DNA from: Roseomonas sp.
GTDB lineage: Bacteria; Pseudomonadota; Alphaproteobacteria; Acetobacterales; Acetobacteraceae
Direction: 5' to 3'
Assembly: GCA_044341625.1 (NCBI GenBank)
Contig: JBIIRI010000001.1
Span: forward strand, 6,325 to 70,324
DNA: 64,000 nt
The notes under the pieces were generated by a model. That model made no database searches, had not been told where the DNA came from, and was given only the letters and a program-made list of their open reading frames with translations. The position numbers and the translations under genes were made by a program. Positions 1 through 64,000 of this stretch are shown here, piece by piece. How positions within the stretch are numbered: the stretch's first letter is position 1; each line of letters begins with the position of its first letter.

Positions 1-86
1 CGGCTCCGTCCCCGTCATGCACCCCTCCCGCCCATGCCGGCGCAGCCTATCCGGCAGGCGCGGCGGCGCGCCAGCGGGGGGCGGCA

Positions 87-101
87 AATTTGTCCGAACA
101 A
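87..101. promoter_or_regulatory. Putative GntR/FadR-type operator AATTTGTCCGAACAA
   Basis: Near-palindrome TTGTCCGAACAA upstream of dctP; 14/15 identical to the site at 3982-3996. Confidence 0.6.
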
Positions 102-162
102 GTATTGTCGCCCCGCCGGACGCATGATTAGGTTCACGTCAGGGAAACCGGAGGAACGTGCG

Positions 163-1164
163 ATGCAGCGACGTGACATGATCCGCGGTGCGGGCGGACT
201 GGCGATGGCCGGGCTGATCGGCGGGACGGCACAGGCCCAGGCACCTACGCGCTGGGATGTCTCCCTGCCCTGGGGCCCGTCGGAATTCCACACCACCAAC
301 GCGCAGCGCTTCGCGACCGAAGTGCGGAACGCGACCAATGGCGCGGTGCAGATGACCGTCCATCCCGGCGGCTCGCTGGGCGTCCGCGCGAATGAGACGG
401 TGCGATCGGTCGGCGATGGCGTTGTGCCGATGGCCGAATTCGCGGCCTTCCAGAATGTCGGCGACCTACCGCTGCTTGGGATCGAGAGCATTCCCTTCCT
501 GATCGCGAATTACGACGAGCTGGCGATCATGCATTCCATCGTCCGCGCGACGTGGGAGCGGGAGCTGGAGCGGCGCAACCAGACCGTGCTGTATGTCGTG
601 CCCTGGCCGATGCAGTGCTTCTACTTCAAGCGCCCGATCGCCACCGCGGCCGATCTGCGCGGCATCCGCATGCGGACCTATGACCGCGTGACGGCCGACA
701 TGGTGCAGCGCCTGGGCATGGTGCCGCAGCAGCTGACGAACCCGGATATCGTGCCGGCGCTGGCCTCCGGCCGCGTCGATGCGGTGATGACCAGCGGCAC
801 CACGGCGGTCGCGCAGCGCTACTGGGAATTCCTGAAGCACACCTACGTGACCAACCATCTGTGGGCCTCGAACCTGATGGTGGTGAACAATGACGCCTGG
901 CGCCGCCTGCCGGCCGCGACGCGCACGACGATCTCCGACCTCGCCAAGCGGCTGGAGCCCGAGTTCTGGAACGTGTCGAAGGCCGAACACGAAACCCGCA
1001 TGGGCGAGCTGCGCCAGGGCGGGATGACGGTGGAAGACCCAACGCCCGCGCTGATCCAGGCGATGCGCCAGGCCACCGCGACCATGGCGGATGACTTCAT
1101 CCGCACCAACCCGGCCGCCGGGCCGATCATCCAGCAGTTCCGGCAGCGCGTCGGCCGGGCGTGA
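163..1164 (+). CDS. dctP: TRAP transporter substrate-binding protein (DctP family)
   Basis: Tat-like leader (QRRDMI); GGSLG, GIRMR and LASGRVDA motifs; GGAGG RBS before ATG 163. Confidence 0.9.
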   Translation: MQRRDMIRGAGGLAMAGLIGGTAQAQAPTRWDVSLPWGPSEFHTTNAQRFATEVRNATNGAVQMTVHPGGSLGVRANETVRSVGDGVVPMAEFAAFQNVGDLPLLGIESIPFLIANYDELAIMHSIVRATWERELERRNQTVLYVVPWPMQCFYFKRPIATAADLRGIRMRTYDRVTADMVQRLGMVPQQLTNPDIVPALASGRVDAVMTSGTTAVAQRYWEFLKHTYVTNHLWASNLMVVNNDAWRRLPAATRTTISDLAKRLEPEFWNVSKAEHETRMGELRQGGMTVEDPTPALIQAMRQATATMADDFIRTNPAAGPIIQQFRQRVGRA

Positions 1165-1724
1165 TCCCGGCCAATGACCGCCGCGCGCCGCCAGCCCCGC
1201 TGGCGGCGCTGCTGCGATTGATCGACACGCTCTGCGCCATCGGCGCCGGCGTCGCCGCGCTGTCGGCGGCGGCGCTGGCGCTGATCCTGATCGGGGAGGT
1301 CGCCGTGACCTCCTTCTTCAACTGGTCGCAGCCCTGGGCGATCGAATACGCGATCTACCTGCAATGCTTCGTCCTGTTCTGCGGCGCGGGCTGGACCCTG
1401 CGCCAGGGCGGGCATATTCGCGTGGCGGTCCTGATGCAGGCGCTGCCGGCTTCCGCCGCCCGGCTGCTCGACATGGTGGGCACGGTCTTCGCCATCGGCA
1501 TGATCGGCTTCGCGAGCTGGGCGCTGTGGCAGCAGCTGATCCGCACCTATGGTTTCGGCTCGACCTCCTTCTACCCGATGGGCACGCCCATCTGGATCCC
1601 GCAGGGGATGCTGACGCTCGGCGTCACGTTGCTGCTGTTGGCCTTCATCGCGCGCCTGCTGCGGCTCGCGCTCGGCCAGCCGGCCGATGTGACAACCGGC
1701 GTGACGGGCGGTGGCGTGGAATGA
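1161..1724 (+). CDS. dctQ: TRAP transporter small permease (DctQ)
   Basis: Four TM segments, GGHIRV motif, GTGA overlap with dctP. Confidence 0.9.
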   Translation: MIPANDRRAPPAPLAALLRLIDTLCAIGAGVAALSAAALALILIGEVAVTSFFNWSQPWAIEYAIYLQCFVLFCGAGWTLRQGGHIRVAVLMQALPASAARLLDMVGTVFAIGMIGFASWALWQQLIRTYGFGSTSFYPMGTPIWIPQGMLTLGVTLLLLAFIARLLRLALGQPADVTTGVTGGGVE

Positions 1725-3016
1725 GCGGGCCCCTTCTCCTCGTCCTCGGGATGCTGGTCGTCACGCTGGCGGGCGGCATCTGGGTTGGCGTCGCGCTGAT
1801 GTCGATCGGCGTCGTAGCGCTCGAGGTGTTCCGCGACATGCGCGTGGACCGCTTCTTGGCGAGCGACATCTGGTCGTCCTCCACCGCGGTGGAGCTGATC
1901 ACGCTGCCGCTGTTCATCCTGATGGGCGAATTGCTGTTCCACACCCGCCTGTCGGAGAACCTGTTCCGCGGCCTGTCGCCCTGGACACGGCGGCTACCGG
2001 GGCGGCTGGTGCATGTGAATGTCATGGGCTGCACGCTGTTCGCCGCCGTGTCCGGCAGCAGCGCCGCCACCACGGCAACCGTCGGGCGCATCACGCTGCA
2101 GGAATTGCTGGCGCGCGGCTATGACAAGCGCCTCGCGGTGGGGTCTCTCGCCGGGGCGGGCACGCTCGGCTTCCTGATCCCGCCCTCCATCCCGATGATC
2201 GTCTATGGTGTCGTCGCCGATGTCTCCATCCTGGAGCTGTTCATCGCCGGGCTGGTGCCGGGGCTGCTGCTGGCGGCGCTGTTCATGGGCTGGATCGCCT
2301 TCCGCGCCTGGCGCGACCCCACGCTCGTCCCGCCGATGGAACCCGCGATCCCGCGCGCCGAGGCGCTGAAGGCGCTGGGCAACTTGGTGCCGATCGTGTT
2401 CCTGATCACATTCGTGATGGGCAGCCTCTATTTCGGCTTCGCCTCCATCACCGAAGCCGCGGCGATCGGCGTGCTGGGCGCACTGCTTGTCGCGCTGGCG
2501 CAGCGCACGCTGAGCTGGGCGGGACTGTGGCAGGCGCTACTGGGCACGGTCAGGACCTGTTCGATGATCGGGCTGATCCTGGTGGGCGCGCTGTTCCTGT
2601 CGAAGGCGATGGCGCGGCTCGGCCTGCCGGCGGATGTGGCCAACGAGATCGAGGCCTGGGGCCTGCACCCCTACATGCTGATCCTGGTGCTGCTCCTGTT
2701 CTACCTGGCGCTCGGCTGCGTGCTGGATGGGCTTTCGGCCATCGTGATGACGCTGCCCGTCACGCTGCCGCTGGCCGTCGCGGCGGGCTTCGATCCGATC
2801 TGGTACGGCGTGTTCCTAATCATCACCATCGAGATGGCGCAGATCACGCCGCCGGTCGGCTTCAACCTGTTCGTTATCCAAGGTCTAACGAAGGATGGCA
2901 TCTTCCGCATCGCGGCCTGGGCCTGGCCCTTCTGCGTGATCATGATGGTCTTCACCGTCCTGATCACGCTGGTCCCGGAGATCGTGACCTTCCTGCCCCA
3001 CTCCACACGCGGATGA
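1721..3016 (+). CDS. dctM: TRAP transporter large permease (DctM)
   Basis: LPLFILMGE, SGSSAATTA, LIPPSIPMIVY and ITPPVGFNLF motifs; ATGA overlap. Confidence 0.93.
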   Translation: MSGPLLLVLGMLVVTLAGGIWVGVALMSIGVVALEVFRDMRVDRFLASDIWSSSTAVELITLPLFILMGELLFHTRLSENLFRGLSPWTRRLPGRLVHVNVMGCTLFAAVSGSSAATTATVGRITLQELLARGYDKRLAVGSLAGAGTLGFLIPPSIPMIVYGVVADVSILELFIAGLVPGLLLAALFMGWIAFRAWRDPTLVPPMEPAIPRAEALKALGNLVPIVFLITFVMGSLYFGFASITEAAAIGVLGALLVALAQRTLSWAGLWQALLGTVRTCSMIGLILVGALFLSKAMARLGLPADVANEIEAWGLHPYMLILVLLLFYLALGCVLDGLSAIVMTLPVTLPLAVAAGFDPIWYGVFLIITIEMAQITPPVGFNLFVIQGLTKDGIFRIAAWAWPFCVIMMVFTVLITLVPEIVTFLPHSTRG

Positions 3017-3957
3017 GCAGCGCCGCCGGCGCATGGATCAGGCGCCGGGGCATGGCGCTGATCGCCGCCGGCGCCGCGCTCGGCATCGTCGTGCCGGCGC
3101 TGGCGGAAGCGCTGCGGCCGCTGCTGCTGTGGATGTCGCTCGGCACCATGGCGCTCGCGCTGCTGCGGGTGGAACCGGCGGCGCTGGCGGGCGTGCTGCG
3201 CCGGCCGGGGCTGGCGCTGCTGGTGCTGGCCTGGGTCACGCTCGGCGTGCCGGTTCTGGTCTATGCCGCGCTGTCGCCGCTGCTGCCGACGGATAGCCCC
3301 TTCCTGGCCGCGGCGGTGCTGATCGCGGCCACGCCCTCCGTCATGTCGGCGGCGGTCTTCGCGATCCTGCTGGGCGCGGATGCGGCGCTGCTGACGGTGG
3401 TCGCCATCCCCTCCAACGCCCTGGCGCCGGCCTGGCTACCGGCGACGGCCGCCTTCATGGGCGTGACCGCGCAGGTCGATCCCTGGGCGATGGCGCTGCG
3501 CCTGGCCGTGCTGGTCGGTGGCAGCTTCGGGCTCGCGGCGCTGGCGGTCCGTGGGGTCGGCCGCGCCACGCTGCGCGCGCGGGGGGCGGCGATCGACACC
3601 TGGATCGTGCTGCTGGTCACGGCCTCGGCCATTCCCTGCATGGATGGGGTGGGGGCGGCGCTGGCGGCGCGGCCTGGATCCTTCCTGCTGATGCTCGGCT
3701 TCGCGCTCGGCCTGAACCTGGTGCTACAGGCGATCGGGTTCGGGGTCTTCCTCGCGGCGCCGCGCAAGGCCGCGCTGTCGGCCGGCCTTGTCAGCGGCAC
3801 GCGCAATATGGTGCTGCTGCTGGCGGCGCTTGGCGATCCAGGCGAAAGCGATCTCGGCCTGATCGTCGCCGCGGCGCAGCTCAGCCTGTTCGTGATGCCG
3901 GTGATCGTGGCCCCGGCCTATCGCCGGCTCGGCCGGGCGGCGGGACAGGACGCTTGA
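3013..3957 (+). CDS. Membrane transporter, bile acid:sodium symporter/AEC-like
   Basis: About 10 hydrophobic segments, IAATPS and SGTRN motifs; ATGA overlap with dctM. Confidence 0.6.
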   Translation: MSSAAGAWIRRRGMALIAAGAALGIVVPALAEALRPLLLWMSLGTMALALLRVEPAALAGVLRRPGLALLVLAWVTLGVPVLVYAALSPLLPTDSPFLAAAVLIAATPSVMSAAVFAILLGADAALLTVVAIPSNALAPAWLPATAAFMGVTAQVDPWAMALRLAVLVGGSFGLAALAVRGVGRATLRARGAAIDTWIVLLVTASAIPCMDGVGAALAARPGSFLLMLGFALGLNLVLQAIGFGVFLAAPRKAALSAGLVSGTRNMVLLLAALGDPGESDLGLIVAAAQLSLFVMPVIVAPAYRRLGRAAGQDA

Positions 3958-3981
3958 CGGCGTCGGCGCCAGGGGCCACGC

Positions 3982-3996
3982 AATTTGTCCGGACAA
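3982..3996. promoter_or_regulatory. Putative GntR/FadR-type operator AATTTGTCCGGACAA
   Basis: Perfect palindrome TTGTCCGGACAA directly before the AGGAGG RBS of the MaoC gene. Confidence 0.65.
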
Positions 3997-4008
3997 CAGG
4001 AGGCCCGC

Positions 4009-4527
4009 ATGGTCCATAACCACAAGGAAGTGGCGCCGCGCCGCTACCGTGAATCCTTCGGCCGCTACTTCGAGGATTTCACCATCGGCGACATCTACGA
4101 ACACCGCCCGAACCGGACTTTGACCGAAACCGAGAACACCTGGTTCACCTTGCTGACCATGAACCAGCACCCGATGCATTTCGACGTCGAATACGCCAAG
4201 CATTCCGAATTCGGCCGCTGCATCATCGCATCCCCCTTCACCGTGGCGCTGATGGTGGGAATGAGCGTGTCGGACGTATCGCAGAAGGCGATCGCCAATC
4301 TCGGCTGGAAGGAGATCAAGCTGACGCATCCGCTGTTCGCGGGCGACACGCTGTCGGCCGAAAGCGAGGTGCTGGACAAGCGCGAATCGAAGTCGCGGCC
4401 GAATGCGGGCATCGTCAGCGTTCGCACGCGCGGCTTCAACCAGGCTGGCACGCTGGTCTGCGAGTTCGACCGCACGATGCTGATCGCGCGGCGCGGCCAC
4501 GAGATCGAGGCGAAGGCAGGCTACTGA
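4009..4527 (+). CDS. MaoC-family (R)-specific enoyl-CoA hydratase, RipB/itaconyl-CoA hydratase-like
   Basis: GRYFEDF..GDIYEH and NQHPMHFD hot-dog fold motifs; AGGAGG RBS. Confidence 0.85.
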   Translation: MVHNHKEVAPRRYRESFGRYFEDFTIGDIYEHRPNRTLTETENTWFTLLTMNQHPMHFDVEYAKHSEFGRCIIASPFTVALMVGMSVSDVSQKAIANLGWKEIKLTHPLFAGDTLSAESEVLDKRESKSRPNAGIVSVRTRGFNQAGTLVCEFDRTMLIARRGHEIEAKAGY

Positions 4528-4614
4528 CTGCCCGCCTGATTCCGCCATAGCGGACGGTGCAAGTCGGGCGGGAACAGGCCAATATGCCTGCCCGACCGCG
4601 CCGCGCAGGACCCC

Positions 4615-5754
4615 ATGCCGCACGCCACCACCATCCGGTCCGTCCAGCCCCATATCCTGATGGCGGATCTGGCGGAGCCCTTCGCCTATTCGCAGGCCTG
4701 GTATCGCCGGCGCGGGGCCATGCTGGTGGAGGTCACGACCGAGGACGGCATCACCGGCTGGGGCGAAGCCTTCGGCCCGCCGGAACTGACCGCCGCCGTC
4801 GTCGCCTGGCTTACGCCCCTGGTCGTCGGGCAGGACGCGATGGCGCGGGAGGCGATCTGGCAATCGCTCTACAACCGCCTGCGCGACCACGGCCAGCGCG
4901 GCATCGTGGTGGAAGCGATCAGCGCCATCGACATCGCGCTGTGGGACATCGCCGGCCAGGCGCTCGGGCAGCCCGTGCACCGGCTGCTCGGCGGCCCGCT
5001 GCGGATGGAGGTCGAGGCCTATGCCACCGGCTTCTACCGCCGCGAACGGGACGACCACATCGCCTACCTGACCGAGGAAGCCGAACAGCGCCGCGCCGAA
5101 GGCTTCCGGACCCTGAAGCTCAAGACCGGCTGGGGGCTGCGGGAGGATATCGCGCTGACGAAAGCCTTCCGCGCCGCCATCGGTCCCGATTGCGGCCTGT
5201 TGGTGGATTGCAACCACGCCTATGATGCGCCGTCCGCCATCGCCTATGGCCGCGCCTGCGCCGATCTCGACATCGGCTGGTTCGAGGAACCCGTGCCACC
5301 CGAGGACATCGCCGGCTACCTGGAGGTCAAGGCGCGCCAGCCCATCCCCGTCGCAGGCGGGGAGGCGAGCTTCGCGCGCTGGGGCTTCGCGGAGATGATC
5401 GCGCGACGGTCGGTGGACATCCTGCAGCCCGATGTCGCGGCCTGCGGCGGAATTTCGGAACTCAAGAAGATCGCGGACATGGCGAACGCCTTCGGTGTGC
5501 GCGTCAATCCGCATGTCTGGGGCACCGGCGTGACGCTCGCGGCGTCCCTGCACCTGCTTGCCGTGCTGCCTGACAATCCCCCGGGCCTCTTCGCGCGCCC
5601 GCCGCTGCTGGAACTCGACCGTTCGCCGCATCCGGTGCGCGATGCGCTGCTGGTGCAGCCGATCGAGGCGGTGGGGGGCCGCGTGCGCGTGCCCGATGCG
5701 CCCGGCCTCGGCATCACGGTGGATCGCGCCGCGCTCAAGCGGTTCGCGAACTGA
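4615..5754 (+). CDS. Mandelate racemase/muconate lactonizing enzyme family, D-galactarolactone cycloisomerase (Gci)-like
   Basis: GITGWGE, SAIDIALWDI, KLK, VDCNH, WFEEP, GGE and PHVWGTG motifs. Confidence 0.85.
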   Translation: MPHATTIRSVQPHILMADLAEPFAYSQAWYRRRGAMLVEVTTEDGITGWGEAFGPPELTAAVVAWLTPLVVGQDAMAREAIWQSLYNRLRDHGQRGIVVEAISAIDIALWDIAGQALGQPVHRLLGGPLRMEVEAYATGFYRRERDDHIAYLTEEAEQRRAEGFRTLKLKTGWGLREDIALTKAFRAAIGPDCGLLVDCNHAYDAPSAIAYGRACADLDIGWFEEPVPPEDIAGYLEVKARQPIPVAGGEASFARWGFAEMIARRSVDILQPDVAACGGISELKKIADMANAFGVRVNPHVWGTGVTLAASLHLLAVLPDNPPGLFARPPLLELDRSPHPVRDALLVQPIEAVGGRVRVPDAPGLGITVDRAALKRFAN

Positions 5755-6494
5755 TGGCAACGGACAAGCAGCGCGCCGATGTGGCGTTGGTGGAGCGCGG
5801 GCTGGCAGAATCCCGCACCCGTGCGCAGGCGCTGATCCTGGCCGGGCTCGTCTTCAGCGGCGAGCAGCGCGTGGCGAAGGCCGGCGACGTGGTGAAGGCC
5901 GGCCAGCCGCTGGAGCTGCGCGGGCAGGACCACCCCTGGGTCAGCCGCGGCGGCGTGAAGCTCGCGCATGCGCTGGCGCATTTCGGCCTGTCGCCGAAGG
6001 ACCGCGTCTGCCTCGATATCGGCGCCTCCACCGGCGGCTTTTGCGATGTGCTGCTGCATCATGGCGCGGCGAAGGTGTACGCGGTGGATGTCGGGCACGG
6101 GCAGCTGGCCTGGAAGCTGCGCAACGACCCGCGCATCGTCGTGCGGGAACGCGTGAATGCGCGCTACCTGGACGCGACCCAGATCCCCGAACCCGTCGAG
6201 GCTGTCGTCTGCGACGCCAGCTTCATCGGCCTGCGCACCGTCCTGCCCGCCGCGCTGTCGCTCGCCATGCCCGGCGCCTTCGCCGTCGCGCTGATCAAGC
6301 CGCAATTCGAGGTCGGCCCCGCCATCGCCAAGGGCGGCGTGGTGCGGGATGCAGCCGTGCATGGCCGCGTCTGCAACGAGATCCGCGCCTGGTGGTCGGA
6401 GCTGCCGGGCTGGCAGGTCATCGGCGTGGAACCGAGCCCGCTGCTCGGCCCCGAAGGCAACCGCGAATTCCTGATCGCCGCGCGCCGCGTTTGA
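5754..6494 (+). CDS. tlyA: TlyA rRNA 2'-O-methyltransferase/hemolysin
   Basis: S4 domain, VSRGGVKL, LDIGASTGGF, LIKPQFE, GNREFL. Confidence 0.95.
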   Translation: MATDKQRADVALVERGLAESRTRAQALILAGLVFSGEQRVAKAGDVVKAGQPLELRGQDHPWVSRGGVKLAHALAHFGLSPKDRVCLDIGASTGGFCDVLLHHGAAKVYAVDVGHGQLAWKLRNDPRIVVRERVNARYLDATQIPEPVEAVVCDASFIGLRTVLPAALSLAMPGAFAVALIKPQFEVGPAIAKGGVVRDAAVHGRVCNEIRAWWSELPGWQVIGVEPSPLLGPEGNREFLIAARRV

Positions 6495-6503
6495 TCGCGC
6501 CGC

Positions 6504-7715
6504 TCAGGCCGCCACGCGCCGCGGCGGGATGATGAACTGGACGGGCGGAACAGGCCGCGCCTCCAGCCCGCCACGGTCGAGCCAATCGAGGAACCGCCCT
6601 GGCGGCATCGGGCGGCCGAGCCGGAAACCCTGCGCGAAGTCGCAGCCCATTTCTCCGAGGGCGTCCATCGCATCCTCGTCCTCGACGCCTTCGGCGACGG
6701 TCCGCAGGCCCAGCGTGCGCGCCATGCCGATCACCGCCCGCGTGATCACCATCGCCTCCCTGTCCCGCAGCATGGCGGAGACGAAGCTGCGGTCGATCTT
6801 CAACTCGTGGAAGGGCAGCCGGTGCAGCTCGGCAAGCGAGGAACAGCCCGTGCCGAAATCATCCATCGAGAGCGCGAAGCCGTGGCCGCTCAAGCCGGCC
6901 AGGGCGGCGGTGACCGCGGGCGTGTCCGCCATCGCCGCGGTTTCGGTGATCTCGAGCGTCAGCGCGGCAGGCTCGGCGCCGGCCTTCGCCGCCAGCGCGG
7001 CGACGCGATCGGCAAAGCCGGGGGCCGCCAGGCAGCGGGCCGGGATGTTCACGGCCACCGACACCTCGTGCCCCGCAGAATGCCACGCCGCGCAATCCCG
7101 TGCCGCACGTTCGACCATAAGGTCGGTGAGCGGCATGATCGCATCGCCCTTCTCGGCCAAGGGGAGGAAAAAGGCAGGGCCGAGCGTGCCACGCGCCGGA
7201 TGTTCCCAGCGCACCAGCGCCTCCGCCCCGACCGGCTTGCGATCCGCCACGCGAACCTTGGGCTGGTAATAGGGCACAAGCTGGCCCGCTGCGATGGCAT
7301 CGTCCAGATCGACGGCGCGGATCGGCAGCCCGTTCCTGGCGGCGGCCGAGATGACGGCGGAGAGTTCCGCCGGGCCGGCGGGCTTGCGAAGCGGGGCCAG
7401 CATGGTCAGCCCCAGCTTGTCCCCGATCCGCACCGCGCTGCCCAGCAGCCTTTCGTCAAGGCCGCTCGAGACGATGACCGGCGTGGTGCAACGCAGCTGC
7501 GACAGCGCCTCCAGCACCGCGATCCAGCCCGTCTCCTCCAGGACGATGTCGAGCATAATCAGCTCCGGCCGGTCCGCCGCGACGGCGGCGAGGAAGTCGC
7601 CGGGCGCGGCGAAGACTTCCGTGCGGAAGCCGCAGCGTTCGCCGACACGGCAAGCGAGCGACCTGACGGCGGCGTCGTCGTCCAGGACATGCAGCACGGG
7701 CTTCGACGACGACAT
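6504..7715 (-). CDS. Response regulator with EAL c-di-GMP phosphodiesterase domain (RocR-like)
   Basis: REC (LDDD, LDIVL, KP) plus EALVRW, EITE, DDFGTG, KIDRSF, AEGVE, QGF. Confidence 0.9.
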   Translation of the reverse strand: MSSSKPVLHVLDDDAAVRSLACRVGERCGFRTEVFAAPGDFLAAVAADRPELIMLDIVLEETGWIAVLEALSQLRCTTPVIVSSGLDERLLGSAVRIGDKLGLTMLAPLRKPAGPAELSAVISAAARNGLPIRAVDLDDAIAAGQLVPYYQPKVRVADRKPVGAEALVRWEHPARGTLGPAFFLPLAEKGDAIMPLTDLMVERAARDCAAWHSAGHEVSVAVNIPARCLAAPGFADRVAALAAKAGAEPAALTLEITETAAMADTPAVTAALAGLSGHGFALSMDDFGTGCSSLAELHRLPFHELKIDRSFVSAMLRDREAMVITRAVIGMARTLGLRTVAEGVEDEDAMDALGEMGCDFAQGFRLGRPMPPGRFLDWLDRGGLEARPVPPVQFIIPPRRVAA

Positions 7716-7791
7716 GCGGAGGCTCCGGCAGGGTTCTTCTGAAGCCTAGAAAAGCGCCTCCGGGGTTAAAGTTTGCCTTACGTCGGGCGCC

Positions 7792-9828
7792 TCATGCGGG
7801 GCTGGAGTCCGCGAGCCCCCGCTTGCGGAGCAGCGCATCCACCTTCGGTGGCCGTCCGCGGAAAGCGGTGTAGAGCGCCATCGGGTCGGCGGTGTCGCCA
7901 GCCTGGAAGATCGCCTTCAGCCGGGCGGCAAGTTCGGGGTGGAAGGGGTCGCCCGCTTCCTCGAAGGCCTCGAAGCCGTCGGCGTCCAGCACCTCGGCCC
8001 AGAGGTAGAAGTAATAGCCCGCCGCATAGCCGCCGCCGGCAAACAGATGCCCGAAATGGATCGGGCGATGCCGCAGCCCGATGGCGGCGGGCATGCCGAT
8101 CTCGGCCAGGAAGGCGTCCTCGAAGGCGGCGAGGTCGAGGGAGCCAGGGTCGGGGTGGCGGTGCAGCGCCAGGTCGATCAGCGCGGAGGAGACGTATTCC
8201 ACCGTCGCGAAGCCCTGCCCGTCATTCCGTGCCGCCAGCAGCTTCGCCAACATCGCCTCCGGCAGCGCTTCGCCGGTGGCGTGATGGCGGGCATGGGTGC
8301 GGAGCGTCTCCGGCACCGACAGCCAATGCTCCATGACCTGGGAGGGGAACTCGACGAAATCGCCGAGCACGGCGGTGCCGGATTGGGATGGGTAGCGTGC
8401 GGTGCTCAGCAGCCCGTGCAGCGCGTGGCCGAATTCGTGGAACAGCGTGCGCGCATCGTCCCAGGACAGCAGCGTGGGCAGCGACTTCGCCAGGTTGTTG
8501 TTGTTGACGATGATCGGGGCCACACGCCCATCCAGCGCATCGGCCACGCGGAAGCTGCTCATCCAGGCGCCGGACCGCTTGCCGGGCCGGGCGAAGTTAT
8601 CCAGCAGGAAGACCCCGACATGCGCACCCGATGCGTCCTTCGCCTCGAAGGCGCGGACATCGGGATGGTAGGTCGGGATGTCGGCCCGCTCGGTCATCGC
8701 AAGGCCGAACAGGCGCCGCGCGGTGTCGAACAGCGCGCGCAGCATCGCCTCCAGCTCCAGATAGGGCTTCAGCGCGGCACCGTCGAAATCATGCCGGGCC
8801 TTGCGCGCGCGTTCGGCCCAGAAGCGCCAATCCCAGGCCTCGATCGGGGCGTTGTCGCCCTCGGCGCGGGCCAGTTCCTCTAGCTCCGCGCGTTCCGCCG
8901 CGGCGCGGCGCCGCGCGGGATCCCAGGCGGCGCGCAGAAGGCCCTCGGCGGCATCCGGGTGGCCGGCCATGGTGTCGGCCAGTCGGTATTCGGCATGGTC
9001 GGCAGCCCCCAGCAGCCGCGCGCGTTCGGCGCGGAGCGACAGGATCTCCCGCACCAGCGCGGCGTTGTCGCGGTCCGGATGCAGCGCGCCGCGCGCGACC
9101 CAGGCACGGAAGGCGCGCTCCCGCAGGTCGCGGCGGGCGGAGAAGGTCAGGAAGGGCTCCACGGAAGACCGCGCGAGGGTGATGACATAGCCCTCCGCCC
9201 CGCGTTCGCGCGCGGCTTCCGCGGCAGCGGCGCAAGCGAAATCGGGCAGGCCGTCGAGGTCGGCCGCCGTCAGCACCATCTGCCAGTCATTCTCATCGGC
9301 CAGCACATTCTGGCCGAAGCGCGTATGCAGCGTGGCCAGCCGGGTGGAGATCTCGGTCAGCCGCGTCCGCGCGGCTTCCTCCAGCGCCGCGCCGGCCCGC
9401 ACCAGATGCCGGTGCAGTCGGTCCAGCAGGCGAAGCTGGTCGGCCTCGAGGCCGAGTGCCGCGCGCCCTTCGAACAGCGAAGCCACGCGGCGGAAGATGG
9501 CGGGGTCGAGCGTGGTCTCGGTGCGATGGCGCGCGAGGCGCGGCGCGATCTCCCGCTCCACCGCCTGCAATGCCTCGGTCGCCTGGCTGGCGGCGAGGTT
9601 GAAGAAGGTGGCCGAGATCCGCCCGAGCAGCCGGCCGGCGCGTTCCAGCGCTTCCACCGTATTGGCGAAGCTGGGCGGCGCCGGGTCCGCGGCGATGGCG
9701 GCGAGTTCGACGCGGTGGGCCTCCATCGCGGCCTCGAAGGCCGGGGCGAAATGCGCCGGGCGGATGCGGTCGAAGGGGGGCACGCCGAAGGGCGTGGTCC
9801 AGGTTTCAAGCAGCGGATTGCCGGTCAT
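7792..9828 (-). CDS. dcp: M3 family peptidase (peptidyl-dipeptidase Dcp)
   Basis: FHEFGHALH zinc motif, DFVEFPSQ; start at MTGNPLL. Confidence 0.92.
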   Translation of the reverse strand: MTGNPLLETWTTPFGVPPFDRIRPAHFAPAFEAAMEAHRVELAAIAADPAPPSFANTVEALERAGRLLGRISATFFNLAASQATEALQAVEREIAPRLARHRTETTLDPAIFRRVASLFEGRAALGLEADQLRLLDRLHRHLVRAGAALEEAARTRLTEISTRLATLHTRFGQNVLADENDWQMVLTAADLDGLPDFACAAAAEAARERGAEGYVITLARSSVEPFLTFSARRDLRERAFRAWVARGALHPDRDNAALVREILSLRAERARLLGAADHAEYRLADTMAGHPDAAEGLLRAAWDPARRRAAAERAELEELARAEGDNAPIEAWDWRFWAERARKARHDFDGAALKPYLELEAMLRALFDTARRLFGLAMTERADIPTYHPDVRAFEAKDASGAHVGVFLLDNFARPGKRSGAWMSSFRVADALDGRVAPIIVNNNNLAKSLPTLLSWDDARTLFHEFGHALHGLLSTARYPSQSGTAVLGDFVEFPSQVMEHWLSVPETLRTHARHHATGEALPEAMLAKLLAARNDGQGFATVEYVSSALIDLALHRHPDPGSLDLAAFEDAFLAEIGMPAAIGLRHRPIHFGHLFAGGGYAAGYYFYLWAEVLDADGFEAFEEAGDPFHPELAARLKAIFQAGDTADPMALYTAFRGRPPKVDALLRKRGLADSSPA

Positions 9829-10039
9829 GCATCGTATCTGGCCCGTGCCCGGCCACACGTCCAGCACCGGCAGCGGCACGACGCGGCGGCGCAATCGCGC
9901 ATCTGTTGGATGCACGCTTCGCGATTCGGGCGTTGAGATCGCCACGCGCCGGCAGTCGCCGGCCGGGATCCTTACCAACCGGCCACCCTGTCCGGGCCGG
10001 ACCCGCCCAAGCCCCGGGCCTTCTCCCAGAGCGAGCACG

Positions 10040-10546
10040 ATGCACGACACCTTGCCGAGCTTCCCCCGCGCCGTCGTCGCCGCGGCGCTTCGTGGCGACG
10101 ATGCGCTGGCCCGCGCCGCCGCCGATGCCGCCGCCCCGCGCCGCCGCCTGGTCGGCGCGCTGCGCGACGCCCATGCCGAAGCCGCGCTCCGCATCGCCGC
10201 GCTGCGCGGCGCCGTCGAGGCTGGCCCCCCGCCCGTCTCGCGCGCCCTCCTCGCAAGGCTACTGGCGGAGGCGGAGGAACAGCAGCGTCGGCTGGAGACG
10301 GCCTTCGCCCATCTGCCCACGCGCCCGGCGGCGCGGCGGGCCGCGACGCCCCCGGCCGCCTGCGCAGCCCATCACGGCCCCGCCGCCCTGGCGGCCGAGG
10401 AACGGCGTGGCGCGGCCGAGGCGCGGGCGCTGCGGAACCTGGCGCATCTGGCGGGCCAGCATCTGGCGGCACGCCTGCTGGACCTGACGGCCGAGGAACG
10501 CGCCACCGCCGCGCGGGATATCGACCGGCTGGGGGCCTGTTCGTGA
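10040..10546 (+). CDS. Ala-rich helical hypothetical protein, possibly a degenerate DUF892/ferritin-like fold
   Basis: DAHAEA, EEQQRRLETAF and EERATA segments echo DUF892 helices; similarity is weak. Confidence 0.4.
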   Translation: MHDTLPSFPRAVVAAALRGDDALARAAADAAAPRRRLVGALRDAHAEAALRIAALRGAVEAGPPPVSRALLARLLAEAEEQQRRLETAFAHLPTRPAARRAATPPAACAAHHGPAALAAEERRGAAEARALRNLAHLAGQHLAARLLDLTAEERATAARDIDRLGACS

Positions 10547-10558
10547 GGTGCTGGCGCT

Positions 10559-11461
10559 TCAGTTCGAAGACGTGCCGGCGCGGCTCTTGTCCCGCAGCAT
10601 GCGGATGATGCCGGAGAAATCCGTCCCGGCCCCGCCGGCCTCCACGAACTCCGCATAGAGTTCCAGCGCCCGCGCGCCCATCGGCGTCGCGGCCCCCGCC
10701 TGCGCGGCGGCCTGCTGCGCAAGGCCGAGATCCTTCAGCATCAGCGCGCCCGCGAAGCCCGGTTGGTAGTCCCGGTTGGCGGGGCTGCCCGGCACCGGGC
10801 CGGGCACCGGGCAATAGGTGGTCAGGCTCCAGGACTGGCCCGAGGATTTCGACGCCACGTCGAACAGCGCCTGGTGGGACAGGCCGAGCGTCTCGGCCAG
10901 CACGAAGGCCTCGCAGGTCGCGATCATCGTGGCGGCCAGGATCATGTTGTTGCAGGCCTTTGCCGCCTGCCCGGCGCCCGCCCCGCCGCAATGGATCGCC
11001 GCCCGGCCCATGCGCTGCAGGATCGGCTCCGCCGCGCGAAAGGCCGCTTCGGGGCCGCCCACCATGAAGGTGAGCGTCGCCGCTTCCGCCCCCATCACCC
11101 CGCCGGAGACGGGGGCGTCGAGGAAGGCCCGCCCACAGCCAGCGGCGACCTCACGCGCGATCGCGACATCGATGGTGGAGCAGTCGATCAGGATGGCGTC
11201 CGCACGGCTGGCCGCCGCCATGCCGCCGGCGCCGAGCCAGGCCTCCCGCACCTGGACGCCTGCGGGCAGCATGGTGACGACCAGATCGGCCCCGCGGGCG
11301 GCCTCGGCGGCGGAGGCGGCGGCCGTCGCGCCCGCTTCGGCACAGCGCGCCACGAGCTCTGGGACGATGTCGAAAACCGCGACGTGATGCCCGGCCTTCG
11401 CCAGGTTCCGCGCCATCGGCCCGCCCATATTGCCGAGACCCACGAAGCCGATGCGCGCCAT
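10559..11461 (-). CDS. mmsB: 3-hydroxyisobutyrate dehydrogenase
   Basis: GFVGLGNMGGPMA, FLDAPVSGG, KACNN, YCPVPG. Confidence 0.95.
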   Translation of the reverse strand: MARIGFVGLGNMGGPMARNLAKAGHHVAVFDIVPELVARCAEAGATAAASAAEAARGADLVVTMLPAGVQVREAWLGAGGMAAASRADAILIDCSTIDVAIAREVAAGCGRAFLDAPVSGGVMGAEAATLTFMVGGPEAAFRAAEPILQRMGRAAIHCGGAGAGQAAKACNNMILAATMIATCEAFVLAETLGLSHQALFDVASKSSGQSWSLTTYCPVPGPVPGSPANRDYQPGFAGALMLKDLGLAQQAAAQAGAATPMGARALELYAEFVEAGGAGTDFSGIIRMLRDKSRAGTSSN

Positions 11462-11547
11462 GCCGGTTCCTCCGCCTGTCCGTCGCGGGAAGACTAGGCG
11501 AGGGCGCCGCGCGGCGCGAGGCCCCGGCAGGTGGGGGCGCCCCATGC

Positions 11548-11562
11548 TGGCACGAGTCTTGC
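11548..11562 (+). promoter_or_regulatory. sigma54 (-24/-12) promoter TGGCAC-N5-TTGC
   Basis: TGGCACGAGTCTTGC matches the consensus exactly; predicted +1 near 11574. Confidence 0.65.
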
Positions 11563-11574
11563 GGAGCGGGACGC

Positions 11575-12333
11575 ATGCGCGTCCTGGTGCTCGCCCTTCT
11601 GCTGCTGACCCCCACCGCCCTGCGGGCCGAGCCCGGCCGGCTGTGCCGCGCCGCCATCCAGGCGGCGGAACGCGCGGCCGGCATCCCGGCCCAGCTTCTC
11701 ATGGCCATCGGGCGGGTCGAATCCGGCCGGCGGGACCCGGAGACGGGCGCCTTCCACCCCTGGCCCTGGACCATCAATGCCGAGGGACGTGGGCAGTTTT
11801 TTCCCACCAAGGCGGCAGCCATCGCCGAGGTACAGGCCCTTCAGGCCCGGGGCGTGCGGTCCATCGATATCGGCTGCATGCAGGTGAACCTGCGCCACCA
11901 CCCAAACGCCTTCCCCAGCCTCGACGCCGCCTTCGACCCGGCCACCAATGCCGCCTATGCCGCCCGCTTCCTGACGGAGCTGAAGACCAGCCGCGGCGAT
12001 TGGCAGGCCGCGGCGGCCGCCTATCATTCCCACACGCCCGAATTCGCCGCCCCCTATCGCGCCCGCGTGCTGGCGGCCTGGGCCGAAGAGCAGGCGCGGC
12101 CCCATCCCCCCGTGGCGCCGCCCACCACGGTCGCGGCGCGCAGCCTGCCGGTCGGGCCAATGGGGGGCGGCGGGACGATGCTGTCCAACGGCGCGGACCG
12201 AATCCCGATGCCGACCAGCGGGCCGACAGGGGCGGGCCGAGGGCTCGATGCCTATCGCAGCGTGCCGGTTCCGATCGCCGGCCGGCCGCCGCTGGTGCGC
12301 ACGCTGCTGGCGCGCTCGACCACAGCGCCTTGA
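11575..12333 (+). CDS. Lytic transglycosylase (SLT domain), SltF-like
   Basis: Signal peptide, RVES catalytic Glu, WPWTIN, IDIGCMQVN; Pro-rich C-terminus. Confidence 0.85.
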   Translation: MRVLVLALLLLTPTALRAEPGRLCRAAIQAAERAAGIPAQLLMAIGRVESGRRDPETGAFHPWPWTINAEGRGQFFPTKAAAIAEVQALQARGVRSIDIGCMQVNLRHHPNAFPSLDAAFDPATNAAYAARFLTELKTSRGDWQAAAAAYHSHTPEFAAPYRARVLAAWAEEQARPHPPVAPPTTVAARSLPVGPMGGGGTMLSNGADRIPMPTSGPTGAGRGLDAYRSVPVPIAGRPPLVRTLLARSTTAP

Positions 12334-12388
12334 GCGGCGATATCGCTCGACACGCCTTCGCCCAGCCCCCAGATGGGGGGACATGGAC

Positions 12389-12895
12389 ATGAGTTCGGCG
12401 CTCGCCCTCGGCGGCTTCATCCTCGCCTGCTTCGCGGCATCCGCGACCGGTGCGCTGTTCAAGCCCGGCGCCTGGTATGCGCGGCTCAGGAAGCCCTGGT
12501 TCAACCCGCCCAACTGGCTGTTCCCCATTGCGTGGGCGCTGCTGTACCTGTCCATCGCGGTCGCGGCCTGGCTGGTCTGGCGGCAGGCGGGCTTCGGGGC
12601 GCCGATCCTGCTCTGGACCGTCTCGCTGCTGCTGAACGCGGCCTGGTCCTGGATCTTCTTCGGCCTGCGCCGGATGGATTGGGCGCTGGCGGAACTCGCG
12701 CTGTTCTGGGTCTCGATCGCGGCGATGATTGCCGTCTTCGCCCCGGTCAGCGCGACGGCGGCGTGGCTGCTGGTGCCCTACCTCGTCTGGGTGAGCTTCG
12801 CCGGCTTCCTGAACTGGACCCTGTGGCGCCTGAACCCGGCCGAGAACGGCGCGCCGGAGAACACACCCGTCGACCCGCGGCAGGCTGCCGGATAG
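12389..12895 (+). CDS. tspO: TspO/MBR tryptophan-rich sensory protein
   Basis: WYARLRKPWFNPPNWLF, LNAAWSWIFF, PYLVWVSFA; start could also be 12383. Confidence 0.92.
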   Translation: MSSALALGGFILACFAASATGALFKPGAWYARLRKPWFNPPNWLFPIAWALLYLSIAVAAWLVWRQAGFGAPILLWTVSLLLNAAWSWIFFGLRRMDWALAELALFWVSIAAMIAVFAPVSATAAWLLVPYLVWVSFAGFLNWTLWRLNPAENGAPENTPVDPRQAAG

Positions 12896-12925
12896 GCTGA
12901 GCGCCTCAAGATCAGGAATCGGCTG

Positions 12926-13675
12926 ATGAACGCGGAACGCCAGCGCGTGGTGCTGGTGACGGGCGCGGCATCGGGGATCGGCGCGGCCTGCTGCCGGCGA
13001 TTGGCGGCGCCCGGCACCTCGATCCTGGTGCATACACGCAAGAACGCCGAGGGCGCGGAACGCGTCGCCGCCGCGGTGCGCGCTGCGGGTGGGGAAGCGG
13101 CGGTGATGCTCGGCGACATCGCCGATGCGGCGCTGCCGGCCGCGCTGGTGGAAGGCGCCGTCGGGCGCTTCGGGCGGCTCGACACGGTGATCCACGCCGC
13201 GGGCTTCGCCGACAAGACGCCCTTCGCCGAAGCCCAGGACGCCACCTTCGCCAAATCGCTGGATACGGTGCTGTGGGGCTTCATCCGTCTGGCGCGCGCG
13301 GCGCTGCCGCATCTGCGGGACGGGCGGATCGTCGCGATCTCCTCCTTCGTCGCGCATGTCTTCCGCACCGATGTCGCGACCTTCCCCGCCAGTGCCGCGG
13401 CCAAGGCGGGGATGGAGGCGCTGGTGCGCACGCTGGCGGTGGAAGCGGCGGCGGCCGGCACCACGGTCAATGCCGTCTCGCCCGGCTACACGCGGAAGGA
13501 CCCGGGCGCGCATGCCGCGCTGAGCGCGGCGCATTGGGATGCGGTCGCGGCGAAGATCCCGCTGCAGCGGCTCGGCACGCCGGAGGATGTCGCGGCGATG
13601 GTCGCCTTCCTGGCCTCGGCCGAGGCCGGCTACGTCACCGGCCAGGTGATCCATGTGAATGGCGGGCTGATCTGA
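12926..13675 (+). CDS. SDR family oxidoreductase (atypical catalytic motif)
   Basis: TGAASGIG, NAVSPG, VTGQVIHVNGG; YxxxK reads SAAAK. Confidence 0.88.
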   Translation: MNAERQRVVLVTGAASGIGAACCRRLAAPGTSILVHTRKNAEGAERVAAAVRAAGGEAAVMLGDIADAALPAALVEGAVGRFGRLDTVIHAAGFADKTPFAEAQDATFAKSLDTVLWGFIRLARAALPHLRDGRIVAISSFVAHVFRTDVATFPASAAAKAGMEALVRTLAVEAAAAGTTVNAVSPGYTRKDPGAHAALSAAHWDAVAAKIPLQRLGTPEDVAAMVAFLASAEAGYVTGQVIHVNGGLI

Positions 13676-13694
13676 AGACTGCCCCCATGATGCG

Positions 13695-13724
13695 AAAAGG
13701 CCCGCCACCTTGCGGTGACGGGCC
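13695..13724 (-). terminator. Rho-independent terminator
   Basis: GGCCCG-CCACC/TTGC/GGTGA-CGGGCC hairpin with AAAA on its left, giving a U-tract on the minus strand. Confidence 0.7.
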
Positions 13725-13750
13725 CTGTCGTCAGGCGATGTGCGCCGGCT

Positions 13751-15343
13751 TCAGTTGCCGCGCATGCGGACGTGGCGGAGTTCCAGGTCCTCGGCGACGC
13801 GCATGGTGAAGTCGGCCACCGTCTCGCGCACCGCGAAGATCTGCGGCTCCTGGTGCAGCGGGATCATCGGCAGCAGGTCGCGGAAGCGGGTCCAGTACTC
13901 GGTCGCCAGCTGCTGGCGGCGCGGGTCCTGCGGCGAGATCGTGCCGATCTCCCGCGCCAGCTCGTTCATGCGGGCGTCGTTGAACTTGCCCCAGTTGAAG
14001 CTGCCCTCGCCCAGCAGCTCACGCGCCGGGTTGGTCATGTCGAAGTTACCCGGCGTCCAGCCCAGCAGATAGAACTGGAATTCGCCATTGCCGCCGCCCT
14101 GGAGGAAGCGGCCGAAGGGCATCGCATTCAGCCGCGCCTGGATGCCGACGCGCTGCAGCATCGCGGTCGCGGCCTGGCAGATCGCCTCGTCATTCACATA
14201 GCGGTTGTTCGGGCAGTTCAGCGTGATGCGGAAGCCGTTCGGATAGCCGGCCTCCGTCAGCAGGCGGCGCGCCGCGTCGGGGTCGAAGGGCAGGCGCTCG
14301 GCCAGGGCCGGGACATGGCCGCCGATGGCGGTGCCGATCGGCAGGCCGGAGGCGACGGTCGAGTTGCGCAGGATCACGCGGGTGATCGTGCCCATATCGA
14401 TGGCCTGGTACATCGCCCGGCGCACGCGCACGTCGCGCAGCGGGTTGGGGCGGCCGGGCTCATCCAGGCTCTCGGCGCGCTCGACATCCATCGCGAAATA
14501 GATGCTGCGCGCCGTCGGGCCCTGCACCAGGCGCACGCCCTGCGCCTGCTGCACCTGCTGCACGTTCTGCAGCGGCACATGGTACATCACGTCCAGCTCG
14601 CGCGAGAGCAGCGCGGCAAGCCGCGTCGGCGCGGAGGCGATCGGGCGGAACACCGCGCGCGTGATGCCGTGGTTCATCGCCGCGGCGTTCCAGTAGGTCG
14701 GGTTCGGCACCAGCACGGTGCGCTCATCCGCGACCCGCTCCACCACGCGGAAGGGGCCGGTGCCCATGGCGTTGAGCTGCGGGAAGGCGGTGTTGGCGCC
14801 CGGCTGCCCGGCGCGCGCGACGCCCATCGCGTTGTTCGCCTGGACCCAGTTGCGGCTCATGATGAAGAACAGCGTCAGGTCCTGCAGCAGGATCGGATTC
14901 GGGCCGCGCGTCTCCATCTCGACCGTGTGGTCGTCGATGGCGCGGACGGCGGTGACCGACTGCAGCGTGTAGGCCATGTCGTTCTGGCGCACACGCTCGG
15001 CCGACATCACGACATCGGCGGCGGTGAAGGGCGTGCCGTCATGGAAGCGGACATTGCGGCGCAGGTGGAAGCGCCAGGTGTTCGCGGTCGGCTGTTCCCA
15101 GCGCTCGGCGAGCGCGGCGGCCAGGCTGCCATCGGCCTCGCGGCGGACCAGCGGCTCATAGAAATTGCTCTTCATGGCGTTGGTCACGCCATGGTTGTTG
15201 GCATGCGGGTCGAGGCCGAGGATGTCGTTCGCCGTCGCCCAGGTGAAGGTCGTCGCACCCGCCGGCGCGGCCATGGCGGCCGCGCCCAGGGTCAGGGCAC
15301 ACACCGCCCCGCGCAGCACGGCGCGGAAGCTCATCTTGCGCAT
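13751..15343 (-). CDS. ABC transporter substrate-binding protein, family 5 (peptide/opine/nickel)
   Basis: [26 protein letters not shown]; signal peptide. Confidence 0.92.
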
Positions 15344-15558
15344 GTTCTCTATCGCCTCCCGGTAGGTATGGATGGGTGGACAATGCGTCACACCGCCCAG
15401 CCCTGTCCAGGGTGGCCAGCCGTGGCCGCCGCCCCCCTGGCCCACCCCTGGCCCGCCCCCTTGGGCCCGGCCGCAACCCGGCGTTGCGGCCCCGGCCCTG
15501 GACAATCCGGCCCGATCGGGCCAAGACGCCCCCTTTCCCGCTGTCCGGAGCCTGCCCC

Positions 15559-15849
15559 ATGACATCGCCGGTGTTCGACCGCATCGCAGAGATCATCGCC
15601 GAAAACAGCGAAGTCCCGGCCGACAAGATCAAGCCGGAGGCGCATGTGATCAACGACCTCGGCATCGACAGCCTGGACTTCCTCGACATCGTCTTCGCCA
15701 TCGACAAGGCCTTCGGCATCAAGGTGCCGGTGGAGGCCTGGACGCAGGAAGTGAACGCCGGCAAGGCGCCGGCCGAGCACTACTTCGTCATGGGCAACCT
15801 GGCCCAGCGGATCGAGGAACTGGTCGCCGCGAAGCAGGCCGGCGGCTGA
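15559..15849 (+). CDS. acpXL: Specialised acyl carrier protein AcpXL
   Basis: [35 protein letters not shown] is the AcpXL signature. Confidence 0.93.
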
Positions 15850-15882
15850 ACCGACCGGCGCAACGCGAAAGGCCAGGGCGCC

Positions 15883-16338
15883 ATGCGGCTCGAATACTTC
15901 CAGATGGTCGACCGCGTGGTCGCCCTCTCGGCGGAGGAGATCACGGTCGCCTCCACCCTGCCGCAGGAAAGCCCGGTCTTCGAAGGGCACTTCCCAGGCT
16001 ACCCCATCCTGCCCGGCGTCCTGATGGTCGAGACCATGGCCCAGACCGGCGGCTGGCTGCTGCTGGCGCTCAACGGCATGACCCGGATGCCCTTCCTGAC
16101 CAAGGTGAATGAGGCGAAGTTCCGCGGCTTCGTCAGCCCCGGCGCCGAATTGCTGGTGCGGTCCCGCCTGACGCATGACGGATCGGGCTACGCGGTGACC
16201 GCGGCGCGGATCGAGGCCGGCGGCAAGCTGGTGGCGGAAGCGGACATCACCTTCCGCGTCATGCCCTTCCCCGCACCGGCCCTGGAAGCGATGATGCGCG
16301 AGACGGCGCGCCGAATCGGCCTGCCTGGACAGTCCTGA
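15883..16338 (+). CDS. fabZXL: 3-hydroxyacyl-ACP dehydratase FabZXL
   Basis: FEGHFPGYPILPGVLMVETMAQ; position in the XL cluster. Confidence 0.88.
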   Translation: MRLEYFQMVDRVVALSAEEITVASTLPQESPVFEGHFPGYPILPGVLMVETMAQTGGWLLLALNGMTRMPFLTKVNEAKFRGFVSPGAELLVRSRLTHDGSGYAVTAARIEAGGKLVAEADITFRVMPFPAPALEAMMRETARRIGLPGQS

Positions 16339-16341
16339 CGC

Positions 16342-17556
16342 ATGGCAGCGAACGACATCTGGATCACCGGGATCGGCCTGGTGTCCTCAGCCGGCGAAGG
16401 CCGCGCGGCGCATCTGGCCGCGCTCGCGGCGGCAGGCCCGGCGGCGCTTGATGCCGCCAGTTTCGCGCCCTTCGCCATCCACCCCGGCCCCGCGTTGGAA
16501 CTCGACCGGCAGATCCCCAAGAAGGGCGACCAGCGCCAGATGGAGCCCTGGCAGCGGCTGGGCACCTATGCGGCGGGCCTTGCCATCGACGATGCCGGCG
16601 CGCGCGACCTGGTGGCGGAGATGGACCTGATCGTCGCAGCCGGCGGCGGGGAACGCGACATCGCGCTGGACGATCAGGTGCTGTCCGCGCTCGCTCCGCT
16701 GCCGCCCGCGGAAGCGGCGGTGAAGCTGAACGAGATGCTGGCGGGCGGGCTGCGGCCGACGCTGTTCCTCGCCCAGCTGTCCAATCTTCTGGCCGGCAAC
16801 ATCTCCATCGTCCATGGCGTCACCGGCGCCTCCCGCACCTTCATGGGGGAGGAACAGGCCGGCGCGGATGCCGTGCGGATCGCGGCCGCGCGGCTGGCGG
16901 AGGGATCCTCGCGCATCGCCCTGGTCGGCGGGGCCTATTCGGCCGCGCGCTGGGACATGCTGCTGCTGTATCACGCGGGCGGGCTGCTGCGGCACCAGAC
17001 GCAGGGCGCGCCCTGGGCCCCGGTCTTCTCGCGGGAAGACGCGCCAGGCGCCGTCACCGGCACCCAGGCCGCCTTCCTGGTGCTGGAGACGGAAGCGGGC
17101 GCGCGGGCGCGCGGGGCGAAGGGTCTCGCGCGGCTCGGCGCCATCGCCACCGGCCAGGCCCGCCGCACCCCGGCCGATCCGGGGCATGAGGCGATGGCCC
17201 AGGCCTTCCGGCGCATCGCGCCCCGCCTTGCCCCCGGCCGCCTGCCGGTGATCTCCGGCTGTACCGGCGCCACCGCGGCCACGGTGCTGGAGCGGGAAGT
17301 GCTGGGCGGCCTCTACCAGCCGCTCGCGGTGCGCGCGACCGGCAGCCGCATCGGCTGGGGGGTGGAAGCGACCTTCCCCGCCAATGTGGCGCTCGCCGCA
17401 CTATGTCTGTTGGAAGGCGTCTTCCCCGCCCCGATGGAAGCGCTGGAGGCGCCGCTGGACGGCGCGCCCGCCGACATCCTCGTCACCGGCTTCGCCGCCT
17501 GGCGCGGGGAAGCGATGGCCCATCTGGCCGCGATTCCGGCGGAGGCGCAGCCATGA
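16342..17556 (+). CDS. fabF2XL: beta-ketoacyl-ACP synthase-like FabF2XL (non-catalytic type)
   Basis: KS fold, IPKKGDQRQME, LRPTLFLAQLSNL; no active-site Cys. Confidence 0.82.
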   Translation: MAANDIWITGIGLVSSAGEGRAAHLAALAAAGPAALDAASFAPFAIHPGPALELDRQIPKKGDQRQMEPWQRLGTYAAGLAIDDAGARDLVAEMDLIVAAGGGERDIALDDQVLSALAPLPPAEAAVKLNEMLAGGLRPTLFLAQLSNLLAGNISIVHGVTGASRTFMGEEQAGADAVRIAAARLAEGSSRIALVGGAYSAARWDMLLLYHAGGLLRHQTQGAPWAPVFSREDAPGAVTGTQAAFLVLETEAGARARGAKGLARLGAIATGQARRTPADPGHEAMAQAFRRIAPRLAPGRLPVISGCTGATAATVLEREVLGGLYQPLAVRATGSRIGWGVEATFPANVALAALCLLEGVFPAPMEALEAPLDGAPADILVTGFAAWRGEAMAHLAAIPAEAQP

Positions 17557-18821
17557 GCCGCTTCACCGACCATGCCGGCCGCCCGCTGGTCGCGGTGACG
17601 GGCATCGGGATCGTGACACCGCTCGGCCTCGGGGTTGTCGACAACTGGGCCGCGCTCACCGCCGGCCGGTCCGGCATCCGCCGCATCACCCGCTTCCCGA
17701 CCGAACATCTCCGCACCACCATCGCCGGCACGGTCGATCTGCCCGGCGAGGATACGGGCGCCATGACCTCCTCCCAGCGCGTCGCACGCTATGCGACGCT
17801 TGTGGCGGAAGAAGCGCTGGCGCAGGCCGGCTTCGGTCCGGGCAACTTCCCGGGCCCGCTGATGCTCGGCATGCCCCCGGTCGAGACCGAGTGGCCCTAT
17901 CGCCTGCGCCTGGCCGCCCGCGCCGCCCCGGCCGCGCCGCTGTATCCCGCGCTGATCGAGGCGGCGGCGAAGTGGGATGAGATGTACGAGCTCGCCGCCT
18001 TCGCCGGCATCGGCGAAAAGCTGGCCGAGCGCTTCGGCACGCGCGGCGCGCCCATCGCCATCTCCACCGCCTGTGCCACCGGCGGGTCCGCCATTCAGCT
18101 CGGCGTCGAGGCGATCCGGCGCGGGGAAGCCGAGGCCGCGCTGGCCATCGGCGCCGATGGCACGGTGCAGCCGGAGGCGCTGATCCGCTTCTCCCTGCTC
18201 TCGGCGCTGTCCACCCGCAACGACGATCCCGCAAAGGCCGCCCGGCCCTTCGAGAAGTCGCGCGACGGTTTCGTGATGAGCGAGGGCGCGGCCTGCCTGG
18301 TGCTGGAAAGCCTGGAACATGCCCGCGCGCGCGGCGCCAAGGTGCTCGGCCTGATCGGCGGCTGCGGCGAGAAATCCGACAGCTTCCATCGCACCCGTTC
18401 CAACCCCTCGGGCGAGGCGATCATCCGCGCGATGCGCAACGCCATCGCCGATGCGGGGCTGCAGCCGGACGCGATCGGCTATGTGAACGCCCACGGCACC
18501 TCGACGCCCGAGAACGACAAGATGGAGACGCTCGGGCTGCGCGCCGTCTTCGGCGAAGGCGCGCCGCCGATCTCCTCCAACAAATCCATGCTCGGCCACA
18601 CGCTGAGCGCGGCGGGCGCCATCGAGGCGGCCTTCAGCCTGCTGACCATCCGCGACCAGTTGCTGCCGCCCACCATCAACCACGAGGAGCCGGATCCGGC
18701 CATCACGCTGGATGTGGTGCCCAACGTGGCCCGCGCGGCGAAGGTGTCGCATGTGCTGTCCAACAGCTTCGGCTTCGGCGGGCAGAATGTCTGCCTCGTG
18801 ATCTCGGGAGAGCCCGCCTGA
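17553..18821 (+). CDS. fabF1XL: beta-ketoacyl-ACP synthase FabF1XL
   Basis: STACATG, NAHGTST, KSMLGHT, SNSFGFGG. Confidence 0.9.
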   Translation: MSRFTDHAGRPLVAVTGIGIVTPLGLGVVDNWAALTAGRSGIRRITRFPTEHLRTTIAGTVDLPGEDTGAMTSSQRVARYATLVAEEALAQAGFGPGNFPGPLMLGMPPVETEWPYRLRLAARAAPAAPLYPALIEAAAKWDEMYELAAFAGIGEKLAERFGTRGAPIAISTACATGGSAIQLGVEAIRRGEAEAALAIGADGTVQPEALIRFSLLSALSTRNDDPAKAARPFEKSRDGFVMSEGAACLVLESLEHARARGAKVLGLIGGCGEKSDSFHRTRSNPSGEAIIRAMRNAIADAGLQPDAIGYVNAHGTSTPENDKMETLGLRAVFGEGAPPISSNKSMLGHTLSAAGAIEAAFSLLTIRDQLLPPTINHEEPDPAITLDVVPNVARAAKVSHVLSNSFGFGGQNVCLVISGEPA

Positions 18822-19843
18822 TGCGTGCCCTGCGCCTGCATGGCGACCGCGACCTGCGGCTGGAGGAGGTCGCGCCCCCGCCCCCGCCCGGCCCCGGGGA
18901 GATCCAGATCCGGATCCGCGCGGTCTCGCTGAACCATATCGATGTCTGGGGCTGGCGCGGCATGGCCTTCGCGCAGCGCCAGCTGCCGCTGACCGTCGGC
19001 GCGGAGGCGTCGGGCGAGGTGGTGGCGATCGGCGAAGGCGTGACCGGCTGGGCGATCGGCGACCGCGCGACCCCCTATGGCGCCCGCACCTGCGGCACCT
19101 GCGAGGCCTGCACCTCGGGCCGCGACAATCTGTGCGAGAATGTCCAGGGCGTGGCCGGCTTCCACATCGACGGCTTCGCGCGCGAAGTGGCGAATTGGCC
19201 GGCGCGCACGCTGGTGAAGGTGCCGTCCAGCGTGTCCTTCGAGGACGCGGCCTGTTCCACCGTCACCTTCGGCACGGTCGAGCACATGCTGTTCGACAAT
19301 GCCCGGCTGCAGCCGGGCGAGACCATCCTGATCCAGGCCGCCGGATCGGGCATCGGATCCGTCGCCATCCGCGTCGCCAAGGCGCTGGGCTGCACCGTGA
19401 TCGCGACCGCGGGCGACGACGAGAAATGCGCCAAGGCGAAGGATCTCGGCGCCGATCATGTGGTCAATTACAGCGAGAAGAACTTCTCCACCGTCGCGCG
19501 GCGCGTCACCGGCAAGCGCGGCGTGGATGTGGTGTTCGAACATGTGGGGGCGGCGACCTGGGCGGCGTCCCTGCTCTCGCTCCGCATGGGCGGGCGGCTG
19601 GTGACCTGCGGCAGCACCTCCGGCGTCAATGCCGACACCAACCTGATGATGCTGTTCCAGCGCCAGCTGCACATCTTCGGCAGCTTCGGCTGCCGGATCG
19701 AGAATGTCCGCAATGCGGTGGCGAAGATGGCGTCCGGCATCCGCCCGGTGCTCGACACCGTCGTGCCGCTGGACCGCTTCTCCGAAGGTCTGGAGCGGCT
19801 GGAATCGCGCCGGGTCTTCGGCAAGATCATCGTGACGCTGTGA
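18821..19843 (+). CDS. adhA2XL: MDR/zinc-binding dehydrogenase AdhA2XL
   Basis: CGTCEAC...C structural Zn site, AAGSGIG NAD(P) motif; cluster position. Confidence 0.85.
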   Translation: MRALRLHGDRDLRLEEVAPPPPPGPGEIQIRIRAVSLNHIDVWGWRGMAFAQRQLPLTVGAEASGEVVAIGEGVTGWAIGDRATPYGARTCGTCEACTSGRDNLCENVQGVAGFHIDGFAREVANWPARTLVKVPSSVSFEDAACSTVTFGTVEHMLFDNARLQPGETILIQAAGSGIGSVAIRVAKALGCTVIATAGDDEKCAKAKDLGADHVVNYSEKNFSTVARRVTGKRGVDVVFEHVGAATWAASLLSLRMGGRLVTCGSTSGVNADTNLMMLFQRQLHIFGSFGCRIENVRNAVAKMASGIRPVLDTVVPLDRFSEGLERLESRRVFGKIIVTL

Positions 19844-19985
19844 TGCCCTCAAGCGGCGGGCGCTGCCTGCGGCAGCTTGCCTGCGCGCAGGCCACGGGTG
19901 CGCCCGGCGGGGCGGTTGGTTGGTGCGCGGCGCGCATTCGCGCGCTCGGCCTGCGCGAAATGGCGCCGGCCGCCTTTCCGGCGCG
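19841..19985 (+). repeat. Dispersed multi-hairpin repeat, copy 1
   Basis: Begins TGATGCCCTCA, contains an ATTC-loop hairpin; homologous to 42892 and 48791/48899. Confidence 0.7.
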
Positions 19986-20888
19986 ATGAGCGGACGGCTT
20001 CAGAGGATCGGCGACGAAGCCCTGGCCGCGCTGGTGCGCGGCGCCTTCGGGCTGGTGCGCGCGCTCGGGCCTGACCGCGCGTCCAATCTCGGCGCCGCCG
20101 GCGCGCGGCTGCTCGCGCAGCTGGCGCCGCAGAATCGCATCGCGCGCGAGAACATCGCTGCCGCCTTCCCCGAGAAGACCGAGGCCGAACGCGCCGCGAT
20201 CCTCCGCGAAAGCTGGGAGAATCTTGGCCGCACCGCGGCGGAATATGTCCATCTCGGCGCGCTGTGGGACTGGGACCCGGCCAATCCCGATGCCGGCCGC
20301 ATCGAATTGCCCCCCGACAGCGTCGCGCGATTCCGCCAGTTGCTGGAGGACGGCAAGCCCGCGATGGTCTTCGCGGCGCATCTGGCGAATTGGGAATTGC
20401 CGGCGGTGGCCGCGCAGCGCCACGGCCTGCCGGCGGCCGCGCTGTATCGCACGCCGAACAACCGCGCGATCGCGCGCGACATCCTGGCCATGCGCCGCCC
20501 GGTGATGGGAGAGCTGATCCCCGCCGGCACCGCCGCGCCGATCCGGATGATGGAGGCGCTGGATGCCGGGCTGCATCTCGGCATGCTGGTGGACCAGCGC
20601 TTCGGGCGCGGGCCGCAGGTGCGCTTCCTCGGCCGCACCGCGTCGGCGAACCCGCTGCTCGCGCGGCTCGCCCGGCGCTTCGATTGCCCGGTGCATGGCG
20701 CCCGCGCCATCCGCCTGCCCGGCAACCGCTTCCGGCTGGAGCTGACCGAGGCCATCGCCCTGCCCCGCGACGCGCGCGGCGTGGTGGATGTGGATGCCGC
20801 GACGCAGGCGATCAACGACATCATCGCCGGCTGGATCCGCGAACATCCCGGCCAATGGCTGTGGCAGCACCGCCGCTGGCGGATGTAG
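19986..20888 (+). CDS. lpxXL: Lipid A VLCFA acyltransferase LpxXL (HtrB/MsbB family)
   Basis: AHLANWE, LVDQ, PGQWLWQHRRW. Confidence 0.9.
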   Translation: MSGRLQRIGDEALAALVRGAFGLVRALGPDRASNLGAAGARLLAQLAPQNRIARENIAAAFPEKTEAERAAILRESWENLGRTAAEYVHLGALWDWDPANPDAGRIELPPDSVARFRQLLEDGKPAMVFAAHLANWELPAVAAQRHGLPAAALYRTPNNRAIARDILAMRRPVMGELIPAGTAAPIRMMEALDAGLHLGMLVDQRFGRGPQVRFLGRTASANPLLARLARRFDCPVHGARAIRLPGNRFRLELTEAIALPRDARGVVDVDAATQAINDIIAGWIREHPGQWLWQHRRWRM

Positions 20889-20985
20889 GTCTTTCCATCC
20901 GCGGCGTGGGCGCACCTGGAGCGGCACGACGTACTGGGTTGCCGCGACAGGCGTCGTCGGTCAGCGAAGACGACCGATGAAGTGG

Positions 20986-21408
20986 GGCGCCGGGTGGCCT
21001 GTAAGCCGGGTTCTGTCCACGCCCTAGGGATGAACCCGGGGCGCTGTGCGACCATTCCTCTGGACCCTGCGTTGCCGCAGGGTTCTCGCGGCCAACCCGG
21101 GCGACGGGGCGAGAATGCCCCTGCGTCCACGCGCCTTTCGGCACGCTTCGCCGGCCGCCCCTATTCGGCCTTGCTCCCGGTGGGGTTTGCCATGCCGCCC
21201 CCGTCGCCGGGGGCGCGGTGGGCTCTTGCCCCACCCTTTCACCCTTACCGCGGGGTGTTTCCACGCCGTGGCGGTCTGCTCTCTGTGGCACTTTCCCTGG
21301 GGTTTGACCCCCGCCGGTCGTTGACCGGCACCGTATTCCCGTGGAGCCCGGACTTTCCTCCAGCCGCGTGTCGCCACGCTGCCAGCGGTCGCCCAGCCAC
21401 CCGACGCC
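20986..21408 (-). ncRNA. rnpB: RNase P RNA (bacterial type A)
   Basis: GAGGAAAGTCCGGGCTCC, GGGAAAGTGCCACAGA and ACAGAACCCGGCTTA; P1 helix GGCGTCGGGTGGC/GCCACCCGGCGCC. Confidence 0.97.
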
Positions 21409-21470
21409 ATGGCTCATGTGCGCCCCCCGGGGGCGCGGGTCAACGCCCAGGGCCAGGATGAGAGGGCTGG

Positions 21471-23006
21471 CTAGACCCGCTGCAGCGGCACCCGGGCGGA
21501 AAGCCAGGCCGCGCCGGCCAGCATCAGCGCGGCGGCCAGGAAGGCGGCGCGGAAGGCGCCGGTCATGGCTTCCCGGAACTCGGCGCGGGCCGCCTCCGCC
21601 AGCCCGGCCAGCGCGTCCGGGCCCTGGTTCACCAGGGCCACGAACAACGCCGCGGCATCGCCCCCGCCTTCCCCCGTCCCGCCATGCGCCACCAGCGTGC
21701 CGAACAGCACCGTCCCCATCAGCGCCGTGCCGCTCGCCGCGCCGAGGGAGCGGATGAACTGCACCGAGGCCGTGGCCGCCCCCAGCCGCTCTCGCCCGGC
21801 GGCGAATTGCACCACGACCTGCACCATCGGGAAGGAGGTGCCGAGCGCGATGGAGGCCAGCCCGAGCAGCAGCGCCACCACCGGCACCGCGAGCGCCCCC
21901 GTGCTCAGCGCGACGCCCGCCATGATCGCCGCCGCGAGGGCGAGCCCGATGGTGGGCCAGATCATCGTCCGCCCGGTCCGCGCCAGCAGTTGCCCCGACG
22001 CCATGGCGCCGAGCGCCGCCGCCGCCGCCAGCGGCAGCAGCGCGAGGCCGGAGGCCGCCGGCGACAACCCGCGCACCGCGACGAAATAGATCGGCAGGAA
22101 AGCGATGGCGCCCACGAAAGCGCCCGAGACCAGCGCCGAGGACAGGTTGGCCCGCCAGATCGAAGGCTCGCCCAGCACCTGGAGCGGCAGCAGCGGGTCG
22201 GCCGCGCGCCGTTCCTGCCGCCACAGCAGGACAAGCGCGAGGGCGGCAACGGCGCCAAGCCCCGCCGCCACCGCAAGCGGCCCGGGTGCGAGACGCCGCA
22301 GCTGGTCGAGCGCGAGCAGCGTCGGGGCCACGAACAGCACGAACAGCGCCAGCCCCATCCAGTCGAAGGAGAAGCCCTTGGCCGAGCCCGGCGCGGCGCC
22401 ATCCAGTCGGCGCACCACAAGCCAGGCCGCGACCAGCGCCAGGGGCGGCTGCACCATGAACACGGCGCGCCAGCCGAGCCATTCGGTCAGCAGCCCGCCC
22501 ACCACCGGCCCGGCCGCCGAGGCGGCGGCGAAGATCGCCGCGATCCAGGCCTGGAAGCGCCCGCGTTCCCGCGGCGGCACGAATTCCCCGATCAGCGCGA
22601 TGGACAGCGAGATCAGCCCGCCCCCGCCCAGCCCCTGCACCAGCCGCGCCAGCGCCAGCGTATCCAGCGTGGGCGCCACCGCGCAGAGCACCGCGCCCAG
22701 GGCATAGAGCGCGAGCGAAACCAGCAGCATCCGCCTTCGCCCGAAGGCATCGCCCAGCCGCCCATGCACCGGCGCCGCGATGGTGGTCCCGACCAGATAA
22801 GCGACCACGACCCAAGAGATCCGCTCCACCTCGCCCACCGAGCGGGCGATGGCGGGCAGGGCCGCGGCGACGATGGTCTGGTCCAGCGCCGCGCCGAACA
22901 TGGCCAGCCCCACGGCGGGGAAGACGCGGAAGAACAGCCGCCGCAGCGCGGCATGGCTCAGCGCCGCATCGGCCTGCGCGCCGGGAGGGGGGGAGTTGGG
23001 GGCCAT
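21471..23006 (-). CDS. MFS drug:H+ antiporter (DHA2, 14-TMS)
   Basis: ALDQTIV, GRLGDAFGRRR, GPVVGG. Confidence 0.9.
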   Translation of the reverse strand: MAPNSPPPGAQADAALSHAALRRLFFRVFPAVGLAMFGAALDQTIVAAALPAIARSVGEVERISWVVVAYLVGTTIAAPVHGRLGDAFGRRRMLLVSLALYALGAVLCAVAPTLDTLALARLVQGLGGGGLISLSIALIGEFVPPRERGRFQAWIAAIFAAASAAGPVVGGLLTEWLGWRAVFMVQPPLALVAAWLVVRRLDGAAPGSAKGFSFDWMGLALFVLFVAPTLLALDQLRRLAPGPLAVAAGLGAVAALALVLLWRQERRAADPLLPLQVLGEPSIWRANLSSALVSGAFVGAIAFLPIYFVAVRGLSPAASGLALLPLAAAAALGAMASGQLLARTGRTMIWPTIGLALAAAIMAGVALSTGALAVPVVALLLGLASIALGTSFPMVQVVVQFAAGRERLGAATASVQFIRSLGAASGTALMGTVLFGTLVAHGGTGEGGGDAAALFVALVNQGPDALAGLAEAARAEFREAMTGAFRAAFLAAALMLAGAAWLSARVPLQRV

Positions 23007-23077
23007 CGGCCCAGTCTAGGCGCAAAAGTCTGGGCGCAAAGCCGGCCTTGCCCAGGCCGGCGCGTCGCGCCGGCGGG

Positions 23078-24034
23078 CTACATGACGCCGCCGCGACCCA
23101 TTTCGAGGAACTTCTCGCGCCGGCGGGCGCGCAGCGTCGCGCCGTCCAGCGCCAGCAGCGGCTCCAGCAGCGACCACACCTTGTCGCCCACCGCCGCCAT
23201 CAGCGCATCGGCGTTGCGATGCGCGCCGCCGAGCGGCTCCGGCACGATGGCATCCACCAGGTTCAGGCGGCGCAGATCCTCGGCGGTCAGCCGCAGCGCC
23301 TCGGCCGCCGTCGCCGCCTGGGCGGCGTCGCGCCAGAGGATGGAGGCGCAGCCCTCCGGGCTGATCACGGAATAGACGGCGTGTTCCAGCATCACCACGC
23401 GGTCGGCGGCGGCGAGCGCGATGGCCCCGCCCGAACCGCCTTCCCCGATGATGGTCGCGATGAAGGGCACCGGCGCGTCGAGCCCGGCCTCGATGGAACG
23501 GGCGATGGCTTCCGCCTGGCCGCGCGCCTCCGCCTCGATGCCCGGGAAGGCGCCGGCGGTGTCGACGAAGGAGATGATCGGCAGGCCGAAGCGGCCGGCG
23601 AGTTCCATGATGCGGCGCGCCTTGCGGTAGCCCTCGGGCCGCGCCATGCCGAAATTATGCTTCACACGGCTTTCGGTGTCCCGGCCCTTCTCGGTGCCGA
23701 GAACCGCGACCGCCCGGCCGCGGAACCGCCCGAGGCCGGCCACCACCGCCGCGTCATCGGCATAGGCCCGGTCGCCGGCCAGCGGCGTCCAGTCCGTGAT
23801 CAGGGCGCGGACGTAGTCAAGCGCCTTCGGCCGTTCCGGATGGCGGGCAACCAGCGTCTTCTGCCAGGGCGAGAGCTTGGCATAGGTCTGGCGCAGCAGG
23901 GATTCGGCCTTGTCGCGAAGCCGGCCGACCTCCTCGGCCACGTCGATACCGCCCGCATCGGTGGTCCGGCGGAGCTCCTCGATCTTGCCTTCGAGCTCGG
24001 CGATCGGCTTTTCGAATTCAAGGAAGTGGCGCAT
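23078..24034 (-). CDS. accA: Acetyl-CoA carboxylase carboxyltransferase alpha
   Basis: FLEFEKPI, ARHPERP, GEGGSGGA, SVISPEGC. Confidence 0.97.
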   Translation of the reverse strand: MRHFLEFEKPIAELEGKIEELRRTTDAGGIDVAEEVGRLRDKAESLLRQTYAKLSPWQKTLVARHPERPKALDYVRALITDWTPLAGDRAYADDAAVVAGLGRFRGRAVAVLGTEKGRDTESRVKHNFGMARPEGYRKARRIMELAGRFGLPIISFVDTAGAFPGIEAEARGQAEAIARSIEAGLDAPVPFIATIIGEGGSGGAIALAAADRVVMLEHAVYSVISPEGCASILWRDAAQAATAAEALRLTAEDLRRLNLVDAIVPEPLGGAHRNADALMAAVGDKVWSLLEPLLALDGATLRARRREKFLEMGRGGVM

Positions 24035-24093
24035 GGCGCCCCGGTGTTAGCCTGGAACGCGGGCGGGCGAAAGCGTTGGCGGCGCCTGCCCCC

Positions 24094-25125
24094 TCAGCAC
24101 GCGGCGGGGGGCGGGGTGGCGGTGGCGAAGCGCAGCAGGCAGGCCCCAAAACGGTCGTTGAACGCGCCGCTCGCCCCCGCACCATGTCCGGTCGGCTGTT
24201 CGGGGCGGTCGATGAACAAGAAGGCGCCGGCCCGCGCGCCGAGTTCGCGGAACAGCCGAGCGCGTGCCTCAGGCTCAGCATCGAAGGGGTCTTCGCGGAA
24301 CACCGCGACAGCCAGGCGGGCTCCGGGCGCTCCCGCAGCGGCGGCCACGATAGTGCGCAGGTCGTCCAATTGCCGTTGGTGGGCCGCGCTGCCGGTCTGG
24401 CCATGAGCGGCCGGGGCGACCGCGATGGCCACATCGACCAGCCCCGGCGTCTCGAGGGCCATGAGGCTGTTCCAGCCGCCACGGGATTGGCCCGCGACGA
24501 CGACATGCCGGTAGCCCCGGCGCCGCAGCTCCGTGAGGTCGCCAGCCAGCCAGCCGGCGGCGCGCGCGGTCTCGTCCGAATTGGGGTGGCGGTCGAAGCG
24601 CCACACATCGTAGCCGGCATTGTTGAAACGCCGCGTCCAGGCTTGCGGCTGCCCGCCCCGGCTGTCCGCGCCGCCCGCCGAGCGCCCATGGGCGAAGACC
24701 AGCACCCCGCGCGCCTGGTCCGGCCCCCACCAGAGGAAGCGCGGATCCGGCACCGTCTCATGGTTCCAGGAGGACAGGCGCATCCCGGCCGGCGGCTCCG
24801 GCGGCGCCCAAGCGCGGCCGGGCAGCACCACCGCCAGATCGCGCACCGCCACCTCGCAGGGCGCGCCGCCGCTGCGGCGCTGGCAGCTGTCCAGGGCGCG
24901 TTGCTCGAGCTCCTCTGGCGTACCGCCGAGTGATTGCCAGCCTATCGCCCCGTTCGGGCCAAGCGCCAGGACCCGCGGCACCGGATAGCGCAGGAAACGC
25001 TCGACGCTGGCGCGGTCGGGCTGCGAGAGACCGGGGCTTGCCGCCATCTCCAGCAGCGGATTGCGCGGCTGCGCCGCTGCCGGCCAGGCTGCGAGGAGCA
25101 GGAGCAGGACGGCGGGGAGGCGCAT
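24094..25125 (-). CDS. Secreted alpha/beta hydrolase with an N-terminal Cys-pair domain
   Basis: Signal peptide, FAHG, GQSRGG nucleophile elbow, EDPFD, GHGAG. Confidence 0.75.
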
Positions 25126-25310
25126 GGGACGATCCCGGTTCGTTTCGAATGCATGCTGCAAACATGCCGCCGGCCTGTCCAGCGCCGGGTCACGCAGCCA
25201 CCCGGCCCGCGCCGGCGCGGCCCGCCCATCTCCGGGCAAGGCTTGCCCCGGCCCGGCGGGGGCGGCATGTTCCGCCACCTTTTCCCGACCCCCAAAGGGA
25301 CTTCCCCACC

Positions 25311-26546
25311 ATGCGCGTCAAGGACGTGAAGAAGGTCGTTCTCGCCTACTCCGGCGGGCTCGACACCAGCGTGATCCTCAAGTGGCTGCAGACCACCTAC
25401 AAGTGCGAGGTGGTGACCTTCACCGCCGATCTCGGCCAGGGCGAGGAGCTTGGCCCGGCGCGCGACAAGGCGCTGATGCTCGGCATCAAGCCCGAGAACA
25501 TCTTCATCGACGACCTGCGCGAGACCTTCGTGAAGGACTTCGTCTTCCCGATGTTCCGCGCCAATGCGCTGTATGAGGGGATGTATCTCCTCGGCACCTC
25601 CATCGCCCGGCCGCTGATCGCGCAGCGCCAGATCGAGATCGCGGAGCAGGTCGGCGCGGATGCCGTGGCGCATGGCGCGACTGGCAAGGGCAACGACCAG
25701 GTCCGCTTCGAGATCGGCTATTACGCGCTGAAGCCGGATGTGAAGGTCATCGCGCCCTGGCGCGAATGGGACCTGACCAGCCGCACCGCGCTGATCGCCT
25801 TCGCCGAACAGCACCAGATCCCCATCGCCAAGGACAAGCGCGGCGAAGCGCCCTTCAGCGTGGACGCCAACCTTCTCCACAGCAGCTCCGAGGGCAAGAT
25901 CCTCGAGGAGCCGTGGGATGCGGCGGATGAGATGGTGTGGCAGCGCACCATCAGCCCGATGGACGCCCCCGACCGCGCGACCGAGATTACCATCGAGTTC
26001 GAGCGCGGTGACGCGGTGGGCATCAACGGCGAACGCATGTCGCCCGCGACCCTGCTGACGCGCCTGAACGCGCTGGGCAAGGAGAATGGGATCGGCCGGC
26101 TCGACCTGGTGGAGAACCGCTTCGTCGGCATGAAGTCCCGCGGCTGCTACGAGACGCCGGGCGGCACCATCCTGTATGTCGCGCACCGCGCGATGGAGAG
26201 CATTACGCTGGACCGGGAGGCCGCGCACCTCAAGGACAGCCTGATGCCGCGCTATGCGGAGATCATCTACAACGGCTTCTGGTTCAGCCCGGAGCGGCGG
26301 ATGCTGCAGGCGCTGATCGACCAGAGCCAGGCCAGCGTGACGGGCACGGTGCGGCTGAAGCTCTACAAGGGCAACACGATCGTCACGGGGCGGCAGTCGC
26401 CGCACAGCCTGTACTCGATGAAGCACGTGACCTTCGAGGACGACCAGGGCGCCTATGACCAGTTCGATGCCCAGGGCTTCATCAAGCTGAACGCGCTGCG
26501 CCTGCGCCTCGGCGCCATGGCCGGCCGCAAGGGCGGCGCGCTGTAA
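25311..26546 (+). CDS. argG: Argininosuccinate synthase
   Basis: [33 protein letters not shown]. Confidence 0.97.
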
Positions 26547-26555
26547 CCCAGAACT

Positions 26556-26600
26556 CCCTCTCCCCCCCCCCGACGGGGGGAGAGGGTCGGGGTGAGGGGG
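26556..26600. repeat. REP-like palindrome CCCTCTCCC...GGGAGAGGG..GGGTGAGGG
   Basis: Hairpin immediately after the argG stop; related copy at 54681. Confidence 0.65.
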
Positions 26601-26621
26601 CCTCCCCATGATCGCCGCCCC

Positions 26622-27818
26622 ATGACCGACGCCCGCTTCACCGCTGCGGTGGTCGCCGCACAGGTGCTGGTGCAGATCGGCGCCTTCACCCTGCCGGCCC
26701 TGCTGCCCGGCTACATGGACCGCTGGTCGCTCTCGGCGACCGAGGCAGGCTGGCTCGTCGGTGCCTTCTTCGCCGCCTATGTGGTCGCAGTACCGGTGCT
26801 GGTCGCGCTGACGGACCGGCTGCCGGCGCAATGGATCTACCTGGTCGGCGCCGGCGCCACCGCCCTGTCCCATCTCGGCTTCGCCTTCCTCGCGGAGGGG
26901 TTCTGGAGCGCGCTGGCGCTGCGCGCCATCGGCGGCATCGGCTGGGCGGGCGCCTATATGCCGGGGCTCAAGGTGCTGGCGGACCGGCAGGAAGGCGCGG
27001 CGCAGTCGCGCGCCGTCAGCTGGCACGCGGCCGGCGTCGGCATCGCAGGCGCCGTGTCCTTCGCCGTGGCGGGCGCGATCGATGCGCTGGCAGGCCCGGA
27101 AGCCGCCTTCGTGTTCGGCGGCGTGGCGGCGCTCGCGGCGGGGGCGATCGGGCTGGCGGTGATGCCGGGGGCCGCCCCGCGCGAGCCTCGCTCGCTGGCG
27201 GCGGCGCTGGATTTCCGCCCCGTGCTCCGCAACCGCGCGGCGATGGCCTGGATCGCGGGCTACACGGCGCATACCTGGGAACTGGGCGCGCTCCGGGCCT
27301 GGGGCGTGACGTTCCTGGCCGCCGCCATCGCGCTGCACGGCGCGCCCGCCTGGCTGCCGGGGCCGAACCTGCTGTTCACGGTCGCCGGGCTGCTCGGCGT
27401 CGCAATCTCGGTCGCGGGGAACGAGACGGCGCAGCGCTTCGGGCGGATGCGGATGGTGGCCGTCGCGATGGGGACGGGCGCAGTGCTGTCCCTGGCCGCC
27501 GGGGTCTCGCTGCTGGTCTCCGCGCCCCTGGCGGCGCTCTGCGTGATGCTCTGGAACGCCGCGATCTACCTGGACAGCGCGGCGCTGACGACGGGCACGC
27601 TCGAGGTCTCGGACCGGGCCCGGCGCGGCGCGACGATGGGGCTGCACAGCATGTGCGGCTATGCGGGCGGCTTCCTCGGCCCCGTCGGGCTGGGCATGGC
27701 GCTGGACCTGGCCGGCCCGGACCCTGTGCTCGGCTGGACGCTGGCTTTCGGCCAGCTGGCGCTGGTGACCCTGGCCGGGCTCTGGGCGGTGCGGCGGCTG
27801 GGGCGCGCCGCGCCCTGA
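26622..27818 (+). CDS. MFS transporter
   Basis: About 12 TM segments, LTDRLP and LADRQEG loop motifs. Confidence 0.85.
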   Translation: MTDARFTAAVVAAQVLVQIGAFTLPALLPGYMDRWSLSATEAGWLVGAFFAAYVVAVPVLVALTDRLPAQWIYLVGAGATALSHLGFAFLAEGFWSALALRAIGGIGWAGAYMPGLKVLADRQEGAAQSRAVSWHAAGVGIAGAVSFAVAGAIDALAGPEAAFVFGGVAALAAGAIGLAVMPGAAPREPRSLAAALDFRPVLRNRAAMAWIAGYTAHTWELGALRAWGVTFLAAAIALHGAPAWLPGPNLLFTVAGLLGVAISVAGNETAQRFGRMRMVAVAMGTGAVLSLAAGVSLLVSAPLAALCVMLWNAAIYLDSAALTTGTLEVSDRARRGATMGLHSMCGYAGGFLGPVGLGMALDLAGPDPVLGWTLAFGQLALVTLAGLWAVRRLGRAAP

Positions 27819-27933
27819 CGGGCCAGCGGGCCACAGGCCCGCGTGCCGGGTCTGGCCGTTCCGCGGCGCTGTCATCCCCATGGCGGGGGCGCCCCCTCGC
27901 GAAAGGGCGCGGTCGGGACTACCTTCCAGGGCC

Positions 27934-29340
27934 ATGATGTATGTCTCGACCAGGGGCGAGGCCCCGCCCCGCGATTTCGAAGGCGTCCTGCTGGCGGGAT
28001 TGGCCGAGGATGGCGGCCTGTTCGTGCCCGAATCCTGGCCGGTTCTGACTGCCGCCGAATGGCGCGAGCTGCGCGGCCTGCCCTATCCGGACCTCGCCGC
28101 GCGAATCCTGGCGCTGTTCACCGGCGGCCAGCCGGATGAAGCCACGCTGCGCCCGCTGCTGGCGCAGGCCTATGCCGGCTTCGGCCACCGCGCCGTCTGC
28201 CCGCTGGTGCAACTCGACAGCCGCGTCTTCGCGCAGGAGTTGTTCCACGGCCCGACGCTGGCCTTCAAGGACATGGCGATGCAGGCGCTGGGCCTGCTGT
28301 TCGACCGCGCGCTGGCCCGCCGCGGGGAACGGGTGACGATCGTCGCCGCGACGTCCGGCGACACCGGCTCCGCCGCCATCGAGGCCTGCCGGGATCGCGC
28401 GGCCATCGATATCGTGGTGCTGCACCCCGAAGGCCGCACCAGCGCCGTGCAGCGGCGGCAGATGACCACCGTGCTGTCGCCGAATGTCGCCAACCTCGCC
28501 ATCGACGGATCCTTCGACGATTGCCAGGATCTGGTGAAGGCGATGTTCGCCGATGCGCCCTTCCGCAACGAGGTGCGGCTGGCGGCAGTGAATTCCATCA
28601 ACTGGGCGCGAGTCGCACTGCAGATACCCTATTACGTCGCCGCCGCCCTGTCGCTCGGCGCGCCGGACCGGGAGGTTGCCTTCGCTGTGCCGACCGGGAA
28701 TTTCGGCAATGTGCTGGCCGCCTGGGCGGCGCGGCGCATGGGGCTGCCGATCGCGCAGCTGATCGTGGCATCGAACCGCAACGACATCCTGACGCGCTTC
28801 CTGAGCGCGAACGACATGACGGTGCGCGCGGTGGAGCCTTCCCTTTCGCCGTCCATGGACATCCAGGTCAGCTCCAATTTCGAACGCTTGCTGTTCGAAT
28901 TGCTGGGCCGCGACCCGAAGGCGACGGCGGAGACGATGCGCCGCTTCCGAGCCGAAGGCCGCATGCCGGTGCCCGACGCCGCCTGGGGCGCCGCGACGCA
29001 GATATTCCGCGGCTTCGCGCTGGACGACGAGAACACGCTGGCCGAGATCGCCCGGCTGTGGCGGGAGAATGGCTACCTCGCCGATCCGCATACCGCCATC
29101 GGCACCGCGGCCGCGCTGGCCGTGCCGCCCGCCGATCCCGCGATCCCGGTGGTGGTCGCCGCCACCGCGCATCCGGCCAAGTTCCCCGATGCGGTGCAGC
29201 GCGCCACCGGCGTCTCGCCGCCCCTGCCCCCGAGGCTGGCCGACCTGTTCGACCGGCCCGAACGCCTCACCCGCCTGCCCGCCGAACTCGATCCCGTCGA
29301 GGCCTTCGTGCGCGCCCATATCCGCCGCAACGCCGCGTGA
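27934..29340 (+). CDS. thrC: Threonine synthase
   Basis: YVSTRG, FHGPTLAFKD, ATSGDTG, PTGNFGN. Confidence 0.97.
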   Translation: MMYVSTRGEAPPRDFEGVLLAGLAEDGGLFVPESWPVLTAAEWRELRGLPYPDLAARILALFTGGQPDEATLRPLLAQAYAGFGHRAVCPLVQLDSRVFAQELFHGPTLAFKDMAMQALGLLFDRALARRGERVTIVAATSGDTGSAAIEACRDRAAIDIVVLHPEGRTSAVQRRQMTTVLSPNVANLAIDGSFDDCQDLVKAMFADAPFRNEVRLAAVNSINWARVALQIPYYVAAALSLGAPDREVAFAVPTGNFGNVLAAWAARRMGLPIAQLIVASNRNDILTRFLSANDMTVRAVEPSLSPSMDIQVSSNFERLLFELLGRDPKATAETMRRFRAEGRMPVPDAAWGAATQIFRGFALDDENTLAEIARLWRENGYLADPHTAIGTAAALAVPPADPAIPVVVAATAHPAKFPDAVQRATGVSPPLPPRLADLFDRPERLTRLPAELDPVEAFVRAHIRRNAA

Positions 29341-29360
29341 CGCCGCGAGCAAGGACAACG

Positions 29361-30626
29361 ATGACCGACGCCATCCGCCTGACCCGCCTGCCCTCCGGCC
29401 TGACCGTGGTGTCGGAGAAGATGCCGAGGGTCGAGACCGTCTCGCTCGGGGCCTATGTCGATGCCGGCGCGCGGCACGAGGCGGCAGCGGAGAACGGCGT
29501 GTCCCACTTCCTGGAGCACATGGCCTTCAAGGGCACCGCGACGCGCGACGCCGCGGCCATCGCACGCGAGATCGAGAATGTCGGCGGCCACATCAACGCC
29601 TACACCTCGCGCGAAAATACGGCCTTCTACTGCAAGGTGCTGAAGGAGGATGCGGGGCTGGCCGCCGACATCATCGGCGACATCCTCTGCCATTCCGCCT
29701 TCGCGCCCGAGGAGGTGGAGCGGGAGCGCGGCGTGATCCTGCAGGAGATCGGCCAGGCGAACGACACGCCGGACGACATCGTCTTCGACCATTTCCAGGC
29801 AACGGCCTATGCGACCCAGGCGATGGGCCGCCCGGTGCTGGGCACCGAGGACACGATCAAGGCGATGAGCCGCGATGCGCTGACCGGCTACATGAAGCGC
29901 CACTATGGCGGATCGCGCATGATCGTCGCCGCCGCCGGCGCCATCGAGCATGAGGATCTGCTGGCCATGGTCGGCCGGCATTTCGCCGATCTGCCGGTGG
30001 CGGAGCCGGCGCGGGCCGAGGCCTCGTGCTACACTGGCGGCGAGTTCCGCGAGGAGCGCGAGCTGGACCAGGTGCATCTGGTGCTCGGCTTCCCCTCCGT
30101 CTCCTCGACCGATGAGGCGCATATCCCCGTGCAGGTGCTGTCCACGCTGCTCGGCGGGGGCATGTCCTCGCGGCTGTTCCAGGAAATCCGGGAGAAGCGC
30201 GGGCTGGTCTACAGCGTCTATTCCTTCGTTTCGCCCTTCGCCGATGGCGGGCTGTTCAGCATCTATGCCGGCACCGGGGAAGACCAGGCGGAAGAACTGG
30301 TGCCCGTGGCGCTGGAGGAACTGCGCCGCGTGCAGAAGGACGTGACGGAGGATGAACTCGCGCGCGCCAAGGCGCAGCTGCGGGCCAGCCTGCTGATGTC
30401 GCTGGAGTCCACGGGCAGCCGCTGCGAACAGCTGGCGCGGCAGCTGCAGGTGTATGGCCGCATCATCCCGGTGGAGGAGACGAAGGCGAAGATCGCCGCC
30501 GTGACGGTCGAACAGGTGCAGGCGCTCGCCGCGCGCATGTTCCGCGCCACGCCGACGCTCGCCGCGCTCGGGCCGGCGGGCAAGGTGCCGCCGCTGCCGG
30601 TGATCGCGGAGAAGCTCGCGGCATGA
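29361..30626 (+). CDS. M16 family zinc peptidase (MPP-like)
   Basis: HFLEH inverted zinc motif, LGGGMSSRLFQEIRE glycine-rich loop. Confidence 0.93.
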   Translation: MTDAIRLTRLPSGLTVVSEKMPRVETVSLGAYVDAGARHEAAAENGVSHFLEHMAFKGTATRDAAAIAREIENVGGHINAYTSRENTAFYCKVLKEDAGLAADIIGDILCHSAFAPEEVERERGVILQEIGQANDTPDDIVFDHFQATAYATQAMGRPVLGTEDTIKAMSRDALTGYMKRHYGGSRMIVAAAGAIEHEDLLAMVGRHFADLPVAEPARAEASCYTGGEFREERELDQVHLVLGFPSVSSTDEAHIPVQVLSTLLGGGMSSRLFQEIREKRGLVYSVYSFVSPFADGGLFSIYAGTGEDQAEELVPVALEELRRVQKDVTEDELARAKAQLRASLLMSLESTGSRCEQLARQLQVYGRIIPVEETKAKIAAVTVEQVQALAARMFRATPTLAALGPAGKVPPLPVIAEKLAA

Positions 30627-31954
30627 ACGACCTCGACCGCCTGGCCGATCTCGTCGCGGCCGCGAAGCGCGCGGGCGCGGATGCGGCGGATGCGCTGCTG
30701 GTGCAGAACGCGTCGCTGTCCGTCTCTCGCCGGCTGGGCCGGATCGAGCAGCTGGAGCGCGCGGAGGGCTTCGACCTCGGGCTGCGTGTCTTCATCGGCA
30801 AGCGGCAGGCCATCGTCTCCGCGACCGATCCCGACCCCAAGGGCTTCGCGACACTGGCGGAGCGCGCGGTGGCGATGGCGAAGGTGGTGCCGGAGGATCC
30901 CTTCGGCGGCCTGCCCGACAGCTTCGATCCGCCGCGCGATGCGGGCCCGCTCGACCTGTTCGACCCCACCGAGCCCAGCGCCGAACAGTTGATCGAGCGC
31001 GCGGCGGCGGCCGAGGATGCGGCGCTCGCGGTCAAGGGCATCACCAACAGCGAAGGTGCCGATGCCGGCTGGGGGCGCGTGCGGATCGCGCTGGCGATGT
31101 CGAACGGCTTCGCCGGCGGCTATGCGCGCAGCTCCCACAGCCTGTCCTGCACCGCGCTCGCCGGGACAGGCACGGCGATGGAGCGGGACTATGAATGGTC
31201 CTCCGTCGTGCATCTGTCCGATCTTGACGATCCCGCGACGATCGGGCGCCGCGCCGCGGAGAAGACGCTGGCGCGGCTCAATCCGGTCCGGGCGAAGACC
31301 GCGCGCATCCCTGTTGTCTACGATCCGCGCGTCTCCGCGTCCCTGCTCGGGCACCTGACCTCCGCGATCAATGGCGCGGCGGTGGCGCGCGGTACGTCCT
31401 TCCTGCGCGATGCAATGGGGACGCGGGTGCTGCCGAAGGGGATGGTGGTGCGCGACGACCCGACGCGCCGTCGCGGCCTGCGGTCCCGCCCCTTCGATGG
31501 CGAAGGCATGGCCGGTGGCGCGCGCGCGCTGGTCGATGACGGCGTGCTGACCAGCTGGGTGCTGGATTGGCGGTCCGCCCGGCAGCTCGGCCTGGCCAGC
31601 ACCGGCCATGCCAGCCGCGGCACGGGGGGGCCGCCCGGCCCCGCGACGACGAATCTCTGGCTGGAGCCGGGCGCGGTCACGCCCGCCGCGCTGATGGCCG
31701 ACATCACCGAGGGGCTCTACGTCACCGACCTGATCGGCATGGGCGTGAACGGCGTGACCGGCGACTACAGCCGCGGCGCGGCCGGCTTCATGATCCGCAA
31801 CGGCCAGCTTGCCGAGGCGGTGAGCGAGATCACCATCGCCGGGAACCTCAAGGAGATGTTCCTGAACATGGCGGCCGCCGACGACCTGCAATTCCGCCGC
31901 GGCTCCGACGCGCCAACGATCCGCATCGAGGGCATGACTCTGGCCGGCGCGTAA
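30623..31954 (+). CDS. pmbA: PmbA/TldE metalloprotease subunit
   Basis: RPFDGEG, GVNGVTGDYSRG, ITIAGNL. Confidence 0.9.
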   Translation: MNDLDRLADLVAAAKRAGADAADALLVQNASLSVSRRLGRIEQLERAEGFDLGLRVFIGKRQAIVSATDPDPKGFATLAERAVAMAKVVPEDPFGGLPDSFDPPRDAGPLDLFDPTEPSAEQLIERAAAAEDAALAVKGITNSEGADAGWGRVRIALAMSNGFAGGYARSSHSLSCTALAGTGTAMERDYEWSSVVHLSDLDDPATIGRRAAEKTLARLNPVRAKTARIPVVYDPRVSASLLGHLTSAINGAAVARGTSFLRDAMGTRVLPKGMVVRDDPTRRRGLRSRPFDGEGMAGGARALVDDGVLTSWVLDWRSARQLGLASTGHASRGTGGPPGPATTNLWLEPGAVTPAALMADITEGLYVTDLIGMGVNGVTGDYSRGAAGFMIRNGQLAEAVSEITIAGNLKEMFLNMAAADDLQFRRGSDAPTIRIEGMTLAGA

Positions 31955-31978
31955 CGGCCCGATCCCTCACGCAAGGCC

Positions 31979-32719
31979 TCACGCGGCCAGGCGGTAGAAG
32001 ACGTTCTCGCCGCGCTGGTATCTCTGCATGACCGCCGGGCCCATCGCGGCCTCCGCGGCGGCGGTGCAGCCGGGCAGGAAGCGGTCGTGGAATTCCGCCG
32101 CGATCAGGCGCGTCCGCTTGAGCCAGCCACGGGCGGGGCTTTCGAAGACGGATTTCTCCGCCCCCTCGATGTCGATCTTGACGTAATCGAGCCGCTCCAG
32201 CCCGAAGCGGCCGGACAGGCTGTCGAGCGTCCAGGCCGGGGTCAGCGCCGGCGCCGGGCCGGGCGCCCCCGCGCTGGCGGGCGTCGTGCGCGTGCCCCAG
32301 GAGCCCAGCGGACGGCCCTCGATCTCGGATTGCAGGGCGAGTTCGGTGTCCTCGCCCCAGAGCGCGGCCTGCAGCAATTCGACCCCGGGCAGCGAACCAC
32401 AATTGCGTTGCAGGCACGCGAAGTTCACCGGATCGGGCTCCAACGCAATGATCCGCGCTTTCGGATAGGCCAGCCTGAACCAAAGCGTGGAAGCACCGAT
32501 ATTCGCCCCAGCATCGATCACCGTGGCGACGGAGGCCGGGTCGAGGCTTCGCGGCGCATATTCATTGGCGACGAAGACCTTGGCGAAGACGTTCTGGTCC
32601 GTCTCCTCCGTGCGCAGCCAGACCGGGGTCGCGATGCCGGGCAGGCGGATGGCGATCTCCGGCACGGCGAAGCGTTCCAGGATATGCGGGCTGAACCGCG
32701 TCTTGCCGATCGTCAGCAT
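31979..32719 (-). CDS. FkbM family SAM-dependent methyltransferase
   Basis: IDAGANIG, LEPDP, KIDIEGAE. Confidence 0.88.
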   Translation of the reverse strand: MLTIGKTRFSPHILERFAVPEIAIRLPGIATPVWLRTEETDQNVFAKVFVANEYAPRSLDPASVATVIDAGANIGASTLWFRLAYPKARIIALEPDPVNFACLQRNCGSLPGVELLQAALWGEDTELALQSEIEGRPLGSWGTRTTPASAGAPGPAPALTPAWTLDSLSGRFGLERLDYVKIDIEGAEKSVFESPARGWLKRTRLIAAEFHDRFLPGCTAAAEAAMGPAVMQRYQRGENVFYRLAA

Positions 32720-32861
32720 GGCCCCGATTTCTCCTTATGGTTGAGCGGATACGGGGCTGCTAGCGGGGACGCAATCCCAGGATTCGGCGGATCCCCCTTC
32801 GCAAGGGGGCCCACTGGTTCCTATATTGGAGTTCATGAGGAATGCCGGAGACACCCCAAGA

Positions 32862-33860
32862 ATGACCTCGACCAGCCCCAAGCGGCGCCGCGGCGCCGCC
32901 ATTTTCGCGGCCTTCGCCGTCGTGGCGCTGGCCATCGCGCCCGCGATCGCCGAGGCGAAGCCGGGCGGCAACACCTCCTCGGGCAGCCGCGGCAGCCGGA
33001 CCCAGTCCGCGCCCCCCTCGACGCAGACCGCGCCGGGCTCCGCGCAGCAGTTCCAGCGCACCGAGACCGCGCCCGCCCGCCCGGCCACGCCGGGTGTCGC
33101 GCAGCCCACCCCCGCGGCCCGGCCGGCCGGGGCGACGGGTGGCTTCCTCAGCCGCAATCCGATGATGGCGGGGCTGATGGGCGGCCTGCTCGGCGCCGGC
33201 CTGTTCGGCCTGCTGTCCGGCAGCGGCCTGTTCGGCGGCATGGCCGGCTTCATGGGCTTCCTCGGCCTGATGCTGCAGATCGCGCTGATCGCCGGCTTGG
33301 TCTTCCTGGTGATGCGCCTGGTGCGCGGTCGCCGTCCTGCCCTGGCCGGCATGCCGAACGCCCATGCGCGTGAGGCGCAAGGCATGGGCCCCCGGGATGG
33401 CATGATGGGCGGCATGGGCGGCGCCATGGGCGGCGCGGCGGCGGTCTCCAGCCAGCCGCTCGAGATCGCCGGCGCTGATTTCGAGGCCTTCGGCCAGCGC
33501 CTGGTCGATATCAACGCCGCCTGGTCGCGCCAGGATCTCGCCACGCTCCGCCGCCTCTCGACGCCGGAGATGGAGCGCTACTTCGCGCAGGACCTGTCCG
33601 ATCTGCAGGCCCGCGGCTGGACCAATGTGACGCGCGATGTCCAGCTCGAAGCCGGCGACCTGTCGGAGGCCTGGACCGAGAATGGCCAGGACTACGCCAC
33701 TGTTGCGATGCGCTTCTCGCTGGTGGATGTGACCACCGACGCCACGGGTAAGGTGGTGGAGGGCCACCCGACGGAACGGCAGACCTCGACCGAGATGTGG
33801 ACCTTCACCCGCCGCCCCGGCGCGCAATGGGTGCTCTCAGCGATCCAGCAGACCGGCTGA
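32862..33860 (+). CDS. Tim44-domain inner-membrane protein (TimA-like)
   Basis: Signal, GSRGSRT, Gly-rich TM region, C-terminal Tim44 fold (EMWTFTR..WVLSAIQQ); start may be 32835. Confidence 0.88.
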   Translation: MTSTSPKRRRGAAIFAAFAVVALAIAPAIAEAKPGGNTSSGSRGSRTQSAPPSTQTAPGSAQQFQRTETAPARPATPGVAQPTPAARPAGATGGFLSRNPMMAGLMGGLLGAGLFGLLSGSGLFGGMAGFMGFLGLMLQIALIAGLVFLVMRLVRGRRPALAGMPNAHAREAQGMGPRDGMMGGMGGAMGGAAAVSSQPLEIAGADFEAFGQRLVDINAAWSRQDLATLRRLSTPEMERYFAQDLSDLQARGWTNVTRDVQLEAGDLSEAWTENGQDYATVAMRFSLVDVTTDATGKVVEGHPTERQTSTEMWTFTRRPGAQWVLSAIQQTG

Positions 33861-33897
33861 TCCCGCCGGTCGGGATCGCCCGGGTCGGGACCATAAG

Positions 33898-33927
33898 ACG
33901 GGGGGCTTCGGCCCCCCGTTTTTATTT
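33898..33927 (+). terminator. Rho-independent terminator
   Basis: ACGGGGGGC-TTCG-GCCCCCCGT followed by TTTTATTT. Confidence 0.85.
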
Positions 33928-34922
33928 CAGCCCTCGAACATCGCCGCGACATCGGCCTGCGGGGCCCAGCGCGGGGCGTTGTCCTTGTCCACCAGCACCG
34001 CGCGCACGCCCTCGGCGAAGTCGGGATGGCGCGTCACACGCCGCGTCAGCGCGAGTTCCATCGCGAGGCACCCCCGCAAATCCATCGTCGCGCCGCGCCG
34101 TAGCAGCTCGAAGGTCACGGCGAGGCTGGTGGGCGACATGCGGGCCAGCGTCGCCAGCTGCGCCGCCGCCCAGTCCGTGCCCTCGGCCGCCAGCGCGGCG
34201 CGGATCGCCTCGAGAGACCCCTGGCCGAAGCAGCGATCGATCGCCGCGCGCTGCGCCGCGATGGCACCCGGCGGCACGGGCCGCGCGTGGCGCGCGACCG
34301 CCGCCGGATCGCCGTCGAGCAGCGCGGCGCGCAGCCCGGCCAGTTCGGCGCGCGGGACGAAATGGGTGGCGAGCCCGGCCTCCACCGCCTCCGCCCCCTG
34401 CAGCCGCGCGCCGGTCAGGGCGAGATACAGGCCGAGCGCCCCGGGCAGCCGCGGCAGCACATAGGATGTGCCGACATCGGGGAACAGCGCGATCGCCGTC
34501 TCCGGCATGGCGAGCAGCGCGTGTTCGGTGACCACGCGGTGGCTGCCATGCACCGACACGCCGATGCCCCCGCCCATGCAGACGCCGTCGATCAGGCTGA
34601 TCCAGGGCTTGGGGAAATCGGCGATGGCCTGGTTCACCCCGTATTCGGCGGCGAAGAAGGCCTCGATGCCGGCGGCATCGCCCGCCAGCGCCAATTCGCG
34701 CATCCGCCGCACATCGCCGCCCGCGCAGAAGGCCCGGCCGCCCGCGCCTTCCAGCAGGACGAGGCGCGCGGCGTGATCGGCGTGGAACGTCTCGATGGCG
34801 GCGGCGAGGCCGGCGATCATGCCCTGGTCCAGCGCGTTCAGCGCGCGGGGGCGGTTCATCAGGATGGTGCCGGCGGCGGCTTCGCGGCGGGCGATGATGG
34901 TGGGTTCGGCGGTGTCCGCCAT
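33927..34922 (-). CDS. Enoyl-CoA hydratase family, 3-hydroxyisobutyryl-CoA hydrolase-like
   Basis: NRPRALNAL, AFCAGGD, MGGG, MPETAI..PDVG, DFAEGVRAVLVDKD. Confidence 0.9.
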   Translation of the reverse strand: MADTAEPTIIARREAAAGTILMNRPRALNALDQGMIAGLAAAIETFHADHAARLVLLEGAGGRAFCAGGDVRRMRELALAGDAAGIEAFFAAEYGVNQAIADFPKPWISLIDGVCMGGGIGVSVHGSHRVVTEHALLAMPETAIALFPDVGTSYVLPRLPGALGLYLALTGARLQGAEAVEAGLATHFVPRAELAGLRAALLDGDPAAVARHARPVPPGAIAAQRAAIDRCFGQGSLEAIRAALAAEGTDWAAAQLATLARMSPTSLAVTFELLRRGATMDLRGCLAMELALTRRVTRHPDFAEGVRAVLVDKDNAPRWAPQADVAAMFEG

Positions 34923-35047
34923 GGCGCGCTCCCTCGGCTGCCGGCGGCGGCGGGGCATGGCGTGCCAGGGCGCGCGCCCCCGCCCGGCGGCGGTCAGGGC
35001 AGTAGAGGCTTCGACCTGCCAGGGCAACGGTATCTGGCAACGGTCGC

Positions 35048-35482
35048 TCAGCGCCGCGCGATCAGGCCCAGCACCAGGGCGGTCAGGGCGGCGCCGAGCA
35101 GGCCCTTCTTCAGGCTGCGCCCTTGCAGCACGGGGGCGAGCACCAGCGCCCGGGCCGCGCCATCGCCGATCTGCCGCACCGCCTGCTGCCGCACCGCGCG
35201 CGCTTCCATCGCCACGCGGTCATGGCCGGCGCGGCGCGCCGCGAGCGCCAGCACCAGCACCACGACGAGATCCGCGCCCGCGAGGATCAGCGCCGCCCGC
35301 GCGGTCCCCCATGCCGGCGCCAGCGCCGCGAAGCCCGCCAGGTGCAGCATGCCGAGCAGCAGCAGCAGGAAGATCACGGCCGCGACGGCCAGCGCGGCCT
35401 GGATACCGCGCGCGCGCGCCTGCCGGCGCAGATGCAGCCCTTCCGCCTCCAGCGCGGCGCGAGCCAGGTCGAACAGCCGCAT
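35048..35482 (-). CDS. Small membrane protein, phage-holin-like/YqjE-like
   Basis: Two TM segments plus a hydrophobic tail; directly follows the DUF883-like gene. Confidence 0.6.
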   Translation of the reverse strand: MRLFDLARAALEAEGLHLRRQARARGIQAALAVAAVIFLLLLLGMLHLAGFAALAPAWGTARAALILAGADLVVVLVLALAARRAGHDRVAMEARAVRQQAVRQIGDGAARALVLAPVLQGRSLKKGLLGAALTALVLGLIARR

Positions 35483-35494
35483 CGGCGCGGGCGG

Positions 35495-35833
35495 TCAGCG
35501 GTGGTGCCGGTCGCTGCCGACCACATAGGTCGTCCCGCCCCCCATCAGCCGCCCAATCAACCATCCGCCGAGCGCCGCCGCCCCGATCGCCAGCAGCGGC
35601 CTGTCCCGCACAGTGGCCGACAGCGCGCCGGCATTCTCCTCCACCGCGTGGCGGGCGCGGCGGGCGTAATCCTCCGCCGTCTGCGCCGCGGAGCCGAGCG
35701 CGGGCGTCACGCGGTCCTGCATCAGCCGCTCCACTTGGGCGCGCAGGCGTGCGAGTTCGGCACGCGCATCCTCCTGCAGCCTTGTGCCGGAGGTGGCGAT
35801 CTCCTCGCGCATCTCGTTCATGGGCTGCGACAT
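35495..35833 (-). CDS. DUF883/ElaB-YqjD-like tail-anchored protein
   Basis: Helical N-terminus, VRDRPLLAIGAAALGGWLIGRL C-terminal anchor. Confidence 0.75.
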   Translation of the reverse strand: MSQPMNEMREEIATSGTRLQEDARAELARLRAQVERLMQDRVTPALGSAAQTAEDYARRARHAVEENAGALSATVRDRPLLAIGAAALGGWLIGRLMGGGTTYVVGSDRHHR

Positions 35834-35873
35834 CGCCGGGTCCTTTTCGTTCCGGAGAGAATCCTACGCTGCG

Positions 35874-35898
35874 AACGTGCGGGGTCTGGCCGGGTTCC
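35874..35898 (-). promoter_or_regulatory. EcfG (general stress sigma) promoter GGAAC-N16-CGTT
   Basis: Exact consensus on the minus strand, 40 nt upstream of the DUF883-like ATG. Confidence 0.7.
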
Positions 35899-36030
35899 AG
35901 CGGAAAGCGTTCTGGCCATGGGCCCCGCGCCGTTGCGCCTGCCGCCGCGCAGGGCCGCGCATCCAGGCGTTCACCCTCCGCCGCGATCTGCTCTACCCTG
36001 CCGCGTCGGGATTTTCGGGAGGGCGGATCG

Positions 36031-37074
36031 ATGCGGCGCAGGAGCTGGCTTGGGGCCGCGCTGGGCGCGGCCTGCGTTCCGGCCGGCCTGCGCGCGCAGA
36101 CGCGCGACCTGACGGTCGTGTCCTGGGGCGGCGCGTATCAGGACGCGCAGCGCGCGACCTTCTTCCGCCCCTGGTCCGCCGCGCGCGGCCAGCGCCTGCT
36201 GGAGGAAACCTGGGATGGCGGCATCGATGTGCTGCGCCAGCGCATCCGCTCCGGCACCAACACCTGGGACCTGGTGCAGGTGGAGGGCGAGGAATTGCTG
36301 CTCGGCTGCGCCGAGGGGCTGTTCGAACCGCTGGACGCGGAGGCGATCGGCGGGCGCGACGCCTATGTGCCGGGCGCGGTGACGCAATGCGGCGTCGGCG
36401 CGATCACCTATGCCTTCGTGCTGGCCTGGGATCGCGACAAGCGGCGGGAGCCGCCGCGCGGCTGGGCCGATCTGTTCGATACGGCGCGCATCCCCGGCCG
36501 CCGCGCACTGCGGCGCGGGCCGAAGGCGACGCTCGAGATCGCGTTGCTGGCGGATGGCGTGGCGCCGGCCGATGTGTATCGCGAACTCGGCACGCCGGCC
36601 GGTGTGGATCGCGCCTTCGCACGGCTTGATGCGCTGCGCGGCGCGATCGCCTGGTGGGAACGGGGTTCCCAGCCGGTGCAATGGCTCGCCTCCGGAGAAG
36701 TGGCGCTGGCGGCGACCTACAATGGCCGCGTCGCGGCGGCGAATGCCCAGGATGGCCGCGATCTCGGCGTGGTGTGGCACCAGCACCTGGTGGCGATGGA
36801 TCACTGGGCGATCATGCGCGGCAGCCCAAACACCGCACGCGCGCTGGATTTCCTGCGCTTCGCCGGCCAGCCCGATGTACAGGCGGGGCTGCCGCCGCGA
36901 ATCCCCTATGGCGTCACCGCGCGCGGCGCCGATGAACGCCTACCGCGCGAGGTACTGCCGCTACTACCCACCACGCCCGCCAATGCCGCCGGCGCGCTGC
37001 GGATCGATGACCGATTCTGGGTGGAGAATATCGACCTTCTCGGCCGGCGCTTCGAATCCTGGTTAGGGGGCTGA
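36031..37074 (+). CDS. Polyamine-type ABC substrate-binding protein (PotD/PotF-like)
   Basis: Tat leader MRRRSWL, SWGGAYQ, WDLVQV, YNGR. Confidence 0.85.
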   Translation: MRRRSWLGAALGAACVPAGLRAQTRDLTVVSWGGAYQDAQRATFFRPWSAARGQRLLEETWDGGIDVLRQRIRSGTNTWDLVQVEGEELLLGCAEGLFEPLDAEAIGGRDAYVPGAVTQCGVGAITYAFVLAWDRDKRREPPRGWADLFDTARIPGRRALRRGPKATLEIALLADGVAPADVYRELGTPAGVDRAFARLDALRGAIAWWERGSQPVQWLASGEVALAATYNGRVAAANAQDGRDLGVVWHQHLVAMDHWAIMRGSPNTARALDFLRFAGQPDVQAGLPPRIPYGVTARGADERLPREVLPLLPTTPANAAGALRIDDRFWVENIDLLGRRFESWLGG

Positions 37075-37146
37075 AAGACCCTTTCCTGACGGCCAAGGAC
37101 ACGCCAAGTGCCGGGTCTGGAAATCGTTCCAGAAGGACACCGACGC

Positions 37147-37902
37147 ATGACGCTCCTGCATCGCCGCGCCGCCCTGGGGGCAGCCGCCGCCCTGGCCACC
37201 CTCTGGGCCGCGCCGCGCGCTCCGCTGGCCCAAGGCACCACGCCTGGCGTCGCACCTGGCGTGGTGCCCCCGGCCGGTCCGCACCGGCTGCCCGACCTGC
37301 CCTACGCCTTCGATGCGAATGAGGCGGCGGTGGATGCGCGCACCATGGAACTGCATTGGCGCTTCCACCACGGCGCCCAGGTCGCCAACCTGAACAACGC
37401 GATCCGCGAGCACACGGCGCTGCACGACATGCCGCTCGACCGGCTGCTGATGAATCTCGGCCAGGTGCCGGAAGGCGTCCGGACGGCGGTCCGCAACAAT
37501 GGCGGCGGGCATGCCAACCACAGCATGTTCTGGCTGGTGATGGGCGGCCGCGGCGGCGAGCCGGGCGGCGAGCTGGCCCAGGCCATCGCGCAGGATTTCG
37601 GCGACTTCGCGACCTTCCGCACACGCTTCAACGCCGCGGCGAATGGCGTGTTCGGATCCGGCTGGGCCTTCGTCACGGTAAACCAGTCCGGGCGCCTCGC
37701 CATCGTCACGCGGCCCGGGCAGGACAATCCGCTGATGGACGGGCAGCGCGTGCTGCTCGGCAACGATGTCTGGGAACACGCGTATTACCTGCGCTATCAG
37801 AACCGCCGCGCCGAATACACGGCGAATTGGTGGAACGTGCTGGACTGGGCCCGCATCGCGGAGCGCTACGCGGCGGCCAAGGCCGGCACGCTCGGCGTCT
37901 GA
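37147..37902 (+). CDS. sodA: Superoxide dismutase, Mn-type signature, with a Tat-like leader
   Basis: LPDLPY, NNGGGHANH, FGSGW, GQDNPL, DVWEHAYY; leader HRRAALG. Confidence 0.88.
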   Translation: MTLLHRRAALGAAAALATLWAAPRAPLAQGTTPGVAPGVVPPAGPHRLPDLPYAFDANEAAVDARTMELHWRFHHGAQVANLNNAIREHTALHDMPLDRLLMNLGQVPEGVRTAVRNNGGGHANHSMFWLVMGGRGGEPGGELAQAIAQDFGDFATFRTRFNAAANGVFGSGWAFVTVNQSGRLAIVTRPGQDNPLMDGQRVLLGNDVWEHAYYLRYQNRRAEYTANWWNVLDWARIAERYAAAKAGTLGV

Positions 37903-38110
37903 TCCGCCATGCGGATCGCCCGGTGGGCTCTTCGCCTGCCCGCCGGGCCTGTTCGATCCTGGCCCCGGATTGGAAGACCATCACCCGGACCGGGTCGGCG
38001 CTCGGCGCGCCGCGATCCCATGCATGGCGGGCAAGGCGCAGCTGTGGGACACCTATGCCCGCGTCGCCCTGCAGCGCGACGCGCAAGCCGAATGTGATGG
38101 AGACGCTGGC

Positions 38111-38926
38111 ATGAGCTTCGCCCCCCCTGCCCGCCGCGCGGGCGTCATCGCGCGCCCGGATTGCCGCATCGCCTATGAGGTCACGGGCGAAGGCCCGGCC
38201 ATCGTCTTCGCGCATGGGCTCGGCGGCAACCTGATGTCGTGGTGGCAGCAGGTGGCGTATTTCGCCACGCGCTACACCTGTGTCGCCTTTTCCCATCGCG
38301 GCTTCTTCCCCTCCACCGCGCCGGCAGGCGGTGTCGATCCGCGCGAATATGCGGGCGATGTCGCGGCGCTGGTGGATGAGCTCGGCCTTGGGGACATCCG
38401 CTTCGTCGGGCAGTCCATGGGGGGCTGGACGGGCGTTGAATATGCGCTGTCGCGGCCGGGCCGGGTGAAGGCGCTGGTGCTGGCCGGCACCACCGGCACG
38501 CTCGACCCGACGCAATTGCCGGGCGCGGCCCCGGCACCGGACCACGCGGCGGCGCGCGCGGATCTCATCGCACGCGGCATCAACCCGGCGGCGGGCGCGC
38601 GGATGGCGGAAGAACAGCCGGCGCTGCACCACCTGTATAACCACATCTCCAATCTCAATGCGGGGCTGGACCGGGAAGCGGTGCGGAAGGGCATCCACGC
38701 CATGCGCAACCGTCCGCCCGCCAGCTTCGCCGCTGCACGCTGCCCGGTGCTGTTCGTGCCGGGGGCGGAGGATGTGGTGCTGCATGTCCCCGGCGCCGCG
38801 ATGGCCGCCGCGATCCCCGGCGCGCGCTGCGCAACCCTCGCCCGCGCCGGGCATAGCGGCCATTTCGAACGCGCGGCCGCCTTCAACGCGCTGGCAGAGG
38901 CCTTCTTCGAGGAAGTCGGGGCGTAG
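38111..38926 (+). CDS. alpha/beta fold hydrolase
   Basis: FAHGLGG, GQSMGG, GAED, GHSGHFE. Confidence 0.88.
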   Translation: MSFAPPARRAGVIARPDCRIAYEVTGEGPAIVFAHGLGGNLMSWWQQVAYFATRYTCVAFSHRGFFPSTAPAGGVDPREYAGDVAALVDELGLGDIRFVGQSMGGWTGVEYALSRPGRVKALVLAGTTGTLDPTQLPGAAPAPDHAAARADLIARGINPAAGARMAEEQPALHHLYNHISNLNAGLDREAVRKGIHAMRNRPPASFAAARCPVLFVPGAEDVVLHVPGAAMAAAIPGARCATLARAGHSGHFERAAAFNALAEAFFEEVGA

Positions 38927-38932
38927 GACGTT

Positions 38933-38965
38933 CCCCCACAAAGCCGCGGTTCGGCTTTGTGGGGG
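38933..38965. terminator. 14-bp stem hairpin between convergent genes
   Basis: CCCCCACAAAGCCG-CGGTT-CGGCTTTGTGGGGG. Confidence 0.55.
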
Positions 38966-39005
38966 GCCGTCTTGGTGCCGATCCCGGGGCGGCGCCGCGG
39001 CCCGG

Positions 39006-39989
39006 TCAGCTATCCAGGCGCAAGCCCAGATCGCGGATCAGGGGGCGCCACAGCGCATTCTCTCGCGCGACGAAGGCCTGGAACTCGGCGGGCGACTGGG
39101 GGCGGTATTCGATGTCGAGGTCACGCAGCCGCGGCGCGATGGCATCCGACTGCATGGCGCGCTGCATCTCGGCCCCCAGCCGGGCGATGACCGGGGCGGG
39201 GGTGCCCGCCGGCACGCTCATGCCCTGCCAGCCATAGGCGACCGCATCGTGGCCGAGTTCCTTCGCCGTCGGCACGTTGGGCGCCAGGCGGGTGCGTGAT
39301 TCCGTCAGCGCGACAAGGGCGCGCACGCGGCCGTCGCGGATGAAGGGCGTGCCGGTGGCGGTGTCGATCATCACCACATCCACATTCCCCGCCAGCAGGT
39401 CCTGCATCGCCGCCGGGCCGCCGCGATAGGGCACATGGTCCGCCGCCAGGCCGCTGCGGCGCTTCAGCAACTCCATGGCCAGGTGATGCGGCGATGCGAC
39501 CGCCGGCGTGCCATATGTCGGCGCCCGGCTGCGCGAGGCCGCGAGCAGCCCAGCGAAATCCTGCCAGGGGCTGTCCGGCCGCACCACCACATAGAGCGGG
39601 AACAGCCCGATGAAGCCGACACCCGTCAGGTCGCGGTCCGGGTCATAGGGCAGCCGCGCATAGAGCACCGGGTTGTAGGTCAGGATGCCGTTGTCGACAT
39701 GCAGCCACGTGTTGCCATCGGCCGGGCTGCGGGCGACCGCTTCAGAGGCCAGCACCGCGCCGCCGCCCGGCCGGTTCTCCACCACCACATTCTGGCCGAG
39801 GCGCGGCGCCATCTGCCCCGCGATCAGCCGCGCGAAGGTGTCGGAAGGGCCGCCCGGCGGATAGCCGACAAGCCAGCGCATGGGCCGGTCCGGCCAGGCC
39901 GCTGCCCCTTGGGCCAAGGCCGCGCCCGGCAGGGCCCCGAGCCCCACGCCCGCCACAGCGCCCCGCAAGATCCCCCGACGTGCGATCAT
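39006..39989 (-). CDS. Bug/TctC tripartite tricarboxylate transporter substrate-binding protein
   Basis: WPDRPMR..GYPPGG, VENRPGGG, HVPYRGG, YGWQG; Tat leader. Confidence 0.92.
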   Translation of the reverse strand: MIARRGILRGAVAGVGLGALPGAALAQGAAAWPDRPMRWLVGYPPGGPSDTFARLIAGQMAPRLGQNVVVENRPGGGAVLASEAVARSPADGNTWLHVDNGILTYNPVLYARLPYDPDRDLTGVGFIGLFPLYVVVRPDSPWQDFAGLLAASRSRAPTYGTPAVASPHHLAMELLKRRSGLAADHVPYRGGPAAMQDLLAGNVDVVMIDTATGTPFIRDGRVRALVALTESRTRLAPNVPTAKELGHDAVAYGWQGMSVPAGTPAPVIARLGAEMQRAMQSDAIAPRLRDLDIEYRPQSPAEFQAFVARENALWRPLIRDLGLRLDS

Positions 39990-40122
39990 TCCCGTTTTCC
40001 CCCGTCCCTGGCCGCCGCATGTTGCGATGAGCCCGCACGGCGCGCCAGCCATGCCGCCGACGCCGCGCAAACCCCAATGCAGTGTCTTGATCCTGCCACA
40101 TGATCGCATGAGAGTGTCAGGC

Positions 40123-40929
40123 ATGCGCGCATTGGTCGGCATTTCCTGCTGCAACAAGGCCTTCGGGCTGTTCGCCACGCCGAACCACGCGGCGTCCGAC
40201 AGCTACGTTCGCGTCACGCTCGGCCCGGTGGGCGGCGTGCCCGTGCTGCTGCCCGCGGCCGGCGCTGAACTGGCGGCGGACATCCTGCCCCGACTTGATG
40301 GGCTGATCCTCACCGGCAGCCGGTCCAATGTGCATCCCGGCCATTATGACGGCCCCGCCCATGCCGAAGGCACGCCTGAAGACCCGCAGCGCGACGCGAC
40401 GACCCTGCCGCTGATTCGCGCCGCCATCGCGGCGGGGCTGCCGGTTCTGGCGATCTGCCGGGGGTTCCAGGAACTGAACGTCGCCCTTGGCGGCTCGCTG
40501 GACCAGCGTATCCAGGACCTGCCGGGCCGAATGGACCACTCGACGCCGAGCGACCAGAAGCTGCCGAAGGTGCGGATCGGCAAGGCGCATGCGGTGCGTG
40601 TCGCGCCCGATGGCGTGCTGGCCCGCATCTGGGGCGCCGCCGCGCTGCCCTGGCGGGCCGAGGCGGTGGCGGTGAACTCCCTCCACAACCAGGGCATCCA
40701 GAACCTGGCCCCGCGACTGGTGGCGGAGGCCTGGGCGCCCGACGGCACGATCGAGGCCGTGCGCGTGCCGGACGCGCCGGGCTTCGTGCTCGGCGTGCAA
40801 TGGCACCCCGAATATGACTGGGAAACCGACCCGCTGAGCCGCGCCCTGTTCGAGGCCTTCGGGATCGCGGCGGCGGAATGGTCCGCGCGCCGCCACGGCG
40901 CGCCATCCCCGCGACTTGTCGCGGCGTGA
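40123..40929 (+). CDS. gamma-glutamyl-gamma-aminobutyrate hydrolase family (PuuD-like, class I GATase)
   Basis: LTGSRSN, AICRGFQELN, NSLHNQ, VQWHPE. Confidence 0.88.
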   Translation: MRALVGISCCNKAFGLFATPNHAASDSYVRVTLGPVGGVPVLLPAAGAELAADILPRLDGLILTGSRSNVHPGHYDGPAHAEGTPEDPQRDATTLPLIRAAIAAGLPVLAICRGFQELNVALGGSLDQRIQDLPGRMDHSTPSDQKLPKVRIGKAHAVRVAPDGVLARIWGAAALPWRAEAVAVNSLHNQGIQNLAPRLVAEAWAPDGTIEAVRVPDAPGFVLGVQWHPEYDWETDPLSRALFEAFGIAAAEWSARRHGAPSPRLVAA

Positions 40930-41056
40930 GACATTTCGCTCACGGAGAGGCGATTTCTTTCAACTGGCCGCGATCATTCCGCCAAATCGCGGAATTCATG
41001 GCCGCGCACGCATTCGCCTTTTGCATCCGCGACGGCGAACACGCTAAGCTCCACCT

Positions 41057-41168
41057 TGCCGGCCGACTATAGCCGGTGAGCGATCCGGTTCCCCTGCCGG
41101 CTCGCCCGACCATTCCGATCGGAAAATCAAAAGTAGCGCCCGGTCACCCCCCTGGCCGGGCGTTTTTT
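41057..41168 (+). ncRNA. Candidate trans-acting small RNA
   Basis: TTGCAT-N18-TAAGCT promoter upstream, hairpin with a C-rich loop, A-rich linker, intrinsic terminator; ends approximate. Confidence 0.5.
41136..41168 (+). terminator. Rho-independent terminator
   Basis: GCGCCCGGTCA-CCCCCC-TGGCCGGGCGT followed by TTTTT. Confidence 0.85.
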
Positions 41169-41289
41169 GTTGCTCGGCTCTTTTTCGCCCAGCGCAAGAC
41201 ACTGACGAGATGGAAAGTCCCGGTCACGATCTTGCGCGGGCCCATCCACAGGGTATGACAGCAACGCTTCCAGGTTGGGGAACCAGAAA

Positions 41290-41976
41290 ATGTCCGAATT
41301 CGTCATCGCGCCGCCCAAGGTGGCCTACCTGCCCGTCAAGGGCGGCGGCAAGTTTCCGGTGCGCCGCATCTTCTGCGTCGGCCGCAACTACGCCGAGCAC
41401 GCGATCGAGATGGGCTCCGACCCGACGCGCGAGCCGCCCTTCTACTTCGCGAAGCCGGCGGACAGCCTGGTGATCGACGGCGCCGACATGCCCTATCCGG
41501 TCGCCAGCAAGAACCTGCACCATGAGATGGAGCTGGTGGTTGCCATCGGCACCGGCGGCGCGAACATCGCCCAGGCGGATGCGCTGAAGCATGTGTGGGG
41601 TTGGTGCGCCGGCCTCGATATGACGCGCCGCGACCTGCAGAACGAAGCGAAGAAGACCGGCCGCCCGTGGGACATGGGCAAGGGCTTCGACCATTCCGCG
41701 CCGATGGGCCTGCTGGTGAAGCATGACGGGTCCTATGACGGCTCGAAGGGCAAGATCGAGCTCAAGGTCAACGGCGTGGTGAAGCAGGTCTCCGACCTGT
41801 CCAAGCTGATCTGGTCGGTGCCCGAGGTGATCGCGAATCTCTCCGGCCTCGTGCGGCTGGAGCCGGGCGACCTGATCATGACCGGCACGCCCGAGGGCGT
41901 CGCGGCCGTGGTGAAGGGCGATGTCCTCGAAGGCTTCGTCGAGGGCGTGGGCGAGATCCGCACCAAGATCGTCTGA
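41290..41976 (+). CDS. Fumarylacetoacetate hydrolase family (fumarylpyruvate hydrolase-like)
   Basis: [34 protein letters not shown]. Confidence 0.92.
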
Positions 41977-41984
41977 TCCCACTC

Positions 41985-42857
41985 GTGGCGGCCAGGCCGA
42001 AGACGCAGCAGCCCGCGCCGGCGATCATCGCCGGCACGAAGCCGCTGCGGATCGTGACGTGGAACATCAATTCCGTCCGGCTGCGGCTGCCGCTGCTGGC
42101 GGATCTCGTCGCCGCGCTGGCGCCCGACGTGATCTGCCTGCAGGAGACGAAGTGCCCCGACGAGCACTTCCCGCACGAAGGCATCGCTGCGCTTGGCTTC
42201 GCGCATCGCGCGGTGCGCGGGATGAAGGGCTACAACGGCGTCGCCATCCTCTCGAAGCTGCCGTTCAGCCTGCGTGATGGCCAGGACCCCGATTGGTGCG
42301 GCAAGGGCGATTGCCGACACATCGCCGCCGAGATCGACGCGCCGGGCGGTGCCGTCGAACTGCATGATTTCTACATACCCGCGGGCGGCGACATCGCCGA
42401 CCGCGAGGCCAATCCGAAATTCGCCCACAAGCTGGATTTCGTCGCCGAAGCCACCGCCTGGTCGGCGCGGCGCCATGCGGCGGGCGGCTTCCGGCGCGCG
42501 GTGCTGGTGGGCGACCTGAATATCGCGCCGCTGGAACATGATGTCTGGAGCCATAAGCAACTGCTCGACGTCGTCTCCCACACCCCGGTCGAGACGGCGG
42601 CGCTGGGCGGGATGATGCAGGCGGGCGGCTGGCACGACGCGCTGCGCCACTTCGTGCCGGCGGACCAGAAGCTCTACACGTGGTGGTCCTATCGCGCCGC
42701 GGATTGGCGCGCCTCCGATCGCGGGCGGCGGCTCGACCATGTCTGGGTCTCGCCGGACCTGGTGGGCGGGCTGCGGAGCCATGCCGTGCTGAAGGATGCT
42801 CGCGGGTGGGACAAGGCGTCGGACCACGTGCCGGTGCTGATCGAGATCGCCACCTGA
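41985..42857 (+). CDS. xth: Exodeoxyribonuclease III
   Basis: TWNINSVR, LQETK, YNGVAI, GDLNIAP, RLDH, SDHVPV; start uncertain. Confidence 0.93.
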   Translation: MAARPKTQQPAPAIIAGTKPLRIVTWNINSVRLRLPLLADLVAALAPDVICLQETKCPDEHFPHEGIAALGFAHRAVRGMKGYNGVAILSKLPFSLRDGQDPDWCGKGDCRHIAAEIDAPGGAVELHDFYIPAGGDIADREANPKFAHKLDFVAEATAWSARRHAAGGFRRAVLVGDLNIAPLEHDVWSHKQLLDVVSHTPVETAALGGMMQAGGWHDALRHFVPADQKLYTWWSYRAADWRASDRGRRLDHVWVSPDLVGGLRSHAVLKDARGWDKASDHVPVLIEIAT

Positions 42858-42859
42858 CA

Positions 42860-42892
42860 CCAACGGTCGCTTTCAGCGACTCGTTGGTTTTT
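42860..42892 (+). terminator. Rho-independent terminator after xth
   Basis: CCAACG-GTCGC/TTTCA/GCGAC-TCGTTGG followed by TTTTT. Confidence 0.75.
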
Positions 42893-42986
42893 GATGCCCT
42901 CAGGCGCCGGGCGCGGCCTCCGGCCGCTTGGCTTTCACCGCACTTGCGGCGGCGGCCATTCGGCCGCTCGACCGGCTGCGCCGGTC
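42892..42986 (+). repeat. Dispersed multi-hairpin repeat, copy 2
   Basis: TGATGCCCTCA..CGCCGGGCGCGGCCTCCGGCCGCTTGGCTT is shared with the dpp copies. Confidence 0.75.
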
Positions 42987-43089
42987 GCATGGCTCAGCGA
43001 CTGCAGCCGCTGGCATGACCCGGCGCTGCGCGGGGCTGGCAAGCGCCGCGCGGCAATGCCATGTGACTGCCAGTCCAGGGGGACGGCCA

Positions 43090-44451
43090 TTGGGCTTCGC
43101 GCACACCATCGGCGGCACCCGCCATGTTTTCGCAGACCTCCGCACGCTGCTCGCGCGGGCGTCGCCGGCGCGCTCGGGCGATGCGCTGGCAGGCGTCGCG
43201 GCCGGCAGCGCGGCGGAACGGGTCGCGGCGCAGCGCGCCCTGGCGGATCTGCCGCTGAAGCACTTCCTGACCGAAGCGATGATCCCCTATGAGGCCGATG
43301 AGGTCACGCGGCTGATCATCGACCGCCACGACGCGGCGGCCTTCGCGCCCGTATCCCACCTGACCGTCGGCGGCTTTCGCGACTGGCTGCTGGCGGAGGC
43401 CGACACGTCAGTGCTGACCGCGCTCGCGCCCGGGCTGACGCCGGAAATGGTCGCGGCGGTCAGCAAGATCTGCCGGCTGCAGGACCTCGTCGCGATTGCG
43501 GCGAAGTGCCGCGTCGTCACGCGCTTCCGCAACACGCTCGGCCTGCCGGGGACGCTTGGCATCCGGTTGCAGCCCAACGACCCGGTGGACGACCCGAAGA
43601 GCATCGCGGCGCAGATCCTGGATGGGCTGCTGCTCGGCGCCGGCGATGCGGTGATCGGCATCAATCCCGCGACCGACAATGTGGACAGCCTGCTGCGCCT
43701 GCTCGGCCTGCTCGACGCGCTGCGGGATCGCTTCGCCATCCCGACGCAATCCTGCGTGCTGGCGCATGTGACGACAACGCTGATGGCCATCGAACGCGGC
43801 GCGCCGGTGGATCTGGTGTTCCAGTCGGTCGGCGGGACGGAAGGCGCCAATCGCGGCTTCGGCGTCTCCCTCGCCCTGCTGCGCGAAGCGCGGGAGGCCG
43901 CGCTGGCGCTGAAGCGCGGCACCATTGGCGACAACGTCATGTACTTCGAGACCGGCCAGGGCAGCGCGCTATCCGCCGACGCGCATCACGGCTGCGACCA
44001 GCAGACGCTGGAAGCGCGGGCCTATGCCGTGGCGCGGGACTTCGCACCCCTGCTGGTGAATTCCGTCGTCGGCTTCATCGGCCCGGAATACCTGTTCGAC
44101 GGCAAGCAGATCATGCGCGCGGGACTGGAGGACCATTTCTGCGGCAAGCTGCTCGGCCTGCCGATGGGGGTGGATGTTTGCTACACGAACCATGCGGAAG
44201 CCGACCAGGACGACATGGACGCGCTGCTGACGCTGCTCGGCGTCGCGGGCGTGAACTACGTGATGGGCGTGCCGGGCGCGGATGACGTGATGCTGGCCTA
44301 CCAATCCACATCGTTCCATGACGGGCTCTATGCGCGCGCAGTTCTCGGCAAGCGGCCGGCGCCGGAATTCGCGGAGTGGCTCGCGCGCATGGGCATCGCG
44401 ACCGCGACGCCCGAGATGCTGCCCGGTGCCATGGCCCCGGTCCTCTCATGA
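43090..44451 (+). CDS. eutB: Ethanolamine ammonia-lyase large subunit
   Basis: SGDALAG, RLQPNDP, DAVIGINPA, YFETGQGS, VDVCYTNH; TTG start after GGGGG. Confidence 0.95.
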   Translation: MGFAHTIGGTRHVFADLRTLLARASPARSGDALAGVAAGSAAERVAAQRALADLPLKHFLTEAMIPYEADEVTRLIIDRHDAAAFAPVSHLTVGGFRDWLLAEADTSVLTALAPGLTPEMVAAVSKICRLQDLVAIAAKCRVVTRFRNTLGLPGTLGIRLQPNDPVDDPKSIAAQILDGLLLGAGDAVIGINPATDNVDSLLRLLGLLDALRDRFAIPTQSCVLAHVTTTLMAIERGAPVDLVFQSVGGTEGANRGFGVSLALLREAREAALALKRGTIGDNVMYFETGQGSALSADAHHGCDQQTLEARAYAVARDFAPLLVNSVVGFIGPEYLFDGKQIMRAGLEDHFCGKLLGLPMGVDVCYTNHAEADQDDMDALLTLLGVAGVNYVMGVPGADDVMLAYQSTSFHDGLYARAVLGKRPAPEFAEWLARMGIATATPEMLPGAMAPVLS

Positions 44452-45227
44452 CGGAACCACCGGCGCTTGCCTGGTCCGACCTGCGGCGCTTCACCGCCGC
44501 GCGGGTCGGACTTGGCCGTGCGGGCAATGCGCAGCCGACGGTGGCGCATCTCGATTTCGTGGAAGCGCATGCGCGCGCGCGCGACGCCGTTTGGTCCACG
44601 CTGGATGCCGAGGCGCTGGAGGCCGCGCTGGCCCCTCTCGGCGTCGCGACGGCGCGCGTCGCGAGCGCGGCGGCCGACCGGCGCGACTATCTGCTGCGCC
44701 CCGATCTCGGACGCCGGCTGCGGGCGGAGGATCGTGACAGGCTGGCGGCGACGCCGCATCCCGGCAGCTTCGCCATCGTGCTGGCCGATGGCCTCTGCGC
44801 GACCGGCGTGCAGGCGCAGGCCCCCGCGCTAGTCGCGACGCTACTGCCGGGGCTGCGCGGGGCGGGCTGGGATGTCGCGCCCGTGGTGATCGCGCGCGAA
44901 GCCCGCGTCGCGCTCGGCGACGACATCGCGGAGGCGCTCGGCGCGACGGCGGTCGCGGTGGTGATCGGGGAACGGCCGGGGCTCAGCGCGCTCGACAGCA
45001 TGGGGATCTACCTGACCTGGGCGCCCAAGCGCGGCCGCAGCGATGCGGAGCGAAACTGCATCAGCAATATCCGCCCCGGCGGCCTCGGCACGGCGGAGGC
45101 CGCGCGCAAGCTGCTGTGGCTGGTCGCCGCCGCGCGGCGGCTCGGCGCGACGGGCGTCGCGCTGAAGGATGAGGAACCCGTTGCGCTGGATGCACCGCAA
45201 GCCGCGCCGGCGCTACCTCAGTCGTAG
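44448..45227 (+). CDS. eutC: Ethanolamine ammonia-lyase small subunit
   Basis: TAARVGLGRAG, YLLRPDLGR, IGERPGLS, RNCISNI. Confidence 0.95.
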   Translation: MTEPPALAWSDLRRFTAARVGLGRAGNAQPTVAHLDFVEAHARARDAVWSTLDAEALEAALAPLGVATARVASAAADRRDYLLRPDLGRRLRAEDRDRLAATPHPGSFAIVLADGLCATGVQAQAPALVATLLPGLRGAGWDVAPVVIAREARVALGDDIAEALGATAVAVVIGERPGLSALDSMGIYLTWAPKRGRSDAERNCISNIRPGGLGTAEAARKLLWLVAAARRLGATGVALKDEEPVALDAPQAAPALPQS

Positions 45228-45991
45228 GTGACCATTCGGAGCGCGGCGTCCCGGTCATAGCCCTTCGAGGCCAGCAGAAGCTGGCGCGTATAGGCCTCGC
45301 GCGGGTTTTCCTGGCGCAGCGTGGCGACGTCCATCTCCTCGACCACGACGCCGCGATTCATCACCGCCAGTCGGTCGCACATATGCGCCACAACGGCCAG
45401 GTTGTGGCTGACCAGGATCATCGTCAGCCCCTGCGCGGCGCGCAGCCGGCGCAGCAGGTTCAGGATCTCGGCCTGCACGCTGACATCCAGCGCCGAGGTC
45501 GGCTCATCGAGCAGCAGCACCTTCGGCTCCAGCATCAGCGCGCGCGCGATCGCGACGCGCTGGCGCTGGCCGCCGGATAGCTGGTTCGGGTAGCGGAAGC
45601 GGAAGGCCGGGCCCAGCCCGACATCGGCCAGCACCTTTTCGACCCGCGCGGAGATATCGCCGATGCCGTGGATCTCGAGCGGTTCGGACAGCGCGCGATC
45701 GACGGTATGGCGCGGGTGGAGGGAGGCGTAGGGGTCCTGGAAGACCATCTGCGCGATGCGGGTCAGCCGCCGATCCTGCCCAGCGACATCGAGCCCGGCG
45801 ATGGTGGCGCTGCCGGTCCAGTCGCGGTTGAGCCCCGCCAGCGCGCGCAGCACGGTGGATTTCCCACTGCCGCTTTCGCCGACCACGCCGAAGCTCTCGC
45901 CGGCCGCGACATCGAAGGACACGCCGCGCACGGCCTGAACCGCATCGCGGCCCTTCCCGAAGCTGACGACAAGGTCGCGGACCGAGATCAT
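45218..45991 (-). CDS. Peptide ABC transporter ATP-binding subunit (DppF-like)
   Basis: [27 protein letters not shown]. Confidence 0.92.
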   Translation of the reverse strand: MISVRDLVVSFGKGRDAVQAVRGVSFDVAAGESFGVVGESGSGKSTVLRALAGLNRDWTGSATIAGLDVAGQDRRLTRIAQMVFQDPYASLHPRHTVDRALSEPLEIHGIGDISARVEKVLADVGLGPAFRFRYPNQLSGGQRQRVAIARALMLEPKVLLLDEPTSALDVSVQAEILNLLRRLRAAQGLTMILVSHNLAVVAHMCDRLAVMNRGVVVEEMDVATLRQENPREAYTRQLLLASKGYDRDAALRMVTYD

Positions 45992-45994
45992 GCC

Positions 45995-46831
45995 TCAGCC
46001 CTCCAGCCAGGACGGGTCGCGCTGCAGCGTCGGCAGTTCCGCGCGTTGATCGTCGATGCGCGGCAGGCTGCGGAGCAGGCCGCGTGTGTAGGGATGCGTC
46101 GCATTGGCCAGGTCGCGCGCGGCCCGTTCCTCCACCACCCGGCCCGCATACATCACCAGCACCCGGTCGCAGAAGGACGCGACGAGGTCGAGGTCGTGGC
46201 TGATGAAGATCAGCCCCATGCCGCGCTTGGCCACCAGATCGTCAAGGATCGCCAGCACCTGCATCTGCACGGTGACATCCAGCGCGCTGGTGGGTTCATC
46301 CGCGATCAGCAGGTCGGGCTCCGGCACCAGCATCATCGCGATCATGATGCGCTGGCCCATCCCGCCCGAGACCTCATGCGGATAGAGCCGCATGACGCGT
46401 TCCGGATCGCGGATGCGGACGGCTTCCAGCATCTCGAGCGTCTTGCGCCGCGCGTCCTTGGCGGAAACACCGCCATGGATGCGCGCGGCTTCCGCGATCT
46501 GGTCGCCGACGGTCATCACTGGGTTCAGCGAGTATTTCGGGTCCTGCAACACCAACGAGATGCGCGCGCCGCGGATGCCGCGCAGCGCGCGCGGGGATGC
46601 GGCCAGCAGGTCCGTGCCGTCGAAGGCGAGCTTCCGCGCCTCCAGCCGCGCGCTTGGCGGCAGCAGGCGCATGATGGCGCGGCCCGTCAGCGACTTGCCC
46701 GAGCCGCTTTCGCCGACGATGCCGAGCCGCTCACGCCCCAGCGCGAAGGACACGCCGCGCACGGCGCGGAAGGGGCCGGTGGGCGTGGCGAAGGTGACCC
46801 GCAGGTCCTCGACTTCCAGCAGATGCGTCAC
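45995..46831 (-). CDS. Peptide ABC transporter ATP-binding subunit (DppD-like)
   Basis: [26 protein letters not shown]; GTG start overlapping the dppC stop. Confidence 0.92.
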
Positions 46832-47757
46832 TTCTTCTGCCTCGGGTCGAGAACGTCGCGCAGCCCGTCGCCCAGCAGGTTGAAGGCCAGGCTCACCACG
46901 AAGATCGCAAGCCCCGGGATCGTCGCGACCCACCACTGATCCAGGATGTAGCGCCGGCCGGAGGATACCATCGCCCCCCATTCCGCCATCGGCGGCTGCG
47001 CGCCGAGGCCGAGGAAGCCCAAGCCCGCCGCCGTCAGGATAATCCCCGCCATGTCCAGCGTGACCCGCACGGTGAGGGAGGAGACGCAGAGCGGCATCAC
47101 ATGCCGGAACAGGATGCGCCCCGTCCCCGCGCCCTGGATGCGCGCCACCGCGATGAAGTCGCTGTTGCGGATGGTCAGCGTCTCGGCCCGCGCGATACGG
47201 GCGTAAGGGGGCCAGGAGGTCAGCGCGATGGCGATAACCGCATTCTCGATCCCCGGGCCGAGTGCCGCGACGAAGGCCAGCGCCAGGATCAGGCTGGGGA
47301 AGGCCAGGAACACGTCGGTGACGCGCATCAGCGCCGCATCGACCCAGCCGCCGAGATAGCCCGCCGCTGTCCCGACGATCAGCCCGATGGGGGCCGCGAT
47401 CAGCGCCACCAGCACCACGATATAAAGCGTGATCCGCGCCCCGTAGATGAGGCGGGAGAAGATGTCGCGACCGAATTCGTCGGTGCCGAGCCAATGCCCC
47501 GCGCTGCCCGGCGGCAGCAGCCGCTGCGCCAGGTTCTGCTCATAGGGATTATGCGTCGCGATCCAGGGCGCGAAGACCGCGGCGAGCACCAGCGCCAGGA
47601 CGATGGCCAGCCCCAGCACCGCCAGCCGGTTGCGCTTGAATTGCAGCCAGCCGCGATAGACCTGGCCGAGCTTCGCCTGCCGCCGGGATCTCGGCGTGTC
47701 GGTCAGAAGCTGTGCGCGCCAGCCCTGCGGGGCGCTGTGGACGTCCGGTTGGGTCAT
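46828..47757 (-). CDS. Peptide ABC permease (DppC-like)
   Basis: [14 protein letters not shown]-like loop, LGFLGLG. Confidence 0.92.
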
Positions 47758-48764
47758 CGGGCCCTCGGGTCCAGCAGGCGGTAGAGCAGGTCGGACAGCA
47801 GGTTGATGCCGACGAAGACGAGGCCCACCACGATCGTCGCCCCGAGCACCGCGTTCATGTCGCCGGCCAGCAGCGCCGTGGTCAGGTAGCGGCCGAGGCC
47901 GGGCCAGGCGAAGACCGTCTCGGTCAGCACCGCGCCTTCCAGCAGCCGTGCATAGGACAGCGCGATCACGGTGACGAGCTGGACGGCGATGTTGCGCAGC
48001 GCGTGCACCCAGATGATCCGCGCTTCCGACACGCCCTTGGCGCGGGCGGTGACGACATATTCCTGGTTCAGCTGTTCCAGCATGAAGGACCGCGTCATGC
48101 GCGCGATGTAGGCTATGGAGAAATAGCCCAGCACCGCCGATGGCAGCACGACATGGCCGAAGGCGTTGCGGAACACCTCCCACTCGCCGGCGATCGCGGC
48201 ATCTACCAGGATCACGCCGGTCACGGTCGGCACCATGTCTTCGAAGAAGATGCCGAGCCGCCCTGGCCCCTGCACCCAGCCCAGTATGCCGTAGAAGACC
48301 AGCAGCCCGATGATGCCCAGCCAGAAGATCGGCACCGAATAGCCGACCAGCCCGATGACGCGCACCAGCTGGTCCGGCCAGCGATCCTGCCAGACCGCGC
48401 CCGCGATCCCCATCGGCACGCCGAGCACGACGCCGATGACGGTCGCGAAGGTCGCGAGTTCCAGCGTGGCGGGGAAGACGCGGCGGATGTCGTCGATCAC
48501 CGGGGCGTTGGTGACCAGCGACATGCCGAAATCCCCGGCCGCCATCTTCTTCACATACAGCCAGAACTGGACCCAGAGCGGCTGGTCGAGCCCGAGCTCG
48601 CGCCGCACCGCTTCATACACGTCGCGCGGCGCCTGGTCGCCGACCACGGCCAGCACCGGGTCGATCGGCACCACGCGGCCGATGAAGAAGGTCACCGCCA
48701 GCAGGCCGAGCAGCGTGAGGGCAACCTGCAGCAGGAAGCCCGGCGCCTGGCGCAGGGCGGTCAT
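47754..48764 (-). CDS. Peptide ABC permease (DppB-like)
   Basis: LGLDQPL, PATLEL, TARAKG, ETVFAWPGLG. Confidence 0.92.
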   Translation of the reverse strand: MTALRQAPGFLLQVALTLLGLLAVTFFIGRVVPIDPVLAVVGDQAPRDVYEAVRRELGLDQPLWVQFWLYVKKMAAGDFGMSLVTNAPVIDDIRRVFPATLELATFATVIGVVLGVPMGIAGAVWQDRWPDQLVRVIGLVGYSVPIFWLGIIGLLVFYGILGWVQGPGRLGIFFEDMVPTVTGVILVDAAIAGEWEVFRNAFGHVVLPSAVLGYFSIAYIARMTRSFMLEQLNQEYVVTARAKGVSEARIIWVHALRNIAVQLVTVIALSYARLLEGAVLTETVFAWPGLGRYLTTALLAGDMNAVLGATIVVGLVFVGINLLSDLLYRLLDPRAR

Positions 48765-48790
48765 GGATGCATCATTCCAACAATCAGCAC

Positions 48791-48998
48791 TGGCGGCGCG
48801 CCAAGGGCGCGCCGAGGCCGCGAATGCGGTCCGCGGCCGGTGCCGCGAAGCCAAGCGGCCGGAGGCCGCGCCCGGCGATTGAGGGCATCATCACGTCCTG
48901 GCGGCGCGCCAGAGGCGCGCCGAGGCCGCGAATGCGGCCCGCGGCCGGTGCCGCGAAGCCAAGCGGCCGGAGGCCGCGCCCGGCGATTGAGGGCATCA
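48791..48998 (-). repeat. Dispersed multi-hairpin repeat, tandem copies 3 and 4 (100-nt units, 108-nt period)
   Basis: 48791-48890 and 48899-48998 differ at about 3 positions; each reads TGATGCCCTCA... on the minus strand. Confidence 0.92.
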
Positions 48999-48999
48999 C

Positions 49000-50610
49000 T
49001 TATGTCTTGTTGGCGCGCCAGTAAATCGCCGAAAGGCCGGGCGAGCTGGCCATGTAGCCGGTCAGGTTGCTGCGGACCGCCACCTGCACCTGCTGCTGCG
49101 CGAAGACCGCGAAGGGGGAGGTGCCCATGAACTCCTCCTGGATCTGGCGATAGATCGCGGCGCGGGCATTCTGGTCGCGTTCCCGCATCGCGGCTTCGGT
49201 GCGCGCGGTCAGACCAGGGATGTTCCAGTTGTTGCGCCAGGTCAGCTTGCCGGGGTTGTTCGCGCCCGGCGGGTTATGCGCGAAGCTGTCGGCGTTGTAG
49301 TGCGGGTCGGGGTAGCCAAGGCCCCAGATGCCGATGAAGAGCTGGTGGTTGCGGGCGCGGAACTTCGCCAGCACCTGCGCGCCGGTGGCGGGCAGCACTT
49401 CCAGGGTCACGCCGCCACGGGCGAAGCTCGCCTGCAGCGCCTGCGCGACATCGAGGCTGGGGAAGGTGTTCGCCGTGTCGATGGCAAGGCGGATGCCGTT
49501 CGGATGTCCGGCTTCCGCCAGCAGCGCGCGGGCGCGCGTGGGGTCGAAGCGCCAGGGGCGGGCATCGACCTCGCCCAGGATGGCGCGGGGGATGAAGGAC
49601 TGGTGCGGGAAGACCTGGCCGGGCAGCAGGTTGTTCGCGATCCCGTCGTAATCCACCAGGTGCTTCAGCGCCTCGATCACCTTGGGGTTGGACAGGATCG
49701 GGTCGCCCATATTGGCGCTGAAATACTGGATGGTGCCGCGCGGGAATTCCTGGATCGTCAGCCCCGGCCGGCCACGCAGCGCCGTGATGTCCGTCGGCGT
49801 CAGGTTGCGCGCGACATCGACATCGCCGCGTTCCAGCAGCAGGCGCTGCGTCGCCGCTTCCGGCACATGGCGCACGATGACGCGCTGGAGGTTGGCGCGC
49901 CCGCGCCACCAGCTGTCGTTGCGGTCGAGCATGTAGCTCTCATTCGGCTGGTAGCGCGTCAGGCGATAGGCGCCGGAGCCAGCCGAGTTGCGGTTCAGCC
50001 AGGTGTTGCCGCGATCCTCGCCGGCATTCTGCTGCACCAGGCGGCTATCCACGACGGAGCCGATGGTCGCCGTGAACAGGTTCTGGATCAGGGTCGGCGC
50101 ATAGGCCTGGTCGAAGGTAACCTGCACCTCGAACTCGCCGGTCTGGCGCACGGTCTGCTCGATGTTGTCAGCCGTGAGCCCGACGGAGCGGTACATGAAG
50201 GCTGGCGTGCGGTTGATCTGCAGCGGCCGGCGCAGCGAGAAGACGACATCCGCCGCCGTCAGCGCATTCCCCGAATGGAAGCGCACGCCCTGGCGGATGC
50301 GGAAGGTAAAGGTCCGCCCGTCTTCCGAGATGGTGAAGGATTCCGCAAGGCCGGGCAGCAATTCGGCCGTCGGCTTGGTCTCATCGATGATGAAGAGCTG
50401 GTCGTAGACGTTCTTCAGCAGGTCGGAGCCCGTCACCTCGAAGGAGTGGTGCGGGTCAAGCGCGACGAGATCGTCGATCTGCGCCGCGATCACCAGCGCG
50501 TTGCGCGGCGTCGCCTGGGCTTCAGCGCGGCGCGTGCCGGGCAGGGCGGCGACGGCGAGCGCGGCGGCGCCGCCGGTCAGCAGGGCGCGCTTGGGCAGGC
50601 GGGGCGTCAT
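49000..50610 (-). CDS. Peptide ABC substrate-binding protein (DppA-like)
   Basis: Tat leader KRALL, LDPH, LAESF, FHSGN. Confidence 0.92.
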   Translation of the reverse strand: MTPRLPKRALLTGGAAALAVAALPGTRRAEAQATPRNALVIAAQIDDLVALDPHHSFEVTGSDLLKNVYDQLFIIDETKPTAELLPGLAESFTISEDGRTFTFRIRQGVRFHSGNALTAADVVFSLRRPLQINRTPAFMYRSVGLTADNIEQTVRQTGEFEVQVTFDQAYAPTLIQNLFTATIGSVVDSRLVQQNAGEDRGNTWLNRNSAGSGAYRLTRYQPNESYMLDRNDSWWRGRANLQRVIVRHVPEAATQRLLLERGDVDVARNLTPTDITALRGRPGLTIQEFPRGTIQYFSANMGDPILSNPKVIEALKHLVDYDGIANNLLPGQVFPHQSFIPRAILGEVDARPWRFDPTRARALLAEAGHPNGIRLAIDTANTFPSLDVAQALQASFARGGVTLEVLPATGAQVLAKFRARNHQLFIGIWGLGYPDPHYNADSFAHNPPGANNPGKLTWRNNWNIPGLTARTEAAMRERDQNARAAIYRQIQEEFMGTSPFAVFAQQQVQVAVRSNLTGYMASSPGLSAIYWRANKT

Positions 50611-50704
50611 GGCGGAAGGCTCCGGGGATCTCTATCCGGCCTATCTCGCGTTCCGCCAAGCCGCCTGTCAACCAGACGGGACGTGCGGTCAGCCGTCCGG
50701 CGGC

Positions 50705-51718
50705 CTAATCGTATCGCAGATCCAGCGCCTTGCCGCCGAAGATGCGCCAGGCCAGCACGGTGTAGGCCAGGATCACCGGCAGCACGAAGGCCGCGCCGAT
50801 CAGGATCAACGAAAGGCTCTCCGGCGCGCTCGCGGCTTGGAACAGCGTGAGGCGTTCGGGGACGATGTAGGGGAAGAAGGACCAGGCGAGCCCCGCGAAA
50901 GACAGGCAGAACAGCGCGACCGCCGCCCAGAACGGAACCCGCCGCAGCGCATCGCCCGGCAGCGGCATGTGCCGCAGCAGCGAAGCAAGCCCGATCACCA
51001 GCGCGGCGGTGGCCAGCGGCAGCGGTGCCAACAGCAGGAAATTCGGCATCTCGAACCACCGCGCCATGATGCGCGGGGAGGCCAGCGGGGTCGCCAGCGA
51101 CACGCCGACAATACCGGCCGCCACCACCCACAGCGTCCCGCGCGCCCAGGCCACGGCCCGCTTCTGCAGCGCTCCCTCGGTCCGCCAGATCAGCCAGCAG
51201 GCGCCGATGAAGGCATAGGCCGCCGCGACGCCAAGGGCGGATAGCAGCGCGAACAGCAGCGCGCCCCAGCCTTCCGCGAAGCCCAGCACATAGCGGCCGA
51301 GCATCCATCCCTGCGTCAGCGCCGCCAGTGCCGATCCGCCGGCAAACGCCATGTCCCAACGGCGCTTGTCGGTCGCGCTGCCGGCCTTGGCGCGGAATTC
51401 GAACGCCACGCCGCGCAGCGTCAGCCCCACCAGCATCAGCGCCACCGGCAGGTAGAGCGCTGTCAGCACCATCCCATGCGCCACCGGGAAGGCGACCAGC
51501 AGCAGCCCAACGCCCAGCACCAGCCAGGTCTCGTTCGCGTCCCAGAAAGGCCCGATCGAGGCGACCATGCGGTCGCGCTCCGCCACATCGGGCGTGGCCT
51601 TCAGCAGCAGCCCGACGCCGAGGTCGTAGCCGTCCAGCACGACATAGGCGAGGATCGAGACGGCCATCAGACCAGCGAAGACCAGCGCCAGCGTCTCGGG
51701 CGGAAGGAAGGGCGTCAT
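50705..51718 (-). CDS. cydB: Cytochrome bd ubiquinol oxidase subunit II
   Basis: LDGYDLGVG, IGPFWDANETWLV, RGVAFEFR. Confidence 0.95.
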   Translation of the reverse strand: MTPFLPPETLALVFAGLMAVSILAYVVLDGYDLGVGLLLKATPDVAERDRMVASIGPFWDANETWLVLGVGLLLVAFPVAHGMVLTALYLPVALMLVGLTLRGVAFEFRAKAGSATDKRRWDMAFAGGSALAALTQGWMLGRYVLGFAEGWGALLFALLSALGVAAAYAFIGACWLIWRTEGALQKRAVAWARGTLWVVAAGIVGVSLATPLASPRIMARWFEMPNFLLLAPLPLATAALVIGLASLLRHMPLPGDALRRVPFWAAVALFCLSFAGLAWSFFPYIVPERLTLFQAASAPESLSLILIGAAFVLPVILAYTVLAWRIFGGKALDLRYD

Positions 51719-51725
51719 CGCGGCG

Positions 51726-53063
51726 TCACGCGGTCTGCGGCAGCGGCGCGTTCGCAGGCGTCGCTTCCACCAGCCGCCCCTTCGCCGCCAGGCGGAACAG
51801 TGCGGCGATATAGGCCGCGAGCAGCCCGGCATAGAGCAGCAGGTACATGACCAGCGTGCTCGCGACACTGCCCGCCGGCACCGGGCCGACCGCATCCGCC
51901 GTGGTCAGCACGCCGGTGACCAGCCAGGGCTGGCGCCCGATCTCGGTCACGTACCAGCCGGCGAGCGTCGCGATCCATCCGGCGAAGGTCATGGCGACGA
52001 AGCCGCGCAGCAGCAGGGTGGGCAGCGTGCCGCGCCGCCACAGGAACCATGCGCCCGCCAGGCCCAGCGCGATCATGGCCATGCCGACGCCGACCATGAT
52101 GCGGAAGGCGTAGAAGACCGGCGCGACGGGCGGATGCTTGCCGACGAAATCGTTCAGCCCGGGGACCACGCCATCGGCGCGATGCGTCAGGATCAGGCTG
52201 GCGCCGGAGGGGATCGAGATCTCGAACCGGTTCTCGCGCGCCGCTTCGTCCGGGATGGCGAAGAGGACCAGCGGCACATGGCCCCGCGTCTCCCAATTGC
52301 CTTCCATCGCCGCCACCTTGGCGGGCTGGTGTTCCAGCGTGTTGAGCCCGTGCAGGTCGCCCACCACAAGCTGGGTCGGCGCCAGCACGGCGGCCATCAC
52401 CACGCCCGTCCGCAGCGCCGCCTGCACCGCCGGCGCGCGATCCCCGCGCAGCCACCGCCAGGCCGAGATGCCGGCGATCAGGAAGGCGCAGGTGAGGCCG
52501 GATGCGATCAGCATATGGGCCAGGCGATACGGCAGGGACGGGGTGAACACGATCGCCCACCAATCCGTCGCGTGCACGATGCCATCGCGCAGCTCATAGC
52601 CGGCGGGCGTGTGCATCCAGGAATTCAGCACCAGGATCCAGAAGGCGCTCATCGTGGTGCCGAAGGCGACCAGCACGGTCGCTGTCGTATGCACCCAGCC
52701 CGGCACGCGGCGGAAGCCGAACAGCATGATGCCGAGGAAGGTCGCCTCCAGAAAGAAGGCGGTCAGCACCTCATAGGCCAGCAGGGGGCCTGCGACATTG
52801 CCGACCTTTTCCATGAAGCCCGGCCAGTTGGTGCCGAACTGGAAGCTCATCGTGATGCCGGAGACGACCCCAAGCGCGAAGGATAGCGCGAAGATCTTCA
52901 CCCAGAAGCGGTAGGCCTCCATCCACTTCTCGTCGCGCGTGGCGTTGAAGCGCAGCTTGAAGAACAGCAGCACCCAGCCCAGCGCGATGGTGATCGTCGG
53001 GAACAGGATGTGGAAGGAGATGTTCGCCGCGAATTGGATGCGGGCAAGGAGCAGCGCTTCCAT
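51726..53063 (-). CDS. cydA: Cytochrome bd ubiquinol oxidase subunit I (short Q-loop, CioA-like)
   Basis: FHILF, QFGTNW, QPAKVAAMEG, RIMVG, GWYVTEIGRQPW. Confidence 0.95.
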   Translation of the reverse strand: MEALLLARIQFAANISFHILFPTITIALGWVLLFFKLRFNATRDEKWMEAYRFWVKIFALSFALGVVSGITMSFQFGTNWPGFMEKVGNVAGPLLAYEVLTAFFLEATFLGIMLFGFRRVPGWVHTTATVLVAFGTTMSAFWILVLNSWMHTPAGYELRDGIVHATDWWAIVFTPSLPYRLAHMLIASGLTCAFLIAGISAWRWLRGDRAPAVQAALRTGVVMAAVLAPTQLVVGDLHGLNTLEHQPAKVAAMEGNWETRGHVPLVLFAIPDEAARENRFEISIPSGASLILTHRADGVVPGLNDFVGKHPPVAPVFYAFRIMVGVGMAMIALGLAGAWFLWRRGTLPTLLLRGFVAMTFAGWIATLAGWYVTEIGRQPWLVTGVLTTADAVGPVPAGSVASTLVMYLLLYAGLLAAYIAALFRLAAKGRLVEATPANAPLPQTA

Positions 53064-53070
53064 CGGATGA

Positions 53071-53634
53071 TCAGTCCTTCTTCTTCCGGCGACCGAGCGA
53101 GACGACCTTGTCCGTCACCTCCACCAGCCGCGCGACGCGGGAGCCGAGCGCGAGAAGCTGCGCAAGTCGCTCCGTCTCCAGCCGCTTGACCTCGTCGTAC
53201 CAGGTGGTGAGTTGCTCGATCAGGCCGTGCATCTCGCTCATGCGGGCCTGGGCGTGGCGCTCCGCCTCGCTCGCCGGGGCCTGCATCAGCAATTCGCGCA
53301 GCACGGACAGCGTCGGGTCCACCTCTCGCTTCTTCCGTTCCTCCGCCAGCACGCGGAGGATCTCCCACACGTCGCCGGGCGTGGTGAAATGGTCGCGCCG
53401 GTCATCCGGCACATGCTTCGCGCGCACCAGGTTCCAGGCCTGCAATTCGCGGAGGCCCATCGAGACGTTGGACCGCGACACGCCCAGCGCATCCACGATG
53501 TGGTCGGCGTTCAGCGGCGTAGGGGAGACGTAGAGCAGCGCATAGATCTGCCCGACGGTGCGGTTGATGCCCCATCGGCTGCCCATTTCCCCGAAATGCA
53601 GCACGAAGGCCTGGATGAGGGGGGGAAGATTCAT
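53071..53634 (-). CDS. GbsR/MarR-family transcriptional regulator (CydE-like)
   Basis: FGEMGSRWGINRTVGQIY, SRSNVSMGLREL..W; first gene of the cydAB operon. Confidence 0.88.
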   Translation of the reverse strand: MNLPPLIQAFVLHFGEMGSRWGINRTVGQIYALLYVSPTPLNADHIVDALGVSRSNVSMGLRELQAWNLVRAKHVPDDRRDHFTTPGDVWEILRVLAEERKKREVDPTLSVLRELLMQAPASEAERHAQARMSEMHGLIEQLTTWYDEVKRLETERLAQLLALGSRVARLVEVTDKVVSLGRRKKKD

Positions 53635-53665
53635 GGCGGGCGGCCTGGGATCCTGCTGTGCCGTA

Positions 53666-53685
53666 ATTTCAGAAATTTCTGAAAT
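53666..53685. promoter_or_regulatory. Perfect 20-bp palindrome, putative operator of the GbsR-type regulator
   Basis: ATTTCAGAAATTTCTGAAAT, AT-rich in a GC-rich genome, 31 nt upstream of the regulator ATG. Confidence 0.7.
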
Positions 53686-53802
53686 AACAGGTAGCGCGCT
53701 CCGCCCGCCTGATCAAGTCGGGAATGTTGCCTGACCCCCATCTGGCCCGGCGCGACGGGCGGACGCATGATCGGCACGACGCCCAGGACACCGCACCACG
53801 CC

Positions 53803-54630
53803 ATGACCCAGCCCGATATCGCGCTTGCCCGCAGCATCCTTTTCGTGCCCGGCCACCGGCCCGACCGCTTCGAGAAGGCGCTGGCCACCGGCGCCGATGC
53901 CGTGGTGATCGACCTGGAGGACGCCGTGCCCCCGGCCGAAAAGGCGGCGGCCCGTGCCGCCGTGCTCGCCCGCCCGGCCGCGCCGGCCGGCGTCGCACTC
54001 GGCATCCGGATGAATCCCCTGCCGACGCCGGAAGGTATCGCGGACCTCGCCGCGCTGCTCGGCGCCGCGGCGCCCGATTTCCTGATGCTGCCGAAGACCG
54101 AGGCGGCGGAGGAACTGCGGATCGTCCACCGCGCCTTCGCCCGCCATTCCCGCGCCCCGCAGCTGGTCGCGCTGATCGAGAGCGCCGAAGGCCTCTCGCG
54201 CGCCGGCGCCATCGCCGCCGAGGATGGCTGCGCCTCACTCGGCTTCGGCGGTGTCGATCTCGCCGCCGATCTCGGCTGCCAGGTGGCGTGGGAACCGCTG
54301 CTGATGGCGCGCGCGACGCTCGTTGCCGCCGCCGCGCGTGCCGGGCGCGGGCTGGTGGATGTGCCCTTCCTGGCGCTGGATGACGAGGCGGGGCTGGCGG
54401 AGGAGACGCGGCGCGTGCAGGCGCTGGGCTTCACCGGGAAGCTTGCGATCCATCCGCGCCAGGTCGCGACCATTCAATCCGTGCTGACGCCCAGCCCCGA
54501 GCAGGTCGCCTGGGCGCGCCGGGTGATCGCGGCCTTCGAGGCCGCCGCCGGTGGGGTCTGTGTGGTGGATGGCAAGATGGTGGATGTGCCGGTCCAGCGC
54601 GCCGCGCTGCGGGTGCTGGCCCGCGCCTGA
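53803..54630 (+). CDS. CitE/HpcH family CoA-ester lyase (citramalyl/malyl-CoA lyase-like)
   Basis: RSILFVPG, IDLEDAV, MLPK, LIESA, GKLAIHPRQ, DGKMVD. Confidence 0.9.
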   Translation: MTQPDIALARSILFVPGHRPDRFEKALATGADAVVIDLEDAVPPAEKAAARAAVLARPAAPAGVALGIRMNPLPTPEGIADLAALLGAAAPDFLMLPKTEAAEELRIVHRAFARHSRAPQLVALIESAEGLSRAGAIAAEDGCASLGFGGVDLAADLGCQVAWEPLLMARATLVAAAARAGRGLVDVPFLALDDEAGLAEETRRVQALGFTGKLAIHPRQVATIQSVLTPSPEQVAWARRVIAAFEAAAGGVCVVDGKMVDVPVQRAALRVLARA

Positions 54631-54680
54631 TCCTCGCGGGCGGGATCACGCCCGCAAGCTTCGGACCCACGCCGCTTGAA

Positions 54681-54776
54681 CCCTCTCCCCCCGACGGGGG
54701 CGAGGTTCGACGCATAGCGTCGAACGCCGAAGTCGCGGCGATGTATCGCCGCATACGCAGGCTGGCAGGGTGAGGA
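54681..54776. repeat. REP-like element with an internal double-hairpin insert
   Basis: CCCTCTCCCCCCGACGGGGGCGAGG...GGGTGAGG, as at 26556, plus TTCGACGC/GCGTCGAA and GCGGCGAT/ATCGCCGC stems. Confidence 0.6.
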
Positions 54777-54842
54777 GGGACCCGCAGAATAGCCGGAACC
54801 TGCGGCAGAGACGACAGCACCGCGCCTCGCGGCGCCCGGCCG

Positions 54843-55541
54843 CTACGGCCTGACGGTCGCCGTCGGCATCCCGCGTGCAGTTCGGGACTCGAACACCTGT
54901 TCCAGCCGCAGCGCCCAGGCCTGGGAAGCGCTGGGGCGCACGCCGCCCACATCGCACATCCGATCCAGCAGCCCGACCGCGAGGTCCCACAGCCGGTCCG
55001 CCTCACGGGGGTCGGTCGTCTCCCGCGCCGCGCGGGCCAGCAGGCGCCCGACGGAGCCCGCGGCGGCGATGGCGCGGGCCATGTCGGTGCCGTCGGCCAG
55101 CGCGACCGCGCGGTCCATCATCCATTCCGCCTCGCGTTCCAGCCGGCGCATGCCGAGCAGGGACCACACCCGCCACAGCGCGCCCGAAAAGCGCCGCGTC
55201 TGCGCCGCCGGCCTGCCCCCGCCCAGCTTCGGCAGGATTTCCTGCGACAGGGCCTGGCGGAGCAATTCGGCGCGCACCGTATCCTGCCCGTCCTGCGTGC
55301 CGAGGATGCGCGGCGCGAAGGGCTTCAGGCGCTGGCGCACCGTATGCGGCATGTTGTCGTTCAGCGGGATCGCAAAGGCGCGGATCAGCGGCGACGCGCA
55401 GGCGGGGCTGTCGGTGTGTTCCTCCCCCGCCAGGCAGGCGACCAGCGACATCACGCACATGCGCCCGGCATCGCGTGTGCCGACGCCGGTAACCAGTTCG
55501 ACGCGCTCGAGCGCCCGCTCGAGCCGGAGATCGAGGTGCAT
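54843..55541 (-). CDS. Hypothetical protein with a CVMS..GEEHTD.PAC motif
   Basis: Clean ORF; GGAGG 9 nt before the ATG; Cys/His/Asp-rich N-terminal motif. Confidence 0.7.
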   Translation of the reverse strand: MHLDLRLERALERVELVTGVGTRDAGRMCVMSLVACLAGEEHTDSPACASPLIRAFAIPLNDNMPHTVRQRLKPFAPRILGTQDGQDTVRAELLRQALSQEILPKLGGGRPAAQTRRFSGALWRVWSLLGMRRLEREAEWMMDRAVALADGTDMARAIAAAGSVGRLLARAARETTDPREADRLWDLAVGLLDRMCDVGGVRPSASQAWALRLEQVFESRTARGMPTATVRP

Positions 55542-55636
55542 GCGGACCATCCTCCATGCAGCCGCGGCGGATGCGGCTGGATCAGCGGCGACGCCCCCGC
55601 TACCCACCAACCTCCGACGAGGGTGCCCGCGGCATC

Positions 55637-55662
55637 AATGCACGAGACCGGCATCGCGTTCC
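55637..55662 (-). promoter_or_regulatory. Possible EcfG promoter GGAAC-N17-CATT
   Basis: Fits GGAAC-N19-TT upstream of the hypothetical gene. Confidence 0.4.
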
Positions 55663-55784
55663 CGCGCGCCGCCCGTCCCGGCCGTGCCAGGCGCCGCGCG
55701 GTGCGTCACATCGCGGCGACGGACCGGCGGCCTCGCGCCGGGGCAAGGCCAATGCTCTACTCGGCGGGACAGGAGCGCACCCCG

Positions 55785-56393
55785 ATGGACCCCGCGATCT
55801 GGCTCGCCTTCGTCGCCGCGGCGATCACGATGCTGGTCATTCCCGGCCCGACGATCATGCTGGTGATCGGCCAGTCGCTCGGCGGCGGGGCGCGCAACGC
55901 GCTGCCGCTGGCCGCCGGGGTGGCGCTGGGCGACCTGACGGCGATGACGCTGTCGCTGGCCGGACTGGGGGCGCTGCTGGCGGCCTCGGCAACGGCCTTC
56001 ACGGCCCTGAAATGGGCGGGGGCGGCCTTCCTGCTCTATCTGGGCGTGAAGCTGTGGCGCGCGCCCGTCACGCCGCAAGCCGTCCCGCCGCTGCCCGCGG
56101 GCCAGGCCATGCGGCAGGCCTATGTGGTCACCGCGCTCAATCCGAAGGGGATCGTCTTTTTCGTGGCCTTCGTGCCGCAGTTCCTGGACCCCGCGCGGCC
56201 CTTCCTGGGGCAGGCGGCGATCCTGGTCGCGACCTTCGTCACCCTCGCCGCCGCGAATGCGGCCGCCTATGCGCTGCTGGCCGCGCGCCTGTCGGGCGCG
56301 GTGCGCCGCCCGGGGCTCAGGCGGGCGCTGAACCGGGCCGGCGGGGCGATGCTGGTGGGGGCCGGGCTGCTGGTCGTGTTCAGAAGGTCTTGA
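55785..56393 (+). CDS. LysE/RhtB family exporter
   Basis: PGPTIML, GAAFLLYLG, NPKGIVFF. Confidence 0.92.
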   Translation: MDPAIWLAFVAAAITMLVIPGPTIMLVIGQSLGGGARNALPLAAGVALGDLTAMTLSLAGLGALLAASATAFTALKWAGAAFLLYLGVKLWRAPVTPQAVPPLPAGQAMRQAYVVTALNPKGIVFFVAFVPQFLDPARPFLGQAAILVATFVTLAAANAAAYALLAARLSGAVRRPGLRRALNRAGGAMLVGAGLLVVFRRS

Positions 56394-56468
56394 GTCCGCC
56401 GCCGCCCAGGCCGAGATTGCAGCCCTGCGGCCGGCGGAGGGGATCCCGGTCGCCCGAGGGTGTCCAGC

Positions 56469-56876
56469 ATGCGCGACGACTACAGCGAGACCACACGCTC
56501 GATCCGCGTCGCGGTCCGCGCCTTCTACCTGGCCGACCAGTCGGAGCCGGAGCGCGGCCATTTCGTCTGGGCCTATCGGGTCGCCATCACCAATGAGGGC
56601 CAGGACACGGTGCAGCTGCTGAAGCGCAGCTGGCAGATCACCGACGGGCTGGGCCGCACCCAGGCCGTGCAGGGGGACGGCGTGGTGGGCGAGACGCCGG
56701 TGCTCGAACCGGGCCAGAGCTTCGAATACACCTCTGGCACCCCGCTGCCGACCGCATCGGGCTTCATGCGCGGGGCCTATCACATGGTGGTCCGCGGCAC
56801 CGGGGAAGCCTTCGACGTGCGGATCCCCGCCTTCAGCCTGGACAGCCCGCACCAGCCGACCAGCCGGGTGCATTGA
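56469..56876 (+). CDS. apaG: ApaG protein
   Basis: AYRVAITN, RSWQITD, GDGVVGETP, YTSGTPL. Confidence 0.95.
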   Translation: MRDDYSETTRSIRVAVRAFYLADQSEPERGHFVWAYRVAITNEGQDTVQLLKRSWQITDGLGRTQAVQGDGVVGETPVLEPGQSFEYTSGTPLPTASGFMRGAYHMVVRGTGEAFDVRIPAFSLDSPHQPTSRVH

Positions 56877-57088
56877 AGGCCACGCCTGGGAAGGCCGCCC
56901 CTGGGAGGGCCACGCCGGCCGGCAGGCTCTGACATCACGCGGACGCGTTATCGCCCCCCCACCATTCCGGCAGTTGCGGGATCGCGGATCGTCCCCATGT
57001 GCGTGACGGGGAAGGAAGGCGCCGTGGCGCGGCGGCGCGGTATCGCACACGCCGCATCTTGATGGGCTGAAGCCCGAGGATCGAGACC

Positions 57089-57730
57089 TTGAATATCCAG
57101 ACCCCCGCCGGCCAGCTCGGTGAACCCCAGGCCAGTACCGAGGAACGCCCGACGCAGGAGCAGGCCGAGCAGGCCATCCGCACCCTGCTGCGCTGGGCCG
57201 GCGACAACCCGACCCGGGAAGGCCTTCTCGACACGCCGAAGCGCGTGGCCAAGGCCTATCGCGAATGGTTCTGCGGCTATGAGGAAGATCCCGTCGAGCT
57301 GCTCGCCCGCTCCTTCGAGGAGACGGATGGCTATGACGAGATGGTGCTGCTGCGCGACATCCGCCTCGAGAGCACCTGCGAGCACCACATGGCGCCGATC
57401 CTGGGCCGGGTGCATGTCGCCTACCTGCCGTCCGGCCGGGTGGTCGGCATCAGCAAGCTGGCACGCGTGGTCGAGGCCTATTCCAAGCGCCTGCAGATCC
57501 AGGAAAAGATGACGGCGCAGATCGCCAACACCATCAACGACGTGCTGAAGCCCAAGGGCGTGGCCGTGGTGGTGGAAGCGGCGCACCAGTGCATGACCAC
57601 GCGTGGCGTGCACAAGCCGGGCGTCACCATGGTGACCAGCCGGATGCTGGGTGCCTTCCGCGACGACCCGTCCACCCGGCGGGAAGTGCTCGCGATGATC
57701 GCCGCGCCGCGCGGCACCGCGGAAGGCTGA
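57089..57730 (+). CDS. folE: GTP cyclohydrolase I
   Basis: [31 protein letters not shown]; TTG start after GAGGA. Confidence 0.96.
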
Positions 57731-57847
57731 TCCGCGCAGGCGGGCGGCGCCGCGGCAACGCAGCGCCACCGCGCCGGCACGGCGCATGATCCGCCCCCCG
57801 CAAAGCCGCGTCAGGCCTTCGGCGCGAAGCGGTTTTGCCGGCGGTTC

Positions 57848-58489
57848 TCAGCGCCGCGGCAAATCCTCACGCTCGATGCCGCCGGCGCCGGCCGGGGCGG
57901 CGGCCGAGCCGGCCGGCTCCACCCATTCCCGCAGATTGCGGCGCACCTGAAACTCCAGCTCGACATTCAGGTCGTCCATAGCCTGGCGGACGATCTCCTC
58001 CGCCGCGCGGCGGCGATCGGCGGCAGAGGTGCCGTCCGGCAGCGTGCGCTGGCGGCGCGCCTGGGATTCGACGAAGGCAGCGCGCCGTCCATCCGCCCCG
58101 AGGATCTCGAGCCGCCCTTCCAGCCGGACCGCCAGCCTCTCACCCGGGTCGCCGCTGAACATGCCGACAAGCCCGCCCGGGCCCGCCAGCTGTTCCCGGC
58201 GGAACTCGGCCGCCTGGACCAGGAAGCGGGCCTTGGCCCTGGTGCCCATCGCGACCAGCCGGTCTTCCGCCATGCGGACCATCTCGGCATCCGGCCGGAG
58301 GGGCACGGGCAGGTCGATGCGGACGGCGGTCGCGGCGGGGGGCACCACCTCCACCTCGGCTACGTTCAGGCGGATCGGCGTCAGGTGGCGATAGCCGCTG
58401 ACCAGCGGCTGCAACGTCTCCGGCGTTCCGCTGGCGCAGGCGGTGGCGGCCAAGGGCAGGGCGAGCAGCATCGTCCGGCGCGTGAACAT
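57848..58489 (-). CDS. Putative lipoprotein of unknown function
   Basis: TRR..LLALPLAATAC lipoprotein-like signal. Confidence 0.65.
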   Translation of the reverse strand: MFTRRTMLLALPLAATACASGTPETLQPLVSGYRHLTPIRLNVAEVEVVPPAATAVRIDLPVPLRPDAEMVRMAEDRLVAMGTRAKARFLVQAAEFRREQLAGPGGLVGMFSGDPGERLAVRLEGRLEILGADGRRAAFVESQARRQRTLPDGTSAADRRRAAEEIVRQAMDDLNVELEFQVRRNLREWVEPAGSAAAPAGAGGIEREDLPRR

Positions 58490-58563
58490 CGTGGGGACCC
58501 CCTTGGAATATGGCCGCAATCTAGATCAGGGCCGGCCCGGTTGGAACCGCGCCGGCACCAAGG

Positions 58564-59811
58564 CTAGCCGGCTGGGGCGGCCAGCAGCATCCGGTTCAGG
58601 CGTTCCATGGCACGCGACAGCTCCGCGCGGTCGCGCGCGACCTGCTCGGGCGCCGCGCCGGCCGCGACGACCTCGGCCACGATCTCGCCCCAGCTTCGCT
58701 TGCCATCCACCCGCGCCAGCAGCGCGCCGGCCAGCCGGGGCAGCGGGACCTGGGCGCGCAGCCCGTCCCAGGTCACCGGCAACACGCCATCCGCCCGCAA
58801 GCCCTTGGCCAGCGCCGGTCCGTCCAGTTCGCGCAGCACCGGCACGGCGGCGTCATCCTCCCAGGGCGGGGCCGCGACCGGATCCTCGGCGCGGACGCAA
58901 TAGGCAATGTGGATGCCCATATTGCCGCAGATCGCCTCCGCCAGCGCCGCCCGCCCGATCGGGTCGAGCTCCGCGCCCAGCCCGCGCAACCTGGGGTCCG
59001 CCAGCCAGGTATCGGGATCGTAGCGCAGCGGCTCCACCAACGTCGCGATGCGCAGGCCCGCCCCGGCGACCAGGGCGGCCAGCTGCGGCACGGTGAAGGC
59101 GACATCGCGCGGGTTCAGCAGCAGGTCATAGAGCCCCGCATCGCCGCCCCGGATGTGGTCGTCGATCCAGGGGTTCTTCTTGAGCCATGCGGTCTCCGGC
59201 AGCGCCTTCCACAGCCGCTTCGCCACATCGACGCGGGCGGGCGGCGGGTTCTCGGCCGGGGCGAGCAGCCGCAGCGCGTCCTGCAGCATGTAGACGCCGG
59301 TGCGCCCATGCGGCGCATAGACCATCAGCCCGATCCCACCCCCCGGCGCCAGCACCGAGGCCAGCGCCGCCAGCCCTTCCGCCGGGTCGGGCAGGTGGTG
59401 CAGCACGCCGCAGCAATCGATGTAGTCGAAGGGGCCGAGCCCCGAGCGCGGCAGGTCCAGGATCGAGCCTTCCTCGAAGGCGATGTTCTCCAGCTTCCGC
59501 GCTTGGGCGCGCGCGGTCGCGACCTTCCGCGCATGCCCCGAGCGGTCGAGCCAGGTGACGGAGCCCGACCGCCCCGCCCAGGCCATCTGCTGGGCCAGCA
59601 TGAGGGTGCCATCCCCCGACCCGCCGCCCGCCATCAGCGCCTTCAGCGGCCGCGAGGCCGGGCGCCGGGCGCCGAAGACCCAATGATCGACCTCCCGGAG
59701 GTGGGAGGGGCTGCCGACGACAAGGCGCCGCGCTTCCTCCCGCGGGTCGCGGGCGGGGTAGGGATAGGCCTCGTATTGGGCGGCAAGCTGGCGGTCGGTG
59801 AGGTCGCTCAT
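58564..59811 (-). CDS. Class I SAM-dependent methyltransferase with a C-terminal extension
   Basis: YEAYPYP, AGGGSG, FDYIDCCGVLHHLPDP, LAPGG. Confidence 0.85.
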   Translation of the reverse strand: MSDLTDRQLAAQYEAYPYPARDPREEARRLVVGSPSHLREVDHWVFGARRPASRPLKALMAGGGSGDGTLMLAQQMAWAGRSGSVTWLDRSGHARKVATARAQARKLENIAFEEGSILDLPRSGLGPFDYIDCCGVLHHLPDPAEGLAALASVLAPGGGIGLMVYAPHGRTGVYMLQDALRLLAPAENPPPARVDVAKRLWKALPETAWLKKNPWIDDHIRGGDAGLYDLLLNPRDVAFTVPQLAALVAGAGLRIATLVEPLRYDPDTWLADPRLRGLGAELDPIGRAALAEAICGNMGIHIAYCVRAEDPVAAPPWEDDAAVPVLRELDGPALAKGLRADGVLPVTWDGLRAQVPLPRLAGALLARVDGKRSWGEIVAEVVAAGAAPEQVARDRAELSRAMERLNRMLLAAPAG

Positions 59812-59857
59812 GGCCTGCGTGCATAGGCGTATGGCGCGCCGGGCGGAAGGCGGGCGG

Positions 59858-59886
59858 TTGTCCGGCCCCCGGCCGCGCCGTATCTA
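59858..59886 (+). promoter_or_regulatory. sigma70-type promoter TTGTCC-N17-TATCTA (leaderless start)
   Basis: The -10 hexamer ends 7 nt before ATG 59893. Confidence 0.45.
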
Positions 59887-59892
59887 GCGCGG

Positions 59893-60450
59893 ATGCCCCG
59901 CAACCTTATCCTTGCCGCAGCGTCGCTGCTGGCGGCTTCCTTGGCCGTGGCGCCGGCAGCCGCCCAGGCCCAAACCCAGTCCCAGGGCCAGGCGGCGCGC
60001 GCGCAGCCGACCCGGATCGGCACGTTCCAGAACTGGATCGCCGCGCACACCCAGGAACAGGGGCAGAAGGTCTGTTACGCCTTCACCAACCCCACCCGCA
60101 GCGAAGGCGGGCCGCAGAACCGCAGCACCGTCACCCTCACCGTCACCCATCGCCAAACGGGGCGCGATCAGGTCGCGGTCTCGGTCGGCTACCCCTATGC
60201 GCGCCAGGCGGAGGCGGTGTTGACGGTCGGCACGACCGAGTTCCGATCCTACGCAACGGTGCAATCCAGCGCCTTCTTCCAGAACGGCGCGCAGCTGATC
60301 GGCGCCTTCCGCAACGGGCGCGATGCGGTGGTTCGCAGCCCCGGCCCGCCCGGGCGCGGCGCGGTGACGGACACCTTCCCGCTGGCCGGCTTCTCGGCGG
60401 CCTATGAGGCGATCTCCCGCGAATGCCCGGCGCCGAGGCCCGCGCGATGA
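59893..60450 (+). CDS. Invasion-associated locus B (IalB) family periplasmic protein
   Basis: Signal peptide, FQNW...[21 protein letters not shown]. Confidence 0.8.
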
Positions 60451-61640
60451 GCGACGCGGCGGCGCTGCCCACGCAGGACCTCACGGCGCAGGAACGCGAC
60501 CGCATCCTGGCCAAGGCCGCGTTGTTCGCGCCGCCCCCCGCGACCCTGCCCGATGGCCGCCGCGACCTGGTCGGCCTGTCGCGGGCGGAGCTGGAGGCGG
60601 AGATGGTCGCGATCGGGGAGAAGCCCTTCCGCGCCCGGCAGATCTGGCACTGGATCTACCACCAGGGCGAGACCGACTTTTCCCGCATGCCGACCATCGC
60701 CAAGCCGATGCAGGCAAAGCTGGCGGAACGCTTCGTCGTCGGCCGGCCAGAGGTCACGGCCGTCCAGACCAGCGAGGACACGACGCGGAAATTCCTGTTC
60801 CGCTGGCGTGATGGCCAGCAGGTCGAGACCGTCTACATCCCCGACCGGCACGAGGATCGCGGCGCCGTCTGCATCAGCACCCAGGTGGGCTGCACCCTGT
60901 CCTGCACCTTCTGCCACACCGGCACGCAGAAGCTGGTGCGGAACCTGGGCGCGGCGGAGATCGTCGGCCAGTTCATGGCCGCGCGCGACAGCTATGGCGA
61001 ATGGCCCAGCCCGAAGGACGGCACGCCGCGCCTGCTGTCCAACATCGTCGTCATGGGCATGGGCGAGCCACTCTATAACTACGAGGCCACCGCCAAGGCC
61101 CTGAAGATCGTCATGGACCATGAGGGCATCGGCCTGTCCCGCCGGCGCATCACGCTGTCCACCTCCGGCGTCGTGCCGATGATGGATCGCTGCGGGCAGG
61201 AACTGGGCGTCGGCCTCGCGGTGTCGCTGCATGCGGTGACGAACGAGCTGCGCAACGAGATCGTGCCGCTGAACCGCAAATACCCGATCGAGGAGCTGCT
61301 GGCCGCCTGCCGCCGCTATCCCGGCGCGTCCAATGCGCGGCGCATCACCTTCGAATACGTCATGCTGCGCGGCGTGAACGACAGCGAGGCCGAGGCGCGC
61401 GAGCTCGTGCGGTTGCTCAAGGGCATCCCCGCGAAGGTGAACCTGATCCCCTTCAACCCCTGGCCGGGCAGCCCCTATCTCACCAGCCGGACGGAGCAGG
61501 TGCAGCGCTTCGCCGACATCGTGATGGATGCCGGCTATTCCAGCCCGATCCGCCGCCCGCGCGGGCGCGACATCCTCGCGGCCTGCGGCCAGCTGAAGAC
61601 CGAGAGCGAGCGCGCGCGGAAGAAGGCGGGCCCAGCGTGA
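60447..61640 (+). CDS. rlmN: 23S rRNA/tRNA m2A methyltransferase RlmN
   Basis: [31 protein letters not shown]. Confidence 0.97.
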
Positions 61641-62179
61641 GGGGCCTGGTGCGGGCCGTCGCGGCAAGCCCGGCGCATGGATTCTCCAAGCCTGCTCTGC
61701 CCGCCATCCGCCTGTTGGCGGGGCTCGGGGTTGAGGGCGATGCCCATTGCGGCGTGACGGTGAAGCACCGTTCCCGCGTCGCGAAGGACCCCACCCAACC
61801 CAATCTGCGCCAGCTGCACCTGATCCATGCCGAATTGTTCGCGGAACTCGCGGCCGCCGGCTTTACCCTCGCGCCCGGCGTGCTGGGGGAGAATGTGACG
61901 ACAGAGGGCCTCGACCTGCTCGCCCTGCCGCGCGGCACAAGGCTGCATCTGGGCGAGAGCGCTGTCGCGGAGGTCACCGGGCTGCGGAACCCGTGCTGGC
62001 AGATCGACACAATCCAGGCCGGGCTGATGCAGGCCTGCCTCGGCCGCGACGCGGCGGGGGGCTTGGTTCGCAAGACCGGGGTGATGGCGGTGGTGCTGGC
62101 CGGCGGCGATGTCGCGCCCGGCGATGCGATCCGCGTGGTGCTGCCACCCCGGCCGCACGAGCCGCTCGGCGTTGTCTGA
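61637..62179 (+). CDS. MOSC domain protein
   Basis: GVEGDAH, LGENVTT, RNPCWQI, GDAIRV. Confidence 0.88.
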
Positions 62180-63347
62180 CGCCAGCCGGGTCTCGCCGCC
62201 GATCTGGCTGATGGCGCTGGCCGCCTTCACCGTCGGCTGCGGGATGCGGGTGCTGGATCCGCTGATGCCGATGATGGCGCGCGATTTCGGGGTCAGCCTG
62301 GCCGCCGTGGCGCCGCTGATCGGCGGCTTCGCGCTGGCGTATGGGCTGGGCCAGCTCGGCGCCGGGCCGGTCGGGGATGCGCTGGGCAAGCTGCGCGTCA
62401 CGGCGGTGGCGATCGGGCTGTATGCGGGCACCCTGGTCGGCGCGGCGCTAGTGCCTGACCTTGGCGGGCTGCTGGCGATGCGCGTGGTCTCGGGGCTGGT
62501 CGCGGCGGCGACGATCCCGCTGATGATGGCGCATATCGGCGATGCCGTGCCCTATGACCGGCGCCAAGCGGTGCTCGGGCAATTCATGACCGGCATGGTG
62601 ATGGCGCAGCTCCTGGCCGGGCCGATTTCCGGCGTGGTCGGGGAATGGGCAGGCTGGCGGGCGTCATTCCTTGTGCTCGGGCTGCTGGCGGCGGCGATCG
62701 CGGTCGTCTTCGCGGTGCTGATCGGCCCGGCCTGGCGCGTCGGCGGCCGTGGGCGGCAGGCGATGGGGCTTGGCGGGTTCCTCCGCGTGTTCGGCCGGCC
62801 AGCCGGGCGGCGGCTGATGCTGGCCGCGGCGGGCGACGGGGCGCTGCTGTTCGGCGGCGCCTTTCCCTTCGTCGCCTCCTACCTCATCGAGGGCTTCGCG
62901 CTGTCGGCGGCCGAGGCGGGGCTGATCGCGGCGGGCTTCGGGCTCGGGTCGCTCGCCTATACGCGCTGCGCGCCGTGGCTGGTGCGGCGCTTCGGCGAGC
63001 GGGGGATGGTGCTGTGGGGCGGCATCGGGCTGGCGGCGGGGCTGACCGGGATCGCGCTCGCGCCGTCCTGGTGGGTGGTGGCCCTGGCGCAGGTTGCGAT
63101 GGGGCTGCTGTTCTTCATGCTGCATGGCGTCCTGCAGGCCCGCGCGACGGAAGCGCTGCCGGAGGCGCGCGGCACGGCGGTGGCGAGCTTCGCCATGTCG
63201 CTGTTCCTCGGCCAGAGCCTGGGCGCGGTGATCTTCGGCACGCTGATCGCGACCGCCGGCTTCGCCCTGTCCTTCCTGGTGGCGGCGGTCGGCATCCTGG
63301 CGCTCGCATTCGCCATCGGCCGCTGGGTCATTCCGCGCCAAGCCTGA
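62172..63347 (+). CDS. MFS transporter
   Basis: About 12 TM segments, GPVGDALGK; probable TTG start. Confidence 0.85.
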   Translation: MSDASRVSPPIWLMALAAFTVGCGMRVLDPLMPMMARDFGVSLAAVAPLIGGFALAYGLGQLGAGPVGDALGKLRVTAVAIGLYAGTLVGAALVPDLGGLLAMRVVSGLVAAATIPLMMAHIGDAVPYDRRQAVLGQFMTGMVMAQLLAGPISGVVGEWAGWRASFLVLGLLAAAIAVVFAVLIGPAWRVGGRGRQAMGLGGFLRVFGRPAGRRLMLAAAGDGALLFGGAFPFVASYLIEGFALSAAEAGLIAAGFGLGSLAYTRCAPWLVRRFGERGMVLWGGIGLAAGLTGIALAPSWWVVALAQVAMGLLFFMLHGVLQARATEALPEARGTAVASFAMSLFLGQSLGAVIFGTLIATAGFALSFLVAAVGILALAFAIGRWVIPRQA

Positions 63348-63390
63348 CAAGCGCCAGCGCACGCGGCGAACGAGGGGGGGCGCGGCCGGC

Positions 63391-63424
63391 AAAGAAAAAG
63401 GGCCACCGCTTGCGCGGTGGCCCT
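63391..63424 (-). terminator. Rho-independent terminator downstream of the tRNA
   Basis: AGGGCCACCGC-TTGC-GCGGTGGCCCT with an A-tract on its left. Confidence 0.8.
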
Positions 63425-63459
63425 GATCCTGGCGCGCCGGGCAAGCCGCGCGCCGAAAC

Positions 63460-63535
<76 letters not shown>

Positions 63536-63676
63536 GTAGTCGCGGGAGGCGCCCTATAGCTTCCGTGTTCGGGGGGCGCAAGCCTCCCGCCCGCCTCTTC
63601 GTGCAACCGCCCCCTTCCCTGTCGCGACGCCCCCCAATAGGGTGCGCGGCACCAGACCAAGGGAACCCCACCCGCC

Positions 63677-64000
63677 ATGCGCAAAGTCCATCCGGATGCG
63701 AGGACCGCCCTCGCCGGGCTGCTGAAGGACGGCATGACCATCATGTCCGGCGGCTTCGGCATCTCCGGCATCCCGTCCCTGCTGATCGAGGCGATTCGGG
63801 AAAGTGGCGTGAAGGATCTCACCATCATCTCGAACAATGCCGGCATCGACGGGGTCGGACTCGGCGTGCTGCTGCAGACGCGCCAGATCCGGAAGATGAT
63901 CAGCTCCTATGTCGGGGAGAACGCGACCTTCGCGAAGCAGTACCTGGCCGGTGAGTTGGAGATCGAGTTCAACCCGCAGGGCACGCTGGCGGAGCGCATC
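63677..64000 (+). CDS. scoA: 3-oxoacid CoA-transferase subunit A (truncated by the window end)
   Basis: [30 protein letters not shown]; read manually, absent from the ORF track because it has no stop. Confidence 0.9.

Follow-up and report, generated by a model that had tools for sequence, protein, structure and literature searches.

A structure-conserving, MITE-like intergenic repeat family, apparently undescribed, in a Roseomonas genome and other Alphaproteobacteria

The four hairpin-rich intergenic repeats in a 64,000-nt stretch of a Roseomonas sp. genome (the window) probably belong to a family of non-coding, non-autonomous mobile DNA, MITE-like and mosaic in build and about 100–170 nt long. 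The target of insertion is T(G/C)A, which is entered in either orientation and becomes duplicated, and the element carries a folded core whose stems covary. As a mobile, T(G/C)A-duplicating element with a conserved core it would be a new family among known kinds of element rather than a new regulatory RNA; the family is apparently an undescribed, structure-conserving MITE-like repeat. The copies and their flanks are located in the window as follows.

19841–19843 (+): TGA, left copy of the target duplication of copy 1, stop codon of an alcohol-dehydrogenase-family gene
19844–19986 (+): copy 1, 143 nt, long hairpin-B type, CGGC/TTGCC variant
19987–19989 (+): TGA, right copy of the target duplication of copy 1
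42855–42857 (+): TGA, left flank of copy 2, stop codon of xth
42858–43015 (+): copy 2, complete composite unit of subfamily FAM2, 158 nt, 76.5 bits
43016–43018 (+): TGA, right flank of copy 2, same as the left flank
48787–48887 (−): dpp unit 2, short type, 76.6 bits
48894–48995 (−): dpp unit 1, short type, 78.2 bits

The exact 11-mer TGATGCCCTCA occurs at 19841 (+), 42892 (+), 48890 (−) and 48998 (−), at each of the places where an earlier note, made from the sequence alone, had put a copy; if one mismatch is permitted, the window contains five matches against 1.4 expected. All four copies share the start TGATGCCCTCA-NN-CG[C/G]CGGGC, followed by hairpins A to D with the stem swaps that the note had described. 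The proposed boundaries required more revision. Copy 1 does abut the stop codon of the dehydrogenase gene (adhA2XL), but the unit proper, which runs from the head TGCCCTCAAGCGGCGGGC to ...CCGGCGCGA, starts only behind this TGA and is followed by a second one (the covariance-model match, C136:26168-26272 or window 19844–19948, scores 41.5 bits). Copy 2 had been thought to begin at the U-tract of the xth terminator. The terminator-like hairpin is instead part of the element, which comprises, in 5' to 3' order, the outer repeat CACCAACGG, this hairpin (42860–42887), a T-run (42888–42892), the core (42895–42970), hairpin D, and a tail with the terminal ...GCCGCTGGCA. The same hairpin and T-run stand upstream of 10 copies and are missing after xth in 19 relatives, which argues against the hairpin being the terminator of xth itself. 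The two dpp units are 95% identical and lie on the minus strand between a Dpp/Opp-family binding-protein gene and a permease gene. Unit 1 starts 4 nt past the TAA stop (49002–49000) and has TGA at 48998–48996 and 48893–48891; unit 2 has TGA at 48890–48888 and 48786–48784, and is located 19 nt upstream of the permease ATG (minus strand, from 48764).

Target duplication can be read directly at the adhA|lpxXL junction, the only base-exact pair of a filled and an empty site. Two relatives (G012 and G014) have the empty junction ACGCTG-TGA-G(T/C)(G/A)G with a single TGA (followed by GTGG or GCAG), and the Roseomonas sp. genome has ACGCTG-TGA-[143 nt]-TGA-GCGG. One TGA copy of the duplication keeps the upstream stop, and the terminal A of the element, placed beside the other copy, restores an ATG for the downstream gene. 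This start codon of the lipid A acyltransferase (LpxXL-type) gene is thus composed of A19986, T19987 and G19988; in relatives, the start of the lpxXL-type gene is a GTG sharing bases with the TGA stop. Among eight orthologous loci and the named Roseomonas MAGs, only this genome has the dppA|dppB junction filled, and no element follows xth in any of 19 relatives. Because TGA serves as a stop codon and stop/start overlaps (GTGA, ATGA) are common in this high-GC genome, many copies lie precisely on the stop codon of a gene. In other taxa the flanks can differ, and TTA and TAA are seen, with TTA on the flanks in a Rhodospirillales MAG.

The outer modules are optional and contribute short inverted repeats, and one subfamily gains a terminator-like hairpin and U-run through them. 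In FAM1 the inverted repeats are about TAYCMAGCGCAC, and TCA is found at both flanks in 8 of 11 copies (a chance match is expected in 1/64 per copy). FAM2 is represented by 10 copies, with the same architecture also in Falsiroseomonas stagni (L013), and has the outer repeats TACCAACGG...CCGTTGGCA. All three complete FAM2 units have identical flanks (TCA/TCA, TGA/TGA and, in F. stagni, TCA/TCA), a count restricted to units with both outer modules, as a loose regular expression for the right-end motifs yielded mostly noise. That one family can be flanked by either TGA or TCA is consistent with double-strand insertion in both orientations. Copy 1, the dpp units and other head-type copies lack a recognisable inverted repeat, and their right ends are heterogeneous, so the flanking TGA of many such copies could be due to chance. 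TGAT also stands in front of the head within FAM2 composites, where it may belong to the element itself or be left over from a nested insertion.

The family extends far beyond the four copies to which the earlier note was confined. The exact 11-mer occurs 17 times in the genome, with 15 of these occurrences in true copies, and the numbers rise to 66 copies with nhmmer and 81 with a covariance model in 3.6 Mb; further copies exist in many relatives. In none of the 81 does the overlap with a predicted gene exceed 30 nt, despite a coding fraction of 88%. According to the same gene predictions, made with a codon-usage caller, 17 copies are situated between convergent and two between divergent genes, and between co-directional genes 31 are in sense and 24 in antisense orientation. 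The agreement of orientation with the flanking genes, as noted earlier for the window, therefore applies to these four copies but not to the genome as a whole. In 16 of 48 sense copies, the element begins at most 6 nt from the upstream stop codon. Tandem and nested copies also occur. Median nearest-neighbour identity is 86%, only three pairs reach 95% or more (two of them tandem neighbours), and the copies in this genome appear to be mostly old. Like MITEs, the family consists of many short, dispersed, non-coding copies (about 80) that duplicate their target and occupy sites found empty in relatives. Terminal inverted repeats, a further MITE feature, are seen in FAM1 and FAM2 but not in head-type copies, and no parent insertion sequence sharing the ends was found among the transposase loci of this genome.

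The core begins with the head GCCCUCA-RR-CG[C/G]C-GGGC, followed by hairpin A (loop (A)UCC), the linker UUG[G/C]CU, hairpin B, and hairpin C (loop NKUC). In keeping with the covariation anticipated from the first copies, 94.2% of the alignment cells are paired versus 64.9% after shuffling, double changes are found in 17 of 18 base pairs, and the covariation score is 0.492 compared with 0.130 for shuffled alignments and at most 0.096 for slid controls. Judged from the aligned sequences, the stems vary by paired substitutions, and the loops and linkers are constant across alphaproteobacterial orders. An additional covarying helix, P1, connects CG[C/G]C of the head with TTG[G/C]C of the linker: in an unforced scan of 101 distinct sequences, CGGC was accompanied by TTGCC in 97 and by TTGGC in none. 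Together with the GCCC/GGGC pairing (P0) and hairpins A to C, this helix may form a pseudoknot. On the sense strand, G.U pairs (about 21) outnumber A.C pairs (about 8), and a G.U pair closes hairpin C in 21 sequences. Folding z-scores are modest (−2.4, −5.1 and +0.2). The element matches no known Rfam family at gathering or permissive thresholds; the best sub-threshold match, at 19.1 bits (E=0.19, gathering score 56), is rsmX, on the reverse strand of the dpp pair. Literature searches returned no match to the literal head sequences, and none among descriptions of REP, MITE or RIME repeats.

Covarying stems with loops and linkers fixed across orders would also suit a host-selected cis-acting RNA module, in which selection acts on structure at the RNA level and mobility is incidental or ancient. 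Such a module would serve in sense orientation as a 3' stabiliser or terminator and in antisense orientation as a leader with a ribosome-binding site. The G.U excess on the sense strand and the G.U closure of hairpin C point in this direction, as do the hairpin and U-run that all 10 FAM2 copies place directly behind a same-strand gene, an antisense GAGGG located 5–10 nt ahead of a start codon in six or more copies according to automatic gene calls (about 12 by eye), and the gap between binding-protein and permease genes, which is a classic REP location. However, the mixed orientation relative to genes and the empty orthologous sites in relatives speak against any RNA family tied to particular genes, as had been considered earlier, and the terminator-like hairpin of FAM2 precedes the core, which would thus be left out of the transcript. 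In addition, the z-scores are modest, and repair templated by the hairpins themselves can maintain pairing in the stems even where no selection acts. We regard the RNA module as improbable. The mobile-DNA reading has a difficulty of its own, as the conservation of loops and linkers across orders exceeds that usual for DDE-type MITEs. It is possible, if unlikely, that the core is a nucleic-acid fold read by an enzyme, perhaps single-copy or domesticated, in a lasting partnership like that of REPINs but without a RAYT, or that the element is an RNA-acting, expression-neutral gene-boundary cassette. Such a cassette would restore stop and start codons and, depending on its orientation, offer either a terminator or a ribosome-binding site.

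The minimal form without inverted repeats, the conserved covarying hairpins, the G.T versus A.C strand asymmetry, and the mosaic, BIME-like build with tandem arrays are reminiscent of single-strand-DNA elements of the REP/REPIN-RAYT or IS200/IS605-PATE type, for which TGA would be the cleavage or target motif of a Y1 HUH transposase. Yet this 97%-complete genome lacks Y1_Tnp (PF01797), which was detected in control genomes, and so do 13 of 16 element-rich genomes, complete ones included. Moreover, one TGA at the empty site becomes two at the filled site, TGA or TCA flanks within one subfamily are not expected of a strand-specific mechanism, a GTAG-type 5' box is lacking, and the largest contig of another carrier (G248) has the element on both strands. 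These observations make a single-strand-DNA origin highly improbable; of the initial proposal of a REP/RIME-like or MITE-like element, the MITE-like, mosaic intergenic repeat is supported, and the REP/RAYT part is not. The weak rsmX-like match, in a region where the loop of hairpin A' reads GGA or GGAU, could hint at a small-RNA gene family or a protein sponge, for example of the Rsm/CsrA type with GGA loops on the reverse strand. We find this barely credible, as the match is far below its gathering score, the genome has no CsrA gene, promoter-like sites were looked for and not found, and the copies abut coding regions in both orientations.

A MITE-like element would be moved in trans by a DDE-type transposase cutting with a 3-bp stagger, with IS5-family, IS1031-like behaviour as the nearest precedent; such an enzyme may be absent from, or unrecognised in, this genome. 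None of its 10 DDE_Tnp_1 or rve loci has element-like termini, with only chance 10–12-mers seen, and no credible kilobase-sized unit bounded by inverted heads or outer repeats was found in the genome and about 240 loci (three spurious cases, one of them a repeat-bounded contig without a transposase). The folded core might persist because mobilisation or tolerance depends on it, with a hairpin that follows a gene serving as a 3' barrier or terminator, and GAGGG on the reverse strand as a ribosome-binding site. Alternatively, hairpin-templated repair might maintain the pairing. The one IS5-type remnant examined as a parent, on contig C149, has the unrelated ends GGTTCTGTGGACA, and a match to GCGCACGAAGG beside its transposase lies within a GNAT gene and is coincidental.

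The IS1031 group of the IS5 family duplicates 3 bp at 5'-TNA-3' (in ISfinder conventions), and IS1031 itself originates from Acetobacteraceae. MITEs of this group resemble the element in being short, non-coding, multi-copy and inserted either way with a 3-bp T-N-A duplication. The element differs in its ends (T(G/A)CC... instead of the GAG typical of the group), in its conserved covarying multi-hairpin core, in a minimal form without inverted repeats, and in that no IS with matching ends was found. Enterobacterial REP/BIME and REPIN-RAYT systems share GC-rich intergenic hairpins with compensatory changes, mosaic or tandem arrays, positions behind genes and between binding-protein and permease genes, and long persistence in a lineage. 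They are built on palindromes of 20–40 nt, however, whereas the element has about 100 nt or more with four hairpins and the head-linker helix, duplicates its target, and lacks a RAYT gene and GTAG box. The Correia elements (CREE/NEMIS) of Neisseria are likewise non-autonomous gene-boundary repeats of roughly 100–160 nt that can provide terminators or expression signals, and to our knowledge no transposase is known for them either; their 26-nt inverted repeats, TA duplication and IHF site set them apart, and the sequences are unrelated. FAM2, with its hairpin and U-run behind the stop in the orientation of the gene, recalls the pneumococcal Rho-independent-terminator-like element SPRITE and further repeats that resemble terminators, but here the terminator is only an optional module, and taxon and sequence differ. 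RIME1 and RIME2 (Rhizobium-specific intergenic mosaic elements), compared by description only, are also alphaproteobacterial mosaics of intergenic palindromes; the covariance model, however, matches few Rhizobiales.

About 80 clusters of intergenic hairpins in this genome, and many more in Acetobacteraceae, Azospirillaceae, Magnetospirillum relatives and Sphingomonadales, are accounted for by the family; they might otherwise be mistaken for gene-specific terminators, small RNAs or riboswitch candidates. The family also illustrates that overlapping stop/start junctions in operons can receive a small element with both genes left intact. With hundreds of diverged copies, whose stems change in pairs and whose loops are fixed, it forms an unusual dataset for asking whether structure in mobile DNA is kept up by transposition, RNA function or templated repair, and the covariance model and head motif are ready for use in masking or annotating such repeats. 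Among 301 sampled alphaproteobacterial genomes, 23 contain covariance-model matches, including Roseomonas-group Acetobacteraceae and relatives of Azospirillum, Magnetospirillum and Erythrobacter. The distribution is patchy, with other genera of the same taxonomic family negative in this sample. In a plasmid collection, the matches were confined to heads of 40–60 nt in Azospirillum and Niveispirillum replicons.

The draft source genome comprises 3.61 Mb in 265 contigs with 70.5% GC, and the window corresponds to positions 6325-70324 of its contig C136. All four hairpin-chain copies were confirmed at the sites and in the form that the earlier note had described, each with the exact head 11-mer TGATGCCCTCA; the end sequences of the element are TGCCCTCA..., TACCAACGG..., and TAYCMAGCGCAC. 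We class the element among the bacterial non-autonomous intergenic repeats, as a new family whose folded core is unusually well conserved; this upholds the MITE-like mosaic repeat among the readings first offered. The copies and other features of this contig are listed here in window coordinates.

19841 (+): 11-mer of copy 1, between the genes of a zinc alcohol-dehydrogenase-family protein (adhA) and a lipid A acyltransferase (lpxXL; PRK06553, cut-off exceeded)
20986-21404 (-): RNase P RNA, bacterial class A (257.5 bits), immediately 3' of the acyltransferase gene
42892 (+): 11-mer of copy 2, behind xth
48890 (-) and 48998 (-): 11-mers of the two dpp units, in the dppA|dppB gap
61121-61131 (-): CGATGCCCTCA, the head 11-mer with one mismatch, where the covariance model gives no copy; probably a chance match
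63463-63535 (-): tRNA gene
64409 onward, past the window end (C136:70733-70870): fifth copy on the contig, long type, starting on the TGA stop codon of the upstream gene

The other genes flanking window copies encode exodeoxyribonuclease III, EutB, and a binding protein and permease of the Dpp/Opp family. The best named relatives of the DppB-like permease are from Roseomonas sp. MAGs (91-93% identity), and the source is accordingly taken to be a probable Acetobacteraceae member of the Roseomonas group.

The adhA|lpxXL junction was compared in 20 congeners. In two of them (G012 and G014) it lacks the element and reads ...ACGCTG TGA G(T/C)(G/A)G..., with the acyltransferase start GTG overlapping the TGA stop. 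The source genome reads ...ACGCTG TGA (143 nt) TGA GCGGACGG..., and its new lpxXL ATG consists of the last A of copy 1 and the TG of the second TGA. The element is also absent from G017 (TGAC-ATG), and diverged elements occupy the junction in G031 and G013. Among the loci compared, the dppA|dppB junction holds the element in the source genome only; relatives with a 93% identical DppB have another hairpin repeat in this gap, and the remaining ones have a spacer of 1-3 nt. For the xth 3' site, no similar sequence was found in any of 19 relatives. A distinct hairpin repeat, CTCCCTCCCCCGC-loop-GCGGGGGAGGGAG, fills the same junctions in congeners without the element (upstream of the dppB match at the relatives' loci L153:2509-2800, reverse strand, L154, and L316, and upstream of lpxXL at L126 and L129). 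Both junctions look like hot spots shared by several families of repeats.

Two subfamilies in the source genome, FAM1 and FAM2, have outer inverted repeats. FAM1 (11 copies; TAYCMAGCGCACGAAGG...CCTTCGTGC-CCCTCA...core...CTTCGTGCGCTG) is flanked by TCA on both sides in 8/11 copies and is mostly antisense, fitting exactly between a stop and a start codon. In FAM2 (10 copies; TACCAACGGYCGC-TTTCA-GCGRCTCGTTGG-T-run, core, ...CCGTTGGCA), the flanks are identical in all three units with both ends, one of which is from Falsiroseomonas stagni. Copy 2 of the window is a FAM2 unit (42858-43015) with TGA at each side. By score, the FAM2 module is a predicted intrinsic terminator, and it is gene-oriented in 10/10 copies. 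The simplest, head-type copies have no inverted repeats and ragged right ends. Because TGA or TCA flanks occur within one family, these sequences point to double-stranded T(G/C)A as the insertion target, entered in either orientation. For a TNA duplication of 3 bp, the closest precedent would be the IS5 family's IS1031 group.

When 96 copies, taken from the source genome and from named genomes, were parsed for structure, a single architecture emerged, which opens with N-GCCCTCA-RR-CG[C/G]C-GGGC. Hairpin A (6-7 bp; loop TCC, ATCC, or GTCC) is joined by the linker TTG[G/C]CT to hairpin B (6-7 bp; first loop base A), which distinguishes short from long forms of the element. Hairpin C (5-7 bp; loop ATTC, GTTC, GGTC, AGTC, or CGTC) is followed by (C)T(C/T)G and a variable hairpin D. 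The GCCC/GGGC pairing (P0) is invariant. Single-sequence folds show the hairpins, with z-scores of -2.4 for the dpp unit, -5.1 for copy 2, and +0.2 for copy 1. Several copies of the source genome outside the window contain or adjoin a second small palindromic module, GTCGTGCCGAAGGCACGCC-N-GGCGTGACGC (C198:4370-4410; C107:19335-19365; C75:16214-16250; C122:1560-1600; C82:25055-25100, in tandem).

The compensatory stem changes seen in the window were borne out in a larger alignment (set A3; 114 covariance-model hits from 100 sources), which is model-fitted and thus biased towards structure: 94.2% of cells were paired vs 64.9% after shuffling, 17/18 pairs had double changes, and the covariation score was 0.492, compared with 0.130 for the shuffled alignment and no more than 0.096 when partners were slid. 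Stem swaps are also visible by eye in the 96-copy parse, and G.T pairs outnumber A.C on the sense strand by about 21 to 8. Hairpin-templated repair could produce paired stem changes without selection. For the helix between head and linker, CGGC heads were collected across all GTDB species while both linker positions were left unconstrained; TTGCC occurred in 97 of 101 distinct sequences and TTGGC in none. In the source genome, CGCC goes with GGC in 30/32 copies and CGGC with GCC in 5/6. This shows that head-linker pairing matters, although it is effectively one compensated pair marking two old lineages, not many independent events. If P0 and this helix both form, they would make a pseudoknot.

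Exact 11-mers number 17 genome-wide (15 of them true copies), a head-region profile search gave 66 copies, and a covariance model seeded with 11 sequences (A2, R1) reported 81 at E<=0.01, so the four window copies have many further counterparts. None of the 81 overlaps a gene by more than 30 nt, as judged from the 3,399 genes (88% of the genome) predicted with a purpose-made codon-usage caller. Between co-directional genes 31 copies are sense vs 24 antisense, and the earlier note's statement that copies are oriented with the flanking genes therefore does not generalise. Convergent genes enclose 17 copies and divergent genes two; avoidance of promoter-bearing gaps does hold.

Exact heads occur in 18/18 congeners (10-43 per genome; reversed-pattern control 0). 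The covariance model matched 23 of 301 sampled alphaproteobacterial genomes (21/254 genera), with no match in two small-genome genera of Acetobacteraceae in this sample. Named carriers include Roseomonas, Falsiroseomonas, Neoroseomonas, Roseococcus, and Rubritepida; Azospirillum, Niveispirillum, and Nitrospirillum; Magnetospirillum, Novispirillum, Caenispirillum, Thalassospira, and Terasakiella; and Erythrobacter, Novosphingobium, Sphingomonas, and Croceicoccus. Loop variants in the 96-copy parse are lineage-specific, which fits long residence with local amplification. Nearest-neighbour identity has a median of 86% and reaches 95% or more in three pairs, two of them tandem neighbours; the copies would thus mostly be old.

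A REP/RAYT origin, raised as one option in the earlier note, and an IS200/IS605-like one fail because the Y1 enzyme is missing (no Y1_Tnp in the source genome and 13/16 carrier genomes), a target duplication is present, and the flanks have two orientations. Element-related ends were found at 0/5 DDE_Tnp_1 and 0/5 rve transposase loci of the source genome, and no kilobase-sized units lie between element repeats in the genome and loci searched. One contig terminates in what remains of an IS5-family transposase (C149:12050-12602); its end GGTTCTGTGGACACTTATC adjoins CTAG and is unrelated to the element termini. The proposed cis-acting RNA family does not hold in pure form, given empty orthologous sites and mixed orientation; inserted copies may still be under RNA-level selection. 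No Rfam family matches the element in the search that the earlier note had suggested, no paper containing the literal head sequence was found, and the REP/MITE/RIME literature yielded no matching description.

As to effects on the host, 16/48 sense copies start no more than 6 nt from the upstream stop codon, and GC-rich hairpins in sense orientation could block 3' exonucleases. The antisense head, UGAGGGC, precedes a start codon by 5-10 nt in a number of copies: automatic calls give at least six, and inspection by eye about 12. A role as CsrA sponge fails because the source genome has no CsrA gene and the rsmX match reaches just 19 bits. At C107:16170-16217, the head-like ATGAACCCTCAGACGCCGGGCGCG supplies the opening codons of a gene whose product has a signal-peptide-like N-terminus, either by chance or as a recruited fragment. 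At C9:17445-17700, two long-type copies stand in tandem right after the 3' end of a tRNA gene (GGTTCAAGTCCCTCCGCCCGCA), followed by a degenerate third head.

Follow-up and report, generated by a model that had tools for sequence, protein, structure and literature searches.

Organization of the locus

The window, by which we mean the whole 64,000-nt stretch of DNA that was analysed, comes from a genome that is a Falsiroseomonas (Acetobacteraceae) as judged from its named relatives. In it, a 360-nt gap flanked by a Peptidase_C26 (PuuD-like) gene and a gene of the fumarylacetoacetate-hydrolase (FAH) family contains a predicted sRNA gene, together with several promoter-like and terminator-like elements. 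The features of the locus, in order of position, are the following:

40123-40929: PuuD-like gene (Peptidase_C26, Pfam E = 8e-66)
40936-40953, + strand: weak terminator-like hairpin just 3' of the PuuD-like stop codon (40929), 5 pairs followed by TTTCTTTC
40996-41020, + strand: conserved box upstream of the -35 hexamer, TTCATGGCCGCGCACGCATTCGCCT, a possible regulator site or UP-like element
41021-41026, + strand: putative -35 hexamer TTGCAT (consensus cTTTTGC.t across 68 loci)
41044-41050, + strand: putative -10 element CTAAGCT (CTANNNT type), at the 17-nt spacing favoured by the family alignment
41057-41170, + strand: predicted sRNA of about 114 nt, its 5' end placed from the promoter and its 3' end from the U tract
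41058-41077, + strand: hairpin H1, GCCGGC/GCCGGU with loop CGACUAUA (41058-41063 pairs with 41072-41077)
41081-41104, + strand: hairpin H2, its C-rich loop UUCCCCUG (41089-41096) invariant and the first putative seed
41113-41124, + strand: hairpin H3, UUCC-GAUC-GGAA
41125-41134, + strand: A-rich single-stranded linker, variable in length and sequence, a candidate Hfq-binding stretch
41135-41170, + strand: intrinsic terminator with a 12-bp stem, loop CCCCCC within CACCCCCCUG (second putative seed) and a T6 tail
41232-41259, + strand: separate promoter-like element of the FAH gene, TTGCGC (41232-41237)-N16-TATGAC (41254-41259)
41272-41284, + strand: ribosome-binding region of the FAH gene, AGGUUGGGGAACC, complementary to the H2 loop GGUUCCCCUGCC, candidate local target
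41290-41976: FAH family gene (Pfam E = 1e-52)

Other small features were noted around the PuuD-like gene. The gene itself appears leaderless (40083-40125), with no Shine-Dalgarno (SD) sequence; in most genera its ATG (40123) is preceded, at about 31 nt, by a conserved CTTGAT (40086-40091). Between its stop codon and the sRNA promoter there is a perfect 7-bp inverted repeat, ATTCCGC-CAAATC-GCGGAAT (40976-40995), at the position of which other genera carry different small hairpins. Only two Rfam matches at gathering level were obtained in the window:

20986-21404, - strand: bacterial RNase P RNA class A (257.5 bits)
63463-63535, - strand: tRNA (70.4 bits)

For the predicted sRNA, in agreement with the sequence-only reading of the locus, which had recognised no known family or riboswitch, Rfam 15 returned no family at gathering score in the window, in a 501-nt region or in 19 distant homologue loci, none of its riboswitch families was matched in the window, the 501-nt region or the homologue loci, and six further loci had no match at E up to 0.01 either.

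A strongly folded RNA with four hairpins

The RNA spanning 41056-41172 (117 nt) folds into four hairpins at -54.7 kcal/mol, while its shuffles reach -37.6 +/- 3.4 kcal/mol (z = -5.0) and none of the 200 folds equally well; the covariance model search (cmsearch) matched the locus at 41056-41171 with 129.7 bits. Much of this layout had already been described in the sequence-only reading, and the hairpin GTGAG/CGAT/CCGG-UUCCCCUG-CCGG/CUCGC with its C-rich loop (41077-41106), the A-rich stretch (41121-41136) and the strong terminator with a C6 loop (stem-loop at 41135-41164, 12 pairs, followed by a T tract) were all located; what that reading lacked were H1 and H3.

The four hairpins differ in how they vary. 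The sequence of H1 is variable and its pairing is preserved, with changes on both sides in all six pairs of the family alignment. The apical stem of H2 is also predicted by RNAalifold. In H3, both-side changes occur in three of four pairs of the family alignment, and one locus (L007) shows a compensatory C-G to G-C change; the alternative pairing CCGA/UCGG, proposed for H3 by RNAfold and RNAalifold, was rejected, since the L007 variant breaks it and keeps UUCC/GGAA through the compensatory change. The linker columns are variable, with indels of 1-6 nt. Eight of the 12 terminator pairs are G-C, and the three apical ones covary.

Conservation and covariation

Within the genus, 24 other genomes were searched and 23 of them carry the element at 83-94% identity, in alignments that start near 41058 and stop near the U tract. 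The 28 distinct Falsiroseomonas sequences share a nearly unchanging 40-nt core and vary in H1, the linker and the flanks. A covariance model built from the Falsiroseomonas sequences (R1) was used for the conservation search in Acetobacteraceae that the sequence-only reading had called for, and it detected exactly one copy per positive genome, in 63 of 301 genomes and 30 of 143 genera.

When 68 members were aligned to the model, 97.3% of the cells held standard pairs, 18 of the 30 pairs showed changes on both sides, and the main covariation measures were reached by none of 500 shuffles; sliding the pairing partners by 1-3 columns lowered the paired cells to 32-49%. RNAalifold recovered the identical four hairpins from this alignment, with compensatory changes in 16 of 26 pairs. 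This alignment, being fitted to the model, leans towards its structure; the covariations of H1 and the terminator are plain in the raw sequences too. G-U pairs are abundant (for instance UG in 45 rows and GU in 48 rows), which identifies the + strand as the transcribed one, because frequent G-U pairs fit only this strand.

Over 100 members, the H2 loop almost always reads U(U)CCCCU(G/A) and the terminator loop ACCCCCCU(G/A); nothing else in the family is as invariant as these two C-rich loops. A U tail, defined as at least 5 T in 8 nt, is present in 79 of the 100 members. The sequence of the terminator stem is more conserved than its folding would require, for which a simple seed logic offers no explanation. 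From the fold and the covariation, we consider it almost certain that this strongly structured non-coding sRNA gene with four hairpins specifies a real structured RNA.

Promoter and probable transcriptional independence

Upstream of the RNA, a promoter consensus a.tcgccTTTTGC.t-N17-gCTAnnnT is conserved across genera. The sequence-only reading had proposed TTGCAT-N18-TAAGCT, and both hexamers lie where it placed them (TAAGCT at 41045-41050); the family alignment shifts the -10 element to CTAAGCT and shortens the spacer to 17 nt. The strict pattern TTGCNN-N16-18-CTANNNT was found in 42 of the 68 loci, as against 18 of 5000 control windows (0.36%), and in 39 of these 42 pattern-positive loci the last T of the -10 element sits 4-5 nt before the model start, a fixed distance that puts the predicted transcription start at the base of H1, near 41057. 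A simple scan of the gap for E. coli-type promoters found nothing, as is to be expected of alphaproteobacterial promoters of the CTTG...CTANNNT type. The motifs CATGGCYGC and GCA(A/T)TCGCC recur across genera at the position of the upstream box; a sigma-54 reading of CATGGCYGC was discarded on inspection, as the spacing does not fit.

The second promoter-like element, TTGCGC-N16-TATGAC, assigned earlier to the FAH gene, was also confirmed in place, and the motif to which it belongs, CTT(G/C)CG, about 16-17 nt, (G)CTAT(G/C), is seen by eye upstream of FAH in most Acetobacteraceae loci, some 30-45 nt before the FAH start; a regular expression for this motif matched 1 of 46 loci, so that its recurrence is a matter of reading by eye. 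Small hairpins after the PuuD-like stop are likewise seen by eye in other genera. Together, the sRNA promoter, the FAH promoter-like element and the hairpin at the PuuD-like stop favor three separate units, namely the PuuD-like gene, the sRNA and FAH-xth. The stand-alone unit suggested by the sequence-only reading is supported by a promoter at fixed distance, the frequent U tail and the FAH element, and judging from these signals the sRNA is probably transcribed independently as a discrete transcript, from its own promoter to its own terminator.

Phylogenetic distribution

A second covariance model, R2, was applied to a class-wide sample of 401 genomes from 308 genera, and gave one match per positive genome, in 61 genomes and 47 genera. 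The best 19 matches outside Acetobacteraceae (42-69 bits) align to the model over its full length, and the four-hairpin layout is seen in each of the six alignments displayed. Pattern scans of named genomes, combined with cmsearch, placed the RNA in Roseomonas-like genera, Elioraea, Belnapia, Siccirubricoccus, Dankookia, Roseicella, Caldovatus and Humitalea; in Magnetospirillum, Paramagnetospirillum, Phaeospirillum and Telmatospirillum; and in Azospirillum halopraeferens, Pelagibius and Kiloniellaceae, and Stellaceae. Weak matches were obtained in Haematospirillum (28.5 bits) and Skermanella (24.2 bits).

Several loci depart from the common layout. Among L090, L093, L097, L155 and L161, some have H3 replaced by a hairpin with a third C-rich loop (CAUUCC-CCCCCAA-GGAAUG) and some also have an additional unpaired CCCCCC, so that the number of C-rich sites rises to three or four. 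An uncultured Rhodospirillaceae MAG (L179) has, downstream of the RNA, at least two head-to-tail repeats of the terminator module with its 3' flank, which may be a genuine tandem duplication or an artefact of assembly. A Sphingomonadales MAG (L280) and a MAG labelled Rhizobium sp. Q54 (L260) carry a different RNA of about 110 nt and similar style, with loop CUCCCCU in its 5' hairpin and AAUCCCCCCUC in its terminator loop; it is matched weakly by R2 (24-26 bits) and matches nothing in Rfam at E up to 0.01.

Alphaproteobacterial sRNAs outside Rhizobiales, Rhodobacterales and Caulobacter are barely charted; for Magnetospirillum gryphiswaldense, an Rfam-based transcriptome analysis yielded a single sRNA (PMC9549626). 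A single-copy, covariation-backed RNA without an Rfam model, common to Roseomonas-like Acetobacteraceae, magnetospirilla, Azospirillum relatives and marine Kiloniellaceae, is of interest in this context: the alignments and the models R1 and R2 could seed a new RNA family, and the duplicated putative CCCCUG seed is a concrete, testable handle on post-transcriptional control in the carrier groups.

Proposed mode of action and candidate targets

We lean towards a trans-acting sRNA of the Hfq type, with its own promoter and terminator and two redundant anti-SD-like CCCCUG loops. On this model, transcription would begin at a housekeeping-type alphaproteobacterial promoter, TTGCAT-N17-CTAAGCT, and end at the strong intrinsic terminator. 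H2 and the terminator both present an identical, invariant single-stranded CCCCUG (in UUCCCCUG and CACCCCCCUG). Hfq, for which the window's own genome has a gene (PF17209, 110.1 bits), would bind the U tail and the A-rich linker, and either C-rich loop could then pair, in the translation-initiation regions of several mRNAs, with G-rich, SD-like stretches (CAGGGG, GGGGAA), blocking ribosome binding and usually destabilising the message; the two loops would serve as redundant seeds. Pairing with SD sequences as the actual mode of action has, in our estimate from analogy with better-known sRNAs, somewhat better than an even chance.

Close to the sRNA, the ribosome-binding region of the FAH gene is predicted to form a duplex with the H2 loop at -21.2 kcal/mol, ranking second against 1220 start regions. 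Only six FAH loci, all of Falsiroseomonas, retain GGGGAACC or a sequence close to it (GGGGAAACC in L011), and the FAH sites of other genera are of the GGAG type; the complementarity to the H2 loop does not extend beyond this genus. On sequence grounds, the neighbouring FAH-family gene is a plausible direct target in Falsiroseomonas and the best local candidate. The ribosome-binding region of the PuuD-like gene was considered as well and rejected, as it has no conserved G-run and the gene looks leaderless.

On the scale of the genome, the -20..-4 regions of 1220 confident starts contain GGGG in 11% and CAGGGG in 1.2% of cases. Duplex scans that included the stems gave inflated energies, and the version reported here uses the loops alone; over the 1220 starts its mean duplex energy was -11.4, whereas reversed loops gave -10.3 and coding-region windows -11.0. 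No obvious functional theme links the top candidates, as judged from their sequences, and a scan of the window's own genome with 8-mer seeds was uninformative. Given the small shift against the controls and the mixed top list, we do not take the genome-wide scan as evidence for targets.

Gene neighbourhood and alternative readings

The gene order around the RNA is remarkably stable. Of the 68 Acetobacteraceae loci, 62 have the PuuD-like gene upstream in the same orientation, at a distance of about 70-300 nt, and in 53 a FAH and/or Exo_endo_phos (xth-like) gene follows on the same strand; beyond this family, the same holds for FAH and/or xth-like in 28 of 35 loci, and the PuuD-like gene is not adjacent to the RNA in 30 of the 35. 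Some Magnetospirillum-like genomes combine a poor U tract (for example CCCCUGUUUC) with an xth-like gene that begins only 28-66 nt past the stem, and in a Falsiroseomonas sub-clade a gene of the arginase family (Pfam E = 1e-80) starts about 25 nt after a degraded tail. This co-orientation and closeness to FAH-xth in most lineages, which had escaped the sequence-only reading, keeps a cis-acting role in play as a minority rival: the RNA would be a 5' leader or attenuator of FAH-xth, with the RNA's promoter driving the downstream genes and its terminator being read through on a ligand, protein or temperature signal. The stable order and the xth-like and arginase starts near poor tails make read-through or a leader role possible in some lineages. 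For the family as a whole we find this explanation unlikely, although it is the strongest of the alternatives, given that a promoter-like element, read by eye, precedes FAH in most Acetobacteraceae loci, that the U tail is strong in most members, and that the downstream gene changes between lineages (FAH, xth-like or arginase family), being in one case on the opposite strand. Moreover, the terminator stem and loop are the best-conserved part of the RNA, the opposite of what is seen in a riboswitch expression platform, inspection revealed no conserved antiterminator pairing, and the riboswitch families of Rfam 15 gave no match. The fixed place upstream of FAH-xth nonetheless poses the question of cis element versus trans sRNA, as suhB/MmgR once did.

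The sub-clade with an arginase-family neighbour deserves separate mention. The gene (agmatinase or guanidinobutyrase-like) is found next to the RNA in L014, L015, L016, L017, L012, L038 and L042, where the U tail is degraded to CUUUGCGUU or CUUCGCGUU, and it is followed by dnaN in at least six loci of these clades (L021, L024, L030, L031, L037 and L046). In these species the RNA may be the 5' leader of that gene.

A broader variant of the cis reading, to which we give a low probability, is that of an ancient regulatory module tied to FAH-xth in several alphaproteobacterial orders, for which base-pairing as an sRNA would be no part, or only one part, of the function. On this view a factor, be it protein or G-rich RNA, would recognise the two CCCCUG loops and the sequence-conserved terminator, and it would set termination versus read-through, coupling a metabolic signal to a DNA-repair nuclease. 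If true, it would represent a new class of attenuator or protein-binding RNA.

It is somewhat less probable still that the RNA is a decoy, the two identical CCCCUG loops titrating a dimeric RNA-binding protein instead of pairing with mRNAs. Two invariant loops sharing one motif on a conserved scaffold, the weak genome-wide pairing signal and a terminator stem conserved beyond folding needs would all suit such a role. However, we know of no bacterial protein that binds C-rich loops in this manner, and CsrA, Hfq and ProQ prefer other motifs. There are also only two sites, compared with the many of known sponges, and in related bacteria C-rich loops are a proven base-pairing seed (PMC4615179).

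Since the PuuD-like gene is so often found upstream and its own terminator-like hairpin is weak, with 5 pairs, the element could also be the 3' UTR or terminator of that gene, or an sRNA processed from its mRNA, without a promoter of its own. We hold this to be very improbable in view of the conserved promoter at fixed distance and of the persistence of the RNA at the many loci outside Acetobacteraceae that lack an adjacent PuuD-like gene; four covarying hairpins and invariant loops would, moreover, be superfluous for a plain terminator. Finally, a small protein, such as that of the 60-codon GTG frame at 41076-41258, can be practically dismissed: open frames are expected on both strands at 70% G+C and are found there, but indels of 1, 2 and 4 nt between the conserved blocks break every frame and so exclude a conserved one, substitutions track base-pairing and not codons, and the GTG frame crosses the terminator into non-conserved sequence.

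Comparison with known sRNA families

The trans-acting sRNA reading places the Falsiroseomonas RNA beside several described families. Its best sub-threshold match in Rfam is ar14 (RF02344), which scores 24.4 bits (E = 0.014 on 501 nt) where the gathering cut-off is 58.8, and the C-loop hairpin, middle hairpin and C-loop terminator of ar14 align with H2, H3 and the terminator. The cuckoo / alpha-r14 family, reported in Rhizobiales and Rhodobacterales, is defined by two to four hairpins each with CCUCCUCCC and is often multi-copy (PMC4615179); its members include NfeR1 of Sinorhizobium and CcsR1-4 of Rhodobacter. Through redundant anti-SD loops, cuckoo/NfeR1 and AbcR sRNAs silence many mRNAs, cuckoo acting at the ribosome-binding site (10.1101/2025.11.14.688489). 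Like cuckoo, the present RNA is alphaproteobacterial, falls within the range of about 70-150 nt, repeats a C-rich anti-SD-like loop motif and is built of adjacent hairpins of which the last is the terminator, its four hairpins fitting the modular two to four of that family. Unlike cuckoo, its motif is CCCCUG and not CCUCCUCCC, present in two of the four hairpins (H1 and H3 have no C-rich loop), it is single-copy in each genome, and it is spread over Acetobacteraceae and Rhodospirillales-like families. As the features that define ar14/cuckoo are lacking, we do not regard it as a member, though on paper it would work alike.

AbcR1 and AbcR2 (alpha-r15) are Hfq-dependent, have anti-SD-like seeds and control large metabolic and transport regulons (10.1101/2025.11.14.688489; PMC7486931), and the abcR promoters carry the VtlR box GCAT-N3-TG-N3-T (PMC7486931). 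The VtlR/LsrB box has no match in the promoter of the Falsiroseomonas sRNA, which reads GCATTCGCCTTTT; this RNA further differs from AbcR, to which it has no Rfam match, in being single, whereas the AbcR genes are in tandem.

A different kind of parallel is offered by MmgR/SuhB (alpha-r8), which was first taken for a cis element because of its fixed gene neighbour and was later shown to be a trans-acting sRNA. Single copy, strong microsynteny and the ambiguity between cis and trans, here with respect to FAH-xth, are common to both, but the neighbours and the loop motif differ, and the Rfam suhB model is absent among the nine matches listed at E up to 10.

In motif chemistry, the closest analogy is with RsaE/RoxS of Firmicutes, in which several unpaired CCCC regions pair with the G-rich SD sequences of central-metabolism mRNAs. 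The likeness concerns the working mode only, since that RNA belongs to an unrelated phylum and has no sequence or covariance-model similarity to ours. Among published sequences, none of the motifs of the family was found in the sRNA sequences in the main text of a paper on A. brasilense Sp245, a full-text literature search for the core sequences gave nothing relevant, and the family appeared in no paper found. The RNA family is new to Rfam, and its kind, that of the sRNAs with anti-SD loops, is one already known.
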